From IMG/VR virus record IMGVR_UViG_3300028886_000047: a stretch of DNA of 64,000 nt. One strand, written 5' to 3'. The translations under genes and the position numbers were made by a program. Each line of letters starts with the position of its first letter. The first letter of the stretch is position 1. The notes below the pieces were generated by a model, which ran no database searches, was not told where the DNA came from, and saw only the letters and a program-made list of their open reading frames with translations. The DNA is from a virus (Duplodnaviria > Heunggongvirae > Uroviricota > Caudoviricetes). This document shows positions 1-64,000 of this stretch, piece after piece.

Positions 1-1251
1 AGAATTTATGCTACATTACAATCTGCAGGTATCCTTATGAATGATGAAGTCCAATAGTCTTGGAAAAATCTTATTACAGGAAAACCAATCACTGCCAAAG
101 ATTTTGAAAACTTTAAATGGACATTACATGCTATTACAGGAGGAACCAATGCAGCAAGAGGACATTTTACAGAAAGAAATGTTGCTAGACAAGTTAAAAG
201 CAATAATAAACCTACTATTGAGACCAAATCTGGAAAGAAAGTTACTTTAACAGAGGATTAGGTAAAGAACATTAATAAAATTGGAGGAAGAAAGGGTCAA
301 AAAGCTGCAGAAGAGGCATTTAAAAAGGCTACAGGAGAAGAAGCAAAAGAAGGAACATTTAGTTTTTAGGAAAATTCAAGAGCTTGGTATAATCCAAATC
401 GTTATTCACAACGTCTTAGAAATTGGACAAGTGATAATGAAAGATTAGTACTTCCTAAAATAGCTCAATCTGTGAATACCCAAGCTATCAATAGATTATT
501 GGAAATTGACAGAGCTAAACCTATTATTGGAGTAGGAAATCCATTAAACAAACGTTTCTGGACAGAAGGAGGCCCAAATAGAGGAGGATTAACTTTTGCT
601 TTAGCTTCCTATCGAAATAATTCACTGTCTCCAATACAAAAGGAAGAAATTAAAAAAGAACTGAAAGCTCTTCCACTTCTTAGAAAACCATATAATAAAC
701 CATCTGTAACTAATTAGGAAGTTATTCCTGAGTCAAGAAGACTTCCACAGCCGGGAGGAGAACATAAGGGAACTAGAATAGACGTACAACGTACTGGAAC
801 TTCTTCAACTAAAAATATTTCTACAGGAGAAGCTGTAAAGGAATTTACTGATTTTGATAGAATGTATATAACATCTACTAGAAAAAACTCTAAAGTTCCT
901 TCTAGAGCATTTGGAAATGGATATGGAACCTCTAAAGAACCGGAAAGTGGTAGTTTAGGTTTTAATGGAATTACCGCTACTGTAACAAAACTTGATGGAG
1001 ATAAAGGATTTTCCATAAGTTTTGGAAAAACTGGCGATACAGTAATTGCCAAATAGTATAAAGATGTTCAACAATTACGAAGTGATTTAGCAAGATAGTT
1101 AAATAAAGTTATCAAAAAATAGCATAATGTTAAGGAAACAGCCGCTCTTTTAAGACAATTTAAAGCTAAAGGTTGGCTTAAACAAGGTGGACAAATTAAT
1201 AATTTTAACTTAGATAAAACAATATCAGAATTTTTAAATAAATAGAAATGA
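1..1251 (+). CDS. late-module protein, 5'-partial, TAG-recoded (frame 1; in-frame TAG at 55-57, 259-261, 367-369 and further downstream); ends TGA 1249-1251
   Basis: Frame 1 is open from position 1 to the TGA at 1249 except for TAG codons. The six-frame track fragments it at every TAG (track ORFs 472..717 and 862..1056 are pieces of it). The stop overlaps the next start (ATGA). Confidence 0.55.
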
Positions 1252-4200
1252 AAATAAGACCTAAAAATAGTGTATTATATGCTGCAACAGGTGTAAGATT
1301 TTCATCTGCAAATGCTGGCGGTGCAAATTGGAGACAATAGGTGTTTAATAATTACCGTCAGCATTTGCTTGATTAGCTTTCCAAATATGGTGAAGCTAAT
1401 GACTATGGTGATTGGTTAAATGAAATGCAGCATAGACATTCTCAATTATGGAACTCAGCAAACCAAAGTGGAAATTGGGAAGATATTGCATATGAAAATG
1501 AGGACGTTGGTAGATATCAACAAGACTATAGAGGAGGCTTAGGTAATGATAATAACTATCAAAGATTTGGAAAAGTTTAGTTAAATCCCGAAGATAAATA
1601 TGATTTTAACTAGACAGGTATTAAAACAAATCAAGCAACAAGATATAATATCCCAGACCCTCCAAGAAGAGTTTCTGGAGATTTCTCCAGAAAAGGATAT
1701 AACTATAAAGTAGATAACTATTATAGTGCTATCACTGACGATAGAAGATTACTTGGTCGTAAAGGAGACTGGGATGAAAATAGTCAAGAATACAAGGATT
1801 GGATTAAACAATTAAATGATAGAGGTTGGACAATGGAATTAGATAACTCTGACCAATATTATAAATTAAAAAGATTAGGAACACCTGACCCTAATAATCC
1901 ACAGCAAAATCCACAACAGAATCCATCTACTCCATATTCTATAACTGGACAACATAACGATAAATATGGATTTGATTGGAATAAAATAGGAGAAGGATTG
2001 AAAAAATTAGCTCCAGACATTCTTGCTGGAGGACGTCTTGCTTATACACTAGCTTCTAATGAACGTATTTTTAACGAACAAGTTGAAGGTATTAGGCCTG
2101 ATTTAAGACAAAGTTATGATACTTATCGTTAGGTAGTTGGTGATGAGGCTGGAAAACAATAGTATTATAGAAGAGCCGCAGAACTTCAAACAAAGGCAGG
2201 ATAGCCTATAGGTTCTGATTAGGATAGAAATCAAGCTTATATGATGGAAGCTAACCGTGTTGGAAATGAGTTAAAATCTCAAGGCGATATTGTTGATAAT
2301 ACTGAAATTAGAAGAACTTCTGATGAATCAAATCAACATCAATGGGCCAACACTTAGCGTCGTACTGAAGTTGCTAATGCAAATATAGCATCAATAAATA
2401 TGGCTAATAAATTACGTCATGATTTATTAGCTTTAAAACATTCAGCTAATGCAACATCTATACAGAATGAATTACTTGCTCGTGAAACAAGACTTAGACA
2501 GAGAGATGCTGAAAGAAGAGCTATTGAGGATTAGATATATGCTTTGGATGCTGAAAATAGATTATAGAATGATACTCAATACCAATCTCTGTATTAGAGA
2601 ATGTCTGATGCTTGGGATAAAGCTATTAAAAAGCATGGAGATAATGCAGCATTAGCTAAACTCGATCCAGATTTTATGGCAGCTCAAAGAGATTTCAAGA
2701 ATGCACAATATAGAATACAACGTATGCAATATTAGCATATGTTAGATAGAGCAAAGTCTGGAATGAAAATTACTTATAAAAAGAAAGATGATTTACTTTA
2801 TAAAACAGCTAGAGATGCAGTAGAACATTTTAGAAAAATGACTAAAATGACTTCTGATGCAAATAATAGACGTAGAATTAAAATAGAAAAATTAACTCCA
2901 CACCCGAAAGGAAATGCTAAAAAATATTAGCAGGGTGGTGTAGCCCCTTTTTTGGTATACACTCCAGCCGTTCTTGGTGGAGAAACCACAACAAGTACAC
3001 AAACTAGTTCTACGAATACAGGTTCCAGTAAATCATCAAAGAAAGAAGGAAGTGATACTCTTGATATGGTTAAAGAATTATTTAAAGCTGCATAGGGTAA
3101 AGGATTACCTTCTGATATGAATAGTGTTTATAAATCTTTAAGTAATTTTTTAGCAAGAGCAGAAGCCTTTGGAACTGAATTATCAACAGACGATATTGCT
3201 AGTATGTATTTACAGCAACTTCAATAGTTAAATACTGTTGAATATATGAAGAATGATTTTGATAAAGCTAAGGAACAAGCTACTAATAATGACGCTTTAG
3301 ATGAATTTGCTGTAGATAGAGCAGGAAATGTCATAATTCAAAATATGGATACTGGCGATATAACTCCTATGAGTTGGAATGATTTCAAGCAAAAGAATGA
3401 TAAAAACTTAAATCCTTTAACTAATAGACAACTTCTTAATATACGTGCAACAAGTCCAGAATATGCTTTTAGAAATGGATTACTTGATATTGTTGGAAAT
3501 GGAGTTGGAATTACCAAAATTTCAGAGTGGATTAAGAGTAATTTGCCGAAAATAGGAGCTACTGAAAATACTTTGGAAGGATATACTAAATAGGAGTCTA
3601 ATTAGATAATTCAAGGTATTGAAATTTTAAAAGACGCTCCGAGTGGGGATTATAAACTTTCTCAATATACTAAAGAACAACAGTAGCAAGCAAAAGCAGC
3701 TTTAAATTATATTATAGGAATGATGCCAAGAAATATGAAAGCTGTTCTTAATATACACGCTGATATGCAAGGTACTACTCCTGATAAATTATTAACATCT
3801 TTAGTTCAATCAGATATAAGTACTAATTATAAATTAGAATTAGACGCTGTTACTGGAAAAGCTGCTAAGGATAAAGATGGAAATAGTAAAGAAGGTTTAG
3901 AAATAAATTCAGCAGTACAATTATTACTAGGAATGTCTAGTCCCAGAGAATTTACATTTAGTATAGGAAATGGTAATAGTTTTACAGGACTTGCAAGAGT
4001 GTCTAGTATTAATGATACTAATGAAACTCCATTTGGAGCTGATTTTTCTTATTCTGAAATTTATAAATCTTCATTAAGAAAAAATTTGGATTTAGATAAT
4101 GCTAGTTTTGGAGATGTTCCAATTAATAAAGCATTAAAAGATCGAATAATTATTGATAATAGTACTATTGCAGGAGTAGATTTACCCTATACAACAGATA

Positions 4201-4730
4201 GTAATGGAAGAATAATTCCTAATTTTAAAATGCTGAATAAAATAGAAGAGGCTGATTAGGAAGTATTAAAGTAGGGAATAAATCCAGAATAGGAACCACA
4301 AAAAGTTAATGAAATTTATGCAAAACACGGACTTCCTATAAAGTATGGAACGGATAATAGATTAACTGGAAGTTATAAAAGATTTGCTGTAGTTCAGGCT
4401 ACTGCTATTGAAGATGTATTTTTAAATAAAAATGGTTTAGCCTCCAATGGAACCCTTACGTTAGTATCTGATGAAAATGAAATTGATAAATATTTAGAAT
4501 AGTTAAAAAATATTACTGGGAAAAAAGATATTGATATGGATAGACCTGGATTATTTACAGGTGATAAAGATATATATAAAGGTTCTATATTTATTCCTAT
4601 AATAGGAGATTTGACGGATGCTATATCTGGTAGTAAAACTGGAAAATTAACCGAAAATAATTATGATGATTATAGAAATAAATGGAGTACTAGAAATTAT
4701 ACAGAAGCTCCCAAATTTGTTAAACAATGA
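1248..4730 (+). CDS. large late/virion-module protein (~1160 codons), TAG-recoded, unknown function
   Basis: ATG 1248, frame 3, continuous to TGA 4728-4730 with many in-frame TAGs and no TAA/TGA. Track ORFs 1833, 2739, 3246, 3720 and 4536 are fragments of this frame. The translation reads as a normal globular protein with a low-complexity PQQNPQQNP stretch. Confidence 0.6.
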
Positions 4731-7700
4731 GTAAGCAAAATGATTATTTTTTAAATTAGTTATATAATCCTGAGTTTAGTCCTGGAGATTTTTAGACCAT
4801 TGGACTAAACTCAGAAAATACTTCAATTGAGAACAAAGATGAATATAAAAAGTTAGAATTAGTTCAAAATAATCCTTTATTATAGACTGATGGAAAATTC
4901 GATGAAAATAAATTTAATAAATTATATGAATAGGCGCTGCTTGGGTTTAATTTAATGTCGAATAGTGCAAGTAACGAAAGATTAGCTACTTCTTATTCTG
5001 CATTTAGAGATGATATTTTTGCTAAATCAGCCAAAAGAACTAATTAGTCAGAAACTTTTATTACTAAAATGCCTAATCCAAATAGATAGTAGATAGGATT
5101 CGTTAGTAATAATATAATGGAAAATCCCAAACAATCAGTTAGGGAAATAGCTCAAAATCAATTGGTTTGGGATGGAGAAACAAATTAGTGGATAAATGCT
5201 CCTAATGATGGATTATTAAATAGGTTAAGTAATTTTATCAATCCAAAAGTTTTAGCACAATATGATGAAGATGAAGATATAAATGGAAAAAAAGCTTCAG
5301 AAATTGGATTTGATAAAGAACATATAGCACATAAAAAAGGAGAAAAGAAAATAAATCCTTTAACTGGAACATATTATTATGAAACTCTTAATGGAAGAGA
5401 TATTTATGGAAGAGACGTTCTTTCTGGATGGGATACATTAACTAAAGATGGCTCATGGATAAATCAATACGATTTTTTTGATTCTGATGATTTAGAAAAA
5501 TCTCCTACAGGATCTTTAATGAAATCTGTAGTTAAAGTAGCTCCTGCTCTTATTCCTACTATAGCACCTTGGTATATAGGGGCTAGAGTTCTTTTGAGTA
5601 GCGCTGATTTATTTGCTAAAGTCGGCAAAATGATTCCAGGTATTGGAAGTGAAAGTCCAATGTTGTCTTATTTAGAAGGATTAAATGCTGCTGCTACTTA
5701 GTCCACATCCGATTAGTCTAGAGGTTCTCAAGAAATGGAAATGCAGGCACATGCCTGGTCTTTAGAAAATTTACTAAATCTTTCAGCTGATGTATTTACA
5801 CAATTAGCTGAACAAAGATGGATGTTTACGCATCTTCCATCTCTTTTAAAAGGAAATAAACTGGGATTTAGTAAAGAAGCTCAAGAAAAATTTAAAAAAG
5901 ATTATGCTGATAAATTAATATAGAAATATAAAGGATTAAATGAATCTGAAGTATTAAATCCATTTGAAAGAGCTATAGATTTAAAAACTGGATCTATGTT
6001 AGAAGCACAAATGGCACTTGAATCTAAATTAGATTCTGCTAATAAATTCGGAGAACATGTTTCTAAACTATATATGACTGGTATAACAGTAGCAGATTCT
6101 TATGAGGAAGCTAAAGATTCTGGATTATCTGACACAGAAGCTGCTATATTTACATTAGCTTATGCTGCTGGAGAATATGGAATTTTAAATACGAATCTCG
6201 GAGAACATATACTTCCAGAACTAAGGGCAGAAAAACATAAATATAGAAATATTGAAAGAGTTCTTAGAGAAGGACAAAAGAATACTTCTGAAGAAGTTAA
6301 AAAAGATCCAAGAAAATGGTATTAGAGACTAATGGGATTTGCTAAAGAAGCTGTAGTTGGTGATTATAATGATGCTAAAATAGCAAAGGCTTACGCTACT
6401 AATTCTACAGCGAAAGCCTTAGCTACAAGTGTTATGTCTAATGCGTTAGGAGAAGGTTTAGAAGAAGTTTCTGAAGAATTATGGTTTGATATAGCAAAAG
6501 GATTACAAAATGCAGCTGTTAATTTAGGTATAACTCAAACAGGAAATAAATTAGAAACCTTTGATGGATGGAATCTCGAACAAACATTAAATAGATACGC
6601 TCTTAATTTTGTGGGCGGTTTAGCAGGTGGTGCCATAGCAGTGGGACTTCCTGGATTTTAGGAAGGTATTAAAAATATGCTTGGAACTAATATGGATTAG
6701 AAACAAGCATATTAGGAATTAATTGCTTTAATTCGTAACGGCAAAAAAGATGATTTTTTAAGAACTATTGATAAATTGGAAACAGCTGATTCGAATTTGT
6801 CGGCTACTGGTTATGAAATTATAGATGGAGAAAAAGTACCAAAACAAGGCACTCCAAATGATAACTAGGACAAAGCTAATAAAACTGTTCTTAAAGGTAT
6901 GGTTAATCTTATTGATAATCTTCTTACTATAAATGGAGTTAAAATGGATGATAAATCTATTTTATCTAAATTAACGGATGCTCCAGCATTGGCAAGATTT
7001 CAAACATTAGTAGGAGGAGAAGAAGTTGGATCAGCTACATTAGCAAACTATCTTCAAAGATTTAATTCATTATCTACTAAAATTGCTGACATAGCTTTAA
7101 AAATAGATGCCATTAAACATCCTAAATATGATTAGAAAGGAAAGCAACAAGCTGAATTACAACAAAATGCTGGAAATTTATCTTCATTAGAAGCGGAAAT
7201 GAAATCTCTTATAGAAGAAAGAGATGCTTATCTTAATGGAGATATGGCTAAAATTGTTATTCCAAAAGTAATATTTGAAATGTCTCCTTTACTTTCAGCA
7301 CCTTTTATCCAAACTAATTTTAAGGATTATGCTGAAAAATTAGAAGGAAAGGTATTAGCTGATATACCAGAATCAAGGTTAAATGAATTAAAAACGTCTT
7401 GGGAAAATTATAAAAACAGCAATTTTAAAGATGATATAGAATTTGCTTTTTAGAATTTCATGTTAATAACAGAAAAATTTTCTGAAGGATTAAAAGCATT
7501 TAATTTATCATATTTAAAAAATCCTAGTGATTATCAATAGAATCTTGGTAATTTATTCAGTTAGACCCAAAATATTATAATGTCTCCAGATAATGAATCT
7601 GAAGATGTTCAAAAGAGTACTCAGAGTTTTGAATAGACTGAAGGAATAGCTAAAATGACTACATTATAGAAAAATATGTAGGCATTACATTCATTGATGG

Positions 7701-10700
7701 AAAATGCTGGACTAGATGTTTCGGATATGAGCATAATGATGAATGTTGGAGAGGCAGTATCTTTAGAAGAGTTACTTCCTGGAGACATAATGAATATAAA
7801 AAGAATAGCTGATTCAATTGGAGAAAGTTTTGATGAAAATTCTTTTACTGAAAAAGATGTTAAAAGAATTAAAGAAAAATTATTAAAAAAGAAAATATAT
7901 GAAACTTTAGTAGAAAATTCTGATAAAGTTAAAGAAGTATTAAATAAAATTAGATATTTTAATCAATCTACAAGACAATATTTAAAAGATTCATTTTTAA
8001 AACTTGTTTATGAGTATGATAAAGATGGAGATTATTTTAATGATCCAGATTTATATGATGAAACTGATCCTGATTATCAATAGGAATTAGCTAAAAGAAC
8101 AGAGCTTTATAAAGAATATACTGCAATAATTGATAGTAAACCAACTACTCCTATAGAACAATTAGCTGATTAGTTTCAGCTGGCTTTAGGAGATAATAAT
8201 CATATAAAAATATCTGATTTAATTACTACTCTACAAAATCAAATGTCTTTAAAAGCTAATCTTGGGGTAATTGAAGAATTTGGTTATGGAGTTGATATTT
8301 AGGAACAATTAAAAAATGCTTCATTAATTATAGATATTTTAGCTTCAAATATTTTAGGAGCTAGAAGTGATGGAGGAAAACTTGGAGCAATATTTGGATT
8401 TAATTCTACAGTAAATTAGCTAAATCCAAATATGAAATTAGCTGAAATAGAAAAGGATTCTGCAAATACCTTAATGTAGGATTTAGCTAAATTAAAAACT
8501 CAACTTGAATATTTTAAAACTATTTTTGATGTAAATAGTGGACAAAAATTGGAAGAATAGAAAAAAATACATAACAGAGTAAACTATTCTTTTATAAAAA
8601 AGATGAAAGCTATTGTTCAAGCTCTTCCTCCTGATGACTGGAACGAAAAAGATGAGTCTGGGATAGGAGTTCTTGATAAATTATTAGCAGCTTTAAACAA
8701 AGCAAGTACTTTTGAATCTATAGATTCTAGTACTGAAGATACTAGATTTAATTTAGATTCTGAAAAATCTAAAAAGTTAGAAAAGGAGAGCATAGAAATA
8801 TAGGATGCATTATATGATTTCTTTCAAACTAATTTATCTAAAATAGAAGATGGAAAGTTAGATTTATCTATGTTAAAGATTCTTCCTTCTACAGACGCTT
8901 TTTCAAATGATTATGAGGGAACGCTTATTGATTCAAATATAGAATAGTTTGATGATAGAAGTGCTGTTATGTTAATGGCTACAGCAGCAGCTGTAAAAGC
9001 TTCTGATTTTTATGCAGAATATAAGAATAGCCTTGTTGATGGAATCGCCCCTATTCCTGGACAAGAACTTGCTACAAGAATGGCTTATTCTTTTTTATTA
9101 AATAAACCAATATTTCAATTATTCGGTAAAGCATATAATGATAAATTATTAAAAGAACTTGAAGGAGTAAATAGTGGGAAACAATGGGCTATGTATGGAA
9201 AAAATGTTTCTCCTAATGGAAAACTTGATAATTCTTATGCTTTGCAATTTTTAAATACTTTTCTTGTAGAAGGTATTCCAGGAGCAGGTAAAACTCAAGG
9301 TTTCCAAAGAGTTCTTTATAATATGTTAAACCAATATCATCCAGAATTACTTGATGAAGTTTGGTTTATTCATACTGATGAAGATAAAGCTAAAGCTTGG
9401 GCAGAAAAACTTGGTGCTGATCCTAATAAATCAAAATTCTTTAGTAAAAAGACATATCTTGAAACAATTTATCCAGGATATACTCCAGCTAAAACTAATG
9501 AAAATGGAGTTATTATTACCAGTAAAGATGAATTATAGGAAGATGGAGAAACTGGAATTTGGCATTTTAAAAATGTTGAATTATCTAAATCAGTAAAAGC
9601 TCCATCATTAATATTAATGGACGAATCTACAAGATTCTCTCAATAGGAAATGCTAGTTTCAGAAGCATTTCAACAAGAACATGATATTAGTGCTATTGCT
9701 ACTGGTGATTACGATTAGATTGGAGCTGTAGGATAGTTTGAAATAAGTGAAAATGTTAAAAATTTCTTAAATACTAGTGCTGATAATTTCTTTCACAGTC
9801 CTAAATTAGGAAGTTCTATGAGAACCGAAAATACTATCAAGGATTAGAATATTGCAGTAGCTAGAAAAAATAAATTGCAGACTATTTAGAAATTAGCTTC
9901 AAATCAATTAACTGAACCCCTTATTAAATTGTCTTATTATCAAGATAATTCTGGATTATATGGTGAAAGAATTATTGGAAAAGATAGTGCTGACTTAGAT
10001 GAAGCTATTACTTTAATGTTTGCTACATTAAAGGGAGAAAAAGATTCTGATGGCAATTGGAAAGGAGAAAAAATAACTGTTATATATTAGGATAAAGACT
10101 CTGATATTTATAAAAAACTATAGAAAATTGCTACAGAAAATGAAAATTATAGAGGAAAAATAAACTTTGTAGAAAGTAGTGCTGCTCAAGGTGATGAGGG
10201 ATAGTATTATATTGTTGATTTAAAACCTGTTGATGTAGGATTAGAAACTACAGCTAACATGGGAAATCATGCTAATTTTGTTAATACTTTTTATACTGCA
10301 ATTTCTCGTTCTTCACAAGGTACTTTAATAATAGAAAATCCTAACATTAAACAAATAGCTGAAACTAATAGAGTAAGAGAACTTGTAAAGAGTCCATTAT
10401 CTGAAGAAGCTAAGGCGAAATTCTCTAAAAATAGAATTGATGTTTTATCTGAAATAATTACATCAGAACCTGGAAAAACCCCAAAAGCTAAACGAAGAGT
10501 TAGTACTAATCCAATAAGAACAACCGAAACAGAAGGAACTGGAGAAGAAGGAACATCAACTTCCGAGGAAGAAGCTACTGAATTAAATAAAAAAACAGTA
10601 ACTATTAAAAACGATAATCCTAAAGAGTATAATATGTTATTACATTCTATGCCTGTCAATGAAACAGGTTTTGTAGAGGATGAGGATGGAAATTTTATCC

Positions 10701-13447
10701 CCAGTGTTGGTTACGAAGACGAATATGATGGAGATAAAATTAAATCTAGAGGGAGAATCGATGGTTTAAACGGATTAACTAAATTAGTATCGATGACAAA
10801 TTCTAAAGGCGAACCTCTTTCTGATTTTGCTAAAAACTGGGCTATTAAAAATGGAAAAATAGTTAATCAACAGGATGCTTTAGAAACATTAAATGAACTC
10901 GCTTAGATAGGTTTATATACTAAATCTATGAGTGAAGTTAAAAGACAAGTTAAAGATACTTTAGGACTAAACTTGGACGATTCTGAATTTGGAGTTGATT
11001 TCTTATTTATGATAAGAGATAATAAGACTGATGAAACTCATGTTAATGCTAAAAAATCTAGAGGATTTTTAAGATTTCTTGTTTCTCCTATTGAAACTAT
11101 TATGGGAATATTTAGAGGAGAACATACTCCTGATAATGCCAATAAAGTAAATAATAATAATAAAGAATTTGCTTTAAATGTTTATAGAGTAGTTGACGGA
11201 AAGAGAGTAAATATATTAACTAAGCCTTTATGTATATTTACTAATCCGTTAACAATGCTAAATACAGAAGGGTTCGAGGATTTAAAGAAAGAGTATAATA
11301 AAATTAAAGATGACCCAAATGCTCCTGAGAAATTTTTAAATTTATTATTAACTAATTCAGAATTAAGAAAACTTCCAAATGCTGAAAAATTAATAAAACA
11401 TCTTTAGATTTATACTTATAAAAGTAAAAATGGAGATGTAGTAGTATATTTAGACAAGACTTTACAAGAATTAGCTGATTCTACAACTGGCCCAACTATT
11501 ACTGTTAATGATTAGAAAGGAGCTTAGTATTTTTATACTCCAGAATGGATTTACGGAGGAGAATATACTAATCTAGAAGATATAGATTAGACTGCACATC
11601 ATTTAACAAAAGATATATATTATTCTAAAAATGATGTAGTAGTTAATGGAAAAGTTATAGTAAAAAAAGGTCACGGTTTTGTTCTTTGTTCAGATTTTTA
11701 TAGAAATATGTCAGATTAGGATTTATTTTAGTTATTTGTAGATAATGAACTGAAAGATAATCCTGATGGGAAAATATCTGTAATATATGTAAGTTCTCCT
11801 AAAATAAGTATTCTTGATTATTTTAAGAATTTTGCTTTAAAATATAAAGGACATAATAAAAACGACGGAGATCCAGATATTGACTCTAATATTGGTAATT
11901 AGTTGTCTGAATTTAGAATTGCTGAATTTATAACTAAAAATAATTCTGTATATGACCAATATTTAAAAGGATTAATTAATTCTAATCCTACTAATAAAAC
12001 ATTAACATTAGTTAAATGGGATATATTTAAATCCGTAATCCAACAAATTTCTACTGATTTTGAATCTTTAAGTGGTGAAGAAAAAGTAAGGTTACTTGAA
12101 AAAGACATTAAAGATACTCCATATCTTAAATTAATTAAATATGATGGTACTGATACAGCTACTAAAAAAATCATTAATAATTTAAGAGATAATATTTATG
12201 GAGATGGAAAACATAATTTAAAGAGTTTTATTGCAAATACTCTATTGAATTTTGTTCTTAAACAAAAAAATGGATTTATTGATGCTAAACTACATTGGAA
12301 TTCTGACGGAACTCTCGAAATAACTGATGATATTAATAATAATATAAATAAAGTAATTGAGTCTTTAGATGATAAATTTAAAGAAGGTATTTTTACTCAA
12401 ATTAAAAAATCTGAAGGTTCCGAAGAAGCTCTTGAATTAGGAGACCATACCTTTATCAAAGCTGACGCAGATAATTATGAAAATTAGTATGGCAAATTTA
12501 GAATTAACGGAAAAATAGATTCTACAATGTTAGTTATGAATGTTTCTTCTGTGATGGATAACATTTTAGATACAATAAATAATTCTACTAAAAAAGCTAT
12601 GTAGCAAGATTGGTATCGACTCGATAATAGAAAGCATATAGATGATACAGAAGAACCTATTAAAGTTGAAGATATAGTTTCTAAGGAACTCTTAGACCAA
12701 TTTACAAATCGTTCTGAATTAGCTACTTTAATATTAAATAATATTAAAAAATTTGAGAATCTTAACGGAGGTGATATAATAAAAGAAGATACGGATATAG
12801 AAGAATTATTACCTGTAATTAATGATTTAGGCTATATGATACTTGGAGAATACAATTCTAAAATTGATAAACTACAATATACTTTAGTTAAAATTCCAGC
12901 AGGATACTCTACCAATCTTATTGAAGATAGTTATACTGTTGTACACGATTCTTCTGGAAAATATTACGAATTAGAAAGTGATGGAACCGTATCTGAGATA
13001 AATGATGAATCTTGGTTTAAAAGGGATTTATTTGATGAAGATGATATAAATGAAATTAAAGAAAATGCTTCGAAAGATTTATCTACTTTAACTGATCCAG
13101 AAGATGTACTTTTAGCTAAAATATGGCAATAGGTTCAATCTAAATCAGAGGGAGAAGGTTCTGCCCAAAGTATTGATGATATTTTAAATATGGTTGAAGA
13201 GGAATCTTTATAGGAAATATTTACAGACCCTGATTTACAAATGTTTGCTGAAATCGGAGGAGAAAATGTTCCTATTGATAAAGAAACCTTTAAAGCTGAT
13301 ATACAGGACTATATTCAGAATAAGAAAAAAGAAAAATTGGCAGATACATTCTTAGAAGAATTTAAATATCAAAATATAAATGAAGAATTATTAGATACTT
13401 TAATGACAGCAATAAATGAAGCTGCCGATAATTATACAGGATGTTAA
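4727..13447 (+). CDS. giant late-module protein (2906 codons), TAG-recoded; contains an internal SF1-helicase-like P-loop ATPase core (~9270-10330)
   Basis: ATG at 4727 overlaps the upstream TGA (caATGAgt). Frame 2 is open to the TAA at 13445-13447. Every one of the 14 frame-2 track ORFs between 5519 and 13447 ends in TAG except the last (TAA). Motifs GIPGAGKT (Walker A), LILMDEST (Walker B), ATGDYDQ and YTAISRSSQG are present. Confidence 0.6.
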
Positions 13448-13448
13448 T

Positions 13449-16400
13449 ATGAGTTTTACGTGTAGTATTGATATTATTAGTAAAAAATATAATGAATCTT
13501 TAAGTTCGGAAAGTAAGGTAAAAGAAACCTTACTTTCCTTACTAAAAGATGGAGCAAATATTGAAGATATTATTTAGGTAGTAACTGCTCCTAGAAGTAC
13601 GAGAGAATTAAGAAGTTTAGCTCCCTCTAAATTACAACTTATTAAAAAATTCTAGGATGAAAAATTTGTGAGAGACTTTTTAGGGTCAGATAAAAATATT
13701 AATTCTCCTGAAGCAGTTACTACTTAGACAAAAGAATTAGCAATAGATAATCCAGATGCTATAGTTTAGAATGGAAAACGTGCTAGAATATGGCTCAGTG
13801 AATCTTGGGGTGTAGCGTCTTTAGCTTAGAATAAATTTGTACAAGATACTAATAGAGAAATACAAAGTAGAATATTAGGAATGATTAAAACAGCTAATCC
13901 TAATGAGTCTGCTGAGATAGTATTGAATAGAACTATTCAAGAATATTTTAATTATAATTTAAACTAGTTAGCTGAATTTTTTGATAAACAAGGTAAAAAC
14001 GATTATGCCAAAATTATAAGAGATAATATGCCGTTTGATGGAACTAATCCTAATGAAAGAATAAATTATATAATTAAATCTATTTCAGATTATTTTTAGG
14101 ATTATTCTGATTCAGAGAAAATGGCTTATACAGATTCTAAAAATTCCTCTTATGATAAAGCTAGAGCATTTGCTAGATTTTTACTTATATAGCCACTAAA
14201 TTTTGATAACTTTTTAGCATCTAATGTAAATTCTATATAGATTAGAAATAAGGGAAAATTAATGTCTACCATTGATAAATATGGAATTTAGTTAGGTAAA
14301 GGAAGATAGAATATGACTTGGCAAGATGAGGATGCTGTATATTCTATAGCAAAAATGGTTGATGATTTTGTATAGCGAGAAATAGGTAATTGGCCGTTAT
14401 ATCGCAAACAAGGAGACGTGTGGACTAGACAATCTGATGAATATTGTGAAACTAATAAAGTAGTAAGTGTCCTAACAAAAGTAATGCGAATAGCTGACGT
14501 TAAAAATAAAGATTTTACTCCTATTATAAATAATAAATCAAATAAGCCTATAATTGATGATTTAAAAGATACTTTTAGAATTGCTTTTGGAGTAAACATA
14601 GAAACTGGAAAAGAAGTAATAGATGATATTTTTGAGAGATATATTGAAGGCAGAACTATTCCTTAGATAGTAAGAAATATTAATCAAGCTCCTTAGTATT
14701 TATTACCTATAGTGATGTATTTATTAACGGAACAACACAATAGAGCTAAGAAAAGTAAAGCCGAAACTTCTTTTAAAGATGGAATAGTTAGATTGAATGA
14801 TAATGAAGTAAATATATTACATTCAATTTGGAAAAATATGTTTGATCCTTTAAATAATAATTCTCTATATAATCAAGTTTCTCAAAATAGAGATTTCGAT
14901 TTATATTAGATGATTAGTCAAGTATTATTAACTCACGATAAAAAGGAATTATACGGAATAGTTAATGATATGGGAACTATAGAAAAGAAAAACTATTCTT
15001 TAGGAAGGGCTAATCAACGTTTAAATCAATTACAGTCTAAAATTAACGGAGCTTATTCTCCATTATTAAATAAAGGAATTTATAATGTTACTGTAGAAAA
15101 TGATTTTGAAGGCGAAGAACCTAGTACTACAATTACATATAAAGTTCCTATGAAAAAGGATAAATATGTAATTAAAATAATAAAAGGAAAGAAAGCTACT
15201 ATAACTAAAGACGGAATATAGGTATCTGGTAATTTAAGTCAAGTATTATAGGATTTAAAAGGATTTTTTACTGATGTTATTAAAATAAAATTTAATCAAG
15301 GTAATTTATTAGATATTTATCTTAATAAAATAGGAAATGGACAACAGAAAGCGTTAGAAAATTTAGTTGATATTTCAGCAAATTTAATTTATGCAAATGA
15401 AATATCTAAATACCTAAAAGGCGAATCTACAAGCGACTTTAAGAATAAGTTAAAAGAATTTTATGATGCTACTATTAAACGTCCAAATTTAGTAAAAGGC
15501 GTGACTTATAATCAAATCGATGCTTTTTCTGGAAGAATGTTTCCGTTAATTACACAGTTGTCATTAGCTAATGATATTAATGAAGGAATTATTGGAGATA
15601 TTGTAGTCAAAGGAGGAGCTGGAGAATAGATTAATTCAGTAATCTTAAGAACCTTAACCACTCAACTTTCTCAATTTATGGAAGAAAAATCACAAGATCC
15701 AGAAAGTGCTATAAAACATTTTTCTATAAAAGATGTTATTAAAAGAATGACATTTTTAAGAGATTATGTCGATAAAACTGGAGATGTGAAGTCTTCTACT
15801 TCTATGAATGTAGAGGAGTTTTTCTTGAATAATTTTATATATGATTTTTATGGAGACAGTCTTGCTGTACATTTAGGGGTATTATCTGATAAACCTAACA
15901 TTCCTAAGATGGAATTATATGTAGACACTCAAATATTAGTAGGAAATGATGAAGGTGGAAAACAAATAATTAAAAAATTAAAAGATTGTACCTCTGATGA
16001 TTTGAAAAAGATAGCTATTAGAGAACTCGGTTAGTATTATAGAATGATGAAATAGGAGATTGATAGAAATCTTCAAATTCTTAGTAATTATTCTCCTAAA
16101 GGAATTATTTATGATATAAATACTGACTACATTGAAACTAGAGAATATTCTAAAAAAGAATTAGAAAATGATATTCATGAAGCTATATATGCAGCACAGC
16201 AAGCTGGAGAGGATATAGAAATAAATGAATTACTTTATTTTTCTTGGGATAAAGACGGAAACCTTCACACTAAACCTTCTTTAATAGCAGAACTTGCTAA
16301 ACACGACGTTCCTGTAAATAAATTAGGATTAATTACTGAAAACTCTGAATAGTTTTTTACAAGAAAAGAACATGAATTAGTTACTAATTTATTGTAGGAT

Positions 16401-19400
16401 TTAAAACACGGAATTAGCTTTATTGATTCTCAAAGTTAGAAAATTATAGATTCTTCCGCTGTAAAAAGAATGAGGAAAGCTAATGAAAATGGGTGGTCTA
16501 CCAAAAGTAATATTATAATAGGAAAAATTGTTAACGGAAAAGAATCTAGAAATTTAATTACTAAAAAAAGTTTAACTGATTGGAAAGTTTATAAAGATTT
16601 CTTTAAATACGCTCAAGAGTTTGGAGGGTTTAATTTAGATAAACTCAATATTAATGGTAATTTTGATTTTGAGTATTTTTTATAGGCTTTAAATGAAAAT
16701 TATAGTGCTATACAAGAGTATTCTCATCTGCAATCTTTAAAAAGAAAGATTAAAGATGAAATTAAGAAAAAATTATTAAAAACTTCTGAAGGTCTAGATA
16801 AAAAAGCTCTCACTGAACAATATAGACAATGGAGAAAAGAAAATAGGCCTGAAGAAACAGAAATAGAATTAGAACAAGCAGTTTTAAATTACGAAACTGA
16901 ACCTGACGAAAGAATTTGGAGAAGTAGAAATGCTTCTTATAAAACTGAAGGGATAGACAATATAACTTCTATTGATGAAATAGAAAAATTAAAACAAGAA
17001 TATAACTTAACAGATTTTGATACTACTTTAGAAAAGAAAAGTGGTAATTTTTCATTACAAATAAATCCAGAAATATCTAGGTATAATACTTTACATTATT
17101 TATATTCTGAGGAAGGATTAAATAGTACAGTAGGTTCTCATATCAATCATAAAGTTCCTTATACTAAAGATCTAACTTTAATGGGAGCTTTAGAAACAGG
17201 ATAGCAAGCTAAACGTAATGTATCAGAATCGGGTGCTAAAAATCAATACACTAGAAGTGACATTAACGGAATGGACAAAAATATGACAATTGCTGTAATG
17301 CGTGATGTAAAGGCCGGAATTTCTACTATTAATGGTATTCAAAATCCAAAAGGAGCTACTGTAATGGATGGTTCTACTATAGGAAATTATGTAACTAGAA
17401 AAGAAGAATTGTATTCTCTTGGGTCACAAAAAGCTGGAATAGAAAATTCAAAACCTCTTGGAGATGATTTAAATCCTAAAACTGGGACCGGAACTATTAT
17501 CAAAACCGCTGTATTTGTACTTACGAATAGTCGTATAAGAACGTCAGAAGCTAACATCATTCTTCATAAACATATGAACAGTATTCCTTGGAGAAATTTT
17601 GACGGAAACTTTTTAAGAGATTATGATGGAAATAATATTAATTATCATCCAGTAATCGTATTTAAACCTTCTGAAGAAAAATATTATTTAAGAACTGACT
17701 TCTAGATTGAAGAAGATGGAGTAACTTCATTTAAAGAATTAGAATTAGGTAATTAGGAACAAGCAAATAATTTATTAAAAGTTGATGTCGGAGGAATAAC
17801 TATAGGAGCCTTAATTAAAGCAGGAAGAGATTTAACTCCTTATCTTAATACAATTGCTGCAATAACTAAGCCTAAGATTATTGGAAATGTTGATGAAGCA
17901 TTTGATACAATAAGAACTACCAGACCCATTTCTAATAATTATGAATTATGGGATTTATTTGGAGGAGCTTATTCTGCTTCTATAAATGAAATGAACGATA
18001 TATCTTATAAAGACGATAATACTTCTTTAGAGAATCTTACTATAGCAGCTCATTCTTGTGGAACTAGAATAAATAGAGATGTAACTAGGCCATCTAATGA
18101 AGATGTATATTTGCCATTAAAAGAAGCTAAAATTGATTGGGTTGTTACAGAAGGAGCTATTAAACAAGGAGCTTCTAATGTAAATTCTACAGATATGTTA
18201 AAAGATATTAATTATAGAGTGACAACTCAACGTATAGCTACAGCAGATATTGGAATGTAGTTAAATCCTGAACACTTAGCAGACAATTCTCATATTACTC
18301 TTATGACTCAGGTTGTTAATGCTTTAGGTTTAAGAGGATTTAGTTCTGACGCTGCTGATAAAGTTTACAAAGCACTTGCTACTTTAACAGATACTTCATT
18401 AGAAGAATTGTTTAAAGGAATTGAATTGAAAAGAACTACCGGGGACGATAGTTAGTTTAAAGAAGCAGTTTCATCTTTGTTATTGAAATCTATAATAGGA
18501 ACCTCTGAAACCGATGGGGATTTATTATCTTCTATTGTAGTCCAACTTAATAAGCAAGATAGAACTGGACATGATTATGATATAATTAGACATAGACTTC
18601 CTATAAGTGACCCCGCAATTCTTAACAAATTAATAAGTAATTTCTCTTCATTAATGACAAAAGCGGGAGTAAGAATTCAGTTCCCAGGAAGTATGAATGT
18701 ACTTGTGCCCTCTGATGGAATATATAAAATACATGGAGGAAAATTGAGAAGTATAGCTCATACTCAAAGATATGTAGAAAATGACCTTATTCCAAATAAT
18801 GAAGAAATTGCTGAATTACAAGAATTACAAGAACTACAAAGAGAACAAAAACCTCTTAAAGGACTTCATGAAATAACTATAGGAGCTTCTTATTTTGTAA
18901 GAATAACAAATAATCATTTTAATTCTGACAATCCTTTATTATCTACTGTACTTGCAGGAAAATCTATAAAGGTTGATGATTTATCAACATATTATCAATT
19001 AAGAGATTTGTTAAAAGGGACTACTTATACATTAGTTGAAGATGTTATAACTGGAAGAGATTTAGCACCATATAATTGTACATTTAATACTAATAAGGGA
19101 ATGTATATGTTATGGGATTTAGATTCAATTAAACATATACATATGTTAGAAAACAATCCAGAAGAAGTATTAAATATATATAGTACATATACAGATGAAG
19201 AAATAGTTAGAGAATTTCATATTAATCCAGAATACTTAGATAGAACTGATATTAAATCTTTTACAGAATCTTTTAAAAAATTAATTAATAGAAGAAAACA
19301 AATAGAATTAAATTCTATAGGTTCTGGAAATAATAATAGTGTATTTATAGATGGACAAAAAGTATTTATCGATAAATCTACTTTAAAAGTTTCCCCCTAT

Positions 19401-22400
19401 GAATTAATTGCTCCAAAAAATTATAAAACTACTTTTGGATTATAGACTGGAGACAATGTTTAGGAAATATCTTAGAATAAGTTATTCTTCTTAAAAAGAA
19501 TGATTGACAATCAATACAGATTAGAAAACGGGCATTGGGTAGATAGAAATCCAATTTCTTCTGATAAATATGACATTATTCTAAAAACAGTTTCAGGAAA
19601 GTCTTATCCAATATTATATAAGTCTGATACAACTAAAATTCCAGAAGGGTTAAGTGTAATCACAGAATAGGATTTTTATGCAAATCTTGATTGGGATGGC
19701 AGTAAAGTTTACAGATTAAATGGAGATGGTGATAGAATTTATGAATTACCTTATCATAAAGATTCTTCTGGAAAGATAGTTTATGATGCAGAAATACTTG
19801 TCGATGAAAATGGAAATGAAGTTATTTATACTGATAAATTAAATTTCTTTGTAAATAAATTACAATTTAATTATGTTGATTTTGGAAAAAATATATTAAA
19901 TCTACCATTTATTTATGATATATTTAAGCAATTAAGTACTTCTAAGAAAAATTCGGTTAAACAATTATCTTCTAATTATTTATCAGAAATTGAACAATTT
20001 AATCAAGTTTCACGTTTAGAAGATAGAATAAATAATGAAAAAGATGAATAGAAAAAATAGGATTTGAGTACTAGATTAGTATAGATTACTTCTGGTGAAG
20101 AATTTAACAAATAGTTAAAACAACAAATATCTGAAGGATTTAATTTAAGAGATTAGTATTTAACCCAATTAAATACTGAAATTTTAGCTGGAGAAATTAA
20201 AGGAAATTATACTGGAATGTTTGCTCAGATAATTAACTCTGCTATTGAAACACATACATCGTTTATTAAATCTTTAGATTATATTGTTTCTAGAACTCCT
20301 GCACAATCACATCAATCGTTCATGCCTATGAAATTGGTAGCATTTGATGAATCAGATGTTAATAGCGCTTATGTAAGTCGTTATCAATTATATTTGCAAG
20401 GTTCAGACTTTGATGTAGATAAAGCTAGTTTACTTGGAAGTATTATACGAAATGGAAGGTATGTTGTATGGAGTCCCTTTATGAGTTTATAGTCTATAGA
20501 ACATTTAAGAGCTTCTGAAACATTACCATTTCCAACTGGAAAACAATTAGAAATAAGAGAAAGTCTTAATAGTCGTGTATATGATAAAATGGATAAACCT
20601 GTTCATTTAGTTTGGCATGATGATACAAGGATAACTTTTACTTTGCCAAATTTTGAATAGGAAATATATTTAGCAAAGAATCAATCTGGTATATGGGTAT
20701 CTAATTTAACTCAAGATATTATGAGAAATTAGATGACTCCAATGGAGGTATATTTAATTGAAAGAGCTATTACAGATAAAATCTCAGAAGGAGAAATATT
20801 TGACGCTCAATTTAATATAAGTCATTTAGGATTTAATGAAAATCGAGTAAAGGATTCTTCTAAATATTTATATGAAAAGGATTTTGAATAGTTTATAAAT
20901 TGTTTTGCTCCTATATTTGATTATAACGAAAAAGGGCAATTAGAATTTAATAAACTTACTGGAAGAGTAAGGCATATAATTGACAATATTGGCAATGAAC
21001 CACTTCAATATGATACTATATCTTACGAAAATTTAACACAAGATTAGTTAAAATAGAAATAGATTAATAATATAAAACAATTATCTATTTTAATTAATGC
21101 TTTAAATTCCTTTGGATAGATTCCAAAAGTAATGTCTAATGATTTAATGACAGCAATTTATAAAACTGTTAATGAACATAATTTATATTTTGTTAATTCT
21201 TTTGATACTAAAGACGCTGTAGTTAATTACATTAGTAGTAACATGTTTTAGATTTCTAGTGATCCAGTAAATTTAGTACAAGCTATGACTTCTGTGGATT
21301 AGCAGACTGATTATGTGAAAGAAGAAATTGCAAATAAGTCTCCGTTAGCTGAACAATCTAAACATTTTGATAAAGGAAATATAATGTCAATATTTAGATT
21401 ATTAAGATTAACCTTATCTGGAAAACAAAATACAGGTATAGAAGCATCTTCATTGAAAGTTATGGAAGCTATCAATCAATATTAGGATGTTATTCTTAAT
21501 TATGGTTCAGACGAAGAACAAAAATCATTAATCAAACCTATAAATATAGGAGGCTATAATATAGGATTAATATGTAATGCTTATTGTAAAAATATAGCAA
21601 ATATTAAATCTAAAGAAGTATATGACGCATTACAAGAAATCGATAATGATAATGACCAAGCTATATGGTTATCAGCATTCTTAAGTCTTAGTACTGACAA
21701 CGCTAAGGATCCTACTCTTGCTAAAATAAATGCTAATCCAGAAATGATTGGACTTTATAATTCCGGATTTGTGTTAGGATTGCCTATAAGTTTTTTATCT
21801 AAAATAATAATGTCTCCTACAGGAATGGCTATTGCCGATGTTCAATAGGGGGATATATTTCTGGGTTATAATAGTTCCAGAGATATAGGAAGAGTTATAA
21901 ATTATATTAAAGAAGGTCCTAGACTCAGTCCTAATATGACTACATTAGAAATATTAGGAAAAGCTATTCAACTACATAATCCCGGAGAAGTTACTATTTT
22001 TAATCTAAATAAACAACTTATTAGAAATTACTGGGATTAGTCTTAGTTATTAACAGCAAGAAGAATTATTGCATTAGCCAAAAGTCTTGCTTATGGTAAA
22101 GAAGGAGAAAAAATAGAATATAATATCCCTACTATTGAATCTAGATTATCTAGAGATATCTAGGTAACAAGACGAAGAATTTCTGGAATTAGTAAAGCTT
22201 TAGAAGCTAAGAAATAGCAAATAATTGAAAAAGATACCTTAGGAAGAAAACATAAAAAACTTGATGAAGATGTTACTGCATTAACAGCGTCTTTAGAAGA
22301 ATTGAATACAAAACTTACTGAATTACAAGATATTAAAAATGAATATAAAATAACTCAAACTATTCCTCAAAGTAGAAATGAAGGAGATTAGTATGATTTA

Positions 22401-24323
22401 TATGAAAAATACCTTGAAAATTATAATTCTATTAAAGATGGAGAACAGTCTGATTCTTTGAAAAAATTATTTTAGGATAATAAAGAATATATACAGAATT
22501 CTTCTAACTTCAAAAAGACTATTTAGGATATTGAAAACTGGTTAGATACTATTGAATAGGTTCAAATGGATGAAGGATACACAGATGCTGAAGGAAATAA
22601 ATATAGCACTGTAAAAATATTAGAATAGTTAAATGAATTTGCTTCGGAAATGTCCTTAATACGTCCAAATCTCAGCCTCAATCAACAACTTCCTAATTCT
22701 AAAGAAAATCAACTTTCATTTATTAAAAAATTTGAAAATATGATAAATGATAGAATTACCTTAGGAAAAGTTGAGAATGCAAGTAAAATCAATGAAATAT
22801 AGGATTTCAAAGACTTTAACGAGCGTAAAGGGATTGAGGGATTAAATATTTCTATATCTGAATTTGTATGGGATGAAGAATATAGAAATGCTGCAATAAG
22901 AGCATACGATTCTATTAAATTTAAAGTGAATGCTTTAGATGTACTAGTCAAAGTGCCTCATTATTTTGGATATTTAAAAGCTTGTGATGCTTTATATCAG
23001 TCATTAGCTTATCAGTCAGTACAATATAGAGAACAAGACAGAATCTTAAGTAAAATAATCATAGGAGATTTAAAAATAAAAGCATCCAAAGATATTTAGT
23101 CAAGATTGAAAGTTGCTTCTAGGTATATTTCTAGACAAATGAATAATATGTTCTTATTAGAACAAAATATAGAATTAACTATTCCTAAAATAACTGATGG
23201 TAAAGTTGATACTTCTGTAAAAGTTCCAATTAAATTAGGTACAAAAGAAGGAAATGAAGCGTTCAAAGAATGGATGGATTTTGTAATTATTCCTCAGTAG
23301 AAATCTAAGTATAAATCTAATAGATTTTTAAATGAACTTTCAGAGGCGGCTTATCATAAATCTGATAATCATAATACAATTATAAATTATACTACTAACA
23401 TAGATAGTATGACAAATAACCCTACCGAAGTTACAAAATTTGCTGAAATAACTGAGGGATTTAATAATTTGCAATCTAAAACTATAGGAGATTTGCCGTT
23501 AGTAGAAGCTTTCTTTTATTATGATTTAATAGCTTATGATAGATAGCCAGGTCAGTTATCATTAACTCCGATTTTTAATAAATTAGTAGCATTAGGGAAA
23601 ACTAAAGTTATTTCCGATTATGTTCAATTTGTATCAGACTTGGATTAGGGAGGCAATATTATTTTAACTTTAGATGAAAGTTAGATAGATGAAATTAAGA
23701 GATTTATAGCTCCTGTTATTTCCATTTATGCTTTAGATGAATTTGATGAAGAATATGGGTGGGTAAAAGATCCAGAAGACTAGCAATTTTATCTTATAAA
23801 GAGAAATCCTAAGCCTAAAAATAATAAAAACGATGATTTTGGCGCAATGGACGATCCTAATATTGATAATCCAGAAATAGATATTGAAGGAATAGGTCCT
23901 GATGGTGATATTAATTAGGAAGAAAATCCTGAAAATCCTCAATATTAGCAAATTACCTTGAGTTCTAAATTAGCAGAACTTGAATGGGAGCCTGGAGTTC
24001 GTAAATTCGAAAGAATTACAGATTCTGGAAATTTAAATAGCCCTTATATTGAAAATTTTATAGTTCAAGAACAACAAACGTTATTAGAAGGACAGGGAAT
24101 AATTACACCTAAAGAAATAAGATTCGGAAATGATTCAATTACATTAGATGATGGAAAACCTAATATTCCAGATAATATCAGAAAGAGATTACAAGAAATT
24201 ACTGGACAAAATAACATAGATGATTTAATAGTAACTAAAGTTATAGTTGAAGGCTCTTCTAGAGAAACTGTAATTGATATAGATACTACGAAAGGAAATT
24301 TAGAAAACCCGTGTAAAGGATGA
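13449..24323 (+). CDS. giant late-module protein (3624 codons), TAG-recoded, unknown function
   Basis: ATG 13449 lies 1 nt after the previous TAA. Frame 3 is open to the TGA at 24321-24323. I checked codon by codon across 20460-22060 and 13446-14700 and every interruption is TAG. Track frame-3 ORFs 14418, 14712, 14910, 15678, 16470, 17271, 17991, 18477, 20217, 23106 and 23958 are fragments. Confidence 0.55.
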
Positions 24324-24373
24324 TAGCATGTGAAATAAATAAAAACTCGTTTGAATACCAGACATTGAAAAAT

Positions 24374-25375
24374 ATGTCTGGTATTTCCGAGTATTCTTTA
24401 GATAGTTATATATCTACATTCTAGACAAAATTTAATAGAATGCCTAAGTTAGATGAATTACCTAGAGTTAACTCGGAACCTTATTTAGAGAAAGTTTTAG
24501 GAATTAAGAAATTATCTAATATAAGGACTATTAATACTAATAGACTACTAGAATATACAGGAACAAATTCTGTAGAAGAAGCAAATATTAAGTTAAATTC
24601 TATATATAAAGATTTAGAAATTACTTTAACTCCATTTTAGAGTTTTACTTCTATTGAAGTAAGACATAGGCCATCTGTATATACATCAATTAAAGAGCCT
24701 TTAAATATAGAAGAATTCAAATAGGATGGAGCTACCATTTTATCTAAACAATTAGATAAAATGTAGAAACTGTATGGGATAAATATAATTCCTGTTTCTA
24801 GTGATGAAATATAGGAATTAGGAATTCCTAATGGGTCTTAGGTTAAGGGATTTGTGAAAAATGGAAATATTTATATAAATATTGAAAATTCTACAATGGA
24901 TACTAAAGTACACGAATTAATGCATATATTTCTAGGAGGAATAAGATATTCTAATCCAGAATTATATTTTTCATTAGTTAATCAAGTAGAATAGCTCCCT
25001 AGATATTAGGAATTTTCAGAAAGATTTCCTAATAGAACAAGAGGTGATATTAACGAAGAAATATTTGTTCAAGAGTTTGCTAATTATTTAACTAAATCTC
25101 CTAGTATATTTGATAATTTTGAAAATACGAGTGAATTAATGTATGAAATATACAGGAATATAGATACATTAATAGATGGAAATTATAGTGTTAAATCTTT
25201 ACAAACTTCAGCGTTTGGAGAAACTTTGGAAAATTTATATAAAAATTTACAATCAGAAAATATAATTAATAAACAAACAGGTTCCTTAGATGATTCAACT
25301 TTACATAGGACACTTGCTAATGTAAAAGAAAATTTAATGAAAAAGAATTTATTGGAGGAAAGATGTGATGGCTAA
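24374..25375 (+). CDS. late-module protein (333 aa), TAG-recoded, unknown function
   Basis: Frame 2; first ATG after the upstream stop. In-frame TAGs at 24422 and others. Ends TAA 25373-25375. Track ORFs 24440 and 25139 are fragments. Confidence 0.5.
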
Positions 25376-25442
25376 TTGTAAATATATATTAGGATAGAGA
25401 GTTTTTAATTCAGAAATATAGTTAGACGATTATCTTTCTGAA

Positions 25443-28400
25443 ATGAAAAATTTATATAAATAGTTTGGAGATGAAGTATTTAGTAAATCTTGGACTCCTG
25501 TATAGCAAACATATAGACAAAAATTATTTTCTTAGAAGGAATAGCTAGAAAAAGCTATCAAATCAGGAAAAATAAAGCTAGAAATTTCTGATATGGAAGA
25601 TTTAGATTTAGATGGAATAGTAGATTCCGCTGAAGGAAGAGGTGTTACTTCTATAATGTAGGAATTAAAAAGTTTAGATAATAAAAACGTATTTCCTATT
25701 TTTAACAAAGATAATTATTGGAATAATATAAGAGGAGAATTACGAGACGGAAATTGGAATAGTGATAAAATTAAAGATTTTATTCCATATATATTTGACG
25801 AAAGAGACTCTGAAGGAAATTATATAACACATCCTATAACAACAGAGGAAGAATTTAATCAGATAAGAAATAGGATAGAATCTATGTGGAAATAGCAAGG
25901 ATTAATAGGAACCGTTGTTCACGATATATTTGATATTTTATATTCAAATTATACTACTGAAAATGGAACTAATATTAAAAATTTGCCAAAACAATAGTTT
26001 AAAGAGGAAATTAAAAGAATATTATCTAAAAAACCAGAACCTAATGCCTATCGTAAATTATTAAATGAATTTGGAACCGATTTAAATAAAAATAATAGTT
26101 TTTTAGAGAGTGTTATAGATAATGCTCTTAAATTTAATGAGGATTTGAAACAACAATTTGATCCTAAAAATGAAGGATTAATGGTGCTTCCCGAAATTAC
26201 TATAAAAGGTATGGCTACTCTAAATAATCAATTATTTAAAGTAATAGGACGTATGGATATGGTAGTAATTAAACCTGATGGTGAAGTACATATAATCGAT
26301 TATAAATGTTCTCCTAAAGAATATCGAAATTATAACGAAGCAAAAAAATTAACTTTTAATTATCAATTAGCAGTATATAGAAGAATTCTACAACAATTAG
26401 GAATAAATAAAGATCAGATTCATTTATGGGTAGTTCCGATTTAGTTTACTAATTTTGATATAGATAAATCTAATAATTTAGTAACTTTAGATGGAGTAAA
26501 ATTACGTGATGGCGCTACCTTTGAAGAATTAGAAGTATCTTCTCCTACTGTAAATGCTCATAAGTATCAAATAGTTGAAGATAACTTAAATAATTCATTC
26601 AAATATGAACACGTTGAAGATGTTTCTGATGAACATATTCTTGAAAAAACGAGAAATTGGATAAGAAAAGTATTTCCTGAATATTCTAAAATTTCGGAAG
26701 TAACCGACGAGAATGTATTAGATTTTTGCAAAAGAAGAAAATGTGTAGTATAGGATGAAAAAACTGGAAAATGGGGATTTAGACGATATAAAAATGCTGA
26801 TTTGAAATATGTTAAAGATACAGAACAAGAAGTAATAAATGCTATCAAACAAGAGTGGGAAAATAATAGATAGAGAAATTTAGAAAGTACTAAATCTATA
26901 AAGAGAGAATTAAAAAAAGCTCAAAAAGAAAATTTAGGCAGAGGAGCTTTGTTTAATATTACACTATATTCTAAAGATAAACAATCTTAGAAAACTCCTG
27001 ACTGGGCACAGCAAATTCTTCAAAAATATGCTAATGAAGATTGGACAGTAGAAGAAACTCCAGAAGCTCTTGATTCTTTAGGAATAATTCTTGTTAGAAA
27101 TTTAACAACTGATAGAATCGATGTTATTAAATTATCTTCTACATACGATTTAGATGCTGAAATAGGTTTTGGCAATAATAGAACAACATTATTTGGAAAC
27201 TTTGTGTCTGACCATGTTGCAAAGAGTTAGCCTAATTCGTTAGTAATGCAAAGTACTAGAGGAAATGTAGAACTTATGGAAACAATGTATGCTTTAAATT
27301 GTATGCCTAGTATATTTAATAACGATAATGCGTTTTTAGGAGAAATTCAAGTAATATCTCATTATAATGAAGGAGGAGGAGCTAATAATAAATCTTTATT
27401 GTATAATTTTTAGAAATTAATGAATTATTCTAATAAAGAAGATTCGCCAGAAGTTAATTATTTTAATAATAAAAATATAAAAGTAGCTTCATTTGTACAA
27501 TTAGCTTAGGATACTTTAACTAGAATAATTAATAATAATCGAGGAACAAGATGGAACAAATTTGAGGAAGCTTCTAATAATTTACACAAATTTCAAGGTA
27601 ATAAAGAACAAATACTTTCTGAATTAATTAAATTAAAACAGCAAATAGAAAACGTTCCAGGATTTGAATATTTAGCCAGAGATGGAGTGATGACTTCCAT
27701 ATATGATGATTATAATTCTCCAGAAAAAAGGTTATATGCAGAAGTAATGTTAGCTATAGGAGAAATAGGAGGGTTAACTTATCAACAACAAACTAAAGAC
27801 CACGCTAACATTTTTGAAGGAAACAGTTTAATAAAAGCTTTTTTATGGGATGGATTTAATGGAAATCTTACTGACAACCCTGGAACTCTTCGAAGTGAAA
27901 CCTTAAATCAAGCTTCACATCTTGTAGATGTTGCTTATTAGAATATTCGTGATTAGTTATTCAAATATAAAAATAATTTAGAAAAAATATTAGATGAATA
28001 TAAATAGTATAAGGGACAATTTGCTAGTTAGAAAGATTTATATGAGAATTTTTATAATAAAGATATAACTGATGATTTAGTTTTTAAAAACCCCTTTGTT
28101 CCAAATAACGGATTAGATGATATGGAAAGGAAAGTTTTAAAAGCTATATTGTTGGATATTGCTCATAGAAGAAATTCTACAATTATTAATGAAGATACCT
28201 TGAGATCCGCAATTGAAAATGACTCTGATTATCTTTTAGTTCCATTAATTAAAAGTACTAGTAAACCTGTAACTAAATCATTAGGTGATTTTATGTCTAG
28301 AACTAGAAAGTTCTTAATGGGATTTAATATTAAAAATGCGAAAGATTCTTTAAAGGAAAAGTTATTAGATTTTACATCAAAAGAATCTATAAATGAGCCT

Positions 28401-30257
28401 AATAGGGAGGAAACTATATGGGAAATGACTAATTCCATAGATATTAATCCCGAAAATAGAAAAGAAAGGATAACTTTAGGAGGAGGCATAGAAAATTTTG
28501 AAACTAATTTAGAAATGTTGGCATTAAAACATGAATATGCTTATATTTAGAAACAAGAAGTTAATAAAATATTGCCATTTATGAAAGCCCTTTCAATTCA
28601 TTTGGCTAATCAAGGAATTATATTAAATGATAATTTTGAAAATGACCTAAATTATATCTAGAATTTTATAAAAGCTAAAATTCAAAATAAAAAATTATAG
28701 GATATTTAGTCGTTAGATAATTCATTTGTTTCTGATTTAATGAAAGGAACTTCAATATTAGCATTAGCGTTTAATCCCAAACAGCTCTATCAAATAATAG
28801 ATGGATTGTGGAAAGATATAAGATTAATTGTACAAAATGCTCATCGAGAGGGTGATGTAAATATGTCATTTAAAAATTTTAAGGATTCATTTTTTTGGAT
28901 AATACAAGATGTTGCAAAATTTAATGGAGAATTATCTATAGGAGAAGCCTTGAATCAATTATATGGAATTAATGATATGGATATAAACTAGCTTCCAAGT
29001 AGATACGCTAAAGATACTTATGGAACAGATAGGCTTCAAAAAGCTATGTTTAGATTTGCGTCAAGGCCTGACTATTATAATCGTATGACTATTTTTGGTG
29101 CACAGATGAGAGGAGACGGTTGTTTTGAAGCTCATTCAATAGTTGATGGTCAGTTAGTATATGATTGGACTAAGGATAAACGTTTTGATATATTTGCTAA
29201 ATATAAAGGAGATATATCTAAAGTTCCTACTTCAGAACAAAATAAATTCAGACAATAGCAATCTTTATATAGTGCTATGGCAGACGAAATGGTTAAAGAT
29301 GGAACTTTAAATCCTGATGGAACTAAATTTGTTAAAGATATGAAAAATCCTAAACCCCTTCCAAAAGCTTATACAGTAAAATAGTCTGAATCAATGAAAG
29401 CATTAGGAGATAAAACTTATGGTTATTATGCTTCTGAAAAGAAATCATTAATACAAAGTTTTACCTTAGGAGCTATTATATTTCAAATGAATACGTTCTG
29501 GTCTTCCAAAAAGAATCAATATTTCTCTGGAAGAGGTTATACTTAGGAAGGGGAATTTGTTGATTATGTTGAAGAAAATCCAGAAGATCCAGAACATCCG
29601 ATAGAATATTGTTAGAAATACAATAAAGAAACAGGAGAAATGGATATAATAAGAAAAGATGTTGAAGACACTGGAATCCCTTATAAAGTGTGGAAAGGTC
29701 GTCCTCAAGAGGGAATAGTAATAACTCTTAGTCATATGATAGCTAATATAATTACTGGAGAAAGAGATTATGAGGGAATACGTTTTTGGGACCCATATTG
29801 GAATGATGATGACCCCTATCTTAGAAAAATGTATAGAGCAAATCTTAGACAATTATTAGCAGACTTACTTGGAATGATATTGATTGGTATGATAATATCT
29901 CCCAGTCTAGTAAATGCCGCAAATAGTTATGCTAAAGAAACGGGTTCTGAAACCATAGGAGAAGCGACAATGGGATATTTAGCCACTTTATCTGCGGGGA
30001 TGTTACAAACATCTACTGATGATTTTAATTTTACAAAATCAGTATTTGGTAGAGGTATTCAATGGACTCCTTTTTCTTTACAATCTGGAACTAGATTTTT
30101 AACTAATTGTGGAAATTGGTTATTTGGAGATTAGGATTTTTATGATACATTAACAAAACAAATAGCATTTACAAGAAATGCTAAACCTATTATGAACTTT
30201 ATAAAAAATGAAACTCTCGGCAGAGACATAGGAGATAATGGAAAATCTAAAGAATAA
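25443..30257 (+). CDS. large late-module protein (1604 codons), TAG-recoded, unknown function; hydrophobic segment near the C-terminus
   Basis: Frame 3. ATG 25443 is the first ATG after the frame-2 stop. Open to TAA 30255-30257 with only TAG interruptions. Track ORFs 26145, 27687, 28122, 28740, 29046 and 29640 are fragments. Confidence 0.55.
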
Positions 30258-30282
30258 AAAAAAATAACGGAGAACTGAACTC

Positions 30283-30324
30283 AAAAAAAAAATAAAGGAA
30301 GAATGATATTCATTCTTCCTTTTT
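30283..30324. terminator. bidirectional intrinsic terminator: A-run, perfect 10-bp inverted repeat ggaagaatga/tcattcttcc (30297-30319), T-run
   Basis: Seen directly. The hairpin is flanked by aaaaaaaaaataaa upstream and ttttt downstream. It sits between convergent genes ending at 30257 (+) and 30310 (-). Confidence 0.6.
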
Positions 30325-31020
30325 CCATATATATTTTCCAGCTGTTTTATATTTTCCTTTACAACATAATGAAATACTAGATTGAGAAATTCCCGTAATA
30401 CTACTAGCTTCTGAAATAGATTTATAATTTTTTAAGAAATTTCCAGTTAAGTCGTATTGTTTTACATTATAAGTATTATATTTATTTGCTTTTTCTAAAA
30501 CATTTTTTAAAGTATCTCCTTCTAATAGAGCATAACTCCAAATATAATTTTTATATTTTGTACGTTCTCCATTCAAAACTCTATATATCTTTGATGGATT
30601 AAATCCATCAATTGATGCCTAATTAGCATTATTCCATTCTTTTATAAAATTTCCTTTTAAATCATACTAATATACTTTTTTTCTAATAATATTTTTCTTA
30701 TCATTTACATTATCAGGATTAAACTCTTTTACCCAATCTTTTAAATCTCCTATATCTATTTTATATTTTGAAAATATTCTTAATACTTCCGGATTTTTCT
30801 AAAATAATTCTCTACTTATTTTAAAATTTTTACATAAAGTATGTAATTCTTTTTCAATAATTTTATCTTCTTTTTCCTAATCCAATGTAGTTTTAGGATT
30901 AACTATTAAATTAACTAACTAAACATTTTCTCTTGCGTTTTTAAATGAAGAAAATCTTTTATAAATATTAGAAGTGATTCCAATTTTATAACAAGTCTAA
31001 AAATCAAATAAATAAATCAT
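30310..31020 (-). CDS. T5orf172 (GIY-YIG-like) domain plus two NUMOD1 DNA-binding repeats; homing-endonuclease-like; requires TAG readthrough (5 in-frame TAG)
   Basis: ATG at 31020-31018. N-terminus MIYLFDFQTCYKIGITSNIYKRF matches the T5orf172 pattern. Two repeats Y(Q/TAG)YDLxGNF(I/L)K and ISEASSITGIS match NUMOD1. In-frame TAGs at 30619, 30667, 30799, 30877, 30919 and 30997. The track shows only the 3' fragment 30310..30576. Confidence 0.6.
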
Positions 31021-31220
31021 AAAAATTTAAGTTTAAAAAATTATTTTACCTAATTTATTATTCCCATATTTTTATCAAAATATTTTATTATTTTAATATA
31101 TTCTTTCCTTTAAAATTTTAATTTTAACATATCTAAAATTATCTACAATCGATTTTTATAGTAAAGTTGAATAATTTATCATCTAAAAATTTTTAGACTC
31201 TTATAGAAAAAAATAAAAAA

Positions 31221-31260
31221 ATAAGGCTGTACTATCAAATTAATGATAATACAGCCTTAT
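31221..31260. terminator. bidirectional intrinsic terminator: long imperfect hairpin ataaggctgta-c-tatca / tgata-a-tacagccttat flanked by A-rich and T-rich runs
   Basis: Seen directly. It lies between the minus-strand module (flotillin gene ends 31274) and the T5orf172 gene. Confidence 0.6.
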
Positions 31261-31273
31261 TTAATTATTTTTT

Positions 31274-32716
31274 TTATTTATTTGTATTTACAGGAATTTC
31301 TCCTTTAATATCATAATTCTTATTTACCTTAGCATCGTATGTTTCAGCTTTCATTATATCAGACATATCAACTCCTGTTGCAGATTTAACTACATCAAAT
31401 GTTTGTTTGATAACAGCAGGAACATTTCCAGATACTGTAGAAGCATCTCCGCCATATATATTCATGTTATCAATAGCACTAATTGGCTTAGCAACACTCT
31501 CGGCAACATTAGGAAGAATCTTGGTAATCATTTCAATGACAGCTGCACTACCATACTTCTTGAATGCTTCAGCCTTCTTTTCCATTGCTTGAGCCTCAGC
31601 AAGACCCTTAAGCTCAATTGCTTTAGCTGAAGCTTCACCTGTCTGTGCTATTTTATAAGCTTCTGCCTCTGCTTCTGCCTTAATACCTATAGCCTTCTGC
31701 TCATAAGAATATCTTTCTGCCTCTGCCTTTCTTTTTGCCAATTCCAAATCAGCTTCTGCCTTCTTAGAAATTGCATACTTATCAGCATCTGCTTTCTTGT
31801 TAACCTCTGCTTCTAATTTATTCTGCATAACTTTAACTTGTTCTGCAGCAAGCTCCTGCTCCTTTTGAGTTCTAATAATCTGAGCCTCAACAGTTCTGGT
31901 ATTTACTTCCTTTAACTGCTGCTGTTTCTGAATTTCATAAGCTGCATCAGCAATAGCTTTCTTTGTATCACTTTCTTTCTTTAAATCTGCTTTCTTTATT
32001 AACAGTTCATTCTGTCTTTCTGCAATCTGAGTTTCAGAGAGTACTTGAGCATCATTAGCAAGTTTTGCATTTTCTGCTGCAACTATTGCAATTTCCTTCT
32101 GTGCAATAGCTTTGGCGTTAGCTGCTTCTTTCTTAATCTTCCAAGTGTTATCAGCACCCATATTCTCAATAAGGCCTTGTTCATCAGTAACATTTTGAAT
32201 ATTACATGACAAGATAGAAATTCCTAACTTCTCCATATCTTTTTGAGCTTTATCCTGAACATTATTTGAGAAAGCATCTCTGTCATTATTAAGAGATTTT
32301 AAATCTACTGTGCCAATAATCTCTCTCATATTACCTTGCAGAGAATCTTTTAATTGTGTAGCAATTTGAGTAACATTCATATTCAAGAAATTCTTTGCAG
32401 CTAATCTAATTCCAGCTAATGTATTAGTAGGAGCTACTTTAGCAACAGCATCTACTTTTACATTGATAAAGTCTTTAGTCGGAACAGGGACATCTGTCTT
32501 AATGTCAACAGTAATCTGCCCAAGATATAGCTTATCAAGTCTTTCAAAGAATGGAATCTTAAATCCACCCTTTCCAATAAGAATACGAGGTTCTTTACTA
32601 AGTCCTGCTATTATGTAAGCCACGTTAGAAGGAGCTTTTACATAAGAAGCAAAGAATAAAACTACTAACAAAATTGCAACAACTGCAATAGCAATAAACA
32701 TTAAATTAATTGTCAT
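31274..32716 (-). CDS. SPFH/band-7 flotillin-like membrane protein (N-terminal TM helix, SPFH domain, Ala/Glu-rich coiled-coil repeats)
   Basis: Hydrophobic N-terminus FIAIAVVAILLVVLFFA. C-terminal AEAEAEAYKIAQ...AEAQAMEKKAEAF repeats are typical of FloT/YqiK-type flotillins. Confidence 0.65.
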   Translation of the reverse strand: MTINLMFIAIAVVAILLVVLFFASYVKAPSNVAYIIAGLSKEPRILIGKGGFKIPFFERLDKLYLGQITVDIKTDVPVPTKDFINVKVDAVAKVAPTNTLAGIRLAAKNFLNMNVTQIATQLKDSLQGNMREIIGTVDLKSLNNDRDAFSNNVQDKAQKDMEKLGISILSCNIQNVTDEQGLIENMGADNTWKIKKEAANAKAIAQKEIAIVAAENAKLANDAQVLSETQIAERQNELLIKKADLKKESDTKKAIADAAYEIQKQQQLKEVNTRTVEAQIIRTQKEQELAAEQVKVMQNKLEAEVNKKADADKYAISKKAEADLELAKRKAEAERYSYEQKAIGIKAEAEAEAYKIAQTGEASAKAIELKGLAEAQAMEKKAEAFKKYGSAAVIEMITKILPNVAESVAKPISAIDNMNIYGGDASTVSGNVPAVIKQTFDVVKSATGVDMSDIMKAETYDAKVNKNYDIKGEIPVNTNK

Positions 32717-33290
32717 AATACTCTTTTAATAAATTAATAACATTAGGATTAACATATCTGCTTAAATGCTCATCTGAATAATGAGCATCCATTTTATTTC
32801 TAGTTCTTAATATTTCTCTAATTCGAGTAGACGATATAGAATTTGCTGGCCTATCACATATTAGAAAATTATAATCTTGAATTATTGCTTCACCATTCAT
32901 CCAATCTGGAATATCCTTAATAGTATCTTCTCCACACAAAATATATATTTCATCATTACAATATTTATTCTTTAAAGCATGGAGAGTAGCATAACTATAA
33001 TAAGGTGGAATAAGTTCTTTTTCTATTAGAGAAATTAATAAATTAGATTCTATTTCGAAATCATTATCAAAAGTATATGGAAAAAATATTTCATTTCTCT
33101 CAATTAAACTATTAATAATAATTAAAACCCTTTTATTAATATCAAGAACTTCCTCCTTTTTCCAAGGATTTTGCATTGTTGGAACAATAATTACTTCATC
33201 CATTTTAAAGTCATTTAAAGCAGTTTTAACACACTCTAAATGACCATTATGAAATGGATTAAATGAACCAAGATATAATGCAATTTTCAT
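32706..33290 (-). CDS. nadD: nicotinate-nucleotide (NaMN/NMN) adenylyltransferase, NadD family
   Basis: GSFNPFHNGH (HxGH nucleotidyltransferase motif) and the C-terminal ISSTRIR motif of NadD. Confidence 0.7.
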   Translation of the reverse strand: MKIALYLGSFNPFHNGHLECVKTALNDFKMDEVIIVPTMQNPWKKEEVLDINKRVLIIINSLIERNEIFFPYTFDNDFEIESNLLISLIEKELIPPYYSYATLHALKNKYCNDEIYILCGEDTIKDIPDWMNGEAIIQDYNFLICDRPANSISSTRIREILRTRNKMDAHYSDEHLSRYVNPNVINLLKEYYDN

Positions 33291-33418
33291 ACTGGAAAAC
33301 CTGTAGAAGCAAGTTTTACCTTTTCTTCTAACTGTTTAATTTTCTCATCTTGTTCCTTTTGGTGATTTTCTAATTCTTCAATTCTTTTAAGAATTAATTG
33401 TTCTTCTCTATAAGTCAT
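33287..33418 (-). CDS. small coiled-coil ORF (43 aa), ATGA-coupled to nadD
   Basis: ATG 33418 to TGA 33287-33289. Overlaps the nadD start by 4 nt. Below the track size cutoff. Confidence 0.3.
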   Translation of the reverse strand: MTYREEQLILKRIEELENHQKEQDEKIKQLEEKVKLASTGFPV

Positions 33419-33441
33419 CTTATATTAAATTTAAAATGATT

Positions 33442-33636
33442 TTATAAAATGTCATTATCGTAAATAGAAATACCTTCTTTAACAATAATTATTTTTTTAT
33501 TACAATCTGGACAAATTATCCAACAATTTCCATGAGGACGTTTTTCACATATAACATCTCCTTGTACATATTGTAACTTAGCCTTACAACTTGGACAAAT
33601 AACTGTTCTTATTCCGTGTTCTAATACTTTAATCAT
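33442..33636 (-). CDS. small zinc-ribbon protein (two CxxC pairs)
   Basis: CPSCKAK...CPDCNKK. Confidence 0.4.
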   Translation of the reverse strand: MIKVLEHGIRTVICPSCKAKLQYVQGDVICEKRPHGNCWIICPDCNKKIIIVKEGISIYDNDIL

Positions 33637-33851
33637 ATTAAATCTTTAATGTTCTCCAAATACCTTAATTCAGATTCATTTGTAGCTGTTTCTATTTGAT
33701 AATCAAGTAATGACTGAGCTATATTTAAAAGATAACATTTTTCTTCATCTGACATTGCATCATTTACTTGAGTATCTTTAATAAAGTCTCTTAATCGTAT
33801 AGCAAATGTTACATCATTTACTATACGATTATCTTTAATAGGATTATTCAT
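33633..33851 (-). CDS. hypothetical protein
   Basis: Track ORF, same strand, 4-nt overlaps with both neighbours. Confidence 0.4.
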   Translation of the reverse strand: MNNPIKDNRIVNDVTFAIRLRDFIKDTQVNDAMSDEEKCYLLNIAQSLLDYQIETATNESELRYLENIKDLI

Positions 33852-33973
33852 TTCTTTTTAAATTGATTAAATATATCCTCAAATCCTGGAGGTAAATCGT
33901 AAGAATTACCTTGATTTTTAATTTTATAATTTATTTCAGCCATTATTCGCTGAAACTCTTCATATCCTGTCAT
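33848..33973 (-). CDS. small ORF (41 aa)
   Basis: ATG 33973 to TGA 33848. Fills the gap, with ATGA overlaps at both ends. Confidence 0.25.
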   Translation of the reverse strand: MTGYEEFQRIMAEINYKIKNQGNSYDLPPGFEDIFNQFKKK

Positions 33974-34164
33974 AGCCACTTAGTTGTAGTACATGTTACT
34001 CTCCAATCATTTGGATTAAATGTTTTGTCTGTTAAGGTATAAGGTTTAAAACCTATTTCTGGATATTTATAATTTGAATAATCATCTTGAAGCAATGTTG
34101 TAGCTTCTTCTAAAGATAATCTATTTTCCTTAAATGCTTTTAAAATAATTTCTGTTTTAGTCAT
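33970..34164 (-). CDS. hypothetical protein
   Basis: Track ORF. Confidence 0.4.
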   Translation of the reverse strand: MTKTEIILKAFKENRLSLEEATTLLQDDYSNYKYPEIGFKPYTLTDKTFNPNDWRVTCTTTKWL

Positions 34165-34852
34165 AAATAGATAAATATAAAGGTTTAAATTTCATCTTAT
34201 ATTGTTCATTTAATAAAGATACACAAGCAGTTTGTGTTCCATTATAATCTACAACTTCATGGTCACAAGTATGAAGATGTCCAAAAAAATGGTATTTAGG
34301 ATGTTTAGTTTTCAATACTTCTGCTAATTCTGGGTTGCCAATATGAGAACCATCTGCCCACCACACTGACTTATCAAGAATTACATCACTTCTACCATAA
34401 GCAGCGTCATGAGTAATTAAAAAATCTAAATTATCAGGAATCTTCTCAAATTGCTCAAGTTCATATTCTGGACTCATCATAAAAGCCCAATCCCCAAATG
34501 TATGACATAAAGGAGAGCCCCAAATTTTATATTCCTTACCTGTATTTAAATCTATAAAAGAAGCTCCTTCATTATTTAAAATAATGATATTAGTATTTCT
34601 GACAGCTTCTTTACATAAATCCATCCAAGCTTCACCTAGTAGATCGTGATTGCCGAATACCATGTAAATAAAATCTACTGGTTGGTTTTTACACCATGGA
34701 ATAAATACTTCTTTAAACCATTTGAAAGATTGTGGAATGTTCCGCTGTATTCGCAACGGAACAATATCTCCACAAATAAATAATATATCACTTTCTTCTA
34801 TAGACAATCCTTCAAACTGTCCATGAATATCGCTTATAGCACATATTTTCAT
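34157..34852 (-). CDS. calcineurin-like metallophosphoesterase
   Basis: ISDIHG...CGDIV...GNHD motif series. Confidence 0.6.
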   Translation of the reverse strand: MKICAISDIHGQFEGLSIEESDILFICGDIVPLRIQRNIPQSFKWFKEVFIPWCKNQPVDFIYMVFGNHDLLGEAWMDLCKEAVRNTNIIILNNEGASFIDLNTGKEYKIWGSPLCHTFGDWAFMMSPEYELEQFEKIPDNLDFLITHDAAYGRSDVILDKSVWWADGSHIGNPELAEVLKTKHPKYHFFGHLHTCDHEVVDYNGTQTACVSLLNEQYKMKFKPLYLSIYD

Positions 34853-34973
34853 ATATTTAATATATATTTTGCTAATTTTACTTCGTTATCTGACCCTGTA
34901 TGCTTTACTACAGCAACAGAGCGGGAAATCCAATATTCCCGCCCTGTTTCTTTATCAATTATTGGAAAATTTT

Positions 34974-35549
34974 TCATATTGTTATTAATCCATTTTCTTC
35001 TATAAAATTATTTAATATTGTACCATCATCAATAGAAACAATTCCATCTAAGTACAGTTTAGGAGAAATGCCAACATCTAGGAGATTTTGAGTAGTTTCT
35101 TTTACACAATAATCTCCAGCAATTCCACACACTATAAAATCATTATTAGCATTTACAGTAGCTATGGAATCTAAATAATATCTTTCTCCAAATTCATCTT
35201 GACAGTATTCAATGTCAGAAAATGCTCCATATTCTTCAACTTCTTCAATTTGACCTTTAGGAACTACTTCAAAATCTATTTCCAAAGAATGAATAAATTT
35301 CAGTAATTTTGGTTCAATACATGCTCCAGGTGTAAACTGTACACAGTGAGATGGCCAGATTCCACCACTTCTTTTAAAAGACATGTGATTGTAAGGATGC
35401 CAATCTACAGTAAGAATAATTTTTTCAATATTCTTTTTGTTATTAGAAATAAATTCTTTGATATTAGCTACTATATTAGAGGCTCCTTTTACCTTCATTG
35501 TTCCGCTAATAAAATCATTTTGACAATCTACAATAATTAAAGTAATCAT
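34974..35549 (-). CDS. pncA: nicotinamidase/pyrazinamidase (PncA), isochorismatase-like hydrolase
   Basis: VDCQNDF (catalytic Asp), DWHPYNHMSF plus WPSHCVQFTPGA (metal-binding His/Asp), VPKG...YGAFSD (catalytic Lys region), GIAGDYCVKETT (catalytic Cys). Confidence 0.65.
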   Translation of the reverse strand: MITLIIVDCQNDFISGTMKVKGASNIVANIKEFISNNKKNIEKIILTVDWHPYNHMSFKRSGGIWPSHCVQFTPGACIEPKLLKFIHSLEIDFEVVPKGQIEEVEEYGAFSDIEYCQDEFGERYYLDSIATVNANNDFIVCGIAGDYCVKETTQNLLDVGISPKLYLDGIVSIDDGTILNNFIEENGLITI

Positions 35550-35625
35550 AAAAATTTGTTTTTAAAAGTTGAAGAAATTATATTTAAAAATATTATGAAA
35601 AATATGATGAATATTATAAATTCAA

Positions 35626-36192
35626 TCATTTCATTCCTTTAATTCGTTGAACAAATAAATCTGTTTTCTTGTCTCTTTTCGGAACTGTGAAAATTCCTTC
35701 AGTATGTTCTCTTAAATATTTAAAAAGATTTTCATTGTGTTCTGGGAACCATATTCCAGGCCAAAATAGATAACAGTGATAAACATTCCAATACTTTTTA
35801 ACTGCTTCCTTTACAGAAGTATTTCCGTTCATTCCTGCAATAACTATTTCATTGGATTCAGAATATTTTATGTTCTTTTCAACTGTGTTCCAAGATACAC
35901 ATATTTCATACGGAATTTTCAATCTCCATAAGAGCTTAAGAATTGTTGGTTCGATACAAGCTCCTGGAGTCCATTGAACACAATACATAGGATAATCTCC
36001 TCCATTTCGTTTAAAATATTCTTCATAAGGACTATTTAAAACGCACTTAAAGATAACCTTTTCAATATCTTCTTTATTTCGATTTATCCAAATCTTAGTA
36101 CGTTCAACAGCTTCTTTGCCACGTTTTTTCACTGACATGGAACCTGTTACAAAGTCAAGTTGGTCATCTACTAATAAAAGAATTTTACTCAT
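35626..36192 (-). CDS. PncA-like paralog lacking catalytic Lys/Cys and metal ligands (probable pseudo-enzyme)
   Basis: Alignable to 34974..35549 (VDDQLDF, CVQWTPGACIEP retained). DWHP becomes KCVLNS, HCV becomes YCV, VPKG is lost, GDYCV becomes GMNGNTSV. Confidence 0.5.
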   Translation of the reverse strand: MSKILLLVDDQLDFVTGSMSVKKRGKEAVERTKIWINRNKEDIEKVIFKCVLNSPYEEYFKRNGGDYPMYCVQWTPGACIEPTILKLLWRLKIPYEICVSWNTVEKNIKYSESNEIVIAGMNGNTSVKEAVKKYWNVYHCYLFWPGIWFPEHNENLFKYLREHTEGIFTVPKRDKKTDLFVQRIKGMK

Positions 36193-36679
36193 GTTGTAAT
36201 GATTTAACAGTTTCTGAAATTAATTTTCCATCTGCTGTGGGATAAATTTCTTTAACTGACTTAATAACTTTACCCATTTCCTTTTGAGTAAACCCATTTG
36301 GATACAATCCATAGACAGCCTCTTGGATTTTCTCTTTAGAAATTTCTGGAGGGAGAAGTTCTTTTAGATATTTCATTTGTTCTTTATACATATCCGCCAA
36401 GTCTTTACGACTATTAGCTTCATACATAGAAACTTGTTCTTCTCTTTCCTTAATTAATTTTCTAATAATCGAAAGGTCTAATTCATTTATCCAAATTTCA
36501 ACCTCGGTAGCAGGGTCTTCAAATACTCTAAATTTAAATCCTGTAAGTTGTTTGCCTTCAGGTTTAGGTTTTTTAGAAGAATTATTTAAAAGTAATTCAG
36601 CTTTAATAGCTCTATAAGCCTCTTTAGCAGCTCCGTTCTTTTCTAAAGTTGCTATTTTAATTAGTTTGTCTATATCCAT
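36185..36679 (-). CDS. GatB/YqeY-domain protein
   Basis: C-terminal ...MGKVIKSVKEIYPTADGKLISETVKSL resembles the YqeY family. Confidence 0.4.
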   Translation of the reverse strand: MDIDKLIKIATLEKNGAAKEAYRAIKAELLLNNSSKKPKPEGKQLTGFKFRVFEDPATEVEIWINELDLSIIRKLIKEREEQVSMYEANSRKDLADMYKEQMKYLKELLPPEISKEKIQEAVYGLYPNGFTQKEMGKVIKSVKEIYPTADGKLISETVKSLQHE

Positions 36680-36878
36680 TTGTTTCTAAAATATCAACAT
36701 TATTTATTAACCAATCATCTGAATGACCAGTAACATAATCATAACAATTTGGAGGAAAACCATACTGGTTATCAAATGCCTCATAAACATCATCCATTGT
36801 ATAATTTTCAGGAAGTTCTAAATTAACTTCTTTACTAATTTCTAAAAATACTCCTACTTCTACTTTCATAATTACCAA
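36657..36878 (-). CDS. hypothetical protein
   Basis: Track ORF. Confidence 0.4.
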   Translation of the reverse strand: MVIMKVEVGVFLEISKEVNLELPENYTMDDVYEAFDNQYGFPPNCYDYVTGHSDDWLINNVDILETNGYRQTN

Positions 36879-37201
36879 CTATCTATATCTGTTATATCAA
36901 TTATTTCTCCAGTATCTAATACATGGAGTTTTACTCCCCAACCTATTCCACCACAAGGATAAAATTCATAAGATATTGTTCCTTTAGTTTTATAGATTTC
37001 TTCAGCTGATTCATGTTCTTTATCGGAAAGTCTGAATACTACGCCAGCTTTATTGTTCGGTATTATTAGATATTTTCTGGAATTGATAAATTTCCATTTC
37101 TTGAATTTATCTATTACTTTATAATAGATATGCTTTAATTTAGAAACTTGCTTAATTTTTCCAGATTTATCAATATGAAAATACATTGATTTCATATACA
37201 A
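36872..37201 (-). CDS. hypothetical protein
   Basis: Track ORF. Confidence 0.4.
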   Translation of the reverse strand: MYMKSMYFHIDKSGKIKQVSKLKHIYYKVIDKFKKWKFINSRKYLIIPNNKAGVVFRLSDKEHESAEEIYKTKGTISYEFYPCGGIGWGVKLHVLDTGEIIDITDIDSW

Positions 37202-37584
37202 CTCATAAATATTTCAGTTATTATATCAAGATTCATCATTACTTGGTCATGAACATCAATCTTTTCACATTCTTTTAAATGTTTTTTCCAATGTTCTTTC
37301 CAAGCCTCTATATCATTTTCCCCTCTTTTATGATAGTCTTCACTCGGAGAAGTTGTATAAGGCCATGGGCCTAATATAATTTCATATTCACATCTTGACC
37401 ACCATTGATACAATGATTCATTTTTTATAAATTCTTTAAATTCATCAAATGTCTTTGGTTTATTGCTTTTCTTATTATAGCAATTAATAAGATGTGGAAT
37501 TATATCATAAGGCTCAAATTCCTTACTATTAAAATCGTAGATAATTACATTAAATGATTTATTCATAATTACAAGCTGGTTCAA
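37192..37584 (-). CDS. hypothetical protein
   Basis: Track ORF. Confidence 0.4.
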   Translation of the reverse strand: MNQLVIMNKSFNVIIYDFNSKEFEPYDIIPHLINCYNKKSNKPKTFDEFKEFIKNESLYQWWSRCEYEIILGPWPYTTSPSEDYHKRGENDIEAWKEHWKKHLKECEKIDVHDQVMMNLDIITEIFMSCI

Positions 37585-37661
37585 GTGGGTCTACATAACA
37601 ATCTAAATCATTACAATAATAACGTTTAGATTCTTTTTTGCAATACCCGCATTTTAAACAA

Positions 37662-38069
37662 TCATTCTTCATTCTCTTCATTCTCTGATACATTTAGACA
37701 TTTGTCGCCATATCTTATTAATTCCCAAAAGATTTCCCGTTTTTCAGGCGTATCTAAATATTCAATCGGCCTGTCTAAACAAAAGTGTAATTCATAACAC
37801 CATTCATGTTTATCATAAACAAAGCTTGCTATTACAAAACAACTCTCAGGATGTTTAAAACAACTTTTATGAATCCTATGATTCCAGTATTTTGGATCTG
37901 TTCTAAAAGAACTATCTAATTTGTCTTCTGTAAATTCATTTTCTCTTCCATAGTACTTATTAGGATACCATAAAACTATATCATAAGAAGGATTTTTAGG
38001 CCATTTATCTTTTGGTAATAAATAAGATGCTTGCCTTATTTCCAAATTCTCGATTCTTTTATTGGTCAT
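37662..38069 (-). CDS. hypothetical protein
   Basis: Track ORF. Confidence 0.4.
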   Translation of the reverse strand: MTNKRIENLEIRQASYLLPKDKWPKNPSYDIVLWYPNKYYGRENEFTEDKLDSSFRTDPKYWNHRIHKSCFKHPESCFVIASFVYDKHEWCYELHFCLDRPIEYLDTPEKREIFWELIRYGDKCLNVSENEENEE

Positions 38070-38214
38070 TTTACTTCCTTTTTACAGACAGTACACCTAT
38101 AACCAGTTACTTTATTACCAGATACTGTTTCATTAAACACTCGATTTCTTTTGCCATAGAGTTCATCTTGAAACTCATGCTGACATGTACATTGAATAAT
38201 TCTAGTCATAATTT

Positions 38215-38514
38215 TTATAAATAATTTGATTCTTCAATTTCTACACCTAACTGACGTAATCTTTCCTTACAATCATGAATAATTTTTTCGTAGTCTTTAC
38301 TACGAGGTTCTGTTTCTTTAGTACGGAGAACACGTTTTACAATATCTGCATCCCAAGCATTAAGTTCATATTCTAACCAAATATGCCAAGGTTGTATAAA
38401 ATGTTTACTATAATCAGATTCACCTACATTAAATGAATGTTCCTCATCAGGAAGCATCCCTAACTTCTTCAGTTTCTGATACGTTGTCCAATCTATCGTT
38501 ACTTCCGGGTTCAT
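38215..38514 (-). CDS. hypothetical protein (true start probably the internal Met near 38456, since the track ORF overlaps its upstream neighbour)
   Basis: Track ORF. Confidence 0.35.
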   Translation of the reverse strand: MNPEVTIDWTTYQKLKKLGMLPDEEHSFNVGESDYSKHFIQPWHIWLEYELNAWDADIVKRVLRTKETEPRSKDYEKIIHDCKERLRQLGVEIEESNYL

Positions 38515-38746
38515 TTCCTTTAACCATTAAAGTTGCACAATAGCCTACTAATCCATTAATCAATCTACGTCTAGATGCGGATAAATAGCTTTTCTTATCT
38601 TCTATCAAATCAAACTCTTCGAGAATTTCATTTGCTGTTAAATTTTTTAAATCTGTCGGAAGAAATGCTTTATTTTCTTCAATAATAGAAAGTAATTTTT
38701 CTTCTGACATTTCTGGGGCTTTATAAATCAAATCCTTAATCTTCAT
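38447..38746 (-). CDS. hypothetical protein
   Basis: Track ORF. Confidence 0.4.
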   Translation of the reverse strand: MKIKDLIYKAPEMSEEKLLSIIEENKAFLPTDLKNLTANEILEEFDLIEDKKSYLSASRRRLINGLVGYCATLMVKGNEPGSNDRLDNVSETEEVRDAS

Positions 38747-38848
38747 TGTAAGGTTCTACTTCAGTTATTTCTTTATTAACGACATCTACAAAATCATCAG
38801 AAACTATTTCATAATCCCAAGTATTAAGAACTTTTTCCTTAGCTTAAA

Positions 38849-39475
38849 TTACAAACAATATAATAATGTTGGATTATTTTTATGAACATCTATATCTGGA
38901 TATTTTTCTTTAAACTGTTGAAGATTAAAAGGTGTAGTAATTAAATGGATTCCATTTTTGGTTGGAATATCTGTAATTACCTTAGGTATATTTTGTCCCT
39001 TAATTATTCTAATAGGTTCACACTTATAATCAATAAAGTCAGCGATAGCTCCCCAGGTAGGTTCCAAATTAGGGTCATCAACATTATGGTCAATATCAAC
39101 AACCCATCTAGGCTCTTCTCCTTTTATTTCTCCAGCACAAGTATTCCAAGATTTCCAGATTTTCTTAAAATCTCCAATATAAGCTCTTTCTGCAAGATAC
39201 TTTAATTGAAGCATTGTAGTTTTCCTAATAGATTTCGGAGCAAGATTAATATATGCTCTTGCTCCAAAAAATTTACATAAGTCTTTTATTTCTTGCTCAA
39301 CATAGTCTAAACTTTCTAAACTACAAATAAAATATGCTTTAATCATTCTATTTGCAGCAGGAAGTTCTGGATGGTCTTTACCTCTTCTTAATATTTGTAA
39401 ATGATAGTAAATATCATCATTAGGAAATTTAAGAAAAGGTTTTATAAATTCAAAATTATCAATCATTGTTTCCAT
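38849..39475 (-). CDS. hypothetical protein (208 aa)
   Basis: Track ORF. No motif recognised. Confidence 0.4.
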   Translation of the reverse strand: METMIDNFEFIKPFLKFPNDDIYYHLQILRRGKDHPELPAANRMIKAYFICSLESLDYVEQEIKDLCKFFGARAYINLAPKSIRKTTMLQLKYLAERAYIGDFKKIWKSWNTCAGEIKGEEPRWVVDIDHNVDDPNLEPTWGAIADFIDYKCEPIRIIKGQNIPKVITDIPTKNGIHLITTPFNLQQFKEKYPDIDVHKNNPTLLYCL

Positions 39476-39680
39476 TTATAAGAGTAGATAAATTGTCCAT
39501 AAATCGTCCAATTATATCTTTATTAGACTGAAGACTTACATTTCTCTCTGTCAATCTGTTAATTGAATCTTGATTCTGATTATATTCTACCTCAATTTCG
39601 GTATTAAGTTTATTTAAGTCTTCTAAAGTTTTTGTAAACACAGAAGTTATCTTATTAAATTTTTCTAAATAATTTTTCAT
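39459..39680 (-). CDS. hypothetical coiled-coil protein
   Basis: Track ORF. Confidence 0.35.
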   Translation of the reverse strand: MKNYLEKFNKITSVFTKTLEDLNKLNTEIEVEYNQNQDSINRLTERNVSLQSNKDIIGRFMDNLSTLINGNND

Positions 39681-39683
39681 ATT

Positions 39684-40244
39684 TTATTCAGTTAATTTTG
39701 TACGATATTCTTTTAATGTCGTTAAAAACAAATTAGTATCTGTGAAACCACAAGATTTAAACTCTGGACAGAATCCTCGATATATACAATTAGGAATACA
39801 AGCATTAGCAAGTTCAGGTTCTATTTTTCTAAGTTCAAAGATTACTTCATTCCAGATTTTTCTTGTTTCACTTTCTGCTTTATTACAAAGCCTTGCCTTT
39901 GAGATATTAATAATTTCTTGTGCATTTAAAAATAATCTCATATTTACAGGGTCAGTTTTTTTTTGTTCTTCTCTTGGAATCTGCTTCCCATCTATGTCTG
40001 GACGTGAAGTACTTACGAAAGGTTGTGAATGTACATGTCGAACGAGATGTACTGACACATAATTTGGAATGTCATAAAAATCTATATTGAACATTAAACA
40101 TCTCAAAGGAGAATGTTCTGCTTTAATAATATTCTTTTTAAATTCAACTGAAGGTTCTTTATCAAGAAGCTCTTTTCTCTGTGTAAATCTAGCTGCATTA
40201 AGAACGTCTTTCCAAGAAGTTACTTTTGTTATTTCAATTCTCAT
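39684..40244 (-). CDS. possible divergent ThyX-like (flavin-dependent thymidylate synthase) protein
   Basis: N-terminal ...NAARFTQ and RHVHSQPFVSTSR resemble the ThyX AARv... and RHR-x7-SxR motifs. The match is weak and the protein is short (186 aa). Confidence 0.3.
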   Translation of the reverse strand: MRIEITKVTSWKDVLNAARFTQRKELLDKEPSVEFKKNIIKAEHSPLRCLMFNIDFYDIPNYVSVHLVRHVHSQPFVSTSRPDIDGKQIPREEQKKTDPVNMRLFLNAQEIINISKARLCNKAESETRKIWNEVIFELRKIEPELANACIPNCIYRGFCPEFKSCGFTDTNLFLTTLKEYRTKLTE

Positions 40245-40521
40245 CCTTTATAACTCTAATTATACAATTTTGTCCATAAAGAGACCCTTCTATACAACAA
40301 CACTTTTTGGAAGGAGAACAATAATGAGTCCAAAATTCAAAATCATCATCTTTTTTCCATCCAGCTTCATCCAAACAATTAGAAAAAAGATTCCAAGATA
40401 TATTTGGACCTAAATCTATTTCATCCTCTTCTCCAGAATCTATGTCATGTAAAGCATTCATTATTGCTGATTTCATATATTTTTCAGCATTTTCTATATC
40501 TGTTTTAATATATTTATTCAT
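40234..40521 (-). CDS. hypothetical protein
   Basis: Track ORF. Its ATG overlaps the TGA of the HNH gene. Confidence 0.4.
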   Translation of the reverse strand: MNKYIKTDIENAEKYMKSAIMNALHDIDSGEEDEIDLGPNISWNLFSNCLDEAGWKKDDDFEFWTHYCSPSKKCCCIEGSLYGQNCIIRVIKDEN

Positions 40522-41240
40522 TTATTTAAATATTTACTTAAATTTTTAACTAAAAGAGAAAGTTCTTCTAAAGTTGCATTATTTTTTAATGTGTTTGCTC
40601 TTTTAGAAATAACCCATACATTTCCTTTAATATAACCTTTAGTAGAATCTATTCTATCTATAGAATAAGAATTATCCTAAGCACTTCCATAATGTGAATC
40701 TAATGGTATTTCTAATAATGGACATGTCTCTGGCAAAGTTATATCAGATGGTTCAATATTAAAATCTAAATTTTTATTCTAAGCTCGCTATTTGGCAGAT
40801 CTTATTAACTACTTAATTAAACTTTCTTTATTTAAATGCCTAGTTTCAATATTTTTTAAATTTTCCTAAGCCCTATATTCATCGTTTAATCTTTTTTCTC
40901 TTCTTGCCAATTTTCTCTACTCATTTCTTTTTCCATCTGATTCATATTTTTCTTTACAACATTCCTTGCACATAGCTCTATATCCGTATTTTCCTGATTT
41001 CATTTTATGAAATTCACTAAACGGTTTAAATTCTCCACAATGTGTACAAGTTCTTCCAGTAATTCCTTCATTTGGATCTAAAGTCTATTTATATTTTACA
41101 ATTAGACCATAATCTGTTAGTATCTTTGATACTGTATGTCTATCTAAATTTACTTTTTCTCCTATTTTAGTTAAAGATAAATTCTACTCTTTATATAAAG
41201 ATATTATTTCCTATATTAATTTATTATTTATTTCTTTCAT
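40518..41240 (-). CDS. HNH (HNH_3/I-HmuI-like) homing endonuclease with N-terminal HTH and zinc-binding cysteines; TAG-recoded (8 in-frame TAG)
   Basis: ATG 41240-41238 to TGA 40520-40518. With TAG read as Q: ...ETCPLLEIPLDSHYGSAQDNSYSIDRIDSTKGYIKGNVWVISKRANTLKNN matches HNH_3. All three stop codons break this region in the track, leaving a 740-bp gap with no ORF. CTHCGEFKPF...MCKECC cysteine cluster. Confidence 0.65.
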
Positions 41241-41263
41241 TTTTTATAAAACTTAGTTTAGTA

Positions 41264-41923
41264 TCAATGCACCCAGAAGGTAGGCAATTCCCCATTAGGT
41301 AGTCTTGAAATATCTGCAGAAAGAAGCACTCTAGTACAGAACGGCTTAGCTCCTTTCTCCATACATTGTCGGAGTACTGATGCTACTTCTTCTGCAATAG
41401 AATCAGGAGCTTCTACATTCCATTCATCATGACATTGCAGACATATTAAAACTTTATTTTGATAATTATTTTTTAATATCCATTTAAAGAATAATATGCC
41501 TGACAATTTTGTTGCCATTGCTCCTCTATTTTGTATTCTGTAATTAATAGAATCTTTTTGAATATCTGTTTTAAATTTATTCCATTGTCCTAGCCAATAC
41601 ACTTCTTTACTATAAGGGTCATCACTTTTCATACTTTGATATGCTTCCCACCATCCAGGTTGACTTGTAAAATCTCTAATAGCTTTCCATTTATTGTCCC
41701 AATCTTCTATATGTGCTCTATGTCCAGTTACTGGATTCATTAAAATATATCCACGTTTTATTACCTCTTTACGACAATAATCTTGATATTTTTTAACTCC
41801 AGGGAAACCTTTCATATAAGAATCATAAATTTCTTTAGCTTCCTTTGGGTCTAGGCCATTGTTTTGTACCATAGTGGAATCATTTCCTCCGTAATTTATT
41901 GCGACAAATAGATATAACAACAA
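41264..41923 (-). CDS. polA: family A DNA polymerase, C-terminal part (rest of motif B AINYGG, motif C LQCHDEW)
   Basis: ...FVAINYGGNDSTM continues motif B, which is broken at the end of ORF 43034..44710. HDE motif C is present. Confidence 0.7.
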   Translation of the reverse strand: MLLYLFVAINYGGNDSTMVQNNGLDPKEAKEIYDSYMKGFPGVKKYQDYCRKEVIKRGYILMNPVTGHRAHIEDWDNKWKAIRDFTSQPGWWEAYQSMKSDDPYSKEVYWLGQWNKFKTDIQKDSINYRIQNRGAMATKLSGILFFKWILKNNYQNKVLICLQCHDEWNVEAPDSIAEEVASVLRQCMEKGAKPFCTRVLLSADISRLPNGELPTFWVH

Positions 41924-43045
41924 AATATCTATCGGACTATCTCATAACCATATACTTATAAGTACTTAGGTCCGGAATGCTTAAACTGGTTATTAAGAGA
42001 CTAAATCTCTCCAGTAGTCTCTGCACCTCTCGAAGTTGTATCTTCGATTTGGCTCATGGTTGGCCCTGACACTGCTTTCCATGAATTCGTTCCGTTTGCA
42101 TAAGAGAGTTTCCAACTCTTAGGAGCTCGTTTTAAATAAATACCTTTATATGGTGTTCCATCAGTACAATGATTAGCTATTTTACTTGGGTCCAATGTTT
42201 TTCTACCATTAGACCTTAATTTTAAAGGTAAATCATTATATTCCGATTTACTATATTCCACTAAATCTGATGTACACCAAAAAGTATTTAGCCAGTTTTT
42301 ATTTATATCATATACAACAATATATGCTGACCTATCTTTTATTTTTTGAGCATTATTCATATGTACTGCTTTCATAGCAGCACTTACTCCATTTTTTTTA
42401 GGCTTACGCATATTTTTCGTTTGTTCTTCGGTCATTTTTATTCCTTTATTCCAGGCTTTCATGCCTTTATAATAACCTCTTTTTTCGGAATATTCTTTAA
42501 TAAATTGTTCGTATTCTTCCGGAGAAAGTTCCTCTTTTTTCTTTCTCCACCATTCTTTATGTGTTATAGAACTTTTTTCACAAGAAGAAATATTTAACAT
42601 TGGAGAAAAATTTGGATTTGGATTTTCATTATAACCATTATTATAACTATCAAACTTTTCTATATAAAAAGCTTCTCTATCCAATAAAATATTTTTATCT
42701 TCTATTATCTCCAATATTTCACAAACAAAACAATCAGTTCCGAACTCATTCCAATCTTGTTGTAATGATTTACAATGATGTTTTTGTGTCTTTAATTTTG
42801 ACACATGTTGTTTAAATCTTGACATAAATGATTTCCAAGTACTTCCAACATATACCATATTGTTTTTAGTATTGTAAATCCTATAAATGCCTTTTAATTT
42901 TAAATTGTCAATTTCTTCTGATTTAATTTTTACTTTCATAATATTTTTATTTTAATTCCAAATAAAAATATTAATTTAAGGCATAAAACAAAAGGCATTT
43001 ATATTTAATTTATGTTAAAATTTGTTTTGTCATTTACTCAATGGA
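41924..43045 (-). mobile_element. insertion interrupting polA at motif B: putative group I intron (or free-standing HEG cassette) carrying a GIY-YIG endonuclease
   Basis: Exon 1 reads ...YRQAAK then stops after SIE. Exon 2 resumes ...AINYGG. A 312-aa GIY-YIG ORF with its own start lies between, with ~80-90 nt untranslated flanks. Confidence 0.45.
42001..42939 (-). CDS. GIY-YIG homing endonuclease (standard code)
   Basis: N-terminal KGIYRIYNTKNNMVYVGSTWKSFMSRFKQH is the GIY-(x10)-YVG motif. It sits inside polA. Confidence 0.7.
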   Translation of the reverse strand: MKVKIKSEEIDNLKLKGIYRIYNTKNNMVYVGSTWKSFMSRFKQHVSKLKTQKHHCKSLQQDWNEFGTDCFVCEILEIIEDKNILLDREAFYIEKFDSYNNGYNENPNPNFSPMLNISSCEKSSITHKEWWRKKKEELSPEEYEQFIKEYSEKRGYYKGMKAWNKGIKMTEEQTKNMRKPKKNGVSAAMKAVHMNNAQKIKDRSAYIVVYDINKNWLNTFWCTSDLVEYSKSEYNDLPLKLRSNGRKTLDPSKIANHCTDGTPYKGIYLKRAPKSWKLSYANGTNSWKAVSGPTMSQIEDTTSRGAETTGEI

Positions 43046-44710
43046 TTTGGCAGCTTGTCTGTATTGTTTATATTTTTTAGGTATTTCAGATATAGGAGTA
43101 TCTCTTGGAATTGCTTTTGGGTATGACATGTAAGCTACTAACGCATGCATATCAGCACATTCTCCAGGATCGTATATATGTAACATAGCAGCATCATTAG
43201 CTACAGATGCTAGAACACGACTTTCTTGCGATTGAAAATCTTCTGAAATCCATTTATTACCTTTTTCAGATATAAAACAAGCTCTAGTCTCAGCTTTTCT
43301 TGGAATTTGTTGACAATTTACTCCAGACTCTCCTCCCCCACTACTTAATCTAGCTGTAGCGGTACCTAGTTGATGAAAATCGGCATGTATTCTACCTGTT
43401 ACTGGATTAATTGCCTTTAACCAATTTTCTCCAAAAGAATCACAAACTTTAGAAGCTTCTTTGAATTTTACATAAGCATCAGCTAGTTCTGGACATACAT
43501 TTCGCTGAGATTTAATGGTATCAGAATCAGTAGACTTTTTCTTTTGTTTAGTCTTTTTATCAAAGGTATCAAGTTTAAACCCCAATAATTCAAAAAATGG
43601 AATTGTTTGTTTTGGACTTTTCCAATTTATGTTACAAAATGGAGTTGGATCAAATTCTTGAAACAAATCCATCTGTAAATTTTGTTCTATATAAGGAAAA
43701 GGAACTTCAACTTCTTCGCAATAAAGAGTTCCTACATCTTCTATGCCAGAATCTCTGGTATAATACTTTTTAAATTTTTTGGCTGGCGGAAATAATTTTA
43801 TATTATATTTTTTAAGGTCTTCTTCATCATGAAGCCATTGCGTATCTAAAACGTGTTCTACAACTATTGTTTTAAACCTAATATTTCCTTGATGTTCATT
43901 AAAATATTTAAGAACAAAATCATTTAATTTTTTAGAGGCTTCTTTTTGCTTGTCCTTATCCTTAGCCATTTTAGCTTTCCACTTTTCTACGTCAAGTTTA
44001 ACTCCACAAAATTCTATATAAGCAAGGACTTTAACAAATTCGTTTTCTAAATCTACTGCTTTTTGAAGTTCCTCTCTATCAATATCCTTTTGTTGAGATT
44101 CCTTAATGTCTTCCAGATACATTACATCTGTGGCAGCATACTGCACAACTTCTGGAGTTAATCCAACTGTTTTAATTCGACCTCTGACAGTTTTATCTAG
44201 TTCTATTCCCAGTCTGTTTTTTCCAACAGCTTTTAAAGAGCAACTAATTTCATAATAAGGTTCTTTAGTTTGTTTATTTTCTTTTTGCAAATATGGAAAT
44301 GAATATCCTTCATTAACATACTCACGTGGAGGAATAGGCCTACGACTATATCCAAGCCAAATTAACTGTTCAGCTAACATAGTATCATATACATGTTTAG
44401 GCCATATATCATAGTAATATAAATATTTTAAATCAAAAGCTGCGTTATGAAATATAAATAAACGTTCTGACTCAAAAAATTCTTTAAAAAGTTTTATAGA
44501 ATAAGAGGACTGATCAAATACATATTGATTTTCTTTATTTCCTAGTTGATAACATAATAAAGGCTTAGTATAGACATCTAATCCCATTGTTTCAGTATCA
44601 ACCTGAATGACTTCTAGTTTTTCTAATGCTTCTTTGGCTTCATCAAAAGAAATTTCCTTATATAAATCAGTTTCAAAGAGTTGCTTTTGATTACTTATAA
44701 GAAATATCAT
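43034..44710 (-). CDS. polA: family A DNA polymerase, N-terminal part: 3'-5' exonuclease (Exo I VDTET, Exo II NAAFD, Exo III YAATD) plus palm with motif A DFQSQESRVLA and start of motif B RQAAK
   Basis: Motifs seen directly in the translation. Confidence 0.8.
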   Translation of the reverse strand: MIFLISNQKQLFETDLYKEISFDEAKEALEKLEVIQVDTETMGLDVYTKPLLCYQLGNKENQYVFDQSSYSIKLFKEFFESERLFIFHNAAFDLKYLYYYDIWPKHVYDTMLAEQLIWLGYSRRPIPPREYVNEGYSFPYLQKENKQTKEPYYEISCSLKAVGKNRLGIELDKTVRGRIKTVGLTPEVVQYAATDVMYLEDIKESQQKDIDREELQKAVDLENEFVKVLAYIEFCGVKLDVEKWKAKMAKDKDKQKEASKKLNDFVLKYFNEHQGNIRFKTIVVEHVLDTQWLHDEEDLKKYNIKLFPPAKKFKKYYTRDSGIEDVGTLYCEEVEVPFPYIEQNLQMDLFQEFDPTPFCNINWKSPKQTIPFFELLGFKLDTFDKKTKQKKKSTDSDTIKSQRNVCPELADAYVKFKEASKVCDSFGENWLKAINPVTGRIHADFHQLGTATARLSSGGGESGVNCQQIPRKAETRACFISEKGNKWISEDFQSQESRVLASVANDAAMLHIYDPGECADMHALVAYMSYPKAIPRDTPISEIPKKYKQYRQAAKSIE

Positions 44711-45057
44711 TTCATTAAGTCTAAATTTCTAATAATAGTTATCTTTGGTGTCCACAGTTCGCCAATTTCTCCTTTGTTGCATCCAAATCCTATGTATTTA
44801 ATATCGGGAAAATAGTTAAATAAATAACTTGTAACCATTGTAGTGCAGTTTGGGGTTTCATAATCACCTTGATAAAGTTGAACATGGGAACCAGGCCAGT
44901 AATATCCGCGAATTGACCACAACCAGTTGAATCCGTATTTCTTTGAAAGAAACACATGCATATCTTTTCTATCAGCACTACTAGGAGTGGAAACATGTAA
45001 ATCATCTCCTTCTAACCAAATAGGTATTCTCTTTTCTAAAAATTCTTGTTCAGTCAT
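44707..45057 (-). CDS. hypothetical protein
   Basis: Track ORF. Confidence 0.4.
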   Translation of the reverse strand: MTEQEFLEKRIPIWLEGDDLHVSTPSSADRKDMHVFLSKKYGFNWLWSIRGYYWPGSHVQLYQGDYETPNCTTMVTSYLFNYFPDIKYIGFGCNKGEIGELWTPKITIIRNLDLMK

Positions 45058-45248
45058 TTTTCTATATTAATTGTATTACCCATATATTTAATAATATAAT
45101 AAGTATCTGTTTCAGTAATAAGGTTAGATAAATTATTTTTAATTTCTTCTATCCAATGTTTATCTAAAGGAGAAAGCGTCATAACATTTCCAACAGGTTT
45201 TATACACATGGTATTCCAACTAATTAAGAAATTTTTAAATTCATTCAT
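45054..45248 (-). CDS. hypothetical protein
   Basis: Track ORF. Confidence 0.35.
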   Translation of the reverse strand: MNEFKNFLISWNTMCIKPVGNVMTLSPLDKHWIEEIKNNLSNLITETDTYYIIKYMGNTINIEK

Positions 45249-45561
45249 TTAATCTCTTATTTAAATAATTAATAAACCATTCTTTCTTCGGCCAAGCTAC
45301 CTTTCCAGACCAACGATGGTTCCAGCTATCTATATAATTAATTTGTATCTTAACATTTTTATTTGCAAATGATGTTTTATATTTATCTAATAGTTCTTCA
45401 GTATCAGTATCCTTATTAATATATTTATCTAACCCTATAAAATATGTTTCAAATACCTCATTTAAAGTACATTTCTTTTTAATAATCTTCTTATTATCTG
45501 GAAATATTATTCCTATTTGATAATAAGACGGAGTTTTAGTGGGTAACTTTGGTATACGCAT
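45241..45561 (-). CDS. hypothetical protein
   Basis: Track ORF. Confidence 0.4.
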   Translation of the reverse strand: MRIPKLPTKTPSYYQIGIIFPDNKKIIKKKCTLNEVFETYFIGLDKYINKDTDTEELLDKYKTSFANKNVKIQINYIDSWNHRWSGKVAWPKKEWFINYLNKRLNE

Positions 45562-45709
45562 CTAAATTATTAACAACAATACTAGTAATTGGTTTTTTAG
45601 AGCCATAAATCTCAGAATTTGGAAACTTTTCTTTTAAAAGATGAAAACTTTCTGAAATACTGTCAATAATTGTTCCACAATCATTTGTTGTTACTGTAAA
45701 ATAAATCAT
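45536..45709 (-). CDS. small ORF (57 aa), ATGA-coupled to upstream gene
   Basis: ATG 45709 overlaps the TGA of 45706..46029. Fills a 144-bp gap. Confidence 0.25.
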   Translation of the reverse strand: MIYFTVTTNDCGTIIDSISESFHLLKEKFPNSEIYGSKKPITSIVVNNLDAYTKVTH

Positions 45710-46029
45710 TGTTTTGTGTGCATAAATTCATATAAAAAGTTAGAAAAAGTTTGAGCCATTTCCTCAGAAAATTCAGTATTATAATACCATTGAAAAGAAT
45801 GAATTAGTTCGTGATAAAATGTTCTTTCCATATCTTCATCAGTCTGGTCATATACTTCATTTTCTTCCTCAACTTTTCTACCCAACTCTATCTCATTTCT
45901 TGCCGGAGAAAAATCTCCAAATCTGCCATCCTCTAATATATCTTTCTGAATAACTTTAATAGTTTTTCCACCTGCTATTTTAAACTCATTTGGAATATTC
46001 ATAATAATGACTTTAAAGTTTTTCCACAC
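45706..46029 (-). CDS. small HExxH metallopeptidase-like protein (YHELIHSF)
   Basis: A single HExxH motif. Located immediately downstream of the sigma factor gene. Confidence 0.3.
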   Translation of the reverse strand: MWKNFKVIIMNIPNEFKIAGGKTIKVIQKDILEDGRFGDFSPARNEIELGRKVEEENEVYDQTDEDMERTFYHELIHSFQWYYNTEFSEEMAQTFSNFLYEFMHTKQ

Positions 46030-46838
46030 CTTTGACGTAATTTTTTAATTGCGTTCTTTCTTAATTGTCTAACTCTTTCTTCTCCCAGATTTAAATCTTT
46101 TGCTATTTCTTTAATAGGTTTCTCTACTCCCTCTAATCCATAAAAAAGTATTATAACTTCTTTTTCTTTCGGAGTTAATATAGAAAGAGTATCTAAGATT
46201 GTAGAACGGTTAAAATTATCAATGATGTTAGAATTTTTATCTGGAATTATATCACTTAAAGTACATTTCTCGTCTAATAGTATTGGAGTATCAAGAGATT
46301 GAATATAAGACCTATTAACAATAGTAGCTTTATATTGATTTTCTGTAAAATCAGTTAATTCGATAATTTCCTCTGGGGTAGGTTCTCTACCATTTTTAGT
46401 CACAAAATTCTCTATAACCTTTTTAGACTTCGATAATTTACTTATATAAGTTATTGGATATCGAATTGTTCTACTAGTATTATAAATTTCTTTTAGAATT
46501 TCTCTTCTAATGTACCATACTGCAAAACTTAAAAATTTATATCCTTTATCGGGATTAAATTTATCTAAACTTTGAATTAGTCCACATACTCCACAATCAA
46601 TCAAATCGACGAGTGGAACTCCTTGATTCACATATTTTTTAGCACAAGTTATAATAAACCTTAAATTACTATTTACTAATTTGTCTTGTGCTTTTAAATC
46701 TCCATTTTTAGCTTTTCGAGCTAATTCAATCTGTTCCTCACTAGAAAGTATTGGATAGCGAGAAATATCTTTAAATAATACTTTTAATATATCTGAATTT
46801 TCATTTAATATATTTTTAGATATTTTTATTTCCTTCAT
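45999..46838 (-). CDS. sigma-70 family RNA polymerase sigma factor (regions 2 and 4 present, no region 1)
   Basis: Region 2: ...LRFIITCAKKY...LVDLIDCGVCGLIQSLDKFNPDKGYKFLSFAVWYIRREI. Region 4.2: IAKDLNLGEERVRQLRKNAIKKLR. Confidence 0.7.
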   Translation of the reverse strand: MKEIKISKNILNENSDILKVLFKDISRYPILSSEEQIELARKAKNGDLKAQDKLVNSNLRFIITCAKKYVNQGVPLVDLIDCGVCGLIQSLDKFNPDKGYKFLSFAVWYIRREILKEIYNTSRTIRYPITYISKLSKSKKVIENFVTKNGREPTPEEIIELTDFTENQYKATIVNRSYIQSLDTPILLDEKCTLSDIIPDKNSNIIDNFNRSTILDTLSILTPKEKEVIILFYGLEGVEKPIKEIAKDLNLGEERVRQLRKNAIKKLRQRCGKTLKSLL

Positions 46839-47356
46839 ACTTGTCCAGTCTTCTCTAAATAACGATATAATTGATTTTGAGTAATTCCTTCTTTATACAT
46901 ACATTCCTGTCTAGATGAATAGGTTTTGCCATTATAAATACAAGTTTTGGCAGGTTTTCCGCTATTATTATGTTTATAATTTGGGTCAGTAAATCTTTCT
47001 ATCTGGTGTTGTTTTTTCTTTTCAATAACATCTCTGATTTCTTTTATAGATTGCAATTTTCTATGTCGAATTGGAGTATAGGATAATAACTTTATTTCAT
47101 AATGATTTTCCTTTATAAATTGAATTAGTTTTAACCAGTCTCTTTTTTTAATTCCTTCAAATTTGCCACAATAAATTCCTAATCCATTATCTCCATTTAT
47201 ATCCCAATCTAAAAGTTTTATAAGATTACTTCTTATTTTATTATCATCAGAAGTATCTTCATCACTATTGTACATATAACGAGCGTAAGCATTAATTAAC
47301 TTACGCTCGTCAATTTCTCTAAGAAGGTTTACATTAACAATTAATTGAATCATCAT
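46835..47356 (-). CDS. hypothetical protein
   Basis: Track ORF. Confidence 0.4.
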   Translation of the reverse strand: MMIQLIVNVNLLREIDERKLINAYARYMYNSDEDTSDDNKIRSNLIKLLDWDINGDNGLGIYCGKFEGIKKRDWLKLIQFIKENHYEIKLLSYTPIRHRKLQSIKEIRDVIEKKKQHQIERFTDPNYKHNNSGKPAKTCIYNGKTYSSRQECMYKEGITQNQLYRYLEKTGQV

Positions 47357-47403
47357 TCTGCCTCTTATATGTTACACGTTCTTCAAATTCAACATAATAC
47401 TTT

Positions 47404-48663
47404 TTAGTCATTTGGCATATCTTCTTCAATTCTTAAACTAGATACAGATGGTTGTAGAGGTGTTCCATCATCAGAAAGATAGAAATATTTTACAGTAGCA
47501 TAGTGATTCAAACACTCTTCTTCAAAATTATTAACATACCAGTCTTTTAAATCTCTATCTCCATGAGGCTTAGCTTTAAATTCAATTCCATCTTTTGTAA
47601 TAAGATTAAAAACCATATCTTCATTGCCTCTTAATCCAAGTTCATAACCTGTTATCAGGAACTCTGAAGATTTGTATTTTTTAATCTTAATCATATCATT
47701 CGATCTCCCGTTAGGTTTATAAACTTTACTAGGATCTCTAATTACTACTCCTTCCCAACCTTCAGATACATATTCATTATGTAAATTCATAATATTATCC
47801 CATCCACTAATCTTTATTTGAGGAACAAATTGAAGACGAAGTTCTCCACTGGAAAACTCTCTTTCTGGATTAAAGGTAATACTATATTGTTCGGCAATTT
47901 GTTTCATTTTAGATAACCTATCTTCAAAAGAAGAATTAATATCTAAAATATCATACCAATAGAATTGTAAAACTTCATAATCGACAGCTTTCTTTTGTGT
48001 ACGAGCAACAGAATTAAGTTGTTGTAGACTCATTCCATGGTGATAACATTCTCCATCAAGTATAAGTCCTGGGTTAGCTTTAAATATATCGATTAGAGTT
48101 TTATTGGAAAGAATTTCATACATAGCAGCATCATAATTCATAGCACCACGAGACTGAGTATGAAGTTCTCCATCTGTTCCCATATAAATCAAAGCTCGAA
48201 GTCCATCAATTTTGCGAGAAGCATACCACTCCTTATCAAATATTTTCATATTTGTAACTTTTTCACTTTGCTTAGCAAGCATTGGTTTAGGAACTCCATC
48301 TTGATTTGTTACTACTTCTCCAATGATATTATTTAATTCCTCTTCAGAATATGTTTCTGGGTCTCGTTCAATTTCTCTATAACCTTTATCAAGTTTTTCT
48401 TTAACTAAATGCTTAGCTTCAAGGTCAACTTGCTGCCAAAGATTGCGAGAAGCTTTCCCTCGTTCTACATATTTAGTAGGCTGTTCAGTAATTTTTCCAT
48501 GAAGTTGGCCTGAATATCTATAGATTTCAAACCAACGTTCACCCGTTTTTTCATCATTAACTAAAGAATAACTTATCTCTACTGTTCTGATTTTTCCTTT
48601 CGTATCTCGACTTATTAAATACCAAGTTCGTTCGTCTGGAATCCTTTCAAATAAATCATCCAT
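47404..48663 (-). CDS. lig: ATP-dependent DNA ligase (nucleotidyltransferase motif I KIDGLR, motif III/IV LILDGE, motif V GWEGVVIRD...KIKK)
   Basis: Motifs seen in the translation. Confidence 0.7.
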   Translation of the reverse strand: MDDLFERIPDERTWYLISRDTKGKIRTVEISYSLVNDEKTGERWFEIYRYSGQLHGKITEQPTKYVERGKASRNLWQQVDLEAKHLVKEKLDKGYREIERDPETYSEEELNNIIGEVVTNQDGVPKPMLAKQSEKVTNMKIFDKEWYASRKIDGLRALIYMGTDGELHTQSRGAMNYDAAMYEILSNKTLIDIFKANPGLILDGECYHHGMSLQQLNSVARTQKKAVDYEVLQFYWYDILDINSSFEDRLSKMKQIAEQYSITFNPEREFSSGELRLQFVPQIKISGWDNIMNLHNEYVSEGWEGVVIRDPSKVYKPNGRSNDMIKIKKYKSSEFLITGYELGLRGNEDMVFNLITKDGIEFKAKPHGDRDLKDWYVNNFEEECLNHYATVKYFYLSDDGTPLQPSVSSLRIEEDMPND

Positions 48664-49258
48664 TTATAAAATAAGTTTTTGTGTCTTTAGCCATATAATC
48701 ATACAATTCATCTAAAGTTTGAATATAAACTTGTGTTCCATCTGATTCTTCTAAATCTACATAACGGCCATCTGAATGGTCAAATAGATAGGCATTAATC
48801 ATGTCACATCCAGCTTCTGTAAAATGCGATTCTAAAAATGTGTCTAACATAAGTCCTACAGCATCTACAGCAGGAATATCGTAAATTGTACAATTAAAGA
48901 TTTTTTCAAATTCAGTTATTTTAGAATCAAATAATTCCCATTTTTTAAGATAATTTAGAAACAATTCTTTTGACAAGATTTCTTTTTTATATTGGGGTAA
49001 TTTATTTTTCATAAAATCAATAAATTCTTCAGCATTACTAAATTCTGGACACTCATCCCTATTAATTACAAAATACTTATTAATAGGTTTGCCTAGATTT
49101 TTCCTATATTCATTATACATATCAAGAATATTATAAAATTCTTCCAAATGCATTGCATCTGTGGATTTAAGGAAATCCTCGATTTTAATTACAAAATACT
49201 TTATATTTATATCTTTATAATATTCAAGACACTCTTTTATATATTCTTTATTAAGCAC
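48656..49258 (-). CDS. hypothetical protein
   Basis: Track ORF. Confidence 0.4.
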   Translation of the reverse strand: MLNKEYIKECLEYYKDINIKYFVIKIEDFLKSTDAMHLEEFYNILDMYNEYRKNLGKPINKYFVINRDECPEFSNAEEFIDFMKNKLPQYKKEILSKELFLNYLKKWELFDSKITEFEKIFNCTIYDIPAVDAVGLMLDTFLESHFTEAGCDMINAYLFDHSDGRYVDLEESDGTQVYIQTLDELYDYMAKDTKTYFING

Positions 49259-49766
49259 GCTTCAATCCTCCATCTTCACCACGAGAAGTATCTGATAATT
49301 CTTCTACCTCTATCCAAGTAGTAGGTTCAACTCGATTAAATTTAACTTGAGCAATAGCTGTTCCGTCCATTTTATATGGAGCCATTTCATTCTCCATCTC
49401 AATAAGATTTAATTCTTTATCTCCATCAGGAAACAGCTGCTCAAATGGTGTACGAAGTTTATAAATAACTAACCATTCTCCACGATATCCTGCGTCGATA
49501 GTGCCTGGCGCATTAGGTATATAAGCTTCTGTCTTAGTATTACTACTGCGAGGTCTTATTTCAGCTTCCCAATCAGGTGTAAATTCTGTAGCAAATCCAA
49601 GATGATAGATAAATCTATCTCGTTTTGTATCATATTCGTATGATACTGGAATTAAATCAAAACAAGCATCTTCAATAGGATGTTTTTTGAATGGAATTTG
49701 AGCATTTTCGTGTAGTTTCTTAATTTTTACTATCATTTTGTAACCATTTAATAAATTGATTAACAC
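49251..49766 (-). CDS. dut: dUTP diphosphatase (dUTPase)
   Basis: Motifs DACFDL, IRPRSS, GTIDAGYRGE, ...SRGEDGGLK. Confidence 0.7.
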   Translation of the reverse strand: MLINLLNGYKMIVKIKKLHENAQIPFKKHPIEDACFDLIPVSYEYDTKRDRFIYHLGFATEFTPDWEAEIRPRSSNTKTEAYIPNAPGTIDAGYRGEWLVIYKLRTPFEQLFPDGDKELNLIEMENEMAPYKMDGTAIAQVKFNRVEPTTWIEVEELSDTSRGEDGGLKRA

Positions 49767-50064
49767 TATTTCCGAGTTCGGAATAGAATACCTTAACTAC
49801 TTTGTCTTCATCATCTCTAACCTCTATAAATGGAAGTTTTTTGGCACTCCAATAATTAAGGATTTTAATTCCTTCTTTTCTTCCATGTAAAGAGTTCATG
49901 TTCAAATAGTTTATGAAAAAACCATTTGTATTACTTAATGTTAAATAATTTTTATCATTATCATTATTATAAACCAATGTTACTTTCATATCTCGGCATT
50001 TCTCTCCAATATTGCGGATGTACTTCACAATTCCATCTATATTGAATCCATTTATTATTTTCAA
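49720..50064 (-). CDS. hypothetical protein
   Basis: Track ORF. Overlaps 49967..50209, so one of the two probably uses an internal start. Confidence 0.3.
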   Translation of the reverse strand: MKIINGFNIDGIVKYIRNIGEKCRDMKVTLVYNNDNDKNYLTLSNTNGFFINYLNMNSLHGRKEGIKILNYWSAKKLPFIEVRDDEDKVVKVFYSELGNSVNQFIKWLQNDSKN

Positions 50065-50209
50065 ATTTACCTTCAGCAGTTCCTCCTTCTAAAGTATACA
50101 GCAGAATACTTCGACAATTATCGGGAAGATATTCTGTTGTATACCATTTAGAATTATTAAGTTTATACGGAATACTCTGTAATTTCATGAGTAATGGTAT
50201 CGATTTCAA
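49967..50209 (-). CDS. hypothetical protein
   Basis: Track ORF. Confidence 0.3.
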   Translation of the reverse strand: MKSIPLLMKLQSIPYKLNNSKWYTTEYLPDNCRSILLYTLEGGTAEGKFENNKWIQYRWNCEVHPQYWREMPRYESNIGL

Positions 50210-50900
50210 ATATTTTTCTACAATCTAAACACGCCCATTTATCTGTAATAAGTGGATTGTTTAATTGGGTATGTCCGAATACTTGATAAATTCCTTCTTC
50301 TCCAATCGGAACGATTTCTCCTTTCACTTCTGTCTCGTGATGATTTATATGTTCACGTATATCAGCCCATTCACAAGAACCACAACTATCCAATCCACCA
50401 CGATAATAAGAAACTGCTGCTAAATATCTATAGTTAGCAGAGTCCTTATCAAAATCAATCGATTGTTGTAAGAATTTTCCTAATTCTAAAACAGATTTAT
50501 CTAGAATTAGAAGTTTAGCCCATTCTTTAGTAATTCCAGCATGGGTAAATATTACATTATCAATTACATACCCAATAGTAAATAAATTCTGATTTTCTTT
50601 AATTATTCTTTCATATAATCCAGAAGAAATTCGATTATACCGACTACTTTCTGGAAAACCATTTAATACATAATGTAGTATATGATTTCCATATAGAAGT
50701 TCCACTTTTTCTAAATTATCCTTTTTAAATTGAATAATTTCTTCTAAACAATCTACTGGATTGTCATATAAAGTTTCTGGGTCTTCTGAAGGATATGGGT
50801 CAACATAATCTCCTAAAAAGATTATTTTATCACATTTAATATTAACTACATCTTTCCAAAATGTTCTTGAATGAACATCAGGTACTACTATTACTTTCAT
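50163..50900 (-). CDS. calcineurin-like metallophosphoesterase / Ser-Thr phosphatase-like
   Basis: VVPDVHS...LGDYVD...GNHILH motif series. Confidence 0.55.
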   Translation of the reverse strand: MKVIVVPDVHSRTFWKDVVNIKCDKIIFLGDYVDPYPSEDPETLYDNPVDCLEEIIQFKKDNLEKVELLYGNHILHYVLNGFPESSRYNRISSGLYERIIKENQNLFTIGYVIDNVIFTHAGITKEWAKLLILDKSVLELGKFLQQSIDFDKDSANYRYLAAVSYYRGGLDSCGSCEWADIREHINHHETEVKGEIVPIGEEGIYQVFGHTQLNNPLITDKWACLDCRKIFEIDTITHEITEYSV

Positions 50901-51144
50901 AGATACTCTTAAAATGTTTAAATATAGGTTCTAAATCTTTTTCGTCGGAAATACTCCAACCATGTTCTCCAGTTTTAAGATTAATATACTTACCACCTCC
51001 ACCATCTTTAGTTAAAAGTGTTAGCTCCTGAAAATCATCTTCTCCAGAACAATTATCTGGGCCTTGTAAATATTTTACTTGAATTTCATCAACAAGAACT
51101 TCGTTATCCTCTGGAAAACCATCAGTTATTAATTTTATTGACAT
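50878..51144 (-). CDS. hypothetical protein
   Basis: Track ORF. Confidence 0.4.
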   Translation of the reverse strand: MSIKLITDGFPEDNEVLVDEIQVKYLQGPDNCSGEDDFQELTLLTKDGGGGKYINLKTGEHGWSISDEKDLEPIFKHFKSIYESNSST

Positions 51145-51147
51145 ATT

Positions 51148-53463
51148 TCATGAACATTTAGTATAGCCACATAACACACATTCATTACATCCTCCAATAT
51201 GAGTCAATCCCTTCTGATGACATTCGGGACATTCTTCATATTCTGGATAAATTATTTCATGGCTTTTAATAGGACTTTCACATTCATTAGGAATACAATT
51301 ATGTATTCTTTCAAGAACTTCTTTATGCATATCTTTTAATGCAATTCCAACAGCTGTTGGACAACAAGCTCCTTTAGAAGTATCTTTCTTTGTAGCAGTA
51401 CGAACTGCATAAGATGGACAAACTCCACATGAATTAAGTTGATCTATAATTGCATCTATAGAAAGGCCTCCTCTTGCTGCAAGACTAATCATTCGTGAAA
51501 GACCAATCATAAAGTTTTGACATCCACCCTTAGAACCTTTACTAAGATATGTTTCTCTTAACTCTCCAGTAATAGAATCGAAGTAAGCGGTGCAATGTAA
51601 TGTTCCGCAGCCTGTTGTTAAGGTACGTTTGAGTCCAATACAGGTATCATCAGCTTTTACTACAAATCCTCTTGGAAGTTCATCATGTATAGCTTCTAAT
51701 TGAATGGGTTCTTCTACCTTTTCAGGTTTATCTGTTGTAAGAATACCTTCTCTTTTACATCCAGAACGATATACAGTTACTCCTTTTAATCCTCTTTCCC
51801 AAGCTTCAAGATATATATTATATACATCTTCTATTGTTGCTTTATTTGGAAGATTTATTGTAGAACTTATTGAAGCATCTGTATAGTTTTGTAAAGCAGC
51901 TTGTACTTTAATTCTATCAATTGGATTAATATCAGCAGACGTTACAAAGTAGTCAGGAAGTTTAACGTCTCCTGTAATCTTCTTATAATCTTCAACAATT
52001 TTAGAATCTACTTGATAATAAGTATCTCCTCCATTTAAAGATTGTGTTTTTCTTGTGTAGGATAGAGCGAAATAAGGTTCCAACCCAGTGCTGGTTTCAA
52101 GCATGGTTCCAATTGACCCAGTAGGCGCGCACGTAAGAAGCTGAGAGTTATATAATCCATAATCAGCAATCTGTCCTAATACAGATGCTGGAAGATTTAA
52201 TGCTTTAATAAAAGAAGAATTAATTAATTTTTCTTTATTACATTTTGGATAACATCCATGCTCCCTAGCAAGTGCCAATGATTCATATACTGCGTCGACA
52301 GCAATAGTTTTGTAAACTTCTTTAATTAAATTAATTGATTCTTCGCTACCATATTTTATGCCGAGTTTTATTAGCATCTCAGCAAGACCCATTGTACCTA
52401 ATCCGATTTGTCTCCAATCTCTAACAGTTTCTTGTTGTATAGAAAGTGGATGTAAAGTGAGTCCTTCAATAAGAACTTGATTCAAAGCCCTAGTTGCACC
52501 AATAACAGCTGTTTCTAAGGCATACCAATTGATACTAGCGTTCTTAGTAAATGGGTTGTCAACAAACATTCCAAGATTTATACTACCTAATAAACAGCTC
52601 CCTCCGGCTGGAAGAGGCTCTTCACTACAGGGATTGACTCCAGCATACTTAAATTCTTCTACATTATCAAGCATGTTATATTCTTCAATACGATTCCAAT
52701 ATAAAATGCCTGGTTCTGCATAATTCCAATTATTCTCTGCTAATTTCTTAAACAATTTAACTGGATTTACTATTTTATAATATACTCCATCTACTTCGTG
52801 AAGTTCTCCTTCTTTCCAGTCTAATGTATTGAATTCAGATTCGCATTTATCACATGGCCAAGATAATATATATCTATTAATTCCACGTTTTACAGCGTTC
52901 ATAAAATCATCTGTCACTCTAACAGATATATTAGCATATTTTATACGCTCTAAATCAGTCTTACAATCAATAAATTCTTCTATATCAGGATGATTAACAC
53001 TTAAAGAAATCATTGTTGCTCCGCGGCGGCCGTTCTGGCTTATTGTCTGAGTAACTTGACTATATAAATCCATAAAAGAGACTGGACCAGTGGATTCTTT
53101 AGCAGCATTGTGGGTAGTAGCTCCTCTAGGACGAAGATTACTTAGGTCTATTCCAACTCCGCCTCCATAACTAAATGTACGAGCCATTTGTTTAGCACAT
53201 TCAAGTATTGATTCCAGATTATCTTCAGGAGCTGGAAGTACATAACAATTACTTAAAGAACCTTTTTTACCCTTAATTCCTCTATTAGCAAGTATTCTAC
53301 CTCCAAAAATAAACTTTTTGGAGCGAATTAATTCCTTTATATCCTCTTGTCCTACACAAATTCTATCTAAAAATTCTTCAAAAGATTCATCTTCATTACG
53401 ATATTTTTTATTCCAAATATCTAATGATAATTGATTTCCATTTAACCATTCTTTTTCTGTCAT
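51148..53463 (-). CDS. nrdJ: ribonucleotide reductase large subunit, class II (adenosylcobalamin-type, NrdJ-like) with C-terminal Cys-rich zinc-ribbon tail
   Basis: GGGVGIDLSNLRPRGA...TGPVSFM and NPCSEEPLP...GSCLLGSINL match the class I/II active site. No R2 (NrdB) gene is nearby. C-terminal CPECHQKG...CNECVLCGY. Confidence 0.7.
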   Translation of the reverse strand: MTEKEWLNGNQLSLDIWNKKYRNEDESFEEFLDRICVGQEDIKELIRSKKFIFGGRILANRGIKGKKGSLSNCYVLPAPEDNLESILECAKQMARTFSYGGGVGIDLSNLRPRGATTHNAAKESTGPVSFMDLYSQVTQTISQNGRRGATMISLSVNHPDIEEFIDCKTDLERIKYANISVRVTDDFMNAVKRGINRYILSWPCDKCESEFNTLDWKEGELHEVDGVYYKIVNPVKLFKKLAENNWNYAEPGILYWNRIEEYNMLDNVEEFKYAGVNPCSEEPLPAGGSCLLGSINLGMFVDNPFTKNASINWYALETAVIGATRALNQVLIEGLTLHPLSIQQETVRDWRQIGLGTMGLAEMLIKLGIKYGSEESINLIKEVYKTIAVDAVYESLALAREHGCYPKCNKEKLINSSFIKALNLPASVLGQIADYGLYNSQLLTCAPTGSIGTMLETSTGLEPYFALSYTRKTQSLNGGDTYYQVDSKIVEDYKKITGDVKLPDYFVTSADINPIDRIKVQAALQNYTDASISSTINLPNKATIEDVYNIYLEAWERGLKGVTVYRSGCKREGILTTDKPEKVEEPIQLEAIHDELPRGFVVKADDTCIGLKRTLTTGCGTLHCTAYFDSITGELRETYLSKGSKGGCQNFMIGLSRMISLAARGGLSIDAIIDQLNSCGVCPSYAVRTATKKDTSKGACCPTAVGIALKDMHKEVLERIHNCIPNECESPIKSHEIIYPEYEECPECHQKGLTHIGGCNECVLCGYTKCS

Positions 53464-53560
53464 ATAAAATAAAAGGTTTAATAAATATATTAAATTGAAC
53501 TTATAATATACCTATCAAACCTTAAAAATCAAAGTTAAAAACTAATTATATTAATAAATG

Positions 53561-53809
53561 TTAATTTGTTTTTGGAAAACAAAATTTATTTCTAATCATT
53601 CTATTCCATGTAATTTCGGACTCTTCATGAAATGGGTCATCAATTAAATAGCAAAGTTCACCCGAATTAGTTTCTCCAACAGGACATTCAGAGTGTGTAA
53701 TAATGTCACAATTATAAAGTATTTGTCCGAATCTCCAATCTGGATATTTATTAACTAATTCTTGTAACTTATCAACTATAGCTTGATTATACATTTTTCT
53801 AAATTTCAT
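53561..53809 (-). CDS. hypothetical protein
   Basis: Track ORF. Confidence 0.4.
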   Translation of the reverse strand: MKFRKMYNQAIVDKLQELVNKYPDWRFGQILYNCDIITHSECPVGETNSGELCYLIDDPFHEESEITWNRMIRNKFCFPKTN

Positions 53810-54591
53810 AAATCAAGAATGTCTTGTAATAATAGTGTTTTTTCAAATAAGTTGAAAAAGTCTTTCTTTATATTATTTGTGATAACATTTGTAAAAGCAT
53901 TATATACTGAATACATTGGAATTTCAGGTTTATTTTCAAAATAATATTCAGAATCTTCTTTTTCAAATAATGCCTTATAAGCATCAATAGCAGTTGAAAC
54001 AGCTAATTTGCTCTTTCCAAAATGATTATCATAAGAATAATTTAAACAATTTCTTACCCATTTTCCAAGAGATTCATTGATATGATAATCATCACATTCA
54101 AAAGATTTTTCTGTTAACTTATTTAACCAAGCAGCAGTATCATCAGTTTGGCGAATAATATTATCTAATGGTTTATAATCAACAGCTGTATTAGCCTCTA
54201 ACTCTTGACAACTTAACAGTTGTGGAGAAAATACACAGAGATTAGTGCAGCTTTGTCTTTCCATCCCTTTGAAAAACTTTATTACAGGCTTTTTTACATC
54301 AATTCCAAAAACCATTCCAATAACTCCTTTATGAGGGTCGTTTGAAAATTTATACTCATCAGGAAGAATGGCTTCTATAAGAACTCTATTATAAGTAATA
54401 TCATCTGTAACAATATTTCCATTAGAATCAAATGTTACTTGTTTCGGAAGTTGAGCTTGAACTCGAAATTCAGAAGTTAATTTAAGTAACCTATCTAAAA
54501 ACGGTTCAACATATGCAGCAGTTGGAAAGTATTCCTTTCCTCCAATACGAGTAGCTTTACCTTCAAGAAGAGTGTTTAATTCAATATTCAT
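53806..54591 (-). CDS. hypothetical protein
   Basis: Track ORF. Confidence 0.4.
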   Translation of the reverse strand: MNIELNTLLEGKATRIGGKEYFPTAAYVEPFLDRLLKLTSEFRVQAQLPKQVTFDSNGNIVTDDITYNRVLIEAILPDEYKFSNDPHKGVIGMVFGIDVKKPVIKFFKGMERQSCTNLCVFSPQLLSCQELEANTAVDYKPLDNIIRQTDDTAAWLNKLTEKSFECDDYHINESLGKWVRNCLNYSYDNHFGKSKLAVSTAIDAYKALFEKEDSEYYFENKPEIPMYSVYNAFTNVITNNIKKDFFNLFEKTLLLQDILDL

Positions 54592-54938
54592 TGTTCATCA
54601 TCATAATTAATATCTGAAATATCTTTTACAGAATTATTATTATAATAGAAATAATTTGTAATATAATCTACTAATTGATTTTCGCTATATTCTTTAGCGT
54701 CGAGAAACAATATTTTGGCTTGATTAAATTCTTTTTCAGTTAAGGAAATTTCAATACGATGTCCTCTATAAAGTATGATTATATAATTTCCATTTAATAT
54801 AAATGAAAGTGTGTACTGATTTGATTCATTATAGATTGTTATATAATCACTAGCACCAGTTGCTCCAATATTTAATCTTTTATCCATTGCTTCTCGAATA
54901 AAAGATTCTATTTTTGAATATTCTATTTTATTCTCCAT
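54588..54938 (-). CDS. hypothetical protein
   Basis: Track ORF. Confidence 0.4.
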   Translation of the reverse strand: MENKIEYSKIESFIREAMDKRLNIGATGASDYITIYNESNQYTLSFILNGNYIIILYRGHRIEISLTEKEFNQAKILFLDAKEYSENQLVDYITNYFYYNNNSVKDISDINYDDEQ

Positions 54939-55590
54939 AATAATTTTGTTTTATTTGTTCTTCATTAATTTCAATATCTTTATTCCTATATTTCTTCCAA
55001 TTTTCTATAACAGCTTCTTTATTTGAACTGGGACTTGGCCCAAAATATACAGACATTTGAAAAGAGTTTAAATCACGAGTCCAATTAAAGAATTGGCCAG
55101 CCATATCAAGAAATTCAAAGAATTTGTTTTGAAGTTGTTCTGATATTTCTACGAAACTGGGATCAACTTGTTCTAAAATAATCTCTAACTCCTTTTCTAA
55201 ATTATTAGGATGTTCATATCCCCTATGTCCAGGTTCGCCTTTCTTTCCTTCTATATATTTATTAACAATTGGACACTTACAATAATTTTTAAGGATTTCT
55301 ATTATATCAAGAAGATTCTGTTGCTCATCCAATTTATAAGCATATATATACGAATTACAAACATCTTCTATTACATCTCCTGGAAGATAATAAAATTCAA
55401 ACGGTTTCGGGCCTACAAATTCTGAATACGAAGGTTTCTCTTCTAAAGCTTCATATTCAGCTTCTTTTTCTTTAAAAATTCTATTCTCTTCTTTAAATGC
55501 TTCCCAAGATACAGAAGGTTGAGCTAAACTATAAAGCTCCATTAGACATTCCTTAACCGCTTTATTAAGAACATCATATCTTGTTAACAT
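54928..55590 (-). CDS. hypothetical protein
   Basis: Track ORF. Confidence 0.4.
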   Translation of the reverse strand: MLTRYDVLNKAVKECLMELYSLAQPSVSWEAFKEENRIFKEKEAEYEALEEKPSYSEFVGPKPFEFYYLPGDVIEDVCNSYIYAYKLDEQQNLLDIIEILKNYCKCPIVNKYIEGKKGEPGHRGYEHPNNLEKELEIILEQVDPSFVEISEQLQNKFFEFLDMAGQFFNWTRDLNSFQMSVYFGPSPSSNKEAVIENWKKYRNKDIEINEEQIKQNYYGE

Positions 55591-56026
55591 AGTCTAGTAC
55601 TTTATTCAATTTACTTACACTAAAAGAATTTAATCTTACAATAATATTATCAATTATAGAATTTTCAGAATTTCTTATAGATAATGCCTCATACAATTCA
55701 TCATAATTAACAATAGTCCATTTAGGGAAGGCATCTTTTATAGCTAGAAGGTCTTCTATATAATCTATTCCACTAAGTTCAAACTCCCGTGAGTCTACAT
55801 TAACACACCAAGCATAACAATCATTAGATTGAATATCTAAATGTTTGTATATATATTGAGTTATAAGACTTTCCGCTAATTCGTCGGAGTTCATTATATA
55901 TTCTGAATCTATGCGCAATTCGTCAAAATCTTCAGTTACTGATTTATCAAATAAATCTAAAAGTTCATTAAACTCAGTTTCAGATATAACACCTATCTTT
56001 TCTAAATACTTTTTATACATATTCAT
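55574..56026 (-). CDS. hypothetical protein (start moved to the internal ATG at 56026 to avoid overlapping the upstream recoded gene)
   Basis: The track ORF spans 55574..56044. The recoded HEG ends at 56031. Confidence 0.35.
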   Translation of the reverse strand: MNMYKKYLEKIGVISETEFNELLDLFDKSVTEDFDELRIDSEYIMNSDELAESLITQYIYKHLDIQSNDCYAWCVNVDSREFELSGIDYIEDLLAIKDAFPKWTIVNYDELYEALSIRNSENSIIDNIIVRLNSFSVSKLNKVLDYVNKI

Positions 56027-56030
56027 TTTC

Positions 56031-57140
56031 TTATAAATTTTCAAAAAAATTATTTAATATATTATTAATTTTTTCTTGAGTATTATATTCATAAGATATT
56101 TCTAACAATTTAATTTTATTATTATTACAATAATCTCTTATATACTAATCTCTTTTCTACTAATGTTCAAAAGCTATCTATCCTCCACTAAATCCCATAG
56201 GAATATAATGTTGCTATCCATTATATTCAATAGCTAAATTATATTTTGGAATATAGAAATCTATTTTAGCTACTCCAGACTTATTTATTGATTTATCTAT
56301 ATCTATAATATAATTTCTTTCAAATTCTATATTATTATTTACAAAATAAGTCCTTATAAACTTTTCTCCGTGAGATTCGGAACATTTAAGACAACCTTGT
56401 TCTTGTCCATTTATATGATTATTAGGTTTCATCCAAAATTCTCCGTGTTCTGGGCATATAATACACACTTTAGTATGATTATTTATATAATTAACTTTAC
56501 TATAATCATATTTATTACCATGAATTTTATTTGCTTTGTCAATAAATGTTTCAGTTGTTAATTTATTATTTCCAGCACATTTTGGACAACCACACCCCTA
56601 AACGTGATCTCTTGGTTTTTGTTCGAATTCTCCATGTGTGGGACAAATAATTTTTATAGGAGTAAAAACTCCTTTATAATTTACTAAAGAATAATCATAT
56701 TTATCTCCGTGGACTTTTCTAGCCTTTTCTATAAAGTCGTTATTATTTGATACTTTATTTGCACATTTAGGACATCCCTATCCATTCAAATGAGAATAAG
56801 CTTTTTGTTGAAATTCTCCATGTTCGGGACATATTATAACAATATCATTATGTGCTCCAGTATATTTAGACTTAGAATAATCATATTTGTTCCCGTGAAT
56901 TTTTATAGCTTTTTCTATCCACTATTCTGTAGTTATTTTAATTGATTTTGCACATTTTGGACATCCTTGTCCGCGTTTATGTACATAAGCCTTTTGTTCA
57001 AAATCTCCGTGAATAGGACAAGTTATGGTTATTTTTGTCTAGGAATTTATATAATTTGTCTTACTATAATCATATTTATTATTGTGTTTCTATTTACAAA
57101 TTTCTATAAATTCTTCATTAGTTAATTTATTTTTAATCAT
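56031..57140 (-). CDS. homing-endonuclease-like protein: four tandem zinc-ribbon repeats plus C-terminal Vsr/DUF559-like (EDxHD-family-like) nuclease domain; TAG-recoded (~11 in-frame TAG)
   Basis: ATG 57140-57138 to TAA 56033-56031. Four ~50-aa repeats of [E.FIEKA.KIHGNKYDYS...IICPEHGEF.QK..H.NGQGCPKC]. C-terminus IDFYIPKYNLAIEYNGQQHY fits the DF...IE.DG..H Vsr-like pattern. The track shows only 56214..56468. Confidence 0.6.
56390..57128 (-). repeat. four tandem ~150-nt coding repeats (zinc-ribbon units) within the recoded HEG
   Basis: Repeat units aligned by eye. TAG occupies positions where sister repeats have CAA (Gln). Confidence 0.55.
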
Positions 57141-57142
57141 AT

Positions 57143-58672
57143 TTAAATATTATTAAATGTACCTCTAATTAAATTATCTCCTAAAAATAAATCATAAGAC
57201 ATTCCATATGAATTTCTACTAAAATTATAATTAGAATAATCAGAAGCTCCAAATAAACTTAAAACATTTCTATAATCAATTAATTTACAAGAATTTAAAG
57301 CATCAGAGTGCAAATCTCCTTTAATAAAATGTATAGGGTTTTTAGATTTTATATTATTTTCTGTAATCCACTCATACAATAATACTTTAGTAGAATCATT
57401 TAAGTTTAATGGGAATCCTTTTTTCATGTATTGATCTTCTTTTCCATGAAGGCAAATAAAGGTATGATTATTTAATTCAAAACTACCATAAAATTCTTCC
57501 CATAAAGTAGTTTCTATTTCTGGAAACTTAACATTAATTGTTGATAATAAAGCTTTATTACATACATATTCAAAGTTTCCTCCGTGATTTCCACAAGGAA
57601 CAGAATATACATTAATTTTAGAATAGAATTCTTTTGTATTAACTATGGACTCTATAAACCAAAGCATTAAATTAATATATTTATTTGCTTGTTCTCTAGC
57701 ATCCATATTTTCTGGCATAGTATGGTCTAATCTTGATGTTTTTCCAACAAATCCACAACAATCAATGTTGTCTCCCATTAATACTAAATTAATACAATTA
57801 TAAGACCCAATTTCTTTAATTTTGTATAATATACACTCTAATCTTCTTTTAGCTTCATCAAAGCCATAATTTTCATTTTCTTTATATAAAGATCCAGTAG
57901 TTACTGTGGCTCCTAAGTGTATATCTGATATATATAAGTTTATATCCGAATTTGATTTATTTTTAGTATAATTTAAATTTATACTTTTTATGGAGTCATC
58001 CAAAATAATTTTAAATGATTCTAATGATTCTAATTTTCTTTTTAATTCAATATTTTCATTAGCATATTGTTTTAAAAGCTTTTCATTGTTTTTAATTATA
58101 TCAGATTCAGCTTTTCTGAGAAAACTATTCTCTTTTTCACGTAATTGAATATCTCTTAACTCTTCTTCACTTAATTCCTCAAACATATGAGGGGCAAAAG
58201 GAGCCGAACTTTTTGTTATTTGAAAACACCTCAAAATTCTTTTAAAATCTACTAAAGAATATTCCGGAAAATTTCTAGAAATAACACGCTGTGTTAATGA
58301 ATCTCCATAATATGAATATAATCTATACACTAGATTCATTTCTTCTCTAGAAAATTTTCCAATAATTGGGTTTTTATTTTTTCTAAATATTTCAAAAGTA
58401 TAATATTGAATCAATCCATTTTCATCCCGTTCTACTTTAGTAACAGCTCTATCGTCTGTCTCAATTTCTTCTTTATTAGTAGAAACATTTCTTTTACATT
58501 GTGAATAAATATCTAAAAATTCTTTAATCAATTCAACTGGATGATCAGAATCTATAATATTCTGTCTAGCTTGATAATAATAATTAGCTTTATGTTTCTT
58601 ATTATTTAATGATTTATACTTTCTCAAGTCTTCGATGATTTCATGTATTTTGCTTTCACTAATTTTATTCAT
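57143..58672 (-). CDS. metallophosphoesterase with N-terminal coiled-coil (SbcD/Mre11-like nuclease candidate)
   Basis: YISDIHLG...LMGDNID...CGNHGG motif series. Confidence 0.45.
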   Translation of the reverse strand: MNKISESKIHEIIEDLRKYKSLNNKKHKANYYYQARQNIIDSDHPVELIKEFLDIYSQCKRNVSTNKEEIETDDRAVTKVERDENGLIQYYTFEIFRKNKNPIIGKFSREEMNLVYRLYSYYGDSLTQRVISRNFPEYSLVDFKRILRCFQITKSSAPFAPHMFEELSEEELRDIQLREKENSFLRKAESDIIKNNEKLLKQYANENIELKRKLESLESFKIILDDSIKSINLNYTKNKSNSDINLYISDIHLGATVTTGSLYKENENYGFDEAKRRLECILYKIKEIGSYNCINLVLMGDNIDCCGFVGKTSRLDHTMPENMDAREQANKYINLMLWFIESIVNTKEFYSKINVYSVPCGNHGGNFEYVCNKALLSTINVKFPEIETTLWEEFYGSFELNNHTFICLHGKEDQYMKKGFPLNLNDSTKVLLYEWITENNIKSKNPIHFIKGDLHSDALNSCKLIDYRNVLSLFGASDYSNYNFSRNSYGMSYDLFLGDNLIRGTFNNI

Positions 58673-58705
58673 TTTTCAATGTTTTATAATGTGTTTAAAC
58701 GCAAA

Positions 58706-58727
58706 AACGCTGGCCGAAGCCAGCGTT
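58706..58727 (-). terminator. GC-rich hairpin aacgctggc-cgaa-gccagcgtt followed by a U-rich tract on the minus strand
   Basis: Seen directly. Lies between 58750..59337 and 57143..58672. Confidence 0.45.
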
Positions 58728-58749
58728 CTATTAAGAGAAGAAATTTGAA

Positions 58750-59337
58750 TTAATCTACATTTACATAACCAAATGCAAGAATCTTACAGGGCTGAGCACC
58801 CTTACTCGGAGTGTACTTAACAGTAGCATAAAGAGAGTTCTTCTCCTTAGAAACCCACTCATAGTTAATAGTTACATCTTCTTTAAAATCAATTACATAT
58901 TCCTTTGCAGCAGCTTCTGCCTCCTTAGAAGTCTTCTTACGACCAACTTCCTGACCTGTCGCATCACGGAGAACATAGAATTTCTCAGGACTGTGTGTAC
59001 GTGCATCATACTTAGGTTTCTCAACCTTATACGGACGTTCACGAGTATCAAGTGAATGAGATTGAGTTACGATATAAGCACCAACACCAGCCTTATCATA
59101 CTTCTTCTTCTTCAAATACTCCTTCATCCATTCCTTCTGAGATTCCTCACTAACTACATTCTTTTCAGCATATTTCTTCCAAGACTGGGTAGCATCTACC
59201 ATCATTACGAGACCCTGTGCTTCAGTTGAGTTCTTTGCTTCATCTTTGGTTGTACCAATAGTTTCAAATTTCTTAAATACCTTAGTCATAAAATAAAAAT
59301 AATTTACATAAATTCCATTCGAGATTTTTCTCGACAT
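58750..59337 (-). CDS. hypothetical protein with locally elevated GC / atypical codon usage (likely start MTKVFKKF at ~59287)
   Basis: Track ORF. GC-richer codons than its neighbours. Flanked by hairpins. Confidence 0.45.
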   Translation of the reverse strand: MSRKISNGIYVNYFYFMTKVFKKFETIGTTKDEAKNSTEAQGLVMMVDATQSWKKYAEKNVVSEESQKEWMKEYLKKKKYDKAGVGAYIVTQSHSLDTRERPYKVEKPKYDARTHSPEKFYVLRDATGQEVGRKKTSKEAEAAAKEYVIDFKEDVTINYEWVSKEKNSLYATVKYTPSKGAQPCKILAFGYVNVD

Positions 59338-59434
59338 AAACTATCTACTTTTATGAACTATCTACTTACTTTTCTCTCTAAGAAAGTAATCTTAAAGTAT
59401 CTTGTTGTTTAAAATTTTATATAATTAAAAAATG

Positions 59435-59776
59435 TTAAAACGGAATATAACTTTTTAGAATTGCGACAATCTCTTTTAAAATTGATTTTCCCTCAAGCCC
59501 AAAAGTTGGAAAGTCTGAACAAGAATATGCAAAGTCCTCACAAACTATCGCCAGCCCTTTTATAAAGGTGTCTGGAAGTCCTAAATTTTTACTCAATTTC
59601 ATAATTATTTCATAATGAGTAATATCAGGATTTTTTAGTTTTGCTTTGTACGTTACATAACATATTAGACTTATAAGCACCATTCGGTTTTCTATAGCAC
59701 TTCTTCCATTAGTCGTAGATATATATCCTAAACTAAAATTTTCAGAATATAACCTTCTTAATTCATCAAACTTCAT
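59435..59776 (-). CDS. hypothetical protein
   Basis: Track ORF. Confidence 0.4.
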   Translation of the reverse strand: MKFDELRRLYSENFSLGYISTTNGRSAIENRMVLISLICYVTYKAKLKNPDITHYEIIMKLSKNLGLPDTFIKGLAIVCEDFAYSCSDFPTFGLEGKSILKEIVAILKSYIPF

Positions 59777-60803
59777 TGAATGAAAATCCTTTATATTTAT
59801 TTAAATAAAATACTGTTTTGAGAAGATATTTAAATTCTCCAAATCCAGATTTAAATAACTGGGGAGTCATGGGATATACCATTGTAGTATAATTAGGAAC
59901 TGTTGATACTACTAAGAAATTTCCACGAATTTTCGGATTCTTTAAATCAAAGAATTTTTCTGAACAATATTTTAAAAGCCAAGAATAAATAGCTAATTCT
60001 CTTTGATAATGAAAATAAGTAAGGTCAAAATCTACAGCTAACCTTGACGTAGTTTTCAAATCATTAACAGTAATAGTATTTTCTTCCTTGTCGACAGTAA
60101 AATTATCTAATTTAGCTTTTAATTTATAAATTTCAGAATAATTTTCATCTTCCATTTTTACATCTAAAAGTATAGCTCTTTCATTAGCTGAATATACTGG
60201 TTCCAGTAATCCTTTAGGATGTAACAAATCCTCGAAGTTTTTATCTTTTTTAACAGATTCAATAACATTTTTTAATAAGATTACAGACTTTTCATCTGTA
60301 TAAATTCTTTTAATATTGGGATTTAAAGGGTTATTTTGTTCATAAATATACCTATCCCTCCAATAAGGTTCTGCTCTATTCTTAAAATCAAGTAACCTAT
60401 TAGATGTTAAACTATCTTTATAGTAATTACACTTAACGGATGCTACTTTAATTTCATCATCAGTTATCTGATCTCCATTATCTTTATAAAGATAATCAGC
60501 CACAACTCCAGCTTTCGCAGTAGGCTTGAATACAGAATCTATCAATTCAAAAGATTCTGGTTGAAGGACAAGTTGATGAAGCATGCTGCCAAAGTTAAAA
60601 CTTTGGCTAAAGGAATTATCATCTACAAATCCTTCAAAGAAAGACTCTGCTCCATCTTTAATTAGTTTGCCTAAACGTGAATTTGAAATATAATTACTAT
60701 ATCTTTCACTAAAATATTCGTCGTCTGATATATCTTCTAATTTAAGAGTATCTAATAACGGAGTTATTTTAATTTGTTTAATTACTTCATAATCAACTTC
60801 CAT
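59766..60803 (-). CDS. possible PD-(D/E)xK nuclease (YqaJ/lambda-exonuclease/Cas4-like)
   Basis: ...ITVNDLKTTSR...YFHYQRELAIYSWLL resembles the ExK ... QxxxY motif arrangement. Weak. Confidence 0.3.
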   Translation of the reverse strand: MEVDYEVIKQIKITPLLDTLKLEDISDDEYFSERYSNYISNSRLGKLIKDGAESFFEGFVDDNSFSQSFNFGSMLHQLVLQPESFELIDSVFKPTAKAGVVADYLYKDNGDQITDDEIKVASVKCNYYKDSLTSNRLLDFKNRAEPYWRDRYIYEQNNPLNPNIKRIYTDEKSVILLKNVIESVKKDKNFEDLLHPKGLLEPVYSANERAILLDVKMEDENYSEIYKLKAKLDNFTVDKEENTITVNDLKTTSRLAVDFDLTYFHYQRELAIYSWLLKYCSEKFFDLKNPKIRGNFLVVSTVPNYTTMVYPMTPQLFKSGFGEFKYLLKTVFYLNKYKGFSFNEV

Positions 60804-60807
60804 AAAA

Positions 60808-61728
60808 TTAATATACAGTGAATATTCTATTTAAATAAGGTTTATTTTGTTTTGATATTTTAGTAATAGAACTTCGTACATTTGAAATATTTGCGTTGGT
60901 TAATCCTTCATCAATTAATACTTGTGCACAGGCTTTTACAGATTTAAATTTTCCAAGTTCATTTCCATCTAAATCATACATTATTACTTTAATTTTATCA
61001 TATGGATAAATATAAGTATCAATAGTACGACCTTTATATAAAAAATGAAAATCCTTAGCAGTTTTTGAAAAATCTTTAAGGCATTTACTCATTCTAGATC
61101 TATCTATAAATAATTTTTGACACGCGTCTAAAGCTGTTTTCCATTCTTTTATAAAATATCCATCTGAAGAATACTGCAAAACTGGAGTACTAATAGTATT
61201 TTTATTATGTTTATTTACTTCTATTTTTTCAGGAGAATCTTTAGTCCATTTTATAAATGTATATTCTTTTAATAATTTTAAGTTGCTAGTTACACATTGC
61301 ATTATTCTACTAGGTAGAACATCAAAATCTTTAGCAGCTTCGGCATAAGAAGCATAATCTTTATATAAATTCCCATCAGAATCAAAACATCTTAATGCTA
61401 CATATGTCATATTTAATACTTTTTTTTCTAATTTTTTATATTTAAAAACATATTGAGCTTCTTTAATTCTAGCTTCTTCACTATTTTTTATGCCTGATTC
61501 TAATATAGTCATTTCTATATTTCTCCAATTATCTAATACCCATTTATGTTTTTCTTCGTTTTTTGAAGTATTATTAACAGATTCTTCAAAATGTTTAAAT
61601 AATCTTTGTATTACATAATTACTATTAGTAATTCCAACATAAACAGTTTCTGGAGTATCCTTACAAGTTAATAAATAAACAGAATATTCCCCATTTTCAT
61701 TTTTAATTGTTTCTAATTTATTTTCCAT
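60808..61728 (-). CDS. GIY-YIG homing endonuclease with three C-terminal NUMOD/IENR-like DNA-binding repeats (standard code)
   Basis: YSVYLLTCKDTPETVYVGITNS...RLFKH. Repeated ...GxFKSxxEAAKxxxIxxSxIxxC... units. Confidence 0.6.
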   Translation of the reverse strand: MENKLETIKNENGEYSVYLLTCKDTPETVYVGITNSNYVIQRLFKHFEESVNNTSKNEEKHKWVLDNWRNIEMTILESGIKNSEEARIKEAQYVFKYKKLEKKVLNMTYVALRCFDSDGNLYKDYASYAEAAKDFDVLPSRIMQCVTSNLKLLKEYTFIKWTKDSPEKIEVNKHNKNTISTPVLQYSSDGYFIKEWKTALDACQKLFIDRSRMSKCLKDFSKTAKDFHFLYKGRTIDTYIYPYDKIKVIMYDLDGNELGKFKSVKACAQVLIDEGLTNANISNVRSSITKISKQNKPYLNRIFTVY

Positions 61729-61776
61729 ATATTTATATTTTTAGTTCAAAATAAATATATGGTTTTAAATTAAAAT

Positions 61777-62325
61777 TCAAAGAAGGAATTTCTTAAAATT
61801 TGTTAAAAATGATTCCTTCATCATATAATATGATTCTTCTATTTCTTCATAATTTAATGAATAAACTCGTCCTATCGGTCCCCAATTTTGATTAAATGGA
61901 GTATCCATCAATAAACATGGAACTCCAGAACAATTCATTTGAATAAAATTGTTAATACTGTCATCTATAAATACATCAACTCTGCCTTTGATGTATCTAG
62001 CCTTATTATCTATTTGGCAGTATACTTGATACACAGGTTTATGAGGAAATCCGTTATTATCTAACCATTCTTTAGAATAAGTTTTTAGACAACTCCTTTT
62101 TGTACAATATAATTTAGGTTCAAATCCTATAGGATACTGAATTACTGGAAGATTTAACCAAAAATTTCTATCCTTATTTATAACTTGACTACAAATTCTA
62201 GTTATGTCTGCATCATCTTTTGGATTAAATCTTTTAAAAAAAGGTCCTGACCAATCAGCCAGAACCTCATCTATATCTAATCCAATTTCTAAACGTTTAA
62301 TCATTCTCAGTCTTACTAGGTTCAA
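61777..62325 (-). CDS. HAD-superfamily 5'(3')-deoxyribonucleotidase
   Basis: GLDIDEVLAD (DxDxV motif I) and VFIDDS (motif IV). Confidence 0.55.
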   Translation of the reverse strand: MNLVRLRMIKRLEIGLDIDEVLADWSGPFFKRFNPKDDADITRICSQVINKDRNFWLNLPVIQYPIGFEPKLYCTKRSCLKTYSKEWLDNNGFPHKPVYQVYCQIDNKARYIKGRVDVFIDDSINNFIQMNCSGVPCLLMDTPFNQNWGPIGRVYSLNYEEIEESYYMMKESFLTNFKKFLL

Positions 62326-62440
62326 CCATCAAACCAGTTTCAAGTCTAAATGTTTCCTTTTCTTCCTTAGAAAGATTCTTGTAAGACGTAATAAGTCTCT
62401 TTACGTAAGTTTCTCTAATTTTCTGCATAATTCTTATAAT

Positions 62441-62665
62441 TTAAATGGTATCATAATCTTCAACATCGCTAAAATCTATTCCTAGATTTTCGTTCATCCA
62501 ATCACAAAATTCTTCATAGGTAGAAAAATCAGTATCTATATCATATTTTTCAATATATTTTTCTATAATTCTTTCTTCAGCATCATTATAAGATGTTCCG
62601 AAAATTGTTTTTACTTGAGGGCGAGTTTCGTAACTGCCTACTGCATAAACGTATTTACTAAGCAT
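62441..62665 (-). CDS. hypothetical protein
   Basis: Track ORF. Confidence 0.4.
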   Translation of the reverse strand: MLSKYVYAVGSYETRPQVKTIFGTSYNDAEERIIEKYIEKYDIDTDFSTYEEFCDWMNENLGIDFSDVEDYDTI

Positions 62666-62740
62666 TTTTTTATTTTATTGTTTGTTTAAATTTAATGCTA
62701 TATAGTTTTCAATATCTTTCTCTTTATATAAAATTACTAT

Positions 62741-63301
62741 TCAGTTGTTTTTTTCATTTTCATATGAATGTAATTTCATTTTTAAATAATCCCACAAAAT
62801 ATCAATATCTACTATAGCAACAGTTCCGGGACTGTTTCCACCATTTTTATCTTGCTTTTTCCAAATTATAGTAAAAGGAAGAGTTTTTATTGGACACTCT
62901 TCCCTAATTTTAAAATATGAAGGTAGAGTTTGTGTGCATTTTGCTTGGATTAAAATGGGCAAATTCCCATCAATATCATAAATATCGACCTTTGAAGCAT
63001 CTAAAGCCTTATTCTGAGCTCTAGAGCTACAAGTGTTATAACCAATCTCATTTAATTTATGCACAATATCTAACTCTAACTGATTCCCTTTTTGTCGAGA
63101 CCTTTTACTAATATAATGTCTCTTTGTACTAGGATCTATCCACTCACATTTTAATCCATCTTTACCAGAGGTTCCCTTATTTGCTCTAATTTTAATGGCT
63201 CGTTCGGATAATCCTGTTATAGTGGCCTTTTCAATAGAGTCATATACATATGTATTCCCACCTTTATCCGTTATTTTTACTCCTGTATTTAACTACTTCA
63301 T
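62741..63301 (-). CDS. endonuclease-like protein (N-terminal NUMOD-like segment, C-terminal D...D...QxK PD-(D/E)xK-like motif) with TAG as its third codon
   Basis: ATG 63301, then AAG, then TAG (63293-63295), after which the frame is open to TGA 62741. The ATG overlaps the upstream TGA (ATGA). The track starts it at an internal GTG. Confidence 0.4.
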
Positions 63302-63603
63302 AATGTTTGTTCTATAAAATCACATAATGCACATAGTACAAAATCTAAATCATCTATTGTCATAAAATCTCCAATAGTATCATTATATCCTCTCCGAATT
63401 TGATACATTCCATAATAATCTGGACATGGGTCTGTTCGTTCTGGAGAATAATCATTATGGAAGTCTTGCCAATCTATATAAATATTAGCATTTCCACATA
63501 AACGATTAATTTCCCCAACATCTATTAATAATGCTTTTAATAAATTACGTTCTCGTTCACTAATGGGTAACGCATTTATATCTTTTCTTCCTTCAATTTT
63601 CAC
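63298..63603 (-). CDS. hypothetical protein (GTG start in track)
   Basis: Track ORF. Confidence 0.3.
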   Translation of the reverse strand: MKIEGRKDINALPISERERNLLKALLIDVGEINRLCGNANIYIDWQDFHNDYSPERTDPCPDYYGMYQIRRGYNDTIGDFMTIDDLDFVLCALCDFIEQTL

Positions 63604-64000
63604 TTAAATATTTATTTAAAGTATATAAATTAATTTTTTCTAATATACAACACTGTTTTTTAGATTTATATTCCTTTCCTTTATAAATTACTGGTTTAGC
63701 ATTTTTTGGTGGAATATAATTATCTGAGAAATAGTTACTGGTTTTTTCTTCTTTCTGTGCAATAACTTTATTATGTAATTCAATTCCTTCCTTTTCTAAT
63801 TCTAAAGCTCTTTTGTTTAAGTATTCTATATTAGAAAAAGTCCAATCTTCTAACCAATCTAGAATTTCGTTTGGACATTCTACTCCTATAGGAACATGGA
63901 AATTTCCTTCTACCCATTGTTTCCAAAAATCTCTTATTTCATTATGAATATCATGTTTATTAGCCCATCCAAAATCAATATTAAAAGTAGGAGGTTCAAT
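63593..64000 (-). CDS. hypothetical protein, 5'-partial (continues beyond the window edge)
   Basis: Minus-strand frame is open from 64000 to TGA at 63595-63593. No Met in the window, so it is absent from the track. Confidence 0.35.
   Translation of the reverse strand: MEPPTFNIDFGWANKHDIHNEIRDFWKQWVEGNFHVPIGVECPNEILDWLEDWTFSNIEYLNKRALELEKEGIELHNKVIAQKEEKTSNYFSDNYIPPKNAKPVIYKGKEYKSKKQCCILEKINLYTLNKYLSEN

Follow-up and report, generated by a model that had tools for sequence, protein, structure and literature searches.

The window, i.e. the whole 64-kb stretch of phage DNA analysed here, is divided into two convergent blocks of genes (Table 1). On the + strand, limiting the stop codons to TAA and TGA yields six contiguous open reading frames (ORFs) between positions 1 and 30257, g1 to g6, and on the - strand lies a block of replication and nucleotide-metabolism genes, which includes genes for an SPFH protein, a nucleotidyltransferase, metallophosphatases, a split PolA, a sigma-70-like factor, a ligase, RNR and exonucleases. 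These blocks are referred to below as the late and the early block, respectively, labels that were assigned by homology and gene order. Between them lies a hairpin that, as judged by a consensus scan only, resembles a bidirectional terminator.

Table 1. Coordinates of the genes and other features in the 64-kb window. The fourth column gives the extent of the ORF bounded by TAA or TGA.
Feature	Coordinates	Strand	TAA/TGA-bounded ORF	In-frame TAG	Terminator	Description
g1	1..1251	+	1-1251	8	TGA 1249	C-terminal 416 codons; start upstream of window
g2	1248..4730	+	1242-4730	23	TGA 4728	1160 aa
g3	4727..13447	+	4724-13447	52	TAA 13445	2906 aa
g4	13416..24323	+	13416-24323	68	TGA 24321	3635 aa
g5	24320..25375	+	24317-25375	8 (53% of Gln codons)	TAA 25373	351 aa
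g6	25368..30257	+	25341-30257	30	TAA 30255	1629 aa; N-terminal PD-(D/E)XK nuclease domain
Hairpin	30294..30322					Palindromic, G+C-containing; A-run on one side, T-run on the other; between convergent + and - blocks
m1	30310..31020	-		6 (75% of Gln codons)		236 aa; T5orf172/NUMOD1 homing-type endonuclease
Early block	31274..64000	-				Replication/nucleotide metabolism
m2	40518..41240	-		9 (100% of Gln codons)		240 aa; HNH/endonuclease VII-type endonuclease
m3	56031..57140	-		10 (53% of Gln codons)		369 aa; DUF723-repeat homing endonuclease

An earlier note on this DNA had claimed that the six + strand genes are broken in frame by TAG only, and the counts bear this out: across the 10,097 codons of g1 to g6 there are 189 TAG codons and not a single internal TAA or TGA, and all six gene-end stops that it had given are reproduced exactly. 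TAG makes up ~2% of the late-gene codons. The remaining two frames of the same genes contain 1,262 TAA and 694 TGA, or 0.097 per codon, a density from which the probability of meeting none in 10,097 codons is ~10^-447 (10^-327 from base composition alone); a comparable density of TAA and TGA, named beforehand as incompatible with a sense reading of TAG, is seen nowhere inside the g1 to g6 frames. Under the standard code, the longest pieces that these frames yield measure 234 and 330 aa, each terminated by TAG. Once TAG is taken as sense, the block resolves, as had been proposed, into large proteins, and a public protein collection holds the same ORFs called from identical DNA (1160, 2906, 3635, 351 and 1629 aa).

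The reading of the block as pseudogenes, as TAG-delimited short genes, or as a sequencing or assembly artefact has nothing more in its favour than the fragmentation of the block by standard-code gene callers, the JGI calls within g2, for example, being pieces of 64 and 36 aa only. It is ruled out on several grounds, the first being the single type of stop in frame with the above probabilities. Furthermore, standard-code relatives encode unbroken full-length orthologues; those of L006 (2684, 3120, 361 and 1586 aa) keep the gene order of the window and align through the window's TAG positions, which refutes the short genes. The window DNA was also found identical in three independent assemblies. 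Finally, when TAG is translated as Gln, the dN/dS ratios against the close relative L178 are 0.079 for g4, 0.088 for g5 and 0.038 for g6, values that show these three genes to be under purifying selection. TAG is a sense codon in this phage.

The proteins of the late block are large and mostly lack matches to described families. In the source contig L085, the full-length g1 encodes 954 aa with 21 TAG codons, and its product has no match in Pfam or PHROG; the ATG of g2 overlaps the g1 stop (ATGA). The g3 product carries a P-loop NTPase-like segment at residues ~1512-1674 (GIPGAGKT ... LILMDE), which matches Pfam AAA_30 with an E-value of 0.008, under the curated cut-off, and its 2684-aa orthologue in L006 is 32% identical. 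An HExxH motif (VHELMH) was found in the g5 product, for which searches including Pfam returned no family match. The nuclease domain of the g6 product matches Pfam PDDEXK_1 (E 8.8e-10), and the protein has a weak tblastn link to gp077 of the Suoliviridae crassvirus cr1_1. The largest protein, that of g4, contains the conserved motif ...SRTPAQSHQSFMPMKLV...LQGSDFDVDK (DxDxD), of which GSDFDVDK is kept across homologues. It has no sequence match in Pfam, PHROG or PDB, its AlphaFold model is poor (pLDDT 50) and returned nothing at E < 0.1 in Foldseek, and an hhalign comparison with an approximate fragment of the E. coli beta-prime subunit was not significant. With cr1_1, hhalign aligned the DxDxD segment, and that segment only, with gp076 (E 1.4e-4, probability 52%). 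From this one motif-level match together with synteny, the product of g4 is probably a virion RNA polymerase of the large-subunit-like type that belongs to the crAss 'transcription block'; its identity to any IMG/VR relative is at most 34%. The virion RNA polymerase of phage phi14:2 is gp66.

The comparison with cr1_1 extends to the organization of the whole locus. As in the Crassvirales transcription block, the genes encode giant proteins (4551 aa for gp076 and 2007 aa for gp077 in cr1_1), they end the structural module and are convergent with the replication module, and the gene with the DxDxD segment is followed by another giant gene with a PD-(D/E)XK domain; outside the DxDxD motif, no sequence similarity is detectable. 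On the same contig, a 1645-aa gene that ends ~8.4 kb before the first position of the window encodes crAss_MUZ (Pfam), which is also encoded by L006, and this gene and the architecture shared with cr1_1 uphold the Crassvirales connection that had been raised for this DNA. The upstream muzzle, lysozyme (6 TAG) and DUF192 genes are recoded too. The source is supported as a large crAss-like gut phage, with a G+C content of 28.7% and a genome of at least 150 kb (two overlapping contigs; a near-identical protein set is found on a 177-kb contig). In IMG/VR it has 220 relatives with contigs of up to 190 kb; among 72 loci examined, 54 use the standard code, 12 are TAG-recoded and one is TGA-recoded.

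Relatives at different distances were used to determine which residue aligns with the TAG positions, a check that had been suggested along with the proposal that TAG most likely means Gln. In L178, which shows 94-97% amino acid identity, the window's TAG codons are aligned with TAG 85 times, with CAA 16 times, with CAG 10 times and with other codons three times, and in the reverse comparison the TAG codons of L178 face TAG 85 times, CAA/CAG 31 times and other codons five times, so that CAA or CAG is the partner in 57 of the 65 TAG-to-non-TAG exchanges. For L004 (~70% identical) the partners are TAG in 61 cases, Gln codons in 41, other sense codons in 53 and gaps in three, and for L005 (~60% identical) TAG in 42 and Gln codons in 35; in both, Gln codons are the most frequent partner after TAG itself. 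In L006, Q stands at 19 of 136 TAG sites (background 3.4%). In a likelihood ranking of the 20 residues, Gln comes out on top in L004, L005 and L006, with leads of 132, 63 and 5.3 log units, respectively. In addition, codon 1615 of g4 (GM-TAG-LNPEH) falls in a column that is Q in 15 of 15 standard-code homologues. That TAG is sense but specifies another residue, e.g. Glu, Lys, Tyr or pyrrolysine, seems very improbable: it could appeal to the narrow lead over the runner-up, Lys, in the distant L006 and to the 'Pyl' label that ARAGORN conventionally gives to CUA anticodons, but it is opposed by the exchanges with L178, by the leads in L004 and L005, by the invariant Gln column and by a tRNA(CUA) of the family that matches tRNA-Gln (see below), and no Pyl machinery turned up in the Pfam or PHROG scans of window genes. 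The codon partners, the likelihood ranking and the invariant column agree in showing that TAG stands for Gln in this phage.

The early block is different. Its 37 ORFs with 100 aa or more contain no in-frame TAG among 8,617 codons, and TAG accounts for none of their 256 Gln codons, vs 189 of 517 (~37%) in g1 to g6 (Fisher p = 7e-40). These ORFs end with TAA in 17 cases, with TGA in 19 and with TAG in one (42001-42939), which would reach a TAA 15 codons further on if the TAG were read through; all other genes called, the late ones included, end with TAA or TGA. TAG is essentially never used as a terminator in this phage, and the recoding separates the late genes from the early ones. It ends at 30.3 kb, and the exceptions beyond this point are the three endonuclease genes m1 to m3, in which TAG is the dominant Gln codon (53-100%). 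The m2 gene lies directly downstream of the C-terminal piece of PolA, and its product matches PHROG 3322 (E 1.8e-34) and PHROG 1035 (E 2.2e-33); that of m3 matches PHROG 559 (E 1.3e-85). Two GIY-YIG endonuclease genes of the early block are TAG-free, which brings the number of endonuclease genes to five within 34 kb.

This arrangement has close counterparts in the literature. Yutin et al. 2021 (PMC7886860) described TAG-to-Gln recoding of late genes for three crAss groups, Beta, Delta and Zeta, and proteomic proof of it, one Zeta-group phage included, was given by Peters et al. 2022 (PMC9523058; summarised in PMC10136315). As in the Zeta group (PMC7886860), in-frame TAG codons are confined to the structural, transcription and lysis block and the standard code suffices for the replication block, TAG means Gln, the genome is large (here at least 150 kb; relatives 175-190 kb; range for the Zeta-like phages 145-192 kb), TAG-recoded, TGA-recoded and standard codes alternate among close relatives, homing endonucleases are densely packed and some core genes are split. 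By these shared traits the Zeta group appears to be the best match for the phage, whose TerL, MCP and portal genes lie outside the window and the flanks covered. Yutin et al. (PMC7886860) reported that frameshifts and further stops interrupt the Zeta RNAP ORFs as well; unlike these, the giant RNAP-block ORFs of the window are intact when TAG is decoded.

How TAG is decoded was approached by a search for tRNA genes. The 64-kb window yielded no tRNA with a CUA anticodon, and neither did ~99 kb of the phage's contigs (from -8.7 kb to +90.4 kb in window-equivalent coordinates), although a cluster of eight tRNAs lies there, two of them structurally aberrant; a custom hairpin scan for tRNA(CUA) and the regions around the helicase in six TAG-recoded relatives gave none either. 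Neither a suppressor tRNA nor a gene for a release factor or a synthetase has so far been located in this phage. On the other hand, the relative L150 does carry a tRNA(CUA) that matches, in both the acceptor and the T arm, the tRNA-Gln(CUG) of L176, L151 and L152, which in L176 adjoins tRNA-Arg(UCU). Because the ~99 kb contain no tRNA(CUA), the decoding agent is one that we infer: most likely it would be a phage-encoded amber suppressor derived from tRNA-Gln, with a CUA anticodon, that the host GlnRS charges and whose gene lies outside the ~99 kb searched. Alternatively, TAG might be read as Gln by a suppressor that the host encodes, by a host tRNA-Gln carrying a modification, by a tRNA of highly aberrant structure or by some other factor. 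We consider this unlikely: the search covered ~99 kb of a genome of at least 150 kb, and the family member L150 has a tRNA-Gln-derived tRNA(CUA); moreover, we know of no bacterial hosts with a native amber-to-Gln code. The alternative draws on the empty ~99 kb despite the tRNA cluster there, on the aberrant structure of the two cluster tRNAs and on the six relatives lacking a tRNA(CUA) near the helicase, as well as on reports that suppressors occur in only 40% of TAG-recoded phages (Borges et al. 2021, 10.1101/2021.08.26.457843) and that recoding and suppressors are mismatched in the Zeta group (Yutin et al. 2021, PMC7886860).

Taken together, we hold it highly probable that the recoded + strand block, which extends upstream of the window, consists of late virion-associated genes of a large crAss-like phage, the giant 'transcription block' genes, in which TAG stands for Gln; the recoding would serve as a translational lock. 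A lock on late genes was proposed by Borges et al. 2021 (10.1101/2021.08.26.457843), and the phage resembles the lock phages of these authors in its low GC, its lack of TAG stops and its recoded structural and lysis genes. Following this model, from which we infer the temporal function, the replication genes, since they lack TAG, would be readable by a host ribosome without modification as soon as infection begins, and the late genes, since they need TAG decoding, would be finished only after such decoding sets in. The lock would restrict the virion and lysis proteins, and likewise the homing endonucleases of m1 to m3, to the late phase. Borges et al. (10.1101/2021.08.26.457843) also found an early-region homing endonuclease to be preferentially recoded in a TGA-recoded Agate phage; here, unlike in that case, the phage is crAss-like and TAG-recoded, and the bias is seen in three endonuclease genes, with TAG at 53-100% of their Gln codons. 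A bolder reading, in which TAG is decoded without a canonical phage suppressor tRNA, through a host factor, a modified tRNA-Gln or one of the aberrant tRNAs, and near-exclusive TAG usage may also hold the homing endonucleases within early operons silent until late in infection, appears quite doubtful to us.

Late-gene recoding of TAG to Gln is already published and proteomics-confirmed for crAss-like phages, and no new principle is involved here. What the locus sharpens is a point already recognised in the field as open, namely how TAG is decoded where a suppressor tRNA cannot be found. It also bears on annotation: the standard code splits the 30-kb block into hundreds of meaningless fragments, and code 15 recovers six large proteins, a probable virion RNA polymerase among them. 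Split coding inside a single genome is illustrated very cleanly by the window, which fits the published model in which recoding would time the expression of the late genes.

The window is AT-rich, with a G+C content of 28.7%. When ORFs were called on the + strand of 1-30257 with stops restricted to TAA and TGA, six contiguous ORFs (g1-g6) were found to span this region. An earlier note on this DNA had claimed that these frames are interrupted by TAG only, and had named beforehand TAA or TGA within them as the contrary finding; neither occurs inside any of the six, and the terminal stops that it listed were matched exactly. The two off-frames of g1-g6 contain 1,262 TAA and 694 TGA codons, and the probability of meeting neither across 10,097 in-frame codons is ~10^-447, or 10^-327 if calculated solely from base composition. 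Each g gene overlaps or adjoins the next; two of the junctions, at 1248 and 4727, are ATGA overlaps, as is, judging from the coordinates, a third at 24320. Such an arrangement is typical of one operon.

TAG-containing genes of the window and TAG use in the two gene blocks
Feature	Coordinates	Strand	In-frame TAG	TAG share of Gln codons
g1, open frame	1-1251	+	8	
g2, open frame	1242-4730	+	23	
g3, open frame	4724-13447	+	52	
g4, open frame	13416-24323	+	68	
g5, open frame	24317-25375	+	8	
g6, open frame	25341-30257	+	30	
g1-g6, late genes				189/517 (37%)
37 replication-block ORFs, >=100 aa				0/256
m1	30310-31020	-		75%
m2	40518-41240	-		100%
m3	56031-57140	-		53%

A search for homologues of g4, in which the TAG positions of the query were set to X against bias, returned full-length proteins of ~3,600 aa, and the reading of the TAG-delimited fragments as short independent genes is thereby rejected. 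The DNA of four homologues was retrieved; that of L001 matches the window exactly across g4, and two additional assemblies (L002 and L003) encode an identical g4 protein and carry the same gene set, which rejects an assembly artefact. In L178, a TAG-recoded relative with 94-97% amino acid identity, 114 aligned window TAGs correspond to 85 TAG, 16 CAA, 10 CAG and 3 other codons, and in the reverse comparison the TAGs of L178 fall on 85 TAG, 22 CAA, 9 CAG and 5 other codons of the window. The same pattern was found in the more distant recoded relatives L004 (~70% identity), where 61 of 158 window TAGs lie opposite TAG and 41 opposite CAA/CAG, and L005 (~60% identity), where the counts are 42 and 35, respectively. 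The g4 orthologue of the standard-code relative L006 lacks TAG, and has Q at 19/136 of the window-TAG sites versus a background of 3.4%. An empirical likelihood, built on the substitution profiles of these same L004, L005 and L006 alignments, ranked Gln first against each of them, by margins of 132, 63 and 5.3 log units, respectively; this ranking and the codon exchanges with L178 argue against any other residue at TAG. Furthermore, in the conserved g4 core, codon 1615 is a TAG (GM-TAG-LNPEH) in a column that is Q in 15/15 standard-code IMG/VR homologues. With TAG taken as Gln in the protein alignment, dN/dS against L178 is 0.079, 0.088 and 0.038 for g4, g5 and g6, respectively, and 0.18 for the g3 tail, which indicates functional genes rather than debris and speaks against a pseudogene reading of the block. 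The comparisons thus show that TAG stands for Gln in the late genes: Gln is the best residue in the alignments to all four relatives as well as at the invariant column, as the earlier note had proposed, and both its observation and its interpretation were borne out overall.

The functions of the giant proteins were approached through several searches. PHROGs and Pfam gave no match for g1, g2, g4 or g5, GenBank phages gave only distant matches to the giant proteins by megablast and tblastn, and g4 matched no PDB sequence in single-sequence or profile searches; g6 bears a PD-(D/E)XK domain. A conserved segment of g4, SRTPAQSHQSFMPMKLV...LQGSDFDVDK, matches gp076 (4551 aa) of cr1_1, a classified crassvirus (hhalign E 1.4e-4, probability 52%), and cr1_1, like the window, has giant + strand genes followed by a replication block on the opposite strand. 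A 'transcription block' with a DxDxD protein is a crAss hallmark (Yutin et al. 2021, PMC7886860). The alignment of g4 to an E. coli beta-prime fragment was not significant by hhalign, and AlphaFold modelled g4 1200-2389 poorly (pLDDT 50), making the Foldseek result uninformative. As structure prediction failed, we infer from this one motif, synteny and the literature that g4 may be an RNA polymerase.

The - strand half of the window (31-64 kb) consists of replication and nucleotide-metabolism genes, including PolA, ligase, RNR, exonucleases, metallophosphatases, a nucleotidyltransferase and a sigma-70-like factor. By homology and gene order we refer to these as early genes and to g1-g6 as late genes, and their TAG use differs sharply (Fisher p = 7e-40). 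The early ORFs stop at TAA (17), TGA (19) and TAG (1), so TAG is not a terminator among them, and the early genes were shown to be readable under either code. The sole TAG-rich genes on the - strand are m1, m2 and m3, all homing-type endonucleases, in which the TAG share of Gln codons exceeds that of the late genes. The same recoding bias was reported by Borges et al. for the intron endonuclease of a TGA-recoded phage (10.1101/2021.08.26.457843). Two GIY-YIG endonuclease genes in the replication block (42001-42939 and 60808-61728) contain no in-frame TAG.

The first of these GIY-YIG ORFs, on the - strand, is the only early ORF with a standard-code TAG end; with TAG read as Gln it runs 15 codons further to a TAA (41956-42939), so that its C-terminus would differ before and after a code switch. 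It lies within a split family A DNA polymerase gene (41264-44710, -), between an N-part with the exonuclease and Pfam polymerase positions 29-193 (43034-44710) and a C-part with positions 217-373 (41264-41923). An Rfam scan of the window gave no match, and no group I intron at this site, so that the insertion cannot be called a group I intron; it may be an intron, or the two parts may be separate subunits.

Several other genes of the replication block were observed. A complete sigma-70-like factor (regions 1.2, 2, 3 and 4; PHROG 351, E 1e-61) is encoded at 45999-46838 (-), by a phage that apparently also brings a giant RNA polymerase of its own. The - strand operon ends with a gene for an SPFH/flotillin-like protein (31274-32716, -; Band_7 E 2e-20, Flot), after which comes a strong hairpin resembling a terminator (31219-31262); m1 sits between this and a second, palindromic hairpin (30294-30322). 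A cytidylyltransferase-like nucleotidyltransferase and an isochorismatase-family protein, both NAD-related, are encoded at 32706-33290 and 34974-35549 (-), and L005 carries NAD synthase and NAPRTase (27675-28532 and 29577-30713); together these may represent a phage NAD salvage set.

Two ENA contigs from a single sample (ERZ27256887) correspond to the window, k141_1258196 (117,654 bp) and k141_324866 (32,480 bp), which by coordinate arithmetic overlap by ~140 bp, giving a genome of at least 150 kb; SRR9008756/57 are further source samples. A 177,009-bp JGI contig encodes identical or near-identical copies of the phage's proteins, with the helicase and a 55-aa protein among the identical ones. 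Upstream on the same contig, the Pfam crAss_MUZ (muzzle) domain occurs in a protein of 1645 aa; other recoded genes, a phage lysozyme and a DUF192 protein are also encoded there, and TAG is present in every upstream gene but one. This TAG-free gene (237 aa, HTH/DnaD_N-like; L085 4436-5149, ~4 kb upstream of the window) lies amid the recoded late block, directly before the DUF192 and lysozyme genes (6 TAG in each), and may encode a regulator needed ahead of the code switch. An IMG/VR scan with the g1 fragment found no relatives; the g4 core has 220 there (contigs up to 190 kb, identity <=34%). Among 72 relative loci checked, 54 are standard-code, 12 TAG-recoded, 1 TGA-recoded and 5 unclear, and the G+C content (L011-L082) is 26-32% in TAG-recoded and 30-41% in standard-code loci, in line with the published view that a low GC content comes before recoding. 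The size of the genome, its homing-endonuclease load and the switching of code among its relatives match the 'Zeta' group of Yutin (PMC7886860), of which the phage is a candidate member on these genome traits.

TAG-to-Gln recoding is already published for this phage group, and has been confirmed by proteomics in crAss-like phages, one of them from the Zeta group (Peters 2022, PMC9523058); code-15 translations of the window DNA were also already stored in a public protein collection. What remains new is the strong TAG bias of endonuclease genes within a TAG-free block and that no suppressor was found, the latter an issue already recognised in the field as open. The window has no tRNA genes. The window and >150 loci were searched with ARAGORN, and the source contigs were walked via exact-protein look-ups; no tRNA(CUA) was found in the ~99 kb from -8.7 kb to +90.4 kb in window-equivalent coordinates, out of a genome estimated to be ~50-75 kb longer. 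A custom anticodon-hairpin scan and Rfam (evalue mode, tRNA cluster) likewise gave no tRNA(CUA), relaxed ARAGORN gave junk output, and a metagenome scan with further homologue search and look-ups yielded none for this phage. On the walked contigs, eight tRNA genes are clustered (Ala, Thr, Met, Cys, Lys, Arg, Glu and Pro), and CUA is not among their anticodons. At L087 6230-6456 (same phage, ~15 kb past the 3' end of the window), the Lys(UUU) (90 nt, enlarged D region) and Arg(UCU) (89 nt, long extra arm) genes of this cluster are aberrant, with a 5'-half remnant of a canonical tRNA-Arg directly upstream, and the relative L090 has normal Lys(UUU) and Arg(UCU) tRNAs (74-75 nt) in the same place.

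A tRNA(CUA) does occur in the relative L150 (1770-1840); an exact-pattern scan with it returned only its own contig. Its acceptor and T arms are those of tRNA-Gln(CUG) in L176 (2570-2642, adjoining tRNA-Arg(UCU)), L151 and L152 (3816-3888), and it differs from these siblings in having CUA in place of CUG as its anticodon, with the anticodon stem altered to compensate. By this likeness it is a predicted amber suppressor and the sibling tRNA-Gln(CUG) its putative ancestral form, so that a CUG-to-CUA change would enable the family to turn tRNA-Gln into an amber suppressor. In the published model (Borges 2021, 10.1101/2021.08.26.457843; Yutin 2021, PMC7886860), early genes would be translated by the unmodified host apparatus, and a suppressor produced during infection would then unlock the late genes; the split between late and early genes seen here fits such a lock.

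Follow-up and report, generated by a model that had tools for sequence, protein, structure and literature searches.

A TAG-coded homing-endonuclease-like gene lies between the TAG-recoded and TAG-free arms of a putative large crAss-like phage

Introduction

The split between a standard-code early region and a recoded late region is already published for crAss-like phages. Specifically, in TAG-recoded (code 15) crAss-like phages the replication module is standard and the structural/lysis module is recoded (Yutin et al. 2021, PMC7886860; Borges et al. 2021, 10.1101/2021.08.26.457843). Proteomics of crAss-like phages has shown the reassignment of TAG to glutamine (Peters et al. 2022, PMC9523058). 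According to the literature, a suppressor is present in only ~40% of TAG-recoded genomes; Yutin et al. (PMC7886860) describe the match between recoding and suppressor tRNAs as imperfect, and propose an anti-defence role. Recoding can also affect selfish genes: TGA-recoded Agate phages contain a recoded group I intron endonuclease within an early gene, and its recoding is proposed to delay production until late (Borges et al. 2021, 10.1101/2021.08.26.457843).

Here we describe a 64,000-nucleotide stretch of viral DNA (hereinafter the window) in which two oppositely transcribed gene arms converge. Bidirectional Rho-independent terminators are found between convergent operons of bacteria and phages, and consist of a stem with an A-run on one side and a T-run on the other, giving a U-tract on either strand. 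The window resembles the published code 15 crAss-like phages in its convergent arms, in the flip of GC skew where they meet, in the restriction of in-frame TAG to the late arm apart from the endonuclease genes described below, in the most likely identity of TAG as glutamine, and in the proposed logic, namely that recoding delays the synthesis of late proteins. Unlike them, it belongs to a distant lineage (PolA at most 44% identical), has a TAG-coded endonuclease gene in the convergence gap, and yielded no suppressor tRNA in 71.7 kb.

Gene content of the two arms

The phage is probably a large crAss-like phage with a genome of ~150 kb and a GC content of 28.7%. The crAss-like signals in the window are its two-arm layout and its PolA, which is 39–44% identical to that of crAss001 and related Bacteroides phages (the best matches are crAss-like); the window does not extend to TerL, portal, and MCP. 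The sequence is 99.6–100% identical across independent assemblies from three sources.

The putative late (virion/cargo) arm occupies positions 1–30257 on the + strand. ORF calling with TAG read-through gives six ORFs that stay open only if TAG codes for an amino acid, located at 1–1251 (404 aa, open at the left window edge), 1248–4730 (1160 aa), 4727–13447 (2906 aa), 13416–24323 (3635 aa), 24320–25375 (351 aa), and 25368–30257 (1629 aa). The 1629, 351, and 3635 aa products are also used in public gene calls, and the 1629-aa protein is common to only three GenBank phage records. PHROG and PDB searches give no sequence match for the late-arm proteins; the last gene, with 30 in-frame TAGs, has a PD-(D/E)XK nuclease-like region (phrog_1218, PF12705). 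The late ORFs are homologous (21–29% identity) to giant ORFs on the TerL/portal strand of two phage genomes, MT835470.1 and MT835492.1, and the 3635-aa protein contains an RTP...GSDFDVDKA motif of the DxDxD type. Because of this synteny and this motif, the late-arm ORFs are probably late/virion genes.

The early (replication) arm occupies positions 31274–64000 on the minus strand and contains 37 TAG-free core genes, as defined by TAG counts and domain searches. Homology identifies a split PolA (43034–44710 and 41264–41872), a sigma-70 family factor (45999–46838), a DNA ligase (47404–48663), and the large subunit of ribonucleotide reductase (RNR; 51148–53463). Other genes of this arm encode NMNAT-like, metallophosphatase, YqeY, and exonuclease proteins. 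The last TAG-free early gene (31274–32716) encodes a 480-aa protein with a domain match to flotillin/SPFH (Band 7).

Partition of the code between the arms

On the + strand from 1 to 30257, the share of the sequence taken up by ORFs of at least 100 aa is 100% with TAG read through and 49% with the standard code. The six late ORFs contain 189 in-frame TAGs in 10,085 codons (18.7 per 1000) and no in-frame TAA or TGA, even in the largest of them, which reach 3,635 codons; three stop with TAA and three with TGA. The 37 core early genes (8064 codons, from 31274 onward) contain no in-frame TAG, against ~151 expected at the late-gene rate, and stop with TAA (17/37) or TGA (20/37). In the right flank beyond the window, ~19 further early genes are also free of in-frame TAG. 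No gene stops with TAG among the 37 early, 6 late, and ~19 flank genes. Since out-of-frame TAG is similar in the two arms (29.8 and 25.4 per 1000), the difference reflects selection on the reading frame without an effect of base composition. GC skew reverses at the junction. The TAG-coded exceptions on the minus strand are three endonuclease genes, at 30310–31020, 40518–41240, and 56031–57140.

These counts support a genome divided in two, with a late (virion) arm that depends on TAG read-through and an early (replication) arm translatable with the standard code. A preliminary description of this DNA had placed the end of the recoded + strand module at 30257 and that of the minus-strand module at 31274, and both positions hold: the last late gene stops with TAA at 30255–30257, and the TAG-free flotillin/SPFH gene stops at 31274–31276. 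It had named TAG in polA, RNR, or ligase as one of the observations that would speak against a code split; both halves of polA, the RNR and ligase genes, and all other core early genes are TAG-free. Its wording that early genes use the standard code and late genes a TAG-suppressing code is right about the split but understates the early arm, whose genes avoid TAG both as sense codon and as stop and therefore read the same under both codes. Its equation of the code boundary with the convergence point is only approximately correct. The two are adjacent, but the arms converge at 30258–30309 and the code changes at 31021–31273, one gene away, because the gene between them requires six TAG read-throughs.

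Hairpins and a TAG-coded endonuclease-like gene at the junction

The gene between the two arms (30310–31020, minus strand, 236 aa) has a T5orf172/MUG113 N-terminal domain of the GIY-YIG superfamily and two NUMOD1 repeats. All Pfam scores are over the cut-offs (NUMOD1, 50.2 bits for two repeats; I-HmuI NUMOD-like, 28.8; MUG113, 28.0; T5orf172, 24.5). This combination of a nuclease domain with NUMOD-type repeats suggests a putative free-standing homing endonuclease gene. The first of its six in-frame TAGs is at codon 8, and under the standard code it yields no ORF longer than 88 aa; TAA and TGA are absent in frame from all 236 codons, in a gene set at 24% GC. An AT-rich leader of 198 nt (31021–31218, minus strand) lies upstream, and the minus-strand code boundary falls here. 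A promoter is presumed to lie within this leader, in which sigma-70-like matches are at consensus level only and no more numerous than expected by chance.

Folding and a terminator scan locate hairpin 1 at 30283–30322, consisting of a run (30283–30293) and a stem-loop (30294–30322) whose perfect 13-bp stem closes a loop of 3 nt. No other perfect hairpin in the window with at least three G-C pairs is as long. The energies of hairpin 1 are −16.9 kcal/mol (+ strand; z −5.3) and −16.2 kcal/mol (minus strand; z −2.7). Read on the minus strand, the 5' side of its stem consists of the endonuclease gene's final four codons together with its TGA stop; UUUAUUUUUUUUUU comes next, and there is a 10-nt T-run. 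On the + strand, it lies 37 nt past the last late-gene stop, and its tail is weak (UUUUUCC). Hairpin 1 thus looks like the minus-strand intrinsic terminator of the endonuclease gene.

Hairpin 2 (31219–31262, minus strand) lies 11 nt past the flotillin stop codon and closes the early arm in the manner of a terminator. Its 19 pairs give energies of −28.5 (+) and −34.4 (−) kcal/mol and z scores of −10.5 and −11.9, and it ranks within the top three of ~12,800 50-nt folds. On the minus strand the stem is followed by a T-run, on the + strand by a T-rich tail.

Both hairpins may act as terminators for the RNA polymerase that transcribes each arm, either the host enzyme with the phage sigma factor or a phage enzyme. 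They resemble bidirectional intrinsic terminators in having a stable stem with a flanking A-run upstream and T-rich sequence downstream, but differ from them in being asymmetric: stem and tail are better on the minus strand, which is also the only strand on which the terminator scan calls either of them. Thus, the earlier claim of two bidirectional terminators keeps its two exceptional hairpins with A/T runs, but as predicted terminators both are weaker on the + strand. The same description had these terminators guarding the code boundary and bracketing one endonuclease-like gene. The bracketed gene is there, but it is itself TAG-coded, and two more TAG-coded endonuclease genes lie within the early arm. 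The guarding role is contradicted by MT835470.1, which uses the standard code and also has a strong hairpin at its junction.

Stable hairpins also occur inside the late arm. A strong hairpin lies 20–65 nt downstream of each of the late-arm stops at 1251, 4730, 13447, and 24323, and a weaker one follows 25375. The strong ones have energies of −19.7 to −24.1 kcal/mol, reached by at most 1% of random spans, compared with a window mean of −4.4 (sd 2.9), and the internal late-arm hairpins are without U-tracts. In MT835470.1, a hairpin likewise follows the stop at about 9 of 23 late-gene ends.

TAG-coded endonuclease genes in the early arm

The other two TAG-coded genes are also on the minus strand. 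The first (40518–41240, 240 aa, 9 TAG) is an HNH/EndoVII-like endonuclease island (phrog_3322 at 1.8e-34; phrog_1035) and begins 23 nt past the C-terminal piece of polA. The second (56031–57140, 369 aa, 10 TAG) is an endonuclease island with DUF723 repeats and a nuclease domain (phrog_559 at 1.3e-85), and begins 2 nt past the upstream gene. Because they lie so close behind early genes, both are presumably co-transcribed early. TAG accounts for ~70% of Gln-type codons in the three endonuclease genes, compared with 37% in late genes. Internal TAG is absent from three other endonuclease genes found in this phage population. The near-identical contigs L004 and L005 both carry the junction gene. 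The presence of another endonuclease gene differs between strains. Rfam detected no introns.

The three genes resemble the Agate endonuclease in being selfish endonuclease genes with a reassigned stop codon inside an otherwise stop-free early region. Unlike the Agate endonuclease, they use TAG, are free-standing, and belong to different families.

Comparison with two relatives

MT835492.1 (Bacteriophage sp., human faeces, 121.6 kb, unannotated) shows the same partition. Its + arm (678–63291) is TAG-free, its − arm (63721–121526) has up to 128 TAG per gene, and a single strong hairpin with a T-run (63672–63712) lies at the junction. It is like the present phage in its TAG-free early arm, its heavily recoded late arm, and its GC content of 29%; it also has a tRNA block upstream of the helicase and a TAG-bearing GIY-YIG/NUMOD-like ORF inside its early arm. 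The similarity of its proteins is low, with the helicase only 50% identical and the late proteins 21–28% identical. No endonuclease gene was seen at its one-hairpin junction, where small ORFs were judged without a domain search.

MT835470.1 (Bacteriophage sp., 117.4 kb) has a colinear early gene order, PolA and ligase 43% and 42% identical to those in the window, and the same giant late genes, together with TerL (phrog_6681) and portal (phrog_6547). It differs in being unrecoded, in its GC content of 36%, and in having no tRNA gene. A strong hairpin (31947–31990) with a T8 tail lies in its 62-bp convergence gap, and no endonuclease gene was seen there, as judged for small ORFs without a domain search in this distant relative. 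Because a standard-code and a TAG-recoded genome each have a junction hairpin, the terminator is a feature of the module and does not guard the code.

The amino acid at TAG and the search for a suppressor

In alignments with MT835492.1, glutamine is the most enriched partner of TAG, 3.3-fold overall and 4.3-fold in conserved context, although the counts are small, with glutamine at only 12 of 126 aligned sites. In close homologues TAG is exchanged with CAG or CAA, and in the internal repeats of the endonuclease at 56031–57140 glutamine stands opposite TAG. TAG is therefore most likely decoded as glutamine, for which these alignments give moderate support.

No tRNA was found in the 64-kb window plus a 7.7-kb flank (71.7 kb of the ~150-kb genome), and no release factor or aminoacyl-tRNA synthetase among the proteins of the window. 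In TAG-recoded MT835492.1, a tRNA-only scan detected no CTA suppressor tRNA in 121.6 kb; a canonical suppressor encoded by the phage is thus not assured. Where relatives have tRNA blocks, these open the early arm: they are on the early strand, 6–10 kb upstream of the helicase, and two of them contain suppressor tRNAs, TCA in one (L020) and CTA in the other (L075). This location argues against late expression of the suppressor. The suggestion of the preliminary description that a tRNA-Sup is expressed late is hence not borne out, either by the 71.7 kb searched here or by the position of the suppressors in relatives.

Discussion

We regard it as likely that the window spans the point of convergence in a large crAss-like phage whose genome is amber-recoded only in part, with an early arm free of TAG and a late arm that uses it. 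Owing to the complete avoidance of TAG, the early arm, with its genes for replication and nucleotide metabolism, would be readable by the unmodified host translation system and would read the same after a code switch. The giant virion/cargo genes of the late arm, in which TAG makes up 1.9% of codons, would yield proteins only once amber suppression is active. Suppression would most likely come from a phage-encoded tRNA whose anticodon is CUA. By analogy with relatives, its gene would lie outside the window, in a tRNA block where the early arm begins, and it would be made early or in mid-infection, not late.

Both arms end in a 1-kb gap. Its ancestral state was probably one strong terminator-like hairpin, corresponding to hairpin 2, and we infer that the homing-endonuclease gene, with its stop codon inside hairpin 1, was inserted later between hairpin 2 and the end of the late arm.

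The code partition could in principle arise without any switch. A uniform code 15 across the genome, perhaps including the host, with TAG missing from early genes by accident, or late ORFs that are decayed pseudogenes, would account for the failure to detect a suppressor. This is extremely improbable. Chance absence of TAG is contradicted by 0/8,064 versus 189/10,085 codons with equal out-of-frame TAG, and decay by late ORFs that remain free of TAA and TGA over thousands of codons; the identical partition of MT835492.1 and the near-identity of the three-source assemblies also speak against both. It is unlikely, though far less so, that TAG is decoded all through infection by a host suppressor, a virion-delivered factor, or weak RF1 activity, with recoding as an anti-host or anti-competitor device that corrupts host or rival translation, and early genes avoiding TAG solely because they must be readable within the first minutes of infection or across varied hosts. 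The failure to find a suppressor or release-factor gene in the 71.7 kb, the result of the tRNA scan of MT835492.1, and the anti-defence proposal and imperfect match described by Yutin et al. (PMC7886860) are consistent with such constant decoding. Nonetheless, total TAG avoidance in at least 37 early genes is what a suppression-free period predicts, relatives carry suppressor tRNAs in their tRNA blocks, and the search extended over less than half of the ~150-kb genome.

A different role of hairpin 1 has somewhat better prospects but is still doubtful. Instead of being mainly a junction terminator, hairpin 1 may be the last in a series of stable hairpins that trail all late-gene stops and serve as RNA processing or stability elements or as pause sites of a phage polymerase, and the endonuclease gene came to overlap it. 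Its distance from the last late stop falls within the spacing of the four strong late-arm hairpins (the fifth being weaker), and the late-gene ends of MT835470.1 behave alike. However, the 10-nt minus-strand T-run and the endonuclease stop inside the stem are the classic anatomy of an intrinsic terminator, and the internal late-arm hairpins lack such U-tracts.

If the window is indeed such a junction, the three TAG-coded endonuclease genes would have their translation tied to the recoded state, whatever the timing of their transcription. We tentatively suggest, as a possibility still short of even odds, that TAG holds selfish endonuclease genes under a translational lock, so that the nucleases could be made only after the code switch since TAG provides most of their Gln-type codons; that the junction gene is a self-contained, terminator-insulated cassette that brought the second hairpin along; and, separately, that the hairpins after late stops may be an undescribed signal of cistron boundaries in this lineage.

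TAG usage in the two arms

Reading of the + strand from 1 to 30257 depends on how TAG is decoded. In the standard code, 49% of this late arm is covered by ORFs of 100 aa or more; with TAG read-through the figure is 100%, and TGA read-through gives no gain in coverage. With TAG read-through, the arm consists of six ORFs, located at 1-1251 (open at the left edge), 1248-4730, 4727-13447, 13416-24323, 24320-25375, and 25368-30257 (all +). Their 189 in-frame TAG amount to 18.7 per 1000 codons, whereas TAA and TGA occur in frame only as the stops, which bears out the preliminary description of a TAG-recoded + module ending at 30257.

The minus-strand module does end at 31274, as had been proposed. 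The 37 core genes of this early arm (8,064 codons) have neither in-frame TAG nor TAG stops (17 TAA and 20 TGA). The suggested count of TAG per gene also returned zero for ~19 more early genes in the 7.7 kb past the right edge. Out-of-frame TAG is alike in both arms (25.4 per 1000 in the early arm vs 29.8 in the late arm), so the two arms differ in the reading-frame use of TAG rather than in base composition. The proposed standard code for early genes is compatible with the core genes, which are better termed TAG-free because they read identically under either code, but not with two TAG-coded endonuclease islands inside the early arm.

Lineage, relatives, and assemblies

The window has a GC content of 28.7% (64 kb), and its PolA is 39-44% identical to those of crAss001 and other Bacteroides crAss-like phages. 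Two unannotated human-faecal records, MT835470.1 and MT835492.1, are the best GenBank matches. MT835470.1 (117 kb, 36% GC) is a standard-code genome lacking tRNAs; its early arm is colinear, and its giant late genes are on the TerL/portal strand. MT835492.1 (121.6 kb, 29% GC) combines TAG recoding with the same division: the + arm (678-63291) is essentially TAG-free, all listed ORFs except one of the - arm (63721-121526) contain 1-128 TAG, and TAG read-through raises ORF coverage from 43% to 86%. Loci of relatives found via TerL (L016-L018) are TGA-recoded, with 10 TGA in TerL, and one helicase relative (L020) carries a tRNA(TCA); the lineage therefore switches among TAG, TGA, and standard code, as reported for Zeta crAss-like phages. 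Because they are TGA-recoded, the TerL relatives (P0107) were uninformative as proxies for a TAG suppressor.

Assemblies from ENA, JGI, and Logan contain near-identical sequence (99.6-100%). Two contigs of ENA sample ERZ27256887 make up the phage, k141_1258196 (117,654 bp, with window position 1 at record position ~59,571) and k141_324866 (32,480 bp). They overlap by 141 bp, suggesting a total genome of ~150 kb. The overlap equals the assembly k-mer and lies at window ~57944-58084, within a 509-aa exonuclease-like gene and just upstream of the TAG-coded endonuclease gene 56031-57140; this assembly-graph break is probably due to strain variation. Public gene calls on the ENA contigs already apply TAG read-through, with products of 1629, 351, and 3635 aa.

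The 404-aa left-edge protein has two homologues, on short contigs, and no close relative of the 404-aa or 1629-aa protein was found in IMG/VR. The phage is absent among the best 120 matches of a TerL search, and a helicase search returned a relative at 97% on 2-3 kb contigs only. The lineage has very few GenBank representatives, and the window is a fresh instance of an already described arrangement.

Hairpins at the junction

Transcription converges at 30258-30309, and the code changes at 31021-31273, one gene apart, because the endonuclease-like gene between the two hairpins (30310-31020, -) is itself TAG-coded. Thus, the split into arms stands, but the code boundary does not coincide with the convergence point as had been claimed.

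Two strong inverted repeats with A- and T-runs are present as described. Hairpin 1 (30294-30322) is a perfect 13-bp stem, the longest perfect hairpin of the window with at least 3 G-C pairs. Hairpin 2 (31219-31262) has 19 pairs, with folding energies of -28.5 / -34.4 kcal/mol (z -10.5 / -11.9), within the top three of ~12,800 50-nt folds. Each is flanked by an A-run and, across the stem, by T-rich sequence, in keeping with the proposal that they are bidirectional, but the terminator scan calls them on the minus strand only. In minus sense, the endonuclease gene supplies the 5' arm of hairpin 1 with its last four codons and TGA stop, and the hairpin is followed by a 10-nt T-run; the hairpin's tail on the + strand is just UUUUUCC.

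The hairpins had also been regarded as guards of the code boundary. The standard-code relative MT835470.1 argues against this reading, with one strong hairpin in its 62-bp convergence gap (stem ATGGCCTGTA..., surrounding fold -38 kcal/mol, then T8). The junction of MT835492.1 likewise has one strong hairpin and T10 (63672-63712, -34.9 kcal/mol), and no endonuclease gene was seen there. Because the standard-code and TAG-recoded relatives each have such a hairpin, a terminator-like hairpin at the convergence point is a module-layout feature of the lineage, whatever the code. The second hairpin of the window would go with the inserted endonuclease gene. The hairpins are thus putative terminators of the ordinary convergent-module kind, plus one brought by the inserted endonuclease gene. 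GC skew changes from +0.2 to -0.2 at ~30 kb, where it is inseparable from coding strand; published maps of crAss-like phages show a similar flip at the terminus.

Endonuclease genes and other contents of the early arm

The gene at 30310-31020 (-) has matches to NUMOD1 (two repeats), I-HmuI NUMOD-like, MUG113, and T5orf172, all above Pfam cut-offs, consistent with the HEG-like gene noted between the hairpins. It requires six TAG read-throughs, the first at codon 8, and its longest standard-code ORF is 88 aa. The two TAG-coded genes inside the early arm are an HNH/EndoVII-like endonuclease at 40518-41240 (-, 9 TAG) and an endonuclease with phrog_559 and DUF723 repeats at 56031-57140 (-, 10 TAG). 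Only 23 nt and 2 nt, respectively, separate them from the preceding early genes, so both probably lack a promoter of their own. For sigma-70-type promoters, 91 sites were found vs 99 expected by chance, and no promoter is claimed. TAG makes up ~70% of Gln-type codons in the three TAG-coded endonuclease genes vs 37% in late genes.

Other endonuclease genes of the early arm have no internal TAG: a GIY-YIG gene inside the split polA (42001-42939, -), a GIY-YIG/NUMOD1 gene (60808-61728, -), and a NUMOD1 gene found in some strains only. The last (285 aa) is carried by a 1.2-kb insert ~6 kb past the right window edge (3769-4979 of L002, compared with L001, both loci of the same phage population), which splits a 232-aa gene into 192 + 74 aa. 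This strain polymorphism is present in two assemblies and absent from the JGI assembly.

PolA is split in two, the N-terminal piece being 558 aa long (43034-44710, -) and the C-terminal piece 202 aa (41264-41872, -). The GIY-YIG gene lies between them, and the TAG-coded HNH gene follows the C-terminal piece. No Rfam match to a group I intron was found (whole window at gathering threshold; 29.5-45.5 kb at E ≤ 1). The GIY-YIG gene is the sole early-arm gene with TAG as its standard-code stop; read-through (41956-42003, -) adds 15 codons up to a TAA, and the public call is this 327-aa form. It resembles the pattern described for Zeta crAss-like phages, in which TAG is soon followed by another stop. 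At 62741-63301 (-), a 186-aa ORF contains a single in-frame TAG. The ENA gene call keeps it whole, and the JGI and Logan calls divide it into two genes (101 and 107 aa, both starting with GTG); it may be a fourth TAG-containing gene.

The early arm also encodes a complete sigma-70 family factor (45999-46838, -), with regions 1.2, 2, 3, and 4 all above Pfam cut-offs. Its presence suggests that the phage redirects host RNA polymerase, possibly as a transcriptional layer of early/late control beside recoding. The last early gene (31274-32716, -) encodes a flotillin/SPFH protein (Band 7 + Flot), an unusual phage cargo.

Giant late proteins and post-stop hairpins

The late proteins of 404, 351, 1160, 2906, and 3635 aa have no PHROG match. 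Residues ~2290-2340 of the 3635-aa protein (window 20157-20489, +) contain the motif IVSRTPAQSHQS...LQGSDFDVDKAS, which resembles the double-psi beta-barrel region with the catalytic DxDxD of RNA polymerase beta-prime and crAss virion RNA polymerases; this region has no PHROG match and no PDB sequence match.

Each late-gene stop is followed, 20-65 nt on, by an unusually stable hairpin within the coding start of the next giant gene. These are located at 1314-1363, 4770-4814, 13503-13543, 24345-24392, 25402-25449, and 30294-30322 (hairpin 1; all +). Apart from a weaker one at 25402, they fold at -19.7 to -24.1 kcal/mol, compared with -4.4 on average for the window (sd 2.9). The internal ones have no U-tract. 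The same feature occurs at ~9 of the 23 late-gene ends of standard-code MT835470.1. Post-stop hairpins could be processing, stability, or pause signals.

Decoding of TAG

Alignments with MT835470.1 are too divergent to identify the amino acid at TAG (Q at 9 of 133 aligned residues). In alignments with the late proteins of MT835492.1, the strongest enrichment opposite TAG is that of Gln, at 3.3-fold overall and 4.3-fold next to an identical column; Glu is second (2.1-fold). In two close homologues of the first late protein, TAG is swapped with CAG or CAA, or kept as TAG. The 56031-57140 endonuclease has four internal repeats, and in their G-Q-G-C-P-K-C motif TAG stands opposite Q. Judged from these alignments, TAG likely encodes Gln, in agreement with the proteomic demonstration of this assignment in crAss-like phages (PMC9523058).

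The suppressor search covered the window and loci L001-L005, in all 71.7 kb of the ~150-kb genome. ARAGORN found no tRNA in the window or these loci, and Rfam gave no match over the whole window at the gathering threshold or on 29.5-45.5 kb at E ≤ 1. Among at least 40 window proteins, none was identified as a release factor or aminoacyl-tRNA synthetase. A YqeY/GatB-C-terminal-like protein with a tRNA-related domain is encoded at 36185-36679 (-); it was rejected as specific evidence for a code-change module, as the standard-code relative also has YqeY.

Relatives found via helicase (65-74% identity) carry, on the early strand, a tRNA block that heads the early arm, 6-10 kb upstream of helicase. 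A tRNA block at the start of the replication block is also described in the paper on Zeta crAss-like phages. The tRNA(TCA) of L020, an opal suppressor, belongs to the block of that relative, and a tRNA(CTA) occurs in 1 of 80 IMG/VR loci (L075), 6 kb upstream of helicase. Because the tRNA blocks of relatives sit at the head of the early arm, any suppressor of this genome would likely lie there too and be expressed early or in mid-infection, in line with the published model, and the proposed phage tRNA-Sup expressed late is unsupported. MT835492.1, though TAG-recoded, shows only Asn, Asp, Thr, Met, Tyr, and Ala tRNAs, which fits the detection of a suppressor in just ~40% of TAG-recoded genomes (Borges et al. 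2021).

Rfam searches of MT835492.1 gave a sixth tRNA (45 bits, missed by ARAGORN) and a weak HDV-like ribozyme match (12157-12221 and 12473-12540). The anticodon loop of this tRNA, CTTGTAA, identifies it as Thr-TGT. The ribozyme match lies immediately after tRNA-Met and, at 28.9 bits (E 0.11), falls short of the gathering score; it recalls the tRNA-associated HDV-like (theta) ribozymes reported from recoded gut phages.

Discussion

The division of the genome into a TAG-recoded late module and a TAG-free early module is confirmed; its interpretation is partly supported and is not new, as the model was published by Yutin et al. 2021 and Borges et al. 2021. The crAss-like maps of Borges et al. 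2021 show a single alternatively coded unit that comprises the structural and lysis genes, with the standard code kept for replication genes, and recoding was proposed to act as a timer. The putatively TAG-locked endonuclease genes within early operons and the regular post-stop hairpins are the only moderately new leads.

The window is a clean example of a two-dialect genome from a poorly sampled crAss-like lineage, with an early arm without TAG and a late arm that needs TAG decoding. This helps gene calling, since standard-code annotation breaks 30 kb into fragments. The finding opens no new question and adds one more case in favour of the published proposal that late protein synthesis is timed by stop-codon recoding.

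Follow-up and report, generated by a model that had tools for sequence, protein, structure and literature searches.

A predicted endonuclease gene with in-frame TAG codons

A 236-codon gene on the minus strand of the 64-kb stretch of phage DNA analysed here (the window) is probably a free-standing homing-endonuclease gene cassette, carried by a gut or rumen phage that reads TAG as glutamine and encoding a protein for which DNA cleavage is predicted. The gene is real and intact: its frame is free of TAA and TGA from the ATG at 31020 to the TGA at 30310, an opening with a chance of about 2e-10 at the base composition of the window, and an identical 236-aa product is predicted in two public assemblies. 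A previous sequence-only reading had placed a minus-strand gene at these coordinates and was right about the frame, but it counted five in-frame TAGs where there are six, at codons 8, 34, 48, 74, 118 and 134 (positions 30999-30997, 30921-30919, 30879-30877, 30801-30799, 30669-30667 and 30621-30619, respectively). All six thus fall within the first 134 codons, four of them in residues 1-100. With the standard code, the frame holds only two ORFs of at least 30 aa, one of 88 aa (30310-30576) and one of 30 aa (30915-31007), and an annotation made with that code misses the gene, returning fragments of at most 88 aa. The G+C content of the gene (21%) is the lowest in the window gene list, and the gene is an example of a recoded island within an otherwise standard-code module. 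Its parts are as follows.

30310-31020, minus strand: T5orf172-NUMOD1 endonuclease-like ORF (P0001), 236 codons plus TGA stop, with six in-frame TAGs as Gln
30721-31020, minus strand: T5orf172/MUG113 domain with a predicted GIY-YIG-like fold, residues 1-100
30532-30681, minus strand: NUMOD1 repeat 1, approximately residues 114-163, from Pfam and family alignments, with TAG118 at an invariant Gln and also TAG134
30322-30471, minus strand: NUMOD1/I-HmuI-like repeat 2, approximately residues 184-233, with invariant Gln188 encoded by CAA

The profile search of the recoded protein that had been proposed earlier was run against Pfam with TAG translated as Q, and all matches lay above the curated gathering thresholds: NUMOD1 at 50.2 bits (cut-off 22.8) in two stretches, I-HmuI_NUMOD-like at 28.8 bits (cut-off 27), MUG113 at 28.0 bits (cut-off 22.3) over residues 11-81, and T5orf172 at 24.5 bits (cut-off 20) over residues 3-98. 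The matches bear out the T5orf172 N-terminus (MIYLFDF-TAG-TCYKIGITSNIYKRF) and the two C-terminal NUMOD1 repeats of the sequence-only reading, and its observation that one repeat has CAA where the other has TAG agrees exactly with the repeats found (VY-TAG-YDLKGNF in repeat 1 versus VK-CAA-YDLTGNF in repeat 2). The predicted fold of the N-terminal domain fits the GIY-YIG three-stranded beta-sheet with helices, and the NUMOD1 tail is a structural match to I-HmuI. As judged from profiles and models, the protein consists of an N-terminal GIY-YIG-superfamily domain of the T5orf172/MUG113 branch followed by two C-terminal NUMOD1 helix-turn-helix modules, and is a predicted nuclease. The family-invariant N-terminal residues are Y3, Y11, K12, I13, G14, T16, R22, R30, E31, E56, H60, C63 and E71; among these, Y3, Y11, R22, E56 and E71, which are the same in all 25 homologues and are spaced much as in I-TevI, represent the putative catalytic set, in which either E56 or E71 may be the catalytic Glu. 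Profile alignments of the family (hhalign) were not significant with a canonical GIY-YIG protein from the window, nor with an approximate sequence of I-TevI.

Decoding and distribution of the TAG codons

In a codon alignment of nine family members, including three TAG-free alleles, TAG interchanges with CAA or CAG at the conserved Gln columns 74, 142 and 221. Because of these swaps at three conserved columns, TAG is read here as a sense codon for Gln (genetic code 15). A search for a suppressor tRNA with ARAGORN, covering the window and 10 related loci, found no tRNA. That the TAGs are instead true stops and the frame a decayed pseudogene, or that the region is part of a plus-strand gene, is hardly credible: the frame does fragment under the standard code into the 88-aa and 30-aa pieces, but its 236 codons contain neither TAA nor TGA, the Pfam domains run across the TAGs, TAG aligns with conserved Gln codons, the neighbouring giant plus-strand genes themselves need TAG read-through (8-68 TAGs each), and none of the window ORFs crosses the region on the plus strand.

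The share of TAG among Gln codons is 37% (189/516) in plus-strand genes, 3.7% (10/272) in minus-strand non-endonuclease genes, and 75% (6/8) in the endonuclease-like gene. Nine of the 10 TAGs in minus-strand non-endonuclease genes lie near the start of the longest ATG-started ORF, at codon 30 or earlier; the remaining one (codon 313 of 41956-42939) is inside the GIY-YIG ORF itself and may be a real stop. Taken alone, the endonuclease-like gene is only marginally richer in TAG than the plus-strand genes (Fisher p = 0.057). On the minus strand, however, TAG density is confined to endonuclease-like genes, three of five against none of the 35 others (p = 0.001), and the three pooled have a TAG share of 69% versus 37% in plus-strand genes (p = 1.4e-4). 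Across the family, TAG counts are bimodal, being either 0 or 45-75% of Gln codons with no gradation, and the zero-TAG alleles (L032, L035 and L036) occur in equally recoded phages. Two canonical GIY-YIG endonuclease genes inside the window and one NUMOD1 endonuclease gene just beyond it are TAG-free, and the idea that all endonucleases of the phage are TAG-rich was rejected on account of these three genes.

Under the standard code, translation would end after 7 residues, at the TAG of codon 8; with TAGs so early, the full-length nuclease would be made only once amber suppression is active. Amber suppression would in this way confine a DNA-cutting enzyme to the late phase, despite the location of the gene on the same strand as the TAG-free module, and it is this timing role of the TAGs that we infer. 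The timing idea is weakened by the zero-TAG alleles and by the two TAG-free GIY-YIG genes of the window. There is a substantial possibility that the gene is mobile while its TAGs have no regulatory role, reflecting either the codon habit of recoded donors or drift in a gene transcribed only late; such TAG-CAA drift is easy in an AT-rich genome because both codons are equal in A+T. The zero-TAG alleles that occupy this site in recoded phages (L032, L035 and L036), the TAG-free endonuclease genes (the two GIY-YIG genes and the third just outside the window), the lowest G+C content in the gene list and the marginal single-gene excess all favour TAGs without a role, but the restriction of TAG-dense minus-strand genes to endonucleases, their pooled excess over the plus strand and the bimodal family counts argue against it, as does a similar pattern reported independently for an intron endonuclease of TGA-recoded phages (bioRxiv 10.1101/2021.08.26.457843).

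Position of the gene and structure of the insertion

The gene is the last of a long minus-strand module (31274-63301), from which a terminator separates it, and is therefore not alone on its strand as had been described. It converges on TAG-rich plus-strand genes, which end at 30257. These genes are presumed to be late from their TAG content and size, and a PHROGs search gave no structural annotation for the giant plus-strand proteins. The sequence-only reading had named, as the observation that would speak against it, related genomes with the region inside a longer plus-strand structural gene; no such arrangement was seen, since in the relatives the plus-strand gene ends at the point equivalent to 30257. 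The elements of the junction are listed below.

30258-30296, no strand assigned: spacer after the late-gene stop, in which only the left half and the loop of "hairpin A" (the junction terminator) are kept, from the left-junction alignment
30294-30322, no strand assigned: downstream terminator hairpin between convergent genes, 13-bp stem, 3-nt loop, -16.1 kcal/mol, z -3.8 (minus) and -4.3 (plus)
30297-31111, minus strand: insertion relative to the closest gene-less relatives, made up of a terminator hairpin of its own, the ORF and 90 nt of leader, from blastn against L053
31021-31110, minus strand: insert-specific proximal leader, 90 nt, from alignments of family leaders, missing at sites without the gene
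31111-31200, no strand assigned: conserved inter-terminator element, upstream of the gene in carriers and in the uninterrupted junction of non-carriers
31219-31262, no strand assigned: upstream terminator hairpin ("hairpin B"), 19-bp stem, -32 kcal/mol, z -10.7, closing the minus-strand module after the SPFH stop at 31274

A terminator scan returned hairpins at 31262-31219 and 30322-30294 (two found versus 0.7 expected). Both fold stably on both strands (z -10.7/-8.2 for one and -3.8/-4.3 for the other), but the scan calls both on the minus strand only. Of the two bidirectional terminators described earlier, the hairpins and their folds are thus upheld, and bidirectional function is plausible from these folds and from the flanking A and T runs. 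The TGA stop (30312-30310) does lie within the downstream hairpin, as first noticed from the sequence. Hairpin B is homologous in the window, in L032, L026 and L043, and in relatives without the gene; by eye and unscored, the stem-arm differences among its copies look pair-preserving on both sides.

The proposed synteny comparison with related phages was carried out and showed that presence of the cassette varies, the junction of the closest relatives (late gene 84-87% identical at the nucleotide level) being without the endonuclease-like gene. In the window, the 815 bp from 30297 to 31111 replace 16 bp of the conserved inter-terminator spacer of L053: by blastn, the match to L053 covers 27000-30296 at 84.3% and resumes at 31112-31275 at 77%. 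The left-junction alignment took in L050, L051, L053, L056, L057 and L059, and nucleotide homology on this side extends to 30296 (L053) and to 30287 (L050). In these same six relatives the late-gene C-termini are 70-89% identical to that of the window at the amino acid level and the gene is absent, while it is present in the window and in L055; hairpin A is intact in the gene-less relatives. The spacer that hosts the cassette is conserved, approximately 200 bp long, and lies between convergent terminators dividing the TAG-rich from the TAG-free module. The gene itself is intergenic, between two stop codons, and not intron-encoded; no Rfam intron or other RNA family was found in the region or in the window. 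The candidate target of the cassette, read from the alignments, is the uninterrupted junction, that is, the right arm of hairpin A and its T-tract followed by AAAATTTTAATTTTAAGATATGTAGA.

The leader has a conserved block rich in A/T-TTTGA approximately 45-60 nt before the ATG, which is a possible promoter. No Shine-Dalgarno sequence is present in 31021-31110, a sigma-70 promoter scan did not outperform chance in DNA this rich in A+T, and the leader motifs are single-copy, not recurring as a promoter motif in the rest of the window. We also considered a structured RNA in the leader but rejected it, with no Rfam match, one 7-bp consensus hairpin and almost no covariation. The inter-terminator element (31111-31200) contains palindromes, matched no Rfam family and yielded only a 7-bp consensus hairpin, and from its conservation it is a candidate promoter/operator, recognition site or homology arm for transfer.

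Family distribution and horizontal transfer

The family comprises 25 full-length homologues at 39-53% identity; in a search of 1.84 billion representative proteins, the full-length matches formed only about six clusters at 50% identity. Each of the 25 is intact and keeps the invariant motif residues. Ten of the 10 members that could be placed sit at one junction, between the 3' end of a TAG-rich, presumed late gene of about 1,500-1,630 aa and the end of the other, TAG-free module; seven are oriented as in the window and three are flipped.

The clearest case of movement comes from L055 and L026, which share 97.5% nucleotide identity over 1,070 bp, a stretch bounded precisely by the stop codon of the late gene and that of the final gene in the other module; their endonuclease proteins are 99.6% identical, while identity falls to 22.7% for the late proteins and, at the nucleotide level, to 68% in the other flank. 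Since a near-identical allele thus resides in phages with 23% identical late proteins, sequence comparison indicates that the cassette has moved horizontally, and recently. L055 is a 7.9-kb metagenome contig and may be a chimeric assembly, but a three-way chimera would be required. Between the window and L055, the late protein is 76% and the endonuclease 45% identical; between L033 and L043, the endonuclease is 80% and the late protein 22% identical. Between lineages, endonuclease identity is 45-47% versus 53-64% for neighbouring enzymes. A first argument for transfer, which set endonuclease identity (45-47%) against that of the late gene (22%), was dropped in view of these neighbouring enzymes, the late gene being simply fast-evolving. 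The SPFH/flotillin neighbour, used as synteny bait, recovered 16 IMG/VR relatives (53-65% aa identity) from unrelated phages with nothing else in common with the window. The INPHARED phage collection contained no close relative, its matches being SPFH fragments and NUMOD1 in Staphylococcus phages.

The uniform intactness, single site and 45-47% identity between lineages may reflect long residence with a useful function. A domesticated resident, acting as a site-specific DNA-binding protein or nuclease on the adjoining inter-terminator element, e.g. as a repressor or as an exclusion nuclease against competing phages, seems improbable to us, though several observations are in its favour: the gene always adjoins the same conserved element, which is also found in gene-less genomes, no homologue among the 25 is broken or varies in the motif residues, the gene has diverged between lineages about as much as neighbouring genes have, and domesticated T5orf172 proteins are documented (PMC10448857). 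Against it, the closest relatives manage without the gene, a near-identical copy is found in unrelated backgrounds and both orientations occur, all of them marks of a moving element rather than a core function. The domesticated and selfish readings are not mutually exclusive. The selfish-cassette reading made from sequence alone is strengthened by the relatives without the gene, the one junction in unrelated late-gene backgrounds and the shared allele of 97.5% nucleotide identity.

Proposed mechanism and implications

For a homing-endonuclease cassette, we propose that during co-infection the nuclease would cut the uninterrupted spacer of a cassette-less phage, and that repair would then copy the cassette in, the hairpins and the conserved element of the spacer supplying the homology. 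Spread by cutting and copying would account for the single fixed junction, the close relatives without the gene and the near-identical copy in very different phages. More tentatively, and in our view rather unlikely, the TAG codons could in this phage clade be a translational lock adopted by selfish nucleases until the code switch, with the inter-terminator element being recognition site, promoter/operator and homology arm between otherwise unalignable phages. Were this true, TAG-rich and TAG-free alleles at one site, and both sorts of endonuclease in one genome, would represent a natural experiment on the purpose of recoding.

Only endonucleases are TAG-dense on the standard-code strand of the window, which carries the published idea of recoding as a delay on dangerous or late functions over to TAG phages, and the TAG-free sister alleles are ready comparators for recoding. 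The cassette lies at the seam of two modules with different histories, and near-identical copies in unrelated backgrounds mark this seam as a recombination hotspot. With the gene-less site mapped, a defined DNA substrate is available for assaying cleavage.

Comparison with known systems

Phage morons are independent promoter-gene-terminator units between conserved genes. The window cassette is moron-like in being discrete, terminator-bounded, provided with its own leader, inserted among conserved genes and missing from close relatives. The likeness drawn earlier thus stands for the terminators on both sides and the insertion at 30297-31111, and the promoter is one that we infer from the conserved leader blocks. 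The cassette differs in that its cargo is a nuclease plausibly serving its own spread and not a host-benefit gene, and, unlike the moron setting, there are no signs of lysogeny in the window.

I-TevI and the T4 Seg proteins have a GIY-YIG head, a linker and a NUMOD/HTH tail; the Seg genes are free-standing, lie in intergenic positions and propagate by cleaving alleles that lack them ("intronless homing"). Production of I-TevI is limited to late infection, and I-TevI also binds an operator at its own promoter, which it represses; CapR in PLE is another example of a repressor. The window gene resembles I-TevI and the Seg proteins in how its parts are ordered and in the type of DNA-binding module. 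I-HmuI of phage SPO1 (PDB 1u3e), in contrast, has an HNH catalytic domain and is intron-encoded, whereas the window protein is GIY-YIG-type and intergenic.

T5orf172 genes are described as phage homing endonucleases positioned at genetic-exchange boundaries (Barth, Dunham & Seed 2023, PMC10448857), with which the seam position of the window gene agrees. Those of ICP1, T5-like and other phages belong to the same catalytic family (Pfam T5orf172, GIY-YIG branch) and, like the window gene, are free-standing, variably present among related phages, built with modular repeated DNA-binding units and located at exchange boundaries. Approximately 87% of the described T5orf172 genes carry Zn-finger DNA-binding repeats (CapR, DUF723, DUF4397), and NUMOD domains are unmentioned in that paper (PMC10448857). 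Unlike the Zn-finger genes, the window gene has two NUMOD1 helix-turn-helix repeats as its tail, with the nuclease domain N-terminal; unlike the described T5orf172 genes, it is decoded with TAG as Gln and occupies an intergenic spacer between convergent terminators.

In the "Agate" phages, a recoded group I intron endonuclease is rich in the reassigned stop among standard-code genes, and late production was proposed (Borges et al., bioRxiv 10.1101/2021.08.26.457843). The window gene shares this richness in the reassigned stop codon amid standard-code genes, but the Agate gene uses TGA as Trp and resides in an intron of an early gene, whereas the window gene uses TAG as Gln, is free-standing and has its own terminators; unlike the Agate case, it also has sister alleles and neighbouring endonucleases without recoded codons. 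Overall, as both T5orf172 homing endonucleases and stop-codon-gated endonucleases have already been published, the gene adds to a known type of element.

Reading frame, protein family and coding of TAG

On the minus strand, a frame of 236 codons extends from the ATG at 31020 to the TGA at 30312-30310 with no internal TAA or TGA, an event with a chance of about 2e-10 at the local composition (79% A+T). Six TAG codons lie in this frame (codons 8, 34, 48, 74, 118, and 134), rather than the five claimed in the sequence-only reading, whose quoted N-terminal motif (MIYLFDF-TAG-TCYKIGITSNIYKRF) and repeat pair (VY-TAG-YDLKGNF and VK-CAA-YDLTGNF) were both found. With TAG translated as Q and curated cut-offs applied, the Pfam search of the protein yielded four matches, all over the cut-off, namely NUMOD1 (twice; E = 2.7e-13), I-HmuI_NUMOD-like, MUG113 (3.4e-6), and T5orf172 (4.1e-5), which bears out the proposed T5orf172-NUMOD1 identity. 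A large protein collection contained the identical 236-aa product from two assemblies matching the window at 99.98-100%, as well as 24 further full-length homologues (239-265 aa; 39-53% identity) with the same architecture. Y3, Y11-K12-I13-G14, T16, R22, R30-E31, E56, H60, C63, and E71, among others, are invariant in 25/25 sequences, as is the Gln of each NUMOD1 repeat (Q118 and Q188). That the frame is a pseudogene or a piece of a plus-strand gene is contradicted by the data; the gene is intact, and its product joins a GIY-YIG-type head to a tandem-NUMOD1 tail. The GIY-YIG-type fold of the head is supported, but comparison of the family profile with canonical GIY-YIG proteins was not significant and lends support to neither E56 nor E71 as the catalytic Glu. 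When 1.84 billion representative proteins were searched exhaustively with the profile, thousands had tandem NUMOD1 pairs, and only about six 50%-identity clusters matched at full length; the exact T5orf172-tandem NUMOD1 architecture is a small family.

Codon-by-codon alignment of nine family members showed swaps between TAG and CAA/CAG at columns 74, 142, and 221, the three in which Gln is most conserved; at column 74, four members have TAG and four CAA/CAG. Three members, from the related loci L032, L035, and L036, are devoid of TAG and use ordinary Gln codons where the window carries TAG74 and TAG118. Together, the swaps and the TAG-free members are direct comparative evidence that TAG encodes Gln in this endonuclease family.

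Genomic context and code usage

The window has a G+C content of 28.7%. Its features relevant to the endonuclease gene are as follows:

37-30257, plus strand: six large genes of 404, 1160, 2906, 3635, 351, and 1629 aa
30322-30294: terminator-like hairpin downstream of the endonuclease gene (terminator scan)
31111-31200: conserved element upstream of the endonuclease gene
31262-31219: terminator-like hairpin upstream of the endonuclease gene (terminator scan)

With TAG read through, the six plus-strand genes carry 8-68 in-frame TAGs apiece, the two giant ones (4727-24323) having 52 (2,906 aa) and 68 (3,635 aa). A PHROGs search covering the neighbouring 404-aa and 1,160-aa genes gave no match, and the 1,629-aa protein (25368-30257) has only a weak PD-(D/E)XK/exonuclease signal. 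On the minus strand, 31274-63301 is an essentially TAG-free run of replication, nucleotide-metabolism, and NAD-salvage genes (ribonucleotide reductase, DNA ligase, DNA polymerase, a sigma-like factor, NMNAT, and others). Contrary to the earlier claim, the endonuclease gene is thus not alone on its strand; it is the last of the minus-strand block, set off by a terminator and facing the 1,629-aa gene. The NAD-salvage cluster (32706-36700, minus strand) comprises NMNAT, isochorismatase/nicotinamidase, and YqeY, and gains NAPRTase, NAD synthase, and Nudix in L032, L043, and L053.

TAG accounts for 37% (189/516) of Gln codons on the plus strand, 3.7% (10/272) in the non-endonuclease minus-strand genes, and 6/8 in the endonuclease gene. 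All but one of those 10 TAGs occur by codon 30 of the longest ORF that starts with ATG and are, from this position, probably upstream of the true start; the exception, codon 313 of the GIY-YIG ORF 41956-42939, may be a real stop. Such TAG-rich and TAG-free blocks have been published for phages in which late genes are read after a switch to code 15, and from this block pattern we infer that the plus-strand genes are late. ARAGORN found no tRNA genes in the 64-kb window or in the related loci scanned, and Rfam no RNA families in the window at gathering score; the amber suppressor that the code needs must lie elsewhere in the genome. Shine-Dalgarno-like motifs precede only 5/38 window genes.

A discrete insertion in a conserved spacer

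The terminators described on both sides of the endonuclease gene were recovered, two being seen against 0.7 expected from shuffles. Each folds far more strongly than shuffled sequence on either strand, with an A-run before and a T-run after, and the TGA does sit within a hairpin, in the 5' arm of the downstream one.

With the C-terminus of the 1,629-aa protein as query, a scan of contigs from JGI metagenomes turned up much nearer relatives (70-89% amino acid identity over that region). Synteny comparison showed the gene to be absent from six close relatives (L053, L059, L057, L050, L051, and L056) and present in the window and in L055. Where it is lacking, the junction consists of about 200 bp: the late-gene stop, a terminator (hairpin A), the conserved element, the terminator that ends the minus-strand module (hairpin B), and the stop of the opposing module's last gene. 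The window matches L053 at 84.3% of nucleotides up to 30296, at 77% over 31112-31275, and at 78% over the NMNAT gene; these boundaries place 815 bp of the window (30297-31111) where L053 has 16 bp. The insert consists of the endonuclease ORF with a 90-nt leader and a terminator hairpin of its own, and has left a remnant of hairpin A (30258-30296) in which the left half and loop are kept and the right half is replaced. The interval 30283-31260 given in the sequence-only reading thus covers this insertion plus the resident conserved element and hairpin B.

The conserved element (about 90-115 bp, between the convergent terminators) is there with or without the gene: it lies upstream of the endonuclease gene also in L026, L032, L033, L043, and L055, and occurs in L050, L051, L053, L056, L057, L059, L075, and L076. 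Two palindromes, AGATGA-N8-TCATCT and TGTAGA-N4-TCTACA, lie within it; it matches nothing in Rfam, shows almost no conservation of RNA structure, and is a candidate promoter/operator, protein-binding site, or recombination site.

A TAG-free gene for an SPFH/flotillin-like membrane protein (31274-32716, minus strand; Band_7, E = 2.4e-20) is a second, separate accessory insertion at the same junction, not found in L053 and L059. Its relatives (53-65% identical) occur in 16 phage contigs that are otherwise unrelated; these measure 56-181 kb, and 15 of them exceed 94 kb.

Constant location and recent transfer

All 10 placeable family members (the window, L026, L031, L032, L033, L035, L036, L043, L044, and L055) occupy the same spot, between the 3' end of the late gene and the end of the opposite module. 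Seven are oriented as in the window, on the strand of the TAG-free module, and three (L031, L035, and L036) are flipped onto the large-gene strand. The late gene next to these members, homologous to window 25368-30257, encodes about 1,500-1,630 aa and in all 10 phages contains 15-50 TAGs read as sense codons. The allele of the endonuclease gene is TAG-rich (45-75% of Gln codons) in the window, L026, L031, L033, L043, L044, and L055, and TAG-free in L032, L035, and L036.

L055 and the window share 76% identity in the late protein and just 45% in the endonuclease, while L055 and L026 share 99.6% in the endonuclease and 22.7% in the late protein. At the nucleotide level, L055 and L026 are 97.5% identical over 1,070 bp, exactly from the late-gene stop to the stop of the opposite last gene; on one side of this stretch the identity drops to 68%, and on the other no alignment is possible. 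Likewise, the L033 and L043 endonucleases are 80% identical and their late proteins 22%. Near-identical units in such divergent backgrounds show that the entire intergenic unit was recently transferred between phages that differ greatly, and that it arrived at the same place. L055 is a short metagenome contig, but a chimeric assembly is an unlikely origin of its mosaic, since three different sources would be needed. The pattern fits the finding that nuclease genes sit at boundaries of genetic exchange between phages (PMC10448857), and would be the outcome expected of repair-mediated homing if the conserved spacer supplies homology.

The discrete insertion in a conserved intergenic spacer, its patchy distribution, and its recent lateral transfer agree with the earlier suggestion of a selfish cassette, and the gene is probably a homing cassette. 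Its protein would bind and cut the uninterrupted spacer of genomes without the cassette, repair would then copy the cassette into the cut genome, and the conserved element and/or the leader may supply the promoter. A domesticated regulator or exclusion nuclease acting on the adjoining conserved element would fit the constant position and intactness of the gene, but poorly explains its absence from the closest relatives and its recent transfer.

Other endonuclease genes

Directly after the last DNA polymerase piece lies 40518-41240 (minus strand), an HNH/endonuclease VII-like gene with an N-terminal HTH (phrog_3322, E = 1.8e-34); it has nine Gln codons, each of them TAG, with no CAA/CAG, in an otherwise TAG-free module. 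The gene at 56031-57140 (minus strand; phrog_559, E = 1.3e-85) encodes an endonuclease of 369 aa that combines four DUF723/treble-clef Zn-finger repeats with a nuclease domain at its C-terminus, and has 10 in-frame TAGs; its L032 homologue (3087-4265) has 5. DNA polymerase A (41264-44782, minus strand) is divided between 43034-44782 and 41264-41872, with the canonical GIY-YIG ORF 41956-42939 (Pfam E = 6e-13; only TAG at codon 313) in between; in L022 the two parts join directly in a polymerase of 725 aa. Rfam found no group I intron at this locus, so the polymerase gene is either split or contains an intron that escaped recognition. The canonical GIY-YIG + NUMOD1 gene at 60808-61728 (minus strand; 306 aa) has no TAG, which rules against all endonucleases of the phage being TAG-rich. 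Past the window end (about 66.7-68 kb window-equivalent), the L041 and L040 assemblies, otherwise 99.9-100% identical, differ by an insertion of about 1.2 kb (L041 4345-5555), which truncates a 232-aa P-loop gene and brings in a TAG-free gene for an endonuclease-like protein of 285 aa with two NUMOD1 repeats. The two assemblies capture a live polymorphism in the same phage population, with another mobile nuclease present in one and absent from the other.

A possible timing role for TAG

The TAGs may limit nuclease production to the phase with active amber suppression; the first is codon 8, and all six precede the second NUMOD1 repeat. Such a role has a precedent in Agate phages, where Borges et al. 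proposed it for an intron endonuclease, rich in TGA, within an early gene (bioRxiv 10.1101/2021.08.26.457843). The idea is supported by the confinement of TAG density on the minus strand to endonucleases (30310-31020, 40518-41240, and 56031-57140), that is, to 3/5 endonuclease-like genes versus 0/35 others (P = 0.001), and by the pooled TAG share of these three, 69% versus 37% in plus-strand genes (P = 1.4e-4). It is weakened by the TAG-free alleles at the same site, by the two canonical GIY-YIG genes (60808-61728 and 41956-42939, taken as TAG-free), and by a suppressor tRNA that was not located. On the rival reading, codon usage in the donor left the TAGs behind as a neutral legacy; we put forward the timing role tentatively.

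Comparison with known systems

The cassette finding is solid and helps both annotation and tests of recoding ideas, and will not surprise a specialist. A GIY-YIG head with a NUMOD tail is the layout of I-TevI and the T4 Seg proteins, which the window endonuclease shares, and its NUMOD tail matches I-HmuI. Among phage homing endonucleases, T5orf172 genes form an established class, described mostly with Zn-finger repeats (PMC10448857), whereas the window gene has tandem NUMOD1. Recoded endonucleases within standard-code modules have been reported once, for TGA (bioRxiv 10.1101/2021.08.26.457843); in contrast to that TGA-rich intron endonuclease, the window gene uses TAG and occupies an intergenic site. 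Particular to it are the T5orf172 + tandem NUMOD1 combination, the intergenic site between convergent terminators at the module seam, and the conserved resident element beside the insertion, and, to its family, TAG-rich and TAG-free alleles side by side.

Follow-up and report, generated by a model that had tools for sequence, protein, structure and literature searches.

A phage-only nicotinamidase-fold pseudoenzyme in a probably eroded NAD+ salvage module of a crAss-like phage

Introduction

Why does a phage keep, next to a nicotinamidase that looks functional, a second copy whose active site is gone? The question is raised by a locus of a gut crAss-like (Crassvirales-like) phage with a genome of 117.7 kb, of which one stretch of 64,000 nucleotides (the window) was analysed. 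The original prediction, made from the letters of the window, described an NAD+ salvage cluster of a NadD-like adenylyltransferase, an active PncA (here PncA-1) and a catalytically dead PncA paralog (PncA-2). It proposed a counter-defence against NAD-depleting immunity and suggested that the dead paralog could bind nicotinamide or an ADPR derivative, acting as a sponge.

Results

The reading frames of the NadD-like protein (32706..33290, 194 aa), PncA-1 (34974..35549, 191 aa) and PncA-2 (35626..36192, 188 aa) were verified on the minus strand; each opens with ATG and closes with TAA or TGA. All three genes exist as predicted, but they are not contiguous neighbours: the NadD-like gene and PncA-1 are separated by a calcineurin-like metallophosphoesterase (34157..34852, minus strand, 231 aa; Pfam PF00149, 1.9e-12) and three small ORFs (33442..34164, minus strand) of 64 aa, 72 aa (phrog_24038) and 64 aa (zinc ribbon). 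The small ORFs fill the stretch that holds NUDIX, PncB and NadE in relatives. The metallophosphoesterase contains all of the motifs DxH, GD, GNHD and GHLH, and its closest solved relative is MPPED2 (PDB 3rl4, 4.7e-12). Its orthologs adjoin PncA genes in L008, L009, L010, L014 and L023, and it is a recurrent member of these phage PncA clusters.

On the upstream side, the stop of a YqeY-like gene (36185..36679, minus strand; GatB_Yqey domain, Pfam PF09424, 1.8e-15) overlaps the start of PncA-2 by 8 nt. A YqeY homolog is located 5' of PncA-2, or of PncA-1 where PncA-2 is absent, in most related loci, as a conserved neighbour on the upstream side of the module. The conserved downstream boundary is an SPFH/flotillin-like membrane protein gene (31274..32716, minus strand, 480 aa; Pfam Band_7, 2.4e-20, and Flot, 1.3e-7), which overlaps the end of the NadD-like gene by 11 nt. 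In relatives, a Band_7 gene follows NadD (L012, L016, L024), follows it after two small ORFs (L018) or is found at the same position despite a truncated NadD (L020). The module lies in a minus-strand block that uses the standard code and also contains DNA polymerase, ligase, ribonucleotide reductase and Thy1-like genes; giant ORFs on the opposite strand need TAG recoding.

The NadD-like protein matched Pfam CTP_transf_like (PF01467) with 62.9 bits (cutoff 21). Its best PDB matches were all NadD, i.e. NaMN adenylyltransferases (B. subtilis NadD 1kam, 3.8e-15), and the NCBIfam equivalog TIGR00482 scored 93.1 against a cutoff of 112.45. The predicted nucleotidyltransferase motifs can be read in the translation as GSFNPFHNGH (HNGH being residues 14-17) and ISSTRIR (residues ~151-157); FNPFHNGH (residues 10-17) aligned to 1kam, and ISSTRIR aligned only in a weak second segment. 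Orthologs form the last gene of complete clusters in L005-7, L012, L016 and L024. The gene is thus predicted to encode a functional-looking NaMN adenylyltransferase, and we infer a preference for NaMN over NMN solely from the co-occurrence of its orthologs with PncB and NadE in relatives.

PncA-1 matched Pfam Isochorismatase (PF00857) with 42.4 bits (cutoff 27) and P. horikoshii PncA (1ilw) at 1.4e-21. Its triad D8/K98/C148 aligns with D8/K96/C138 of M. tuberculosis and D10/K94/C133 of P. horikoshii. The metal ligands D49, H51 and H68, plus H55, are all present, and A144 is found at the oxyanion/cis-peptide position. Among the 129 closest homologs, the Lys, the Cys and the three His are 100% conserved and the Asp is present in 128. 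With the AF2 model as query, Foldseek ranked eight nicotinamidases first (1e-9 to 4e-8). Since the score for the NCBIfam equivalog PRK11609 was 84.5, well below its cutoff of 174, PncA-1 is a divergent member of the nicotinamidases. It is acidic (pI 4.5) and, as far as its residues can tell, a functional-looking nicotinamidase predicted to convert nicotinamide to nicotinate.

PncA-2 has 30% identity to PncA-1 (BLASTP E 1e-24). Its AF2 model (pLDDT 84, pTM 0.83) gave PncA 1ilw as the top Foldseek match (TM 0.64-0.67). From the triad D9 alone is kept, K98 being replaced by S100 and C148 by S126, and the metal-ligand positions D49, H51 and H68 correspond to V51, N53 and Y70. An independent profile alignment to 1ilw agreed on the metal ligands, and the secondary-structure register of both AF2 models agreed with the alignment of the two paralogs. 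In 42 PncA-2 orthologs, position 100 is occupied by eight residue types and never by Lys, position 126 by S (50%), T, G or M and never by Cys, and position 51 by nine; no ortholog has His at position 53, and position 70 holds either F or Y, with H as a rare exception. W65 and Y107, the Trp and Tyr by which PncA grips the pyridine ring, are missing, and the substrate hairpin (26 aa) is deleted. An AGMNGNT motif replaces the Cys helix, a derived motif WPGxWFxxH[DN]E is present, and the protein ends in a conserved, basic and invariant tail, GIF-x-[VI]-PKR-xx-K-x-DLFVQR-x-K. The net charge is shifted from about -10 to about +6 (pI 9.1).

Both paralogs have the isochorismatase-like fold in common with bacterial and archaeal PncA (P. 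horikoshii 1ILW/1IM5, M. tuberculosis 3PL1) and yeast Pnc1 (2H0R). Compared with the cellular enzymes, PncA-1 has the full Asp-Lys-Cys triad and Asp/His/His metal site, whereas PncA-2 keeps the Asp only, lacks the hairpin, gains the basic tail and matches neither Pfam nor NCBIfam profiles. FKRNGG and TPGACIEP are common to the two phage paralogs and absent in the two references aligned, PncA of M. tuberculosis and P. horikoshii. The alignments, together with AF2 and Foldseek, therefore bear out what had been predicted for each copy, catalytic and metal-binding residues retained in the first and Lys, Cys and the His/Asp metal site lost in the second with the fold retained. PncA-2 is a true pseudoenzyme with a nicotinamidase fold.

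In L012, L016, L024 and L005-7 the same locus carries the complete cluster YqeY-(PncA-2)-PncA-1-NUDIX-PncB-NadE-NadD-SPFH, and the relatives' PncB and NadE pass their NCBIfam cutoffs (381 bits vs 269, equivalog, and 103 vs 64, respectively). These sister phages have all four genes of Preiss-Handler salvage (PncA-PncB-NadD-NadE) plus a NUDIX hydrolase, whereas the window encodes steps 1 and 3 only (PncA and NadD). Pfam scans and tblastn with the relatives' genes revealed no PncB, NadE or NUDIX in the 64-kb window, and PncB and NadE, which the original prediction had suggested looking for elsewhere in the genome, were also absent from ~10 kb beyond its right end. They could be encoded elsewhere in the 117.7-kb genome, of which ~53 kb lie outside the search. 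The salvage locus is thus real, but reduced to two steps. Because PncB, NadE and NUDIX are missing here and present at the same locus of relatives, we regard it as an eroded Preiss-Handler module. Erosion is also seen in relatives, with a NadE remnant in L018 and, in L020 and L026, a NadD gene that is truncated or frameshifted. An eroded Preiss-Handler module of a Crassvirales-like phage, with PncA-2 as a selected pseudoenzyme duplicate of PncA-1, is very probably the correct description of the locus.

The 42 PncA-2 orthologs are intact (56-98% identity, no frameshifts) and form a narrow clade; a search of 185,579 species genomes of bacteria and archaea gave no match. PncA-2 is a tandem duplicate of phage PncA-1, confined to phages. 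Its dN/dS ranges from 0.10 to 0.40, values that are approximate because dS is near saturation, and its mean identity is 67% compared to 61% for PncA-1. Loops 50-59 and 96-115 are neutral (pN/pS 0.96 and 0.90, respectively), and pN/pS is 0.24-0.37 outside them. The 53 invariant positions include the derived C-terminal tail. Judged from these substitution patterns, purifying selection acts on PncA-2 throughout except in the two loops that were once catalytic, which are neutral. With its active site gone and its sequence yet carefully conserved, it must have acquired a new job.

In 8 of 9 genomes PncA-1 directly follows PncA-2; the exception is L014, where a phosphoesterase gene separates the two. 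Both ORFs are kept in 9/9 genomes that carry PncA-2, compared to 5/9 for PncB, 4/8 for NadE, 5/8 for intact NadD and 6/9 for NUDIX. The presence of PncA-2 is patchy among close relatives, the slot being otherwise occupied by a small hydrophobic ORF. In all seven pairs computed the two proteins have opposite charges (PncA-2 pI 8.6-9.3, PncA-1 pI 4.5-5.2). PncA-1 has catalytic substitutions in L020 (C148T) and L013 (K98R), and PncA-2 is fully conserved in both.

Discussion

By analogy with NARP1 (Adps and Namat), NARP2 (Nampt and Nmnat) and NARP3 (PnuC and NadR), the module may serve in counter-defence. The likeness lies in restoring NAD+ during infection out of its precursors or degradation products, and the reaction of the NadD-like adenylyltransferase is comparable to that of Nmnat in NARP2; the route here runs via nicotinate and requires an amidation, and NARP1-3 are without a pseudoenzyme component. 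A role in ordinary auxiliary metabolism, boosting NAD+ for phage replication in the gut, is a serious possibility, to which we give somewhat less than an even chance. pncA, pncB, nadD and nadE are reported to be frequent among the metabolic genes of gut and jumbo phages (PMC11780533, PMC11662467), and the module is embedded in the block of replication and nucleotide genes described above. The experimentally defined NARP components are also absent: no Adps, Namat, Nampt, PnuC or NadR was found among 29 minus-strand ORFs scanned, the ORFs of this strand outside the scan being of at most 116 aa or of known function. Against a purely metabolic role, the pathway starts from nicotinamide, to which ADP-ribose is probably added in relatives with NUDIX; Sir2, TIR and SEFIR NADases release just these two products, and NARP1, 2 and 3 show that rebuilding NAD+ works as counter-defence. 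Furthermore, the phage ligase is ATP-dependent, so that no phage enzyme consuming NAD+ stands out in the window.

For PncA-2 itself we tentatively favour, while holding it at appreciably under one half, a role as a non-catalytic partner or scaffold of PncA-1, neither enzyme nor nicotinamide sponge. Adjacency (8/9 genomes), co-retention (9/9) and opposite charges (7/7 pairs) point in this direction. It would resemble pseudoenzymes that partner an active sibling, being likewise a tandem duplicate beside the active copy, with fold kept, catalysis lost and sequence under selection. Several observations count against a partner, however. Prokaryotic PncAs are often monomers. The charge complementarity is weak evidence, because PncA-1 is equally acidic in phages without PncA-2 and 37% of the proteins of this phage have a pI >8. 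The conservation of PncA-2 where PncA-1 has lost catalytic residues (L020, L013) fits a role independent of nicotinamidase activity, and its patchy presence is a pattern typical of accessory or anti-defence genes.

These last points lead to a stand-alone non-catalytic binder or inhibitor, close to the sponge first proposed. We consider it unlikely, if nearly as likely as the partner. The target, contacted by the remodelled basic surface and the C-terminal tail, would be either a host protein (an NADase or another immune protein) or an anionic derivative of NAD (ADPR, a cADPR isomer or NaAD). Such a protein could remain unimpaired in genomes with a decayed salvage pathway (L013, L020, L026), come and go at a fixed slot among close relatives and be confined to a narrow phage clade, as observed. 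Its turn to a basic charge would also fit, as would the conservation around the former cleft, which is complete for N122, N124 and W144-P145, complete or nearly so for D9, Q11, D13 and F14, and nearly complete for H152 and E154. In contrast, PncA-2 was never found without a neighbouring PncA-1, and Foldseek searches of PDB and BFVD returned isochorismatase-fold proteins only, with no likeness to a known sponge family. A nicotinamide sponge using the ancestral pocket is disfavoured, since two of the four pocket loops are neutral and nothing is left of the residues that bind the pyridine ring in genuine PncAs, namely W65, Y107 and the full set of metal ligands.

It is improbable that PncA-2 is a neo-enzyme, with the cleft rebuilt around D9, N122/N124/T125-S126 and H152-[DN]153-E154 for a new hydrolysis of another substrate. 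The conserved polar residues do lie at the C-terminal ends of beta1, beta4 and beta5, the place of the active site in the isochorismatase fold, and Ser or Thr has taken the place of Cys in further phage PncA homologs as well (L008, L010, L020). However, the candidate nucleophile at position 126 varies as described, position 100 likewise, the H-[DN]-E motif is absent from P0042 and the metal site is wholly gone. Our literature search gave no precedent for an Asp/Ser isochorismatase-fold hydrolase without Lys, and we know of none. Least of all do we expect a functionless decaying duplicate in a module that is a departing relic: the neutral catalytic loops and the erosion in several lineages (NadE in L018, NadD in L020 and L026, PncA-1 in L013 and L020) would suit it, but it is strongly disfavoured by 42 frameshift-free orthologs, 53 invariant positions including the derived tail, low dN/dS, conservation at least equal to that of active PncA-1, and identities of 56-78%, which exclude one very recent clonal lineage.

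Phages also neutralise NAD-derived immune signals by small proteins, the sponges Tad1, Tad2 and Acb2 and RyDEP, and the RyDEP family, with catalytic and sequestering versions, offers a parallel to the active and inactive PncA pair. PncA-2 is unrelated to these proteins in sequence and fold, and its ancestral ligand pocket is degenerate. A conserved inactive PncA paralog or pseudo-nicotinamidase is not described in the literature searched, including PMC11662467 and PMC11780533, and neither the NARP1/2 preprint nor the Aravind survey of viral NAD systems mentions nicotinamidase, PncA or isochorismatase; in this the novelty claimed for a pseudoenzyme component stands.

With PncA-2 as partner, the PncA-1/PncA-2 pair would handle nicotinamide freed by NAD+ cleavage, be it through host NADase immunity or other consumers. 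The nicotinate produced would pass through host PncB, phage NadD and host NadE, so that NAD+ is rebuilt; the PncB and NadE steps would have to come from the host, since both are missing here. The metabolic and the counter-defence purpose of such a module are compatible and not mutually exclusive.

A nicotinamidase paralog without an active site

The three ORFs of the original prediction are present exactly as described, on the minus strand, each beginning with ATG and ending in TAA or TGA. They had been presented as three neighbours; however, NadD and PncA-1 are not contiguous, because a metallophosphoesterase gene and three small ORFs lie between them.

PncA-2 (35626-36192, minus strand) is a protein of 188 aa with 30% identity to PncA-1 (E 1e-24), and scans of Pfam and NCBIfam gave no match. 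Compared with the nicotinamidase positions, PncA-2 retains D9, but V51 stands in place of the metal Asp, N53 and Y70 in place of the first and last metal His, S100 in place of the catalytic Lys and S126 in place of the catalytic Cys. Three independent alignments (BLASTP, MAFFT with reference enzymes, and the family profile against the PDB) were concordant on these losses. Furthermore, a 26-residue hairpin deletion removes the substrate-contacting Tyr. In none of 42 orthologs is there a His at position 53, a Lys at position 100 or a Cys at position 126; the last of these sites takes S, T, G or M, and position 51 varies among nine residue types. An AF2 model (pLDDT 84, pTM 0.83), built from an alignment that included five PncA-1-type sequences, retained the fold, and Foldseek returned 1ilw as top match (TM 0.64-0.67). 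The strand/helix register of this model puts S100 and S126 at the K98 and C148 sites of the PncA-1 model. Confidence is low in a loop at about residues 50-78, which is no sign of decay since the model of the active PncA-1 is also low there. The three alignments and the model bear out the claim that the second paralog has lost Lys, Cys and metal site but kept its fold.

All 42 orthologs are intact (56-98% identity), with 53 invariant positions. In seven genomes the dN/dS of PncA-2 was 0.10-0.40 at a mean identity of 67%, compared to 0.19-0.62 and 61% for the active PncA-1 of the same genomes; dS is near saturation and the values are approximate. By region, pN/pS reached 0.96 at residues 50-59 and 0.90 at residues 96-115, against 0.24-0.37 for the remainder. 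Only these two former catalytic loops of PncA-2 are neutral. Positive selection in the variable loops was rejected, as pN/pS is about 0.9-1.0 and not above 1. PncA-2 cannot be a nicotinamidase, yet it is constrained, and is a true pseudoenzyme. Its derived features include a strongly conserved, PncA-2-specific basic helix (SVKKRGKE.VERTKI.INRNKEDI), the motif AGMNGNT in place of the Cys helix, and the likewise family-specific WPGxWFxxH[DN]E. The tail GIFE[VI]PKR..K.DLFVQR.K is invariant, and model pLDDT is about 89 in the 171-180 block and about 73 at the extreme C-terminus.

PncA-1 and the NadD-like protein

PncA-1 (34974-35549, minus strand; 191 aa) passes the Pfam Isochorismatase model and matches the P. 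horikoshii PncA at 1.4e-21. Alignment to the M. tuberculosis and P. horikoshii enzymes confirmed that the first paralog has the catalytic triad (D8/K98/C148) and the metal ligands (D49/H51/H55/H68); F13, W65, Y107 and A144 are also present in the same alignment. All of the 129 closest PncA-1 homologs have the Lys, the Cys and the three His (100% conservation). The top eight Foldseek matches of the AF2 model (pLDDT 82) are nicotinamidases. The NadD-like gene (32706-33290, minus strand; 194 aa) scores 62.9 bits against Pfam CTP_transf_like (cutoff 21), and the predicted motifs GSFNPFHNGH and ISSTRIR can be read in its translation. All of the solved proteins that it resembles best are NaMN adenylyltransferases, with B. 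subtilis 1kam at 3.8e-15. With a score of 93.1 it falls slightly below the NCBIfam NadD equivalog cutoff of 112.45, and it is therefore a divergent member of the NadD family. Both PncA-1 and NadD look catalytically competent. PncA-1 would convert nicotinamide to nicotinate and NadD would convert NaMN to NaAD, and the module of this phage would need PncB and NadE from the host.

The locus as an eroded Preiss-Handler module

In three related phage genomes (L012, L016, L024) PncA-2, PncA-1, NUDIX, a small ORF, PncB, NadE and NadD lie between the YqeY-like and SPFH genes, and the PncB and NadE of these sister phages score above their NCBIfam cutoffs. ENA ERZ842377 NODE_3 is one example of a relative in which the cluster is complete. 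Four others (L005, L006, L007, L011) have the same cluster minus PncA-2. Here a hydrophobic ORF of about 60 aa, probably encoding a membrane protein, fills the YqeY to PncA-1 slot (about 9280-9484 in L005; about 9790-9991 in L006, L007 and L011), and no PncA-2 remnants were found in this gap of the genomes without PncA-2. The slot thus alternates between two unrelated cassettes. The original prediction had suggested looking for PncB and NadE elsewhere; neither these nor NUDIX were found in the window (remnants included, E 1e-4) or in about 10 kb past its right end.

Partial loss recurs in the relatives. NadE is reduced to a 30-aa remnant in L018 and NadD is frameshifted in L026. In L020 PncB is missing, NadD is truncated and PncA-1 has C148T. 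L013 has just the two PncA genes left, PncA-1 with K98R. Among the nine genomes carrying PncA-2, on which the retention tally is based, PncA-2 is intact in 9/9. The PncA-1 ORF is also present in 9/9, with metal ligands in all and canonical residues in 6/9. NUDIX was found in 6/9, PncB in 5/9, NadE in 4/8 and an intact NadD in 5/8. The locus is an eroded Preiss-Handler module, and such erosion is widespread among the relatives.

The metallophosphoesterase (34157-34852, minus strand) has as closest solved relative MPPED2 (4.7e-12), a cyclic-nucleotide phosphodiesterase-like enzyme. It recurs beside phage PncA genes (the window, L008, L009, L010, L014 and L023), and its substrate could be ADPR or cyclic nucleotides. 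Directly upstream of the window's first PncA gene, and overlapping it, lies a YqeY/GatB-C-terminal-like gene (36185-36679, minus strand; PHROG name "tRNA amidotransferase"); a YqeY homolog is upstream of the PncA genes in most relatives. The module is always closed by a 480-aa SPFH/flotillin-like membrane protein (31274-32716, minus strand).

Distribution of the two families and independent loss of catalysis

The PncA-1 family comprises 823 clusters at E 1e-10 or better, the PncA-2 family 42. A search of 1.84 billion representative proteins with the PncA-2 profile yielded one full-length representative and a few C-terminal-half fragments; nearly all other matches align mainly over the N-terminal ~100 residues, and a few lower-scoring nicotinamidase-like ones extend further. 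A GTDB scan of 185,579 bacterial and archaeal species genomes gave no PncA-2 relative, so that no host can be assigned through PncA-2. The PncA-2 profile retrieved only PncA-1-type genes from IMG/VR, which served as PncA-2-less controls. One protein (P0041), on a 586-nt metagenomic contig, is a chimera with a PncA-1-like N-terminal half (DWH and SHCV kept) and a PncA-2-like C-terminal half (AGMNGNTS and basic tail). Either the tandem paralogs recombined naturally or the contig is an assembly chimera.

Non-canonical triads were observed in about 13 of 122 representative homologs. Five degenerate phage homologs were found as intact ORFs: L008 (9992-10552; D8N, K to L, C to S), L010 (6411-6974; C to S), L023 (459-1034; D8N, D49Q, H51R, K to Y, no Cys) and the PncA-1 of L013 (10616-11173; K98R) and of L020 (10583-11146; C148T). 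L008, L010 and L020 have Ser or Thr in place of the nucleophile, L023 has no residue equivalent to it, and the metal ligands are kept in all but L023 (4/5). In L008, L010 and L023 the dead gene adjoins a metallophosphoesterase as sole companion, the rest of the pathway being missing. The PncA homologs of these related phages lost their catalytic residues independently.

Genome context and genetic code

The window has a G+C content of ~29%, and the coding strand changes at ~30.2 kb. Read in the standard code, the plus strand of 1-30257 contains only two ORFs of at least 200 aa (233 and 329 aa). With TAG as sense six huge ORFs open (416, 1162, 2907, 3635, 352 and 1638 aa), and TGA recoding brought no improvement. 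On this basis the giant opposite-strand ORFs, presumably late, appear to use TAG reassignment, and the minus-strand genes use the standard code. A search of the window for a suppressor tRNA found no tRNA. GatB-type domains bind tRNA, which makes the YqeY-like gene curious in a TAG-recoding phage. Gene calls with a recoded table over-extend early genes on related contigs; a "217-aa" ORF of L012 is really 142 aa.

The PncA-2 protein is encoded on a metagenomic contig of 117,654 bp, ENA ERZ27256887 k141_1258196. The DNA polymerase shares 40-44% identity with those of the Bacteroides crAss001 and PhiCrAssBcn phages. Close DNA relatives were sought among GenBank phages, giving three weak matches, none of which covered the cluster; tblastn with PncA-1 gave only 8 phage records, none close. 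The family A polymerase (41264-44710, minus strand) is split by a 312-aa GIY-YIG homing-endonuclease gene into pieces of 558 aa (exonuclease and N-terminal polymerase) and 219 aa (C-terminal). L020 has its polymerase split in a similar way, with a LAGLIDADG gene (faint Pfam match) between the two pieces, and L013 encodes it as one 741-aa ORF. Also on the minus strand are a complete sigma-70-family factor, comprising regions 1.2, 2, 3 and 4 (45999-46838), and a ribonucleotide reductase with a TSCPD domain at its C-terminus (51148-53463). The DNA ligase (47404-48663, minus strand) is ATP-dependent and not NAD-dependent, and hence no obvious phage NAD+ consumer is found within the window.

Possible roles of PncA-2

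We tentatively favour PncA-2 as a non-catalytic partner of PncA-1, because it stands constantly beside PncA-1, the pair is co-retained when all else is lost, and the two proteins are oppositely charged (net charge -6 to -14 for PncA-1 versus +4 to +9 for PncA-2 in all seven pairs). After checks on the proteome background and on the PncA-1 of PncA-2-less genomes, the opposite charges were judged weak evidence for a heterodimer. Nearly as likely as a partner, if somewhat doubtful, is a PncA-2 that acts on its own as a binder or inhibitor; this is favoured by its persistence past pathway decay, its patchy occurrence at a variable slot and the fact that only phages have it. Unlikely is that PncA-2 is no salvage helper and instead the persistent core of the module, a co-opted nicotinamidase-fold anti-defence factor. 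Alone or with PncA-1 copies, in which the metal site is kept and the nucleophile tends to be lost, this non-catalytic protein would neutralise either an NAD-derived signal or a host immune effector that cleaves NAD+. Such a role would account for PncA-2 being intact while PncB, NadE and NadD are repeatedly lost, and for the independent dead homologs of L008, L010 and L023. A neo-enzyme is improbable, as the candidate nucleophile position is not conserved. Binding of nicotinamide as a sponge through the ancestral pocket is disfavoured, since two walls of this pocket evolve at a neutral rate and nothing is left of the residues holding the pyridine ring. A dead relic is largely excluded.

Phages are known to answer NAD+-depleting immunity by rebuilding NAD+, and the pathways tested are NARP1 (Adps and Namat), NARP2 (Nampt and Nmnat) and NARP3 (PnuC and NadR) only. 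None of their components is present at this locus or in the window. The nicotinate (Preiss-Handler) route is used by none of NARP1-3 and is dominant in these abundant gut phages. By analogy, the module may serve in counter-defence. Earlier papers report Preiss-Handler genes, as annotations, from jumbo phages and gut phages (PMC11662467, PMC11780533). Nicotinamidases are mentioned neither in the NARP preprint nor in the Aravind survey of viral NAD systems, and a literature search for a pseudo-nicotinamidase, or for an anti-defence phage nicotinamidase, found nothing. The NAD module is thus of a known kind, and the conserved dead paralog is a novel variation within it.

At this single genomic position, Preiss-Handler modules form a natural series that runs from complete to eroded, and a conserved pseudo-nicotinamidase confined to phages persists longer than the surrounding enzymes. 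The locus also gives evidence that phage PncA homologs repeatedly lose catalysis yet stay intact ORFs. If PncA-2 is a regulatory subunit, it would be a modest new example of a pseudoenzyme. If it binds a host effector or immune signal, a metabolic enzyme would have given rise to a new family of anti-defence proteins, in the experimentally difficult crAss-like phages.
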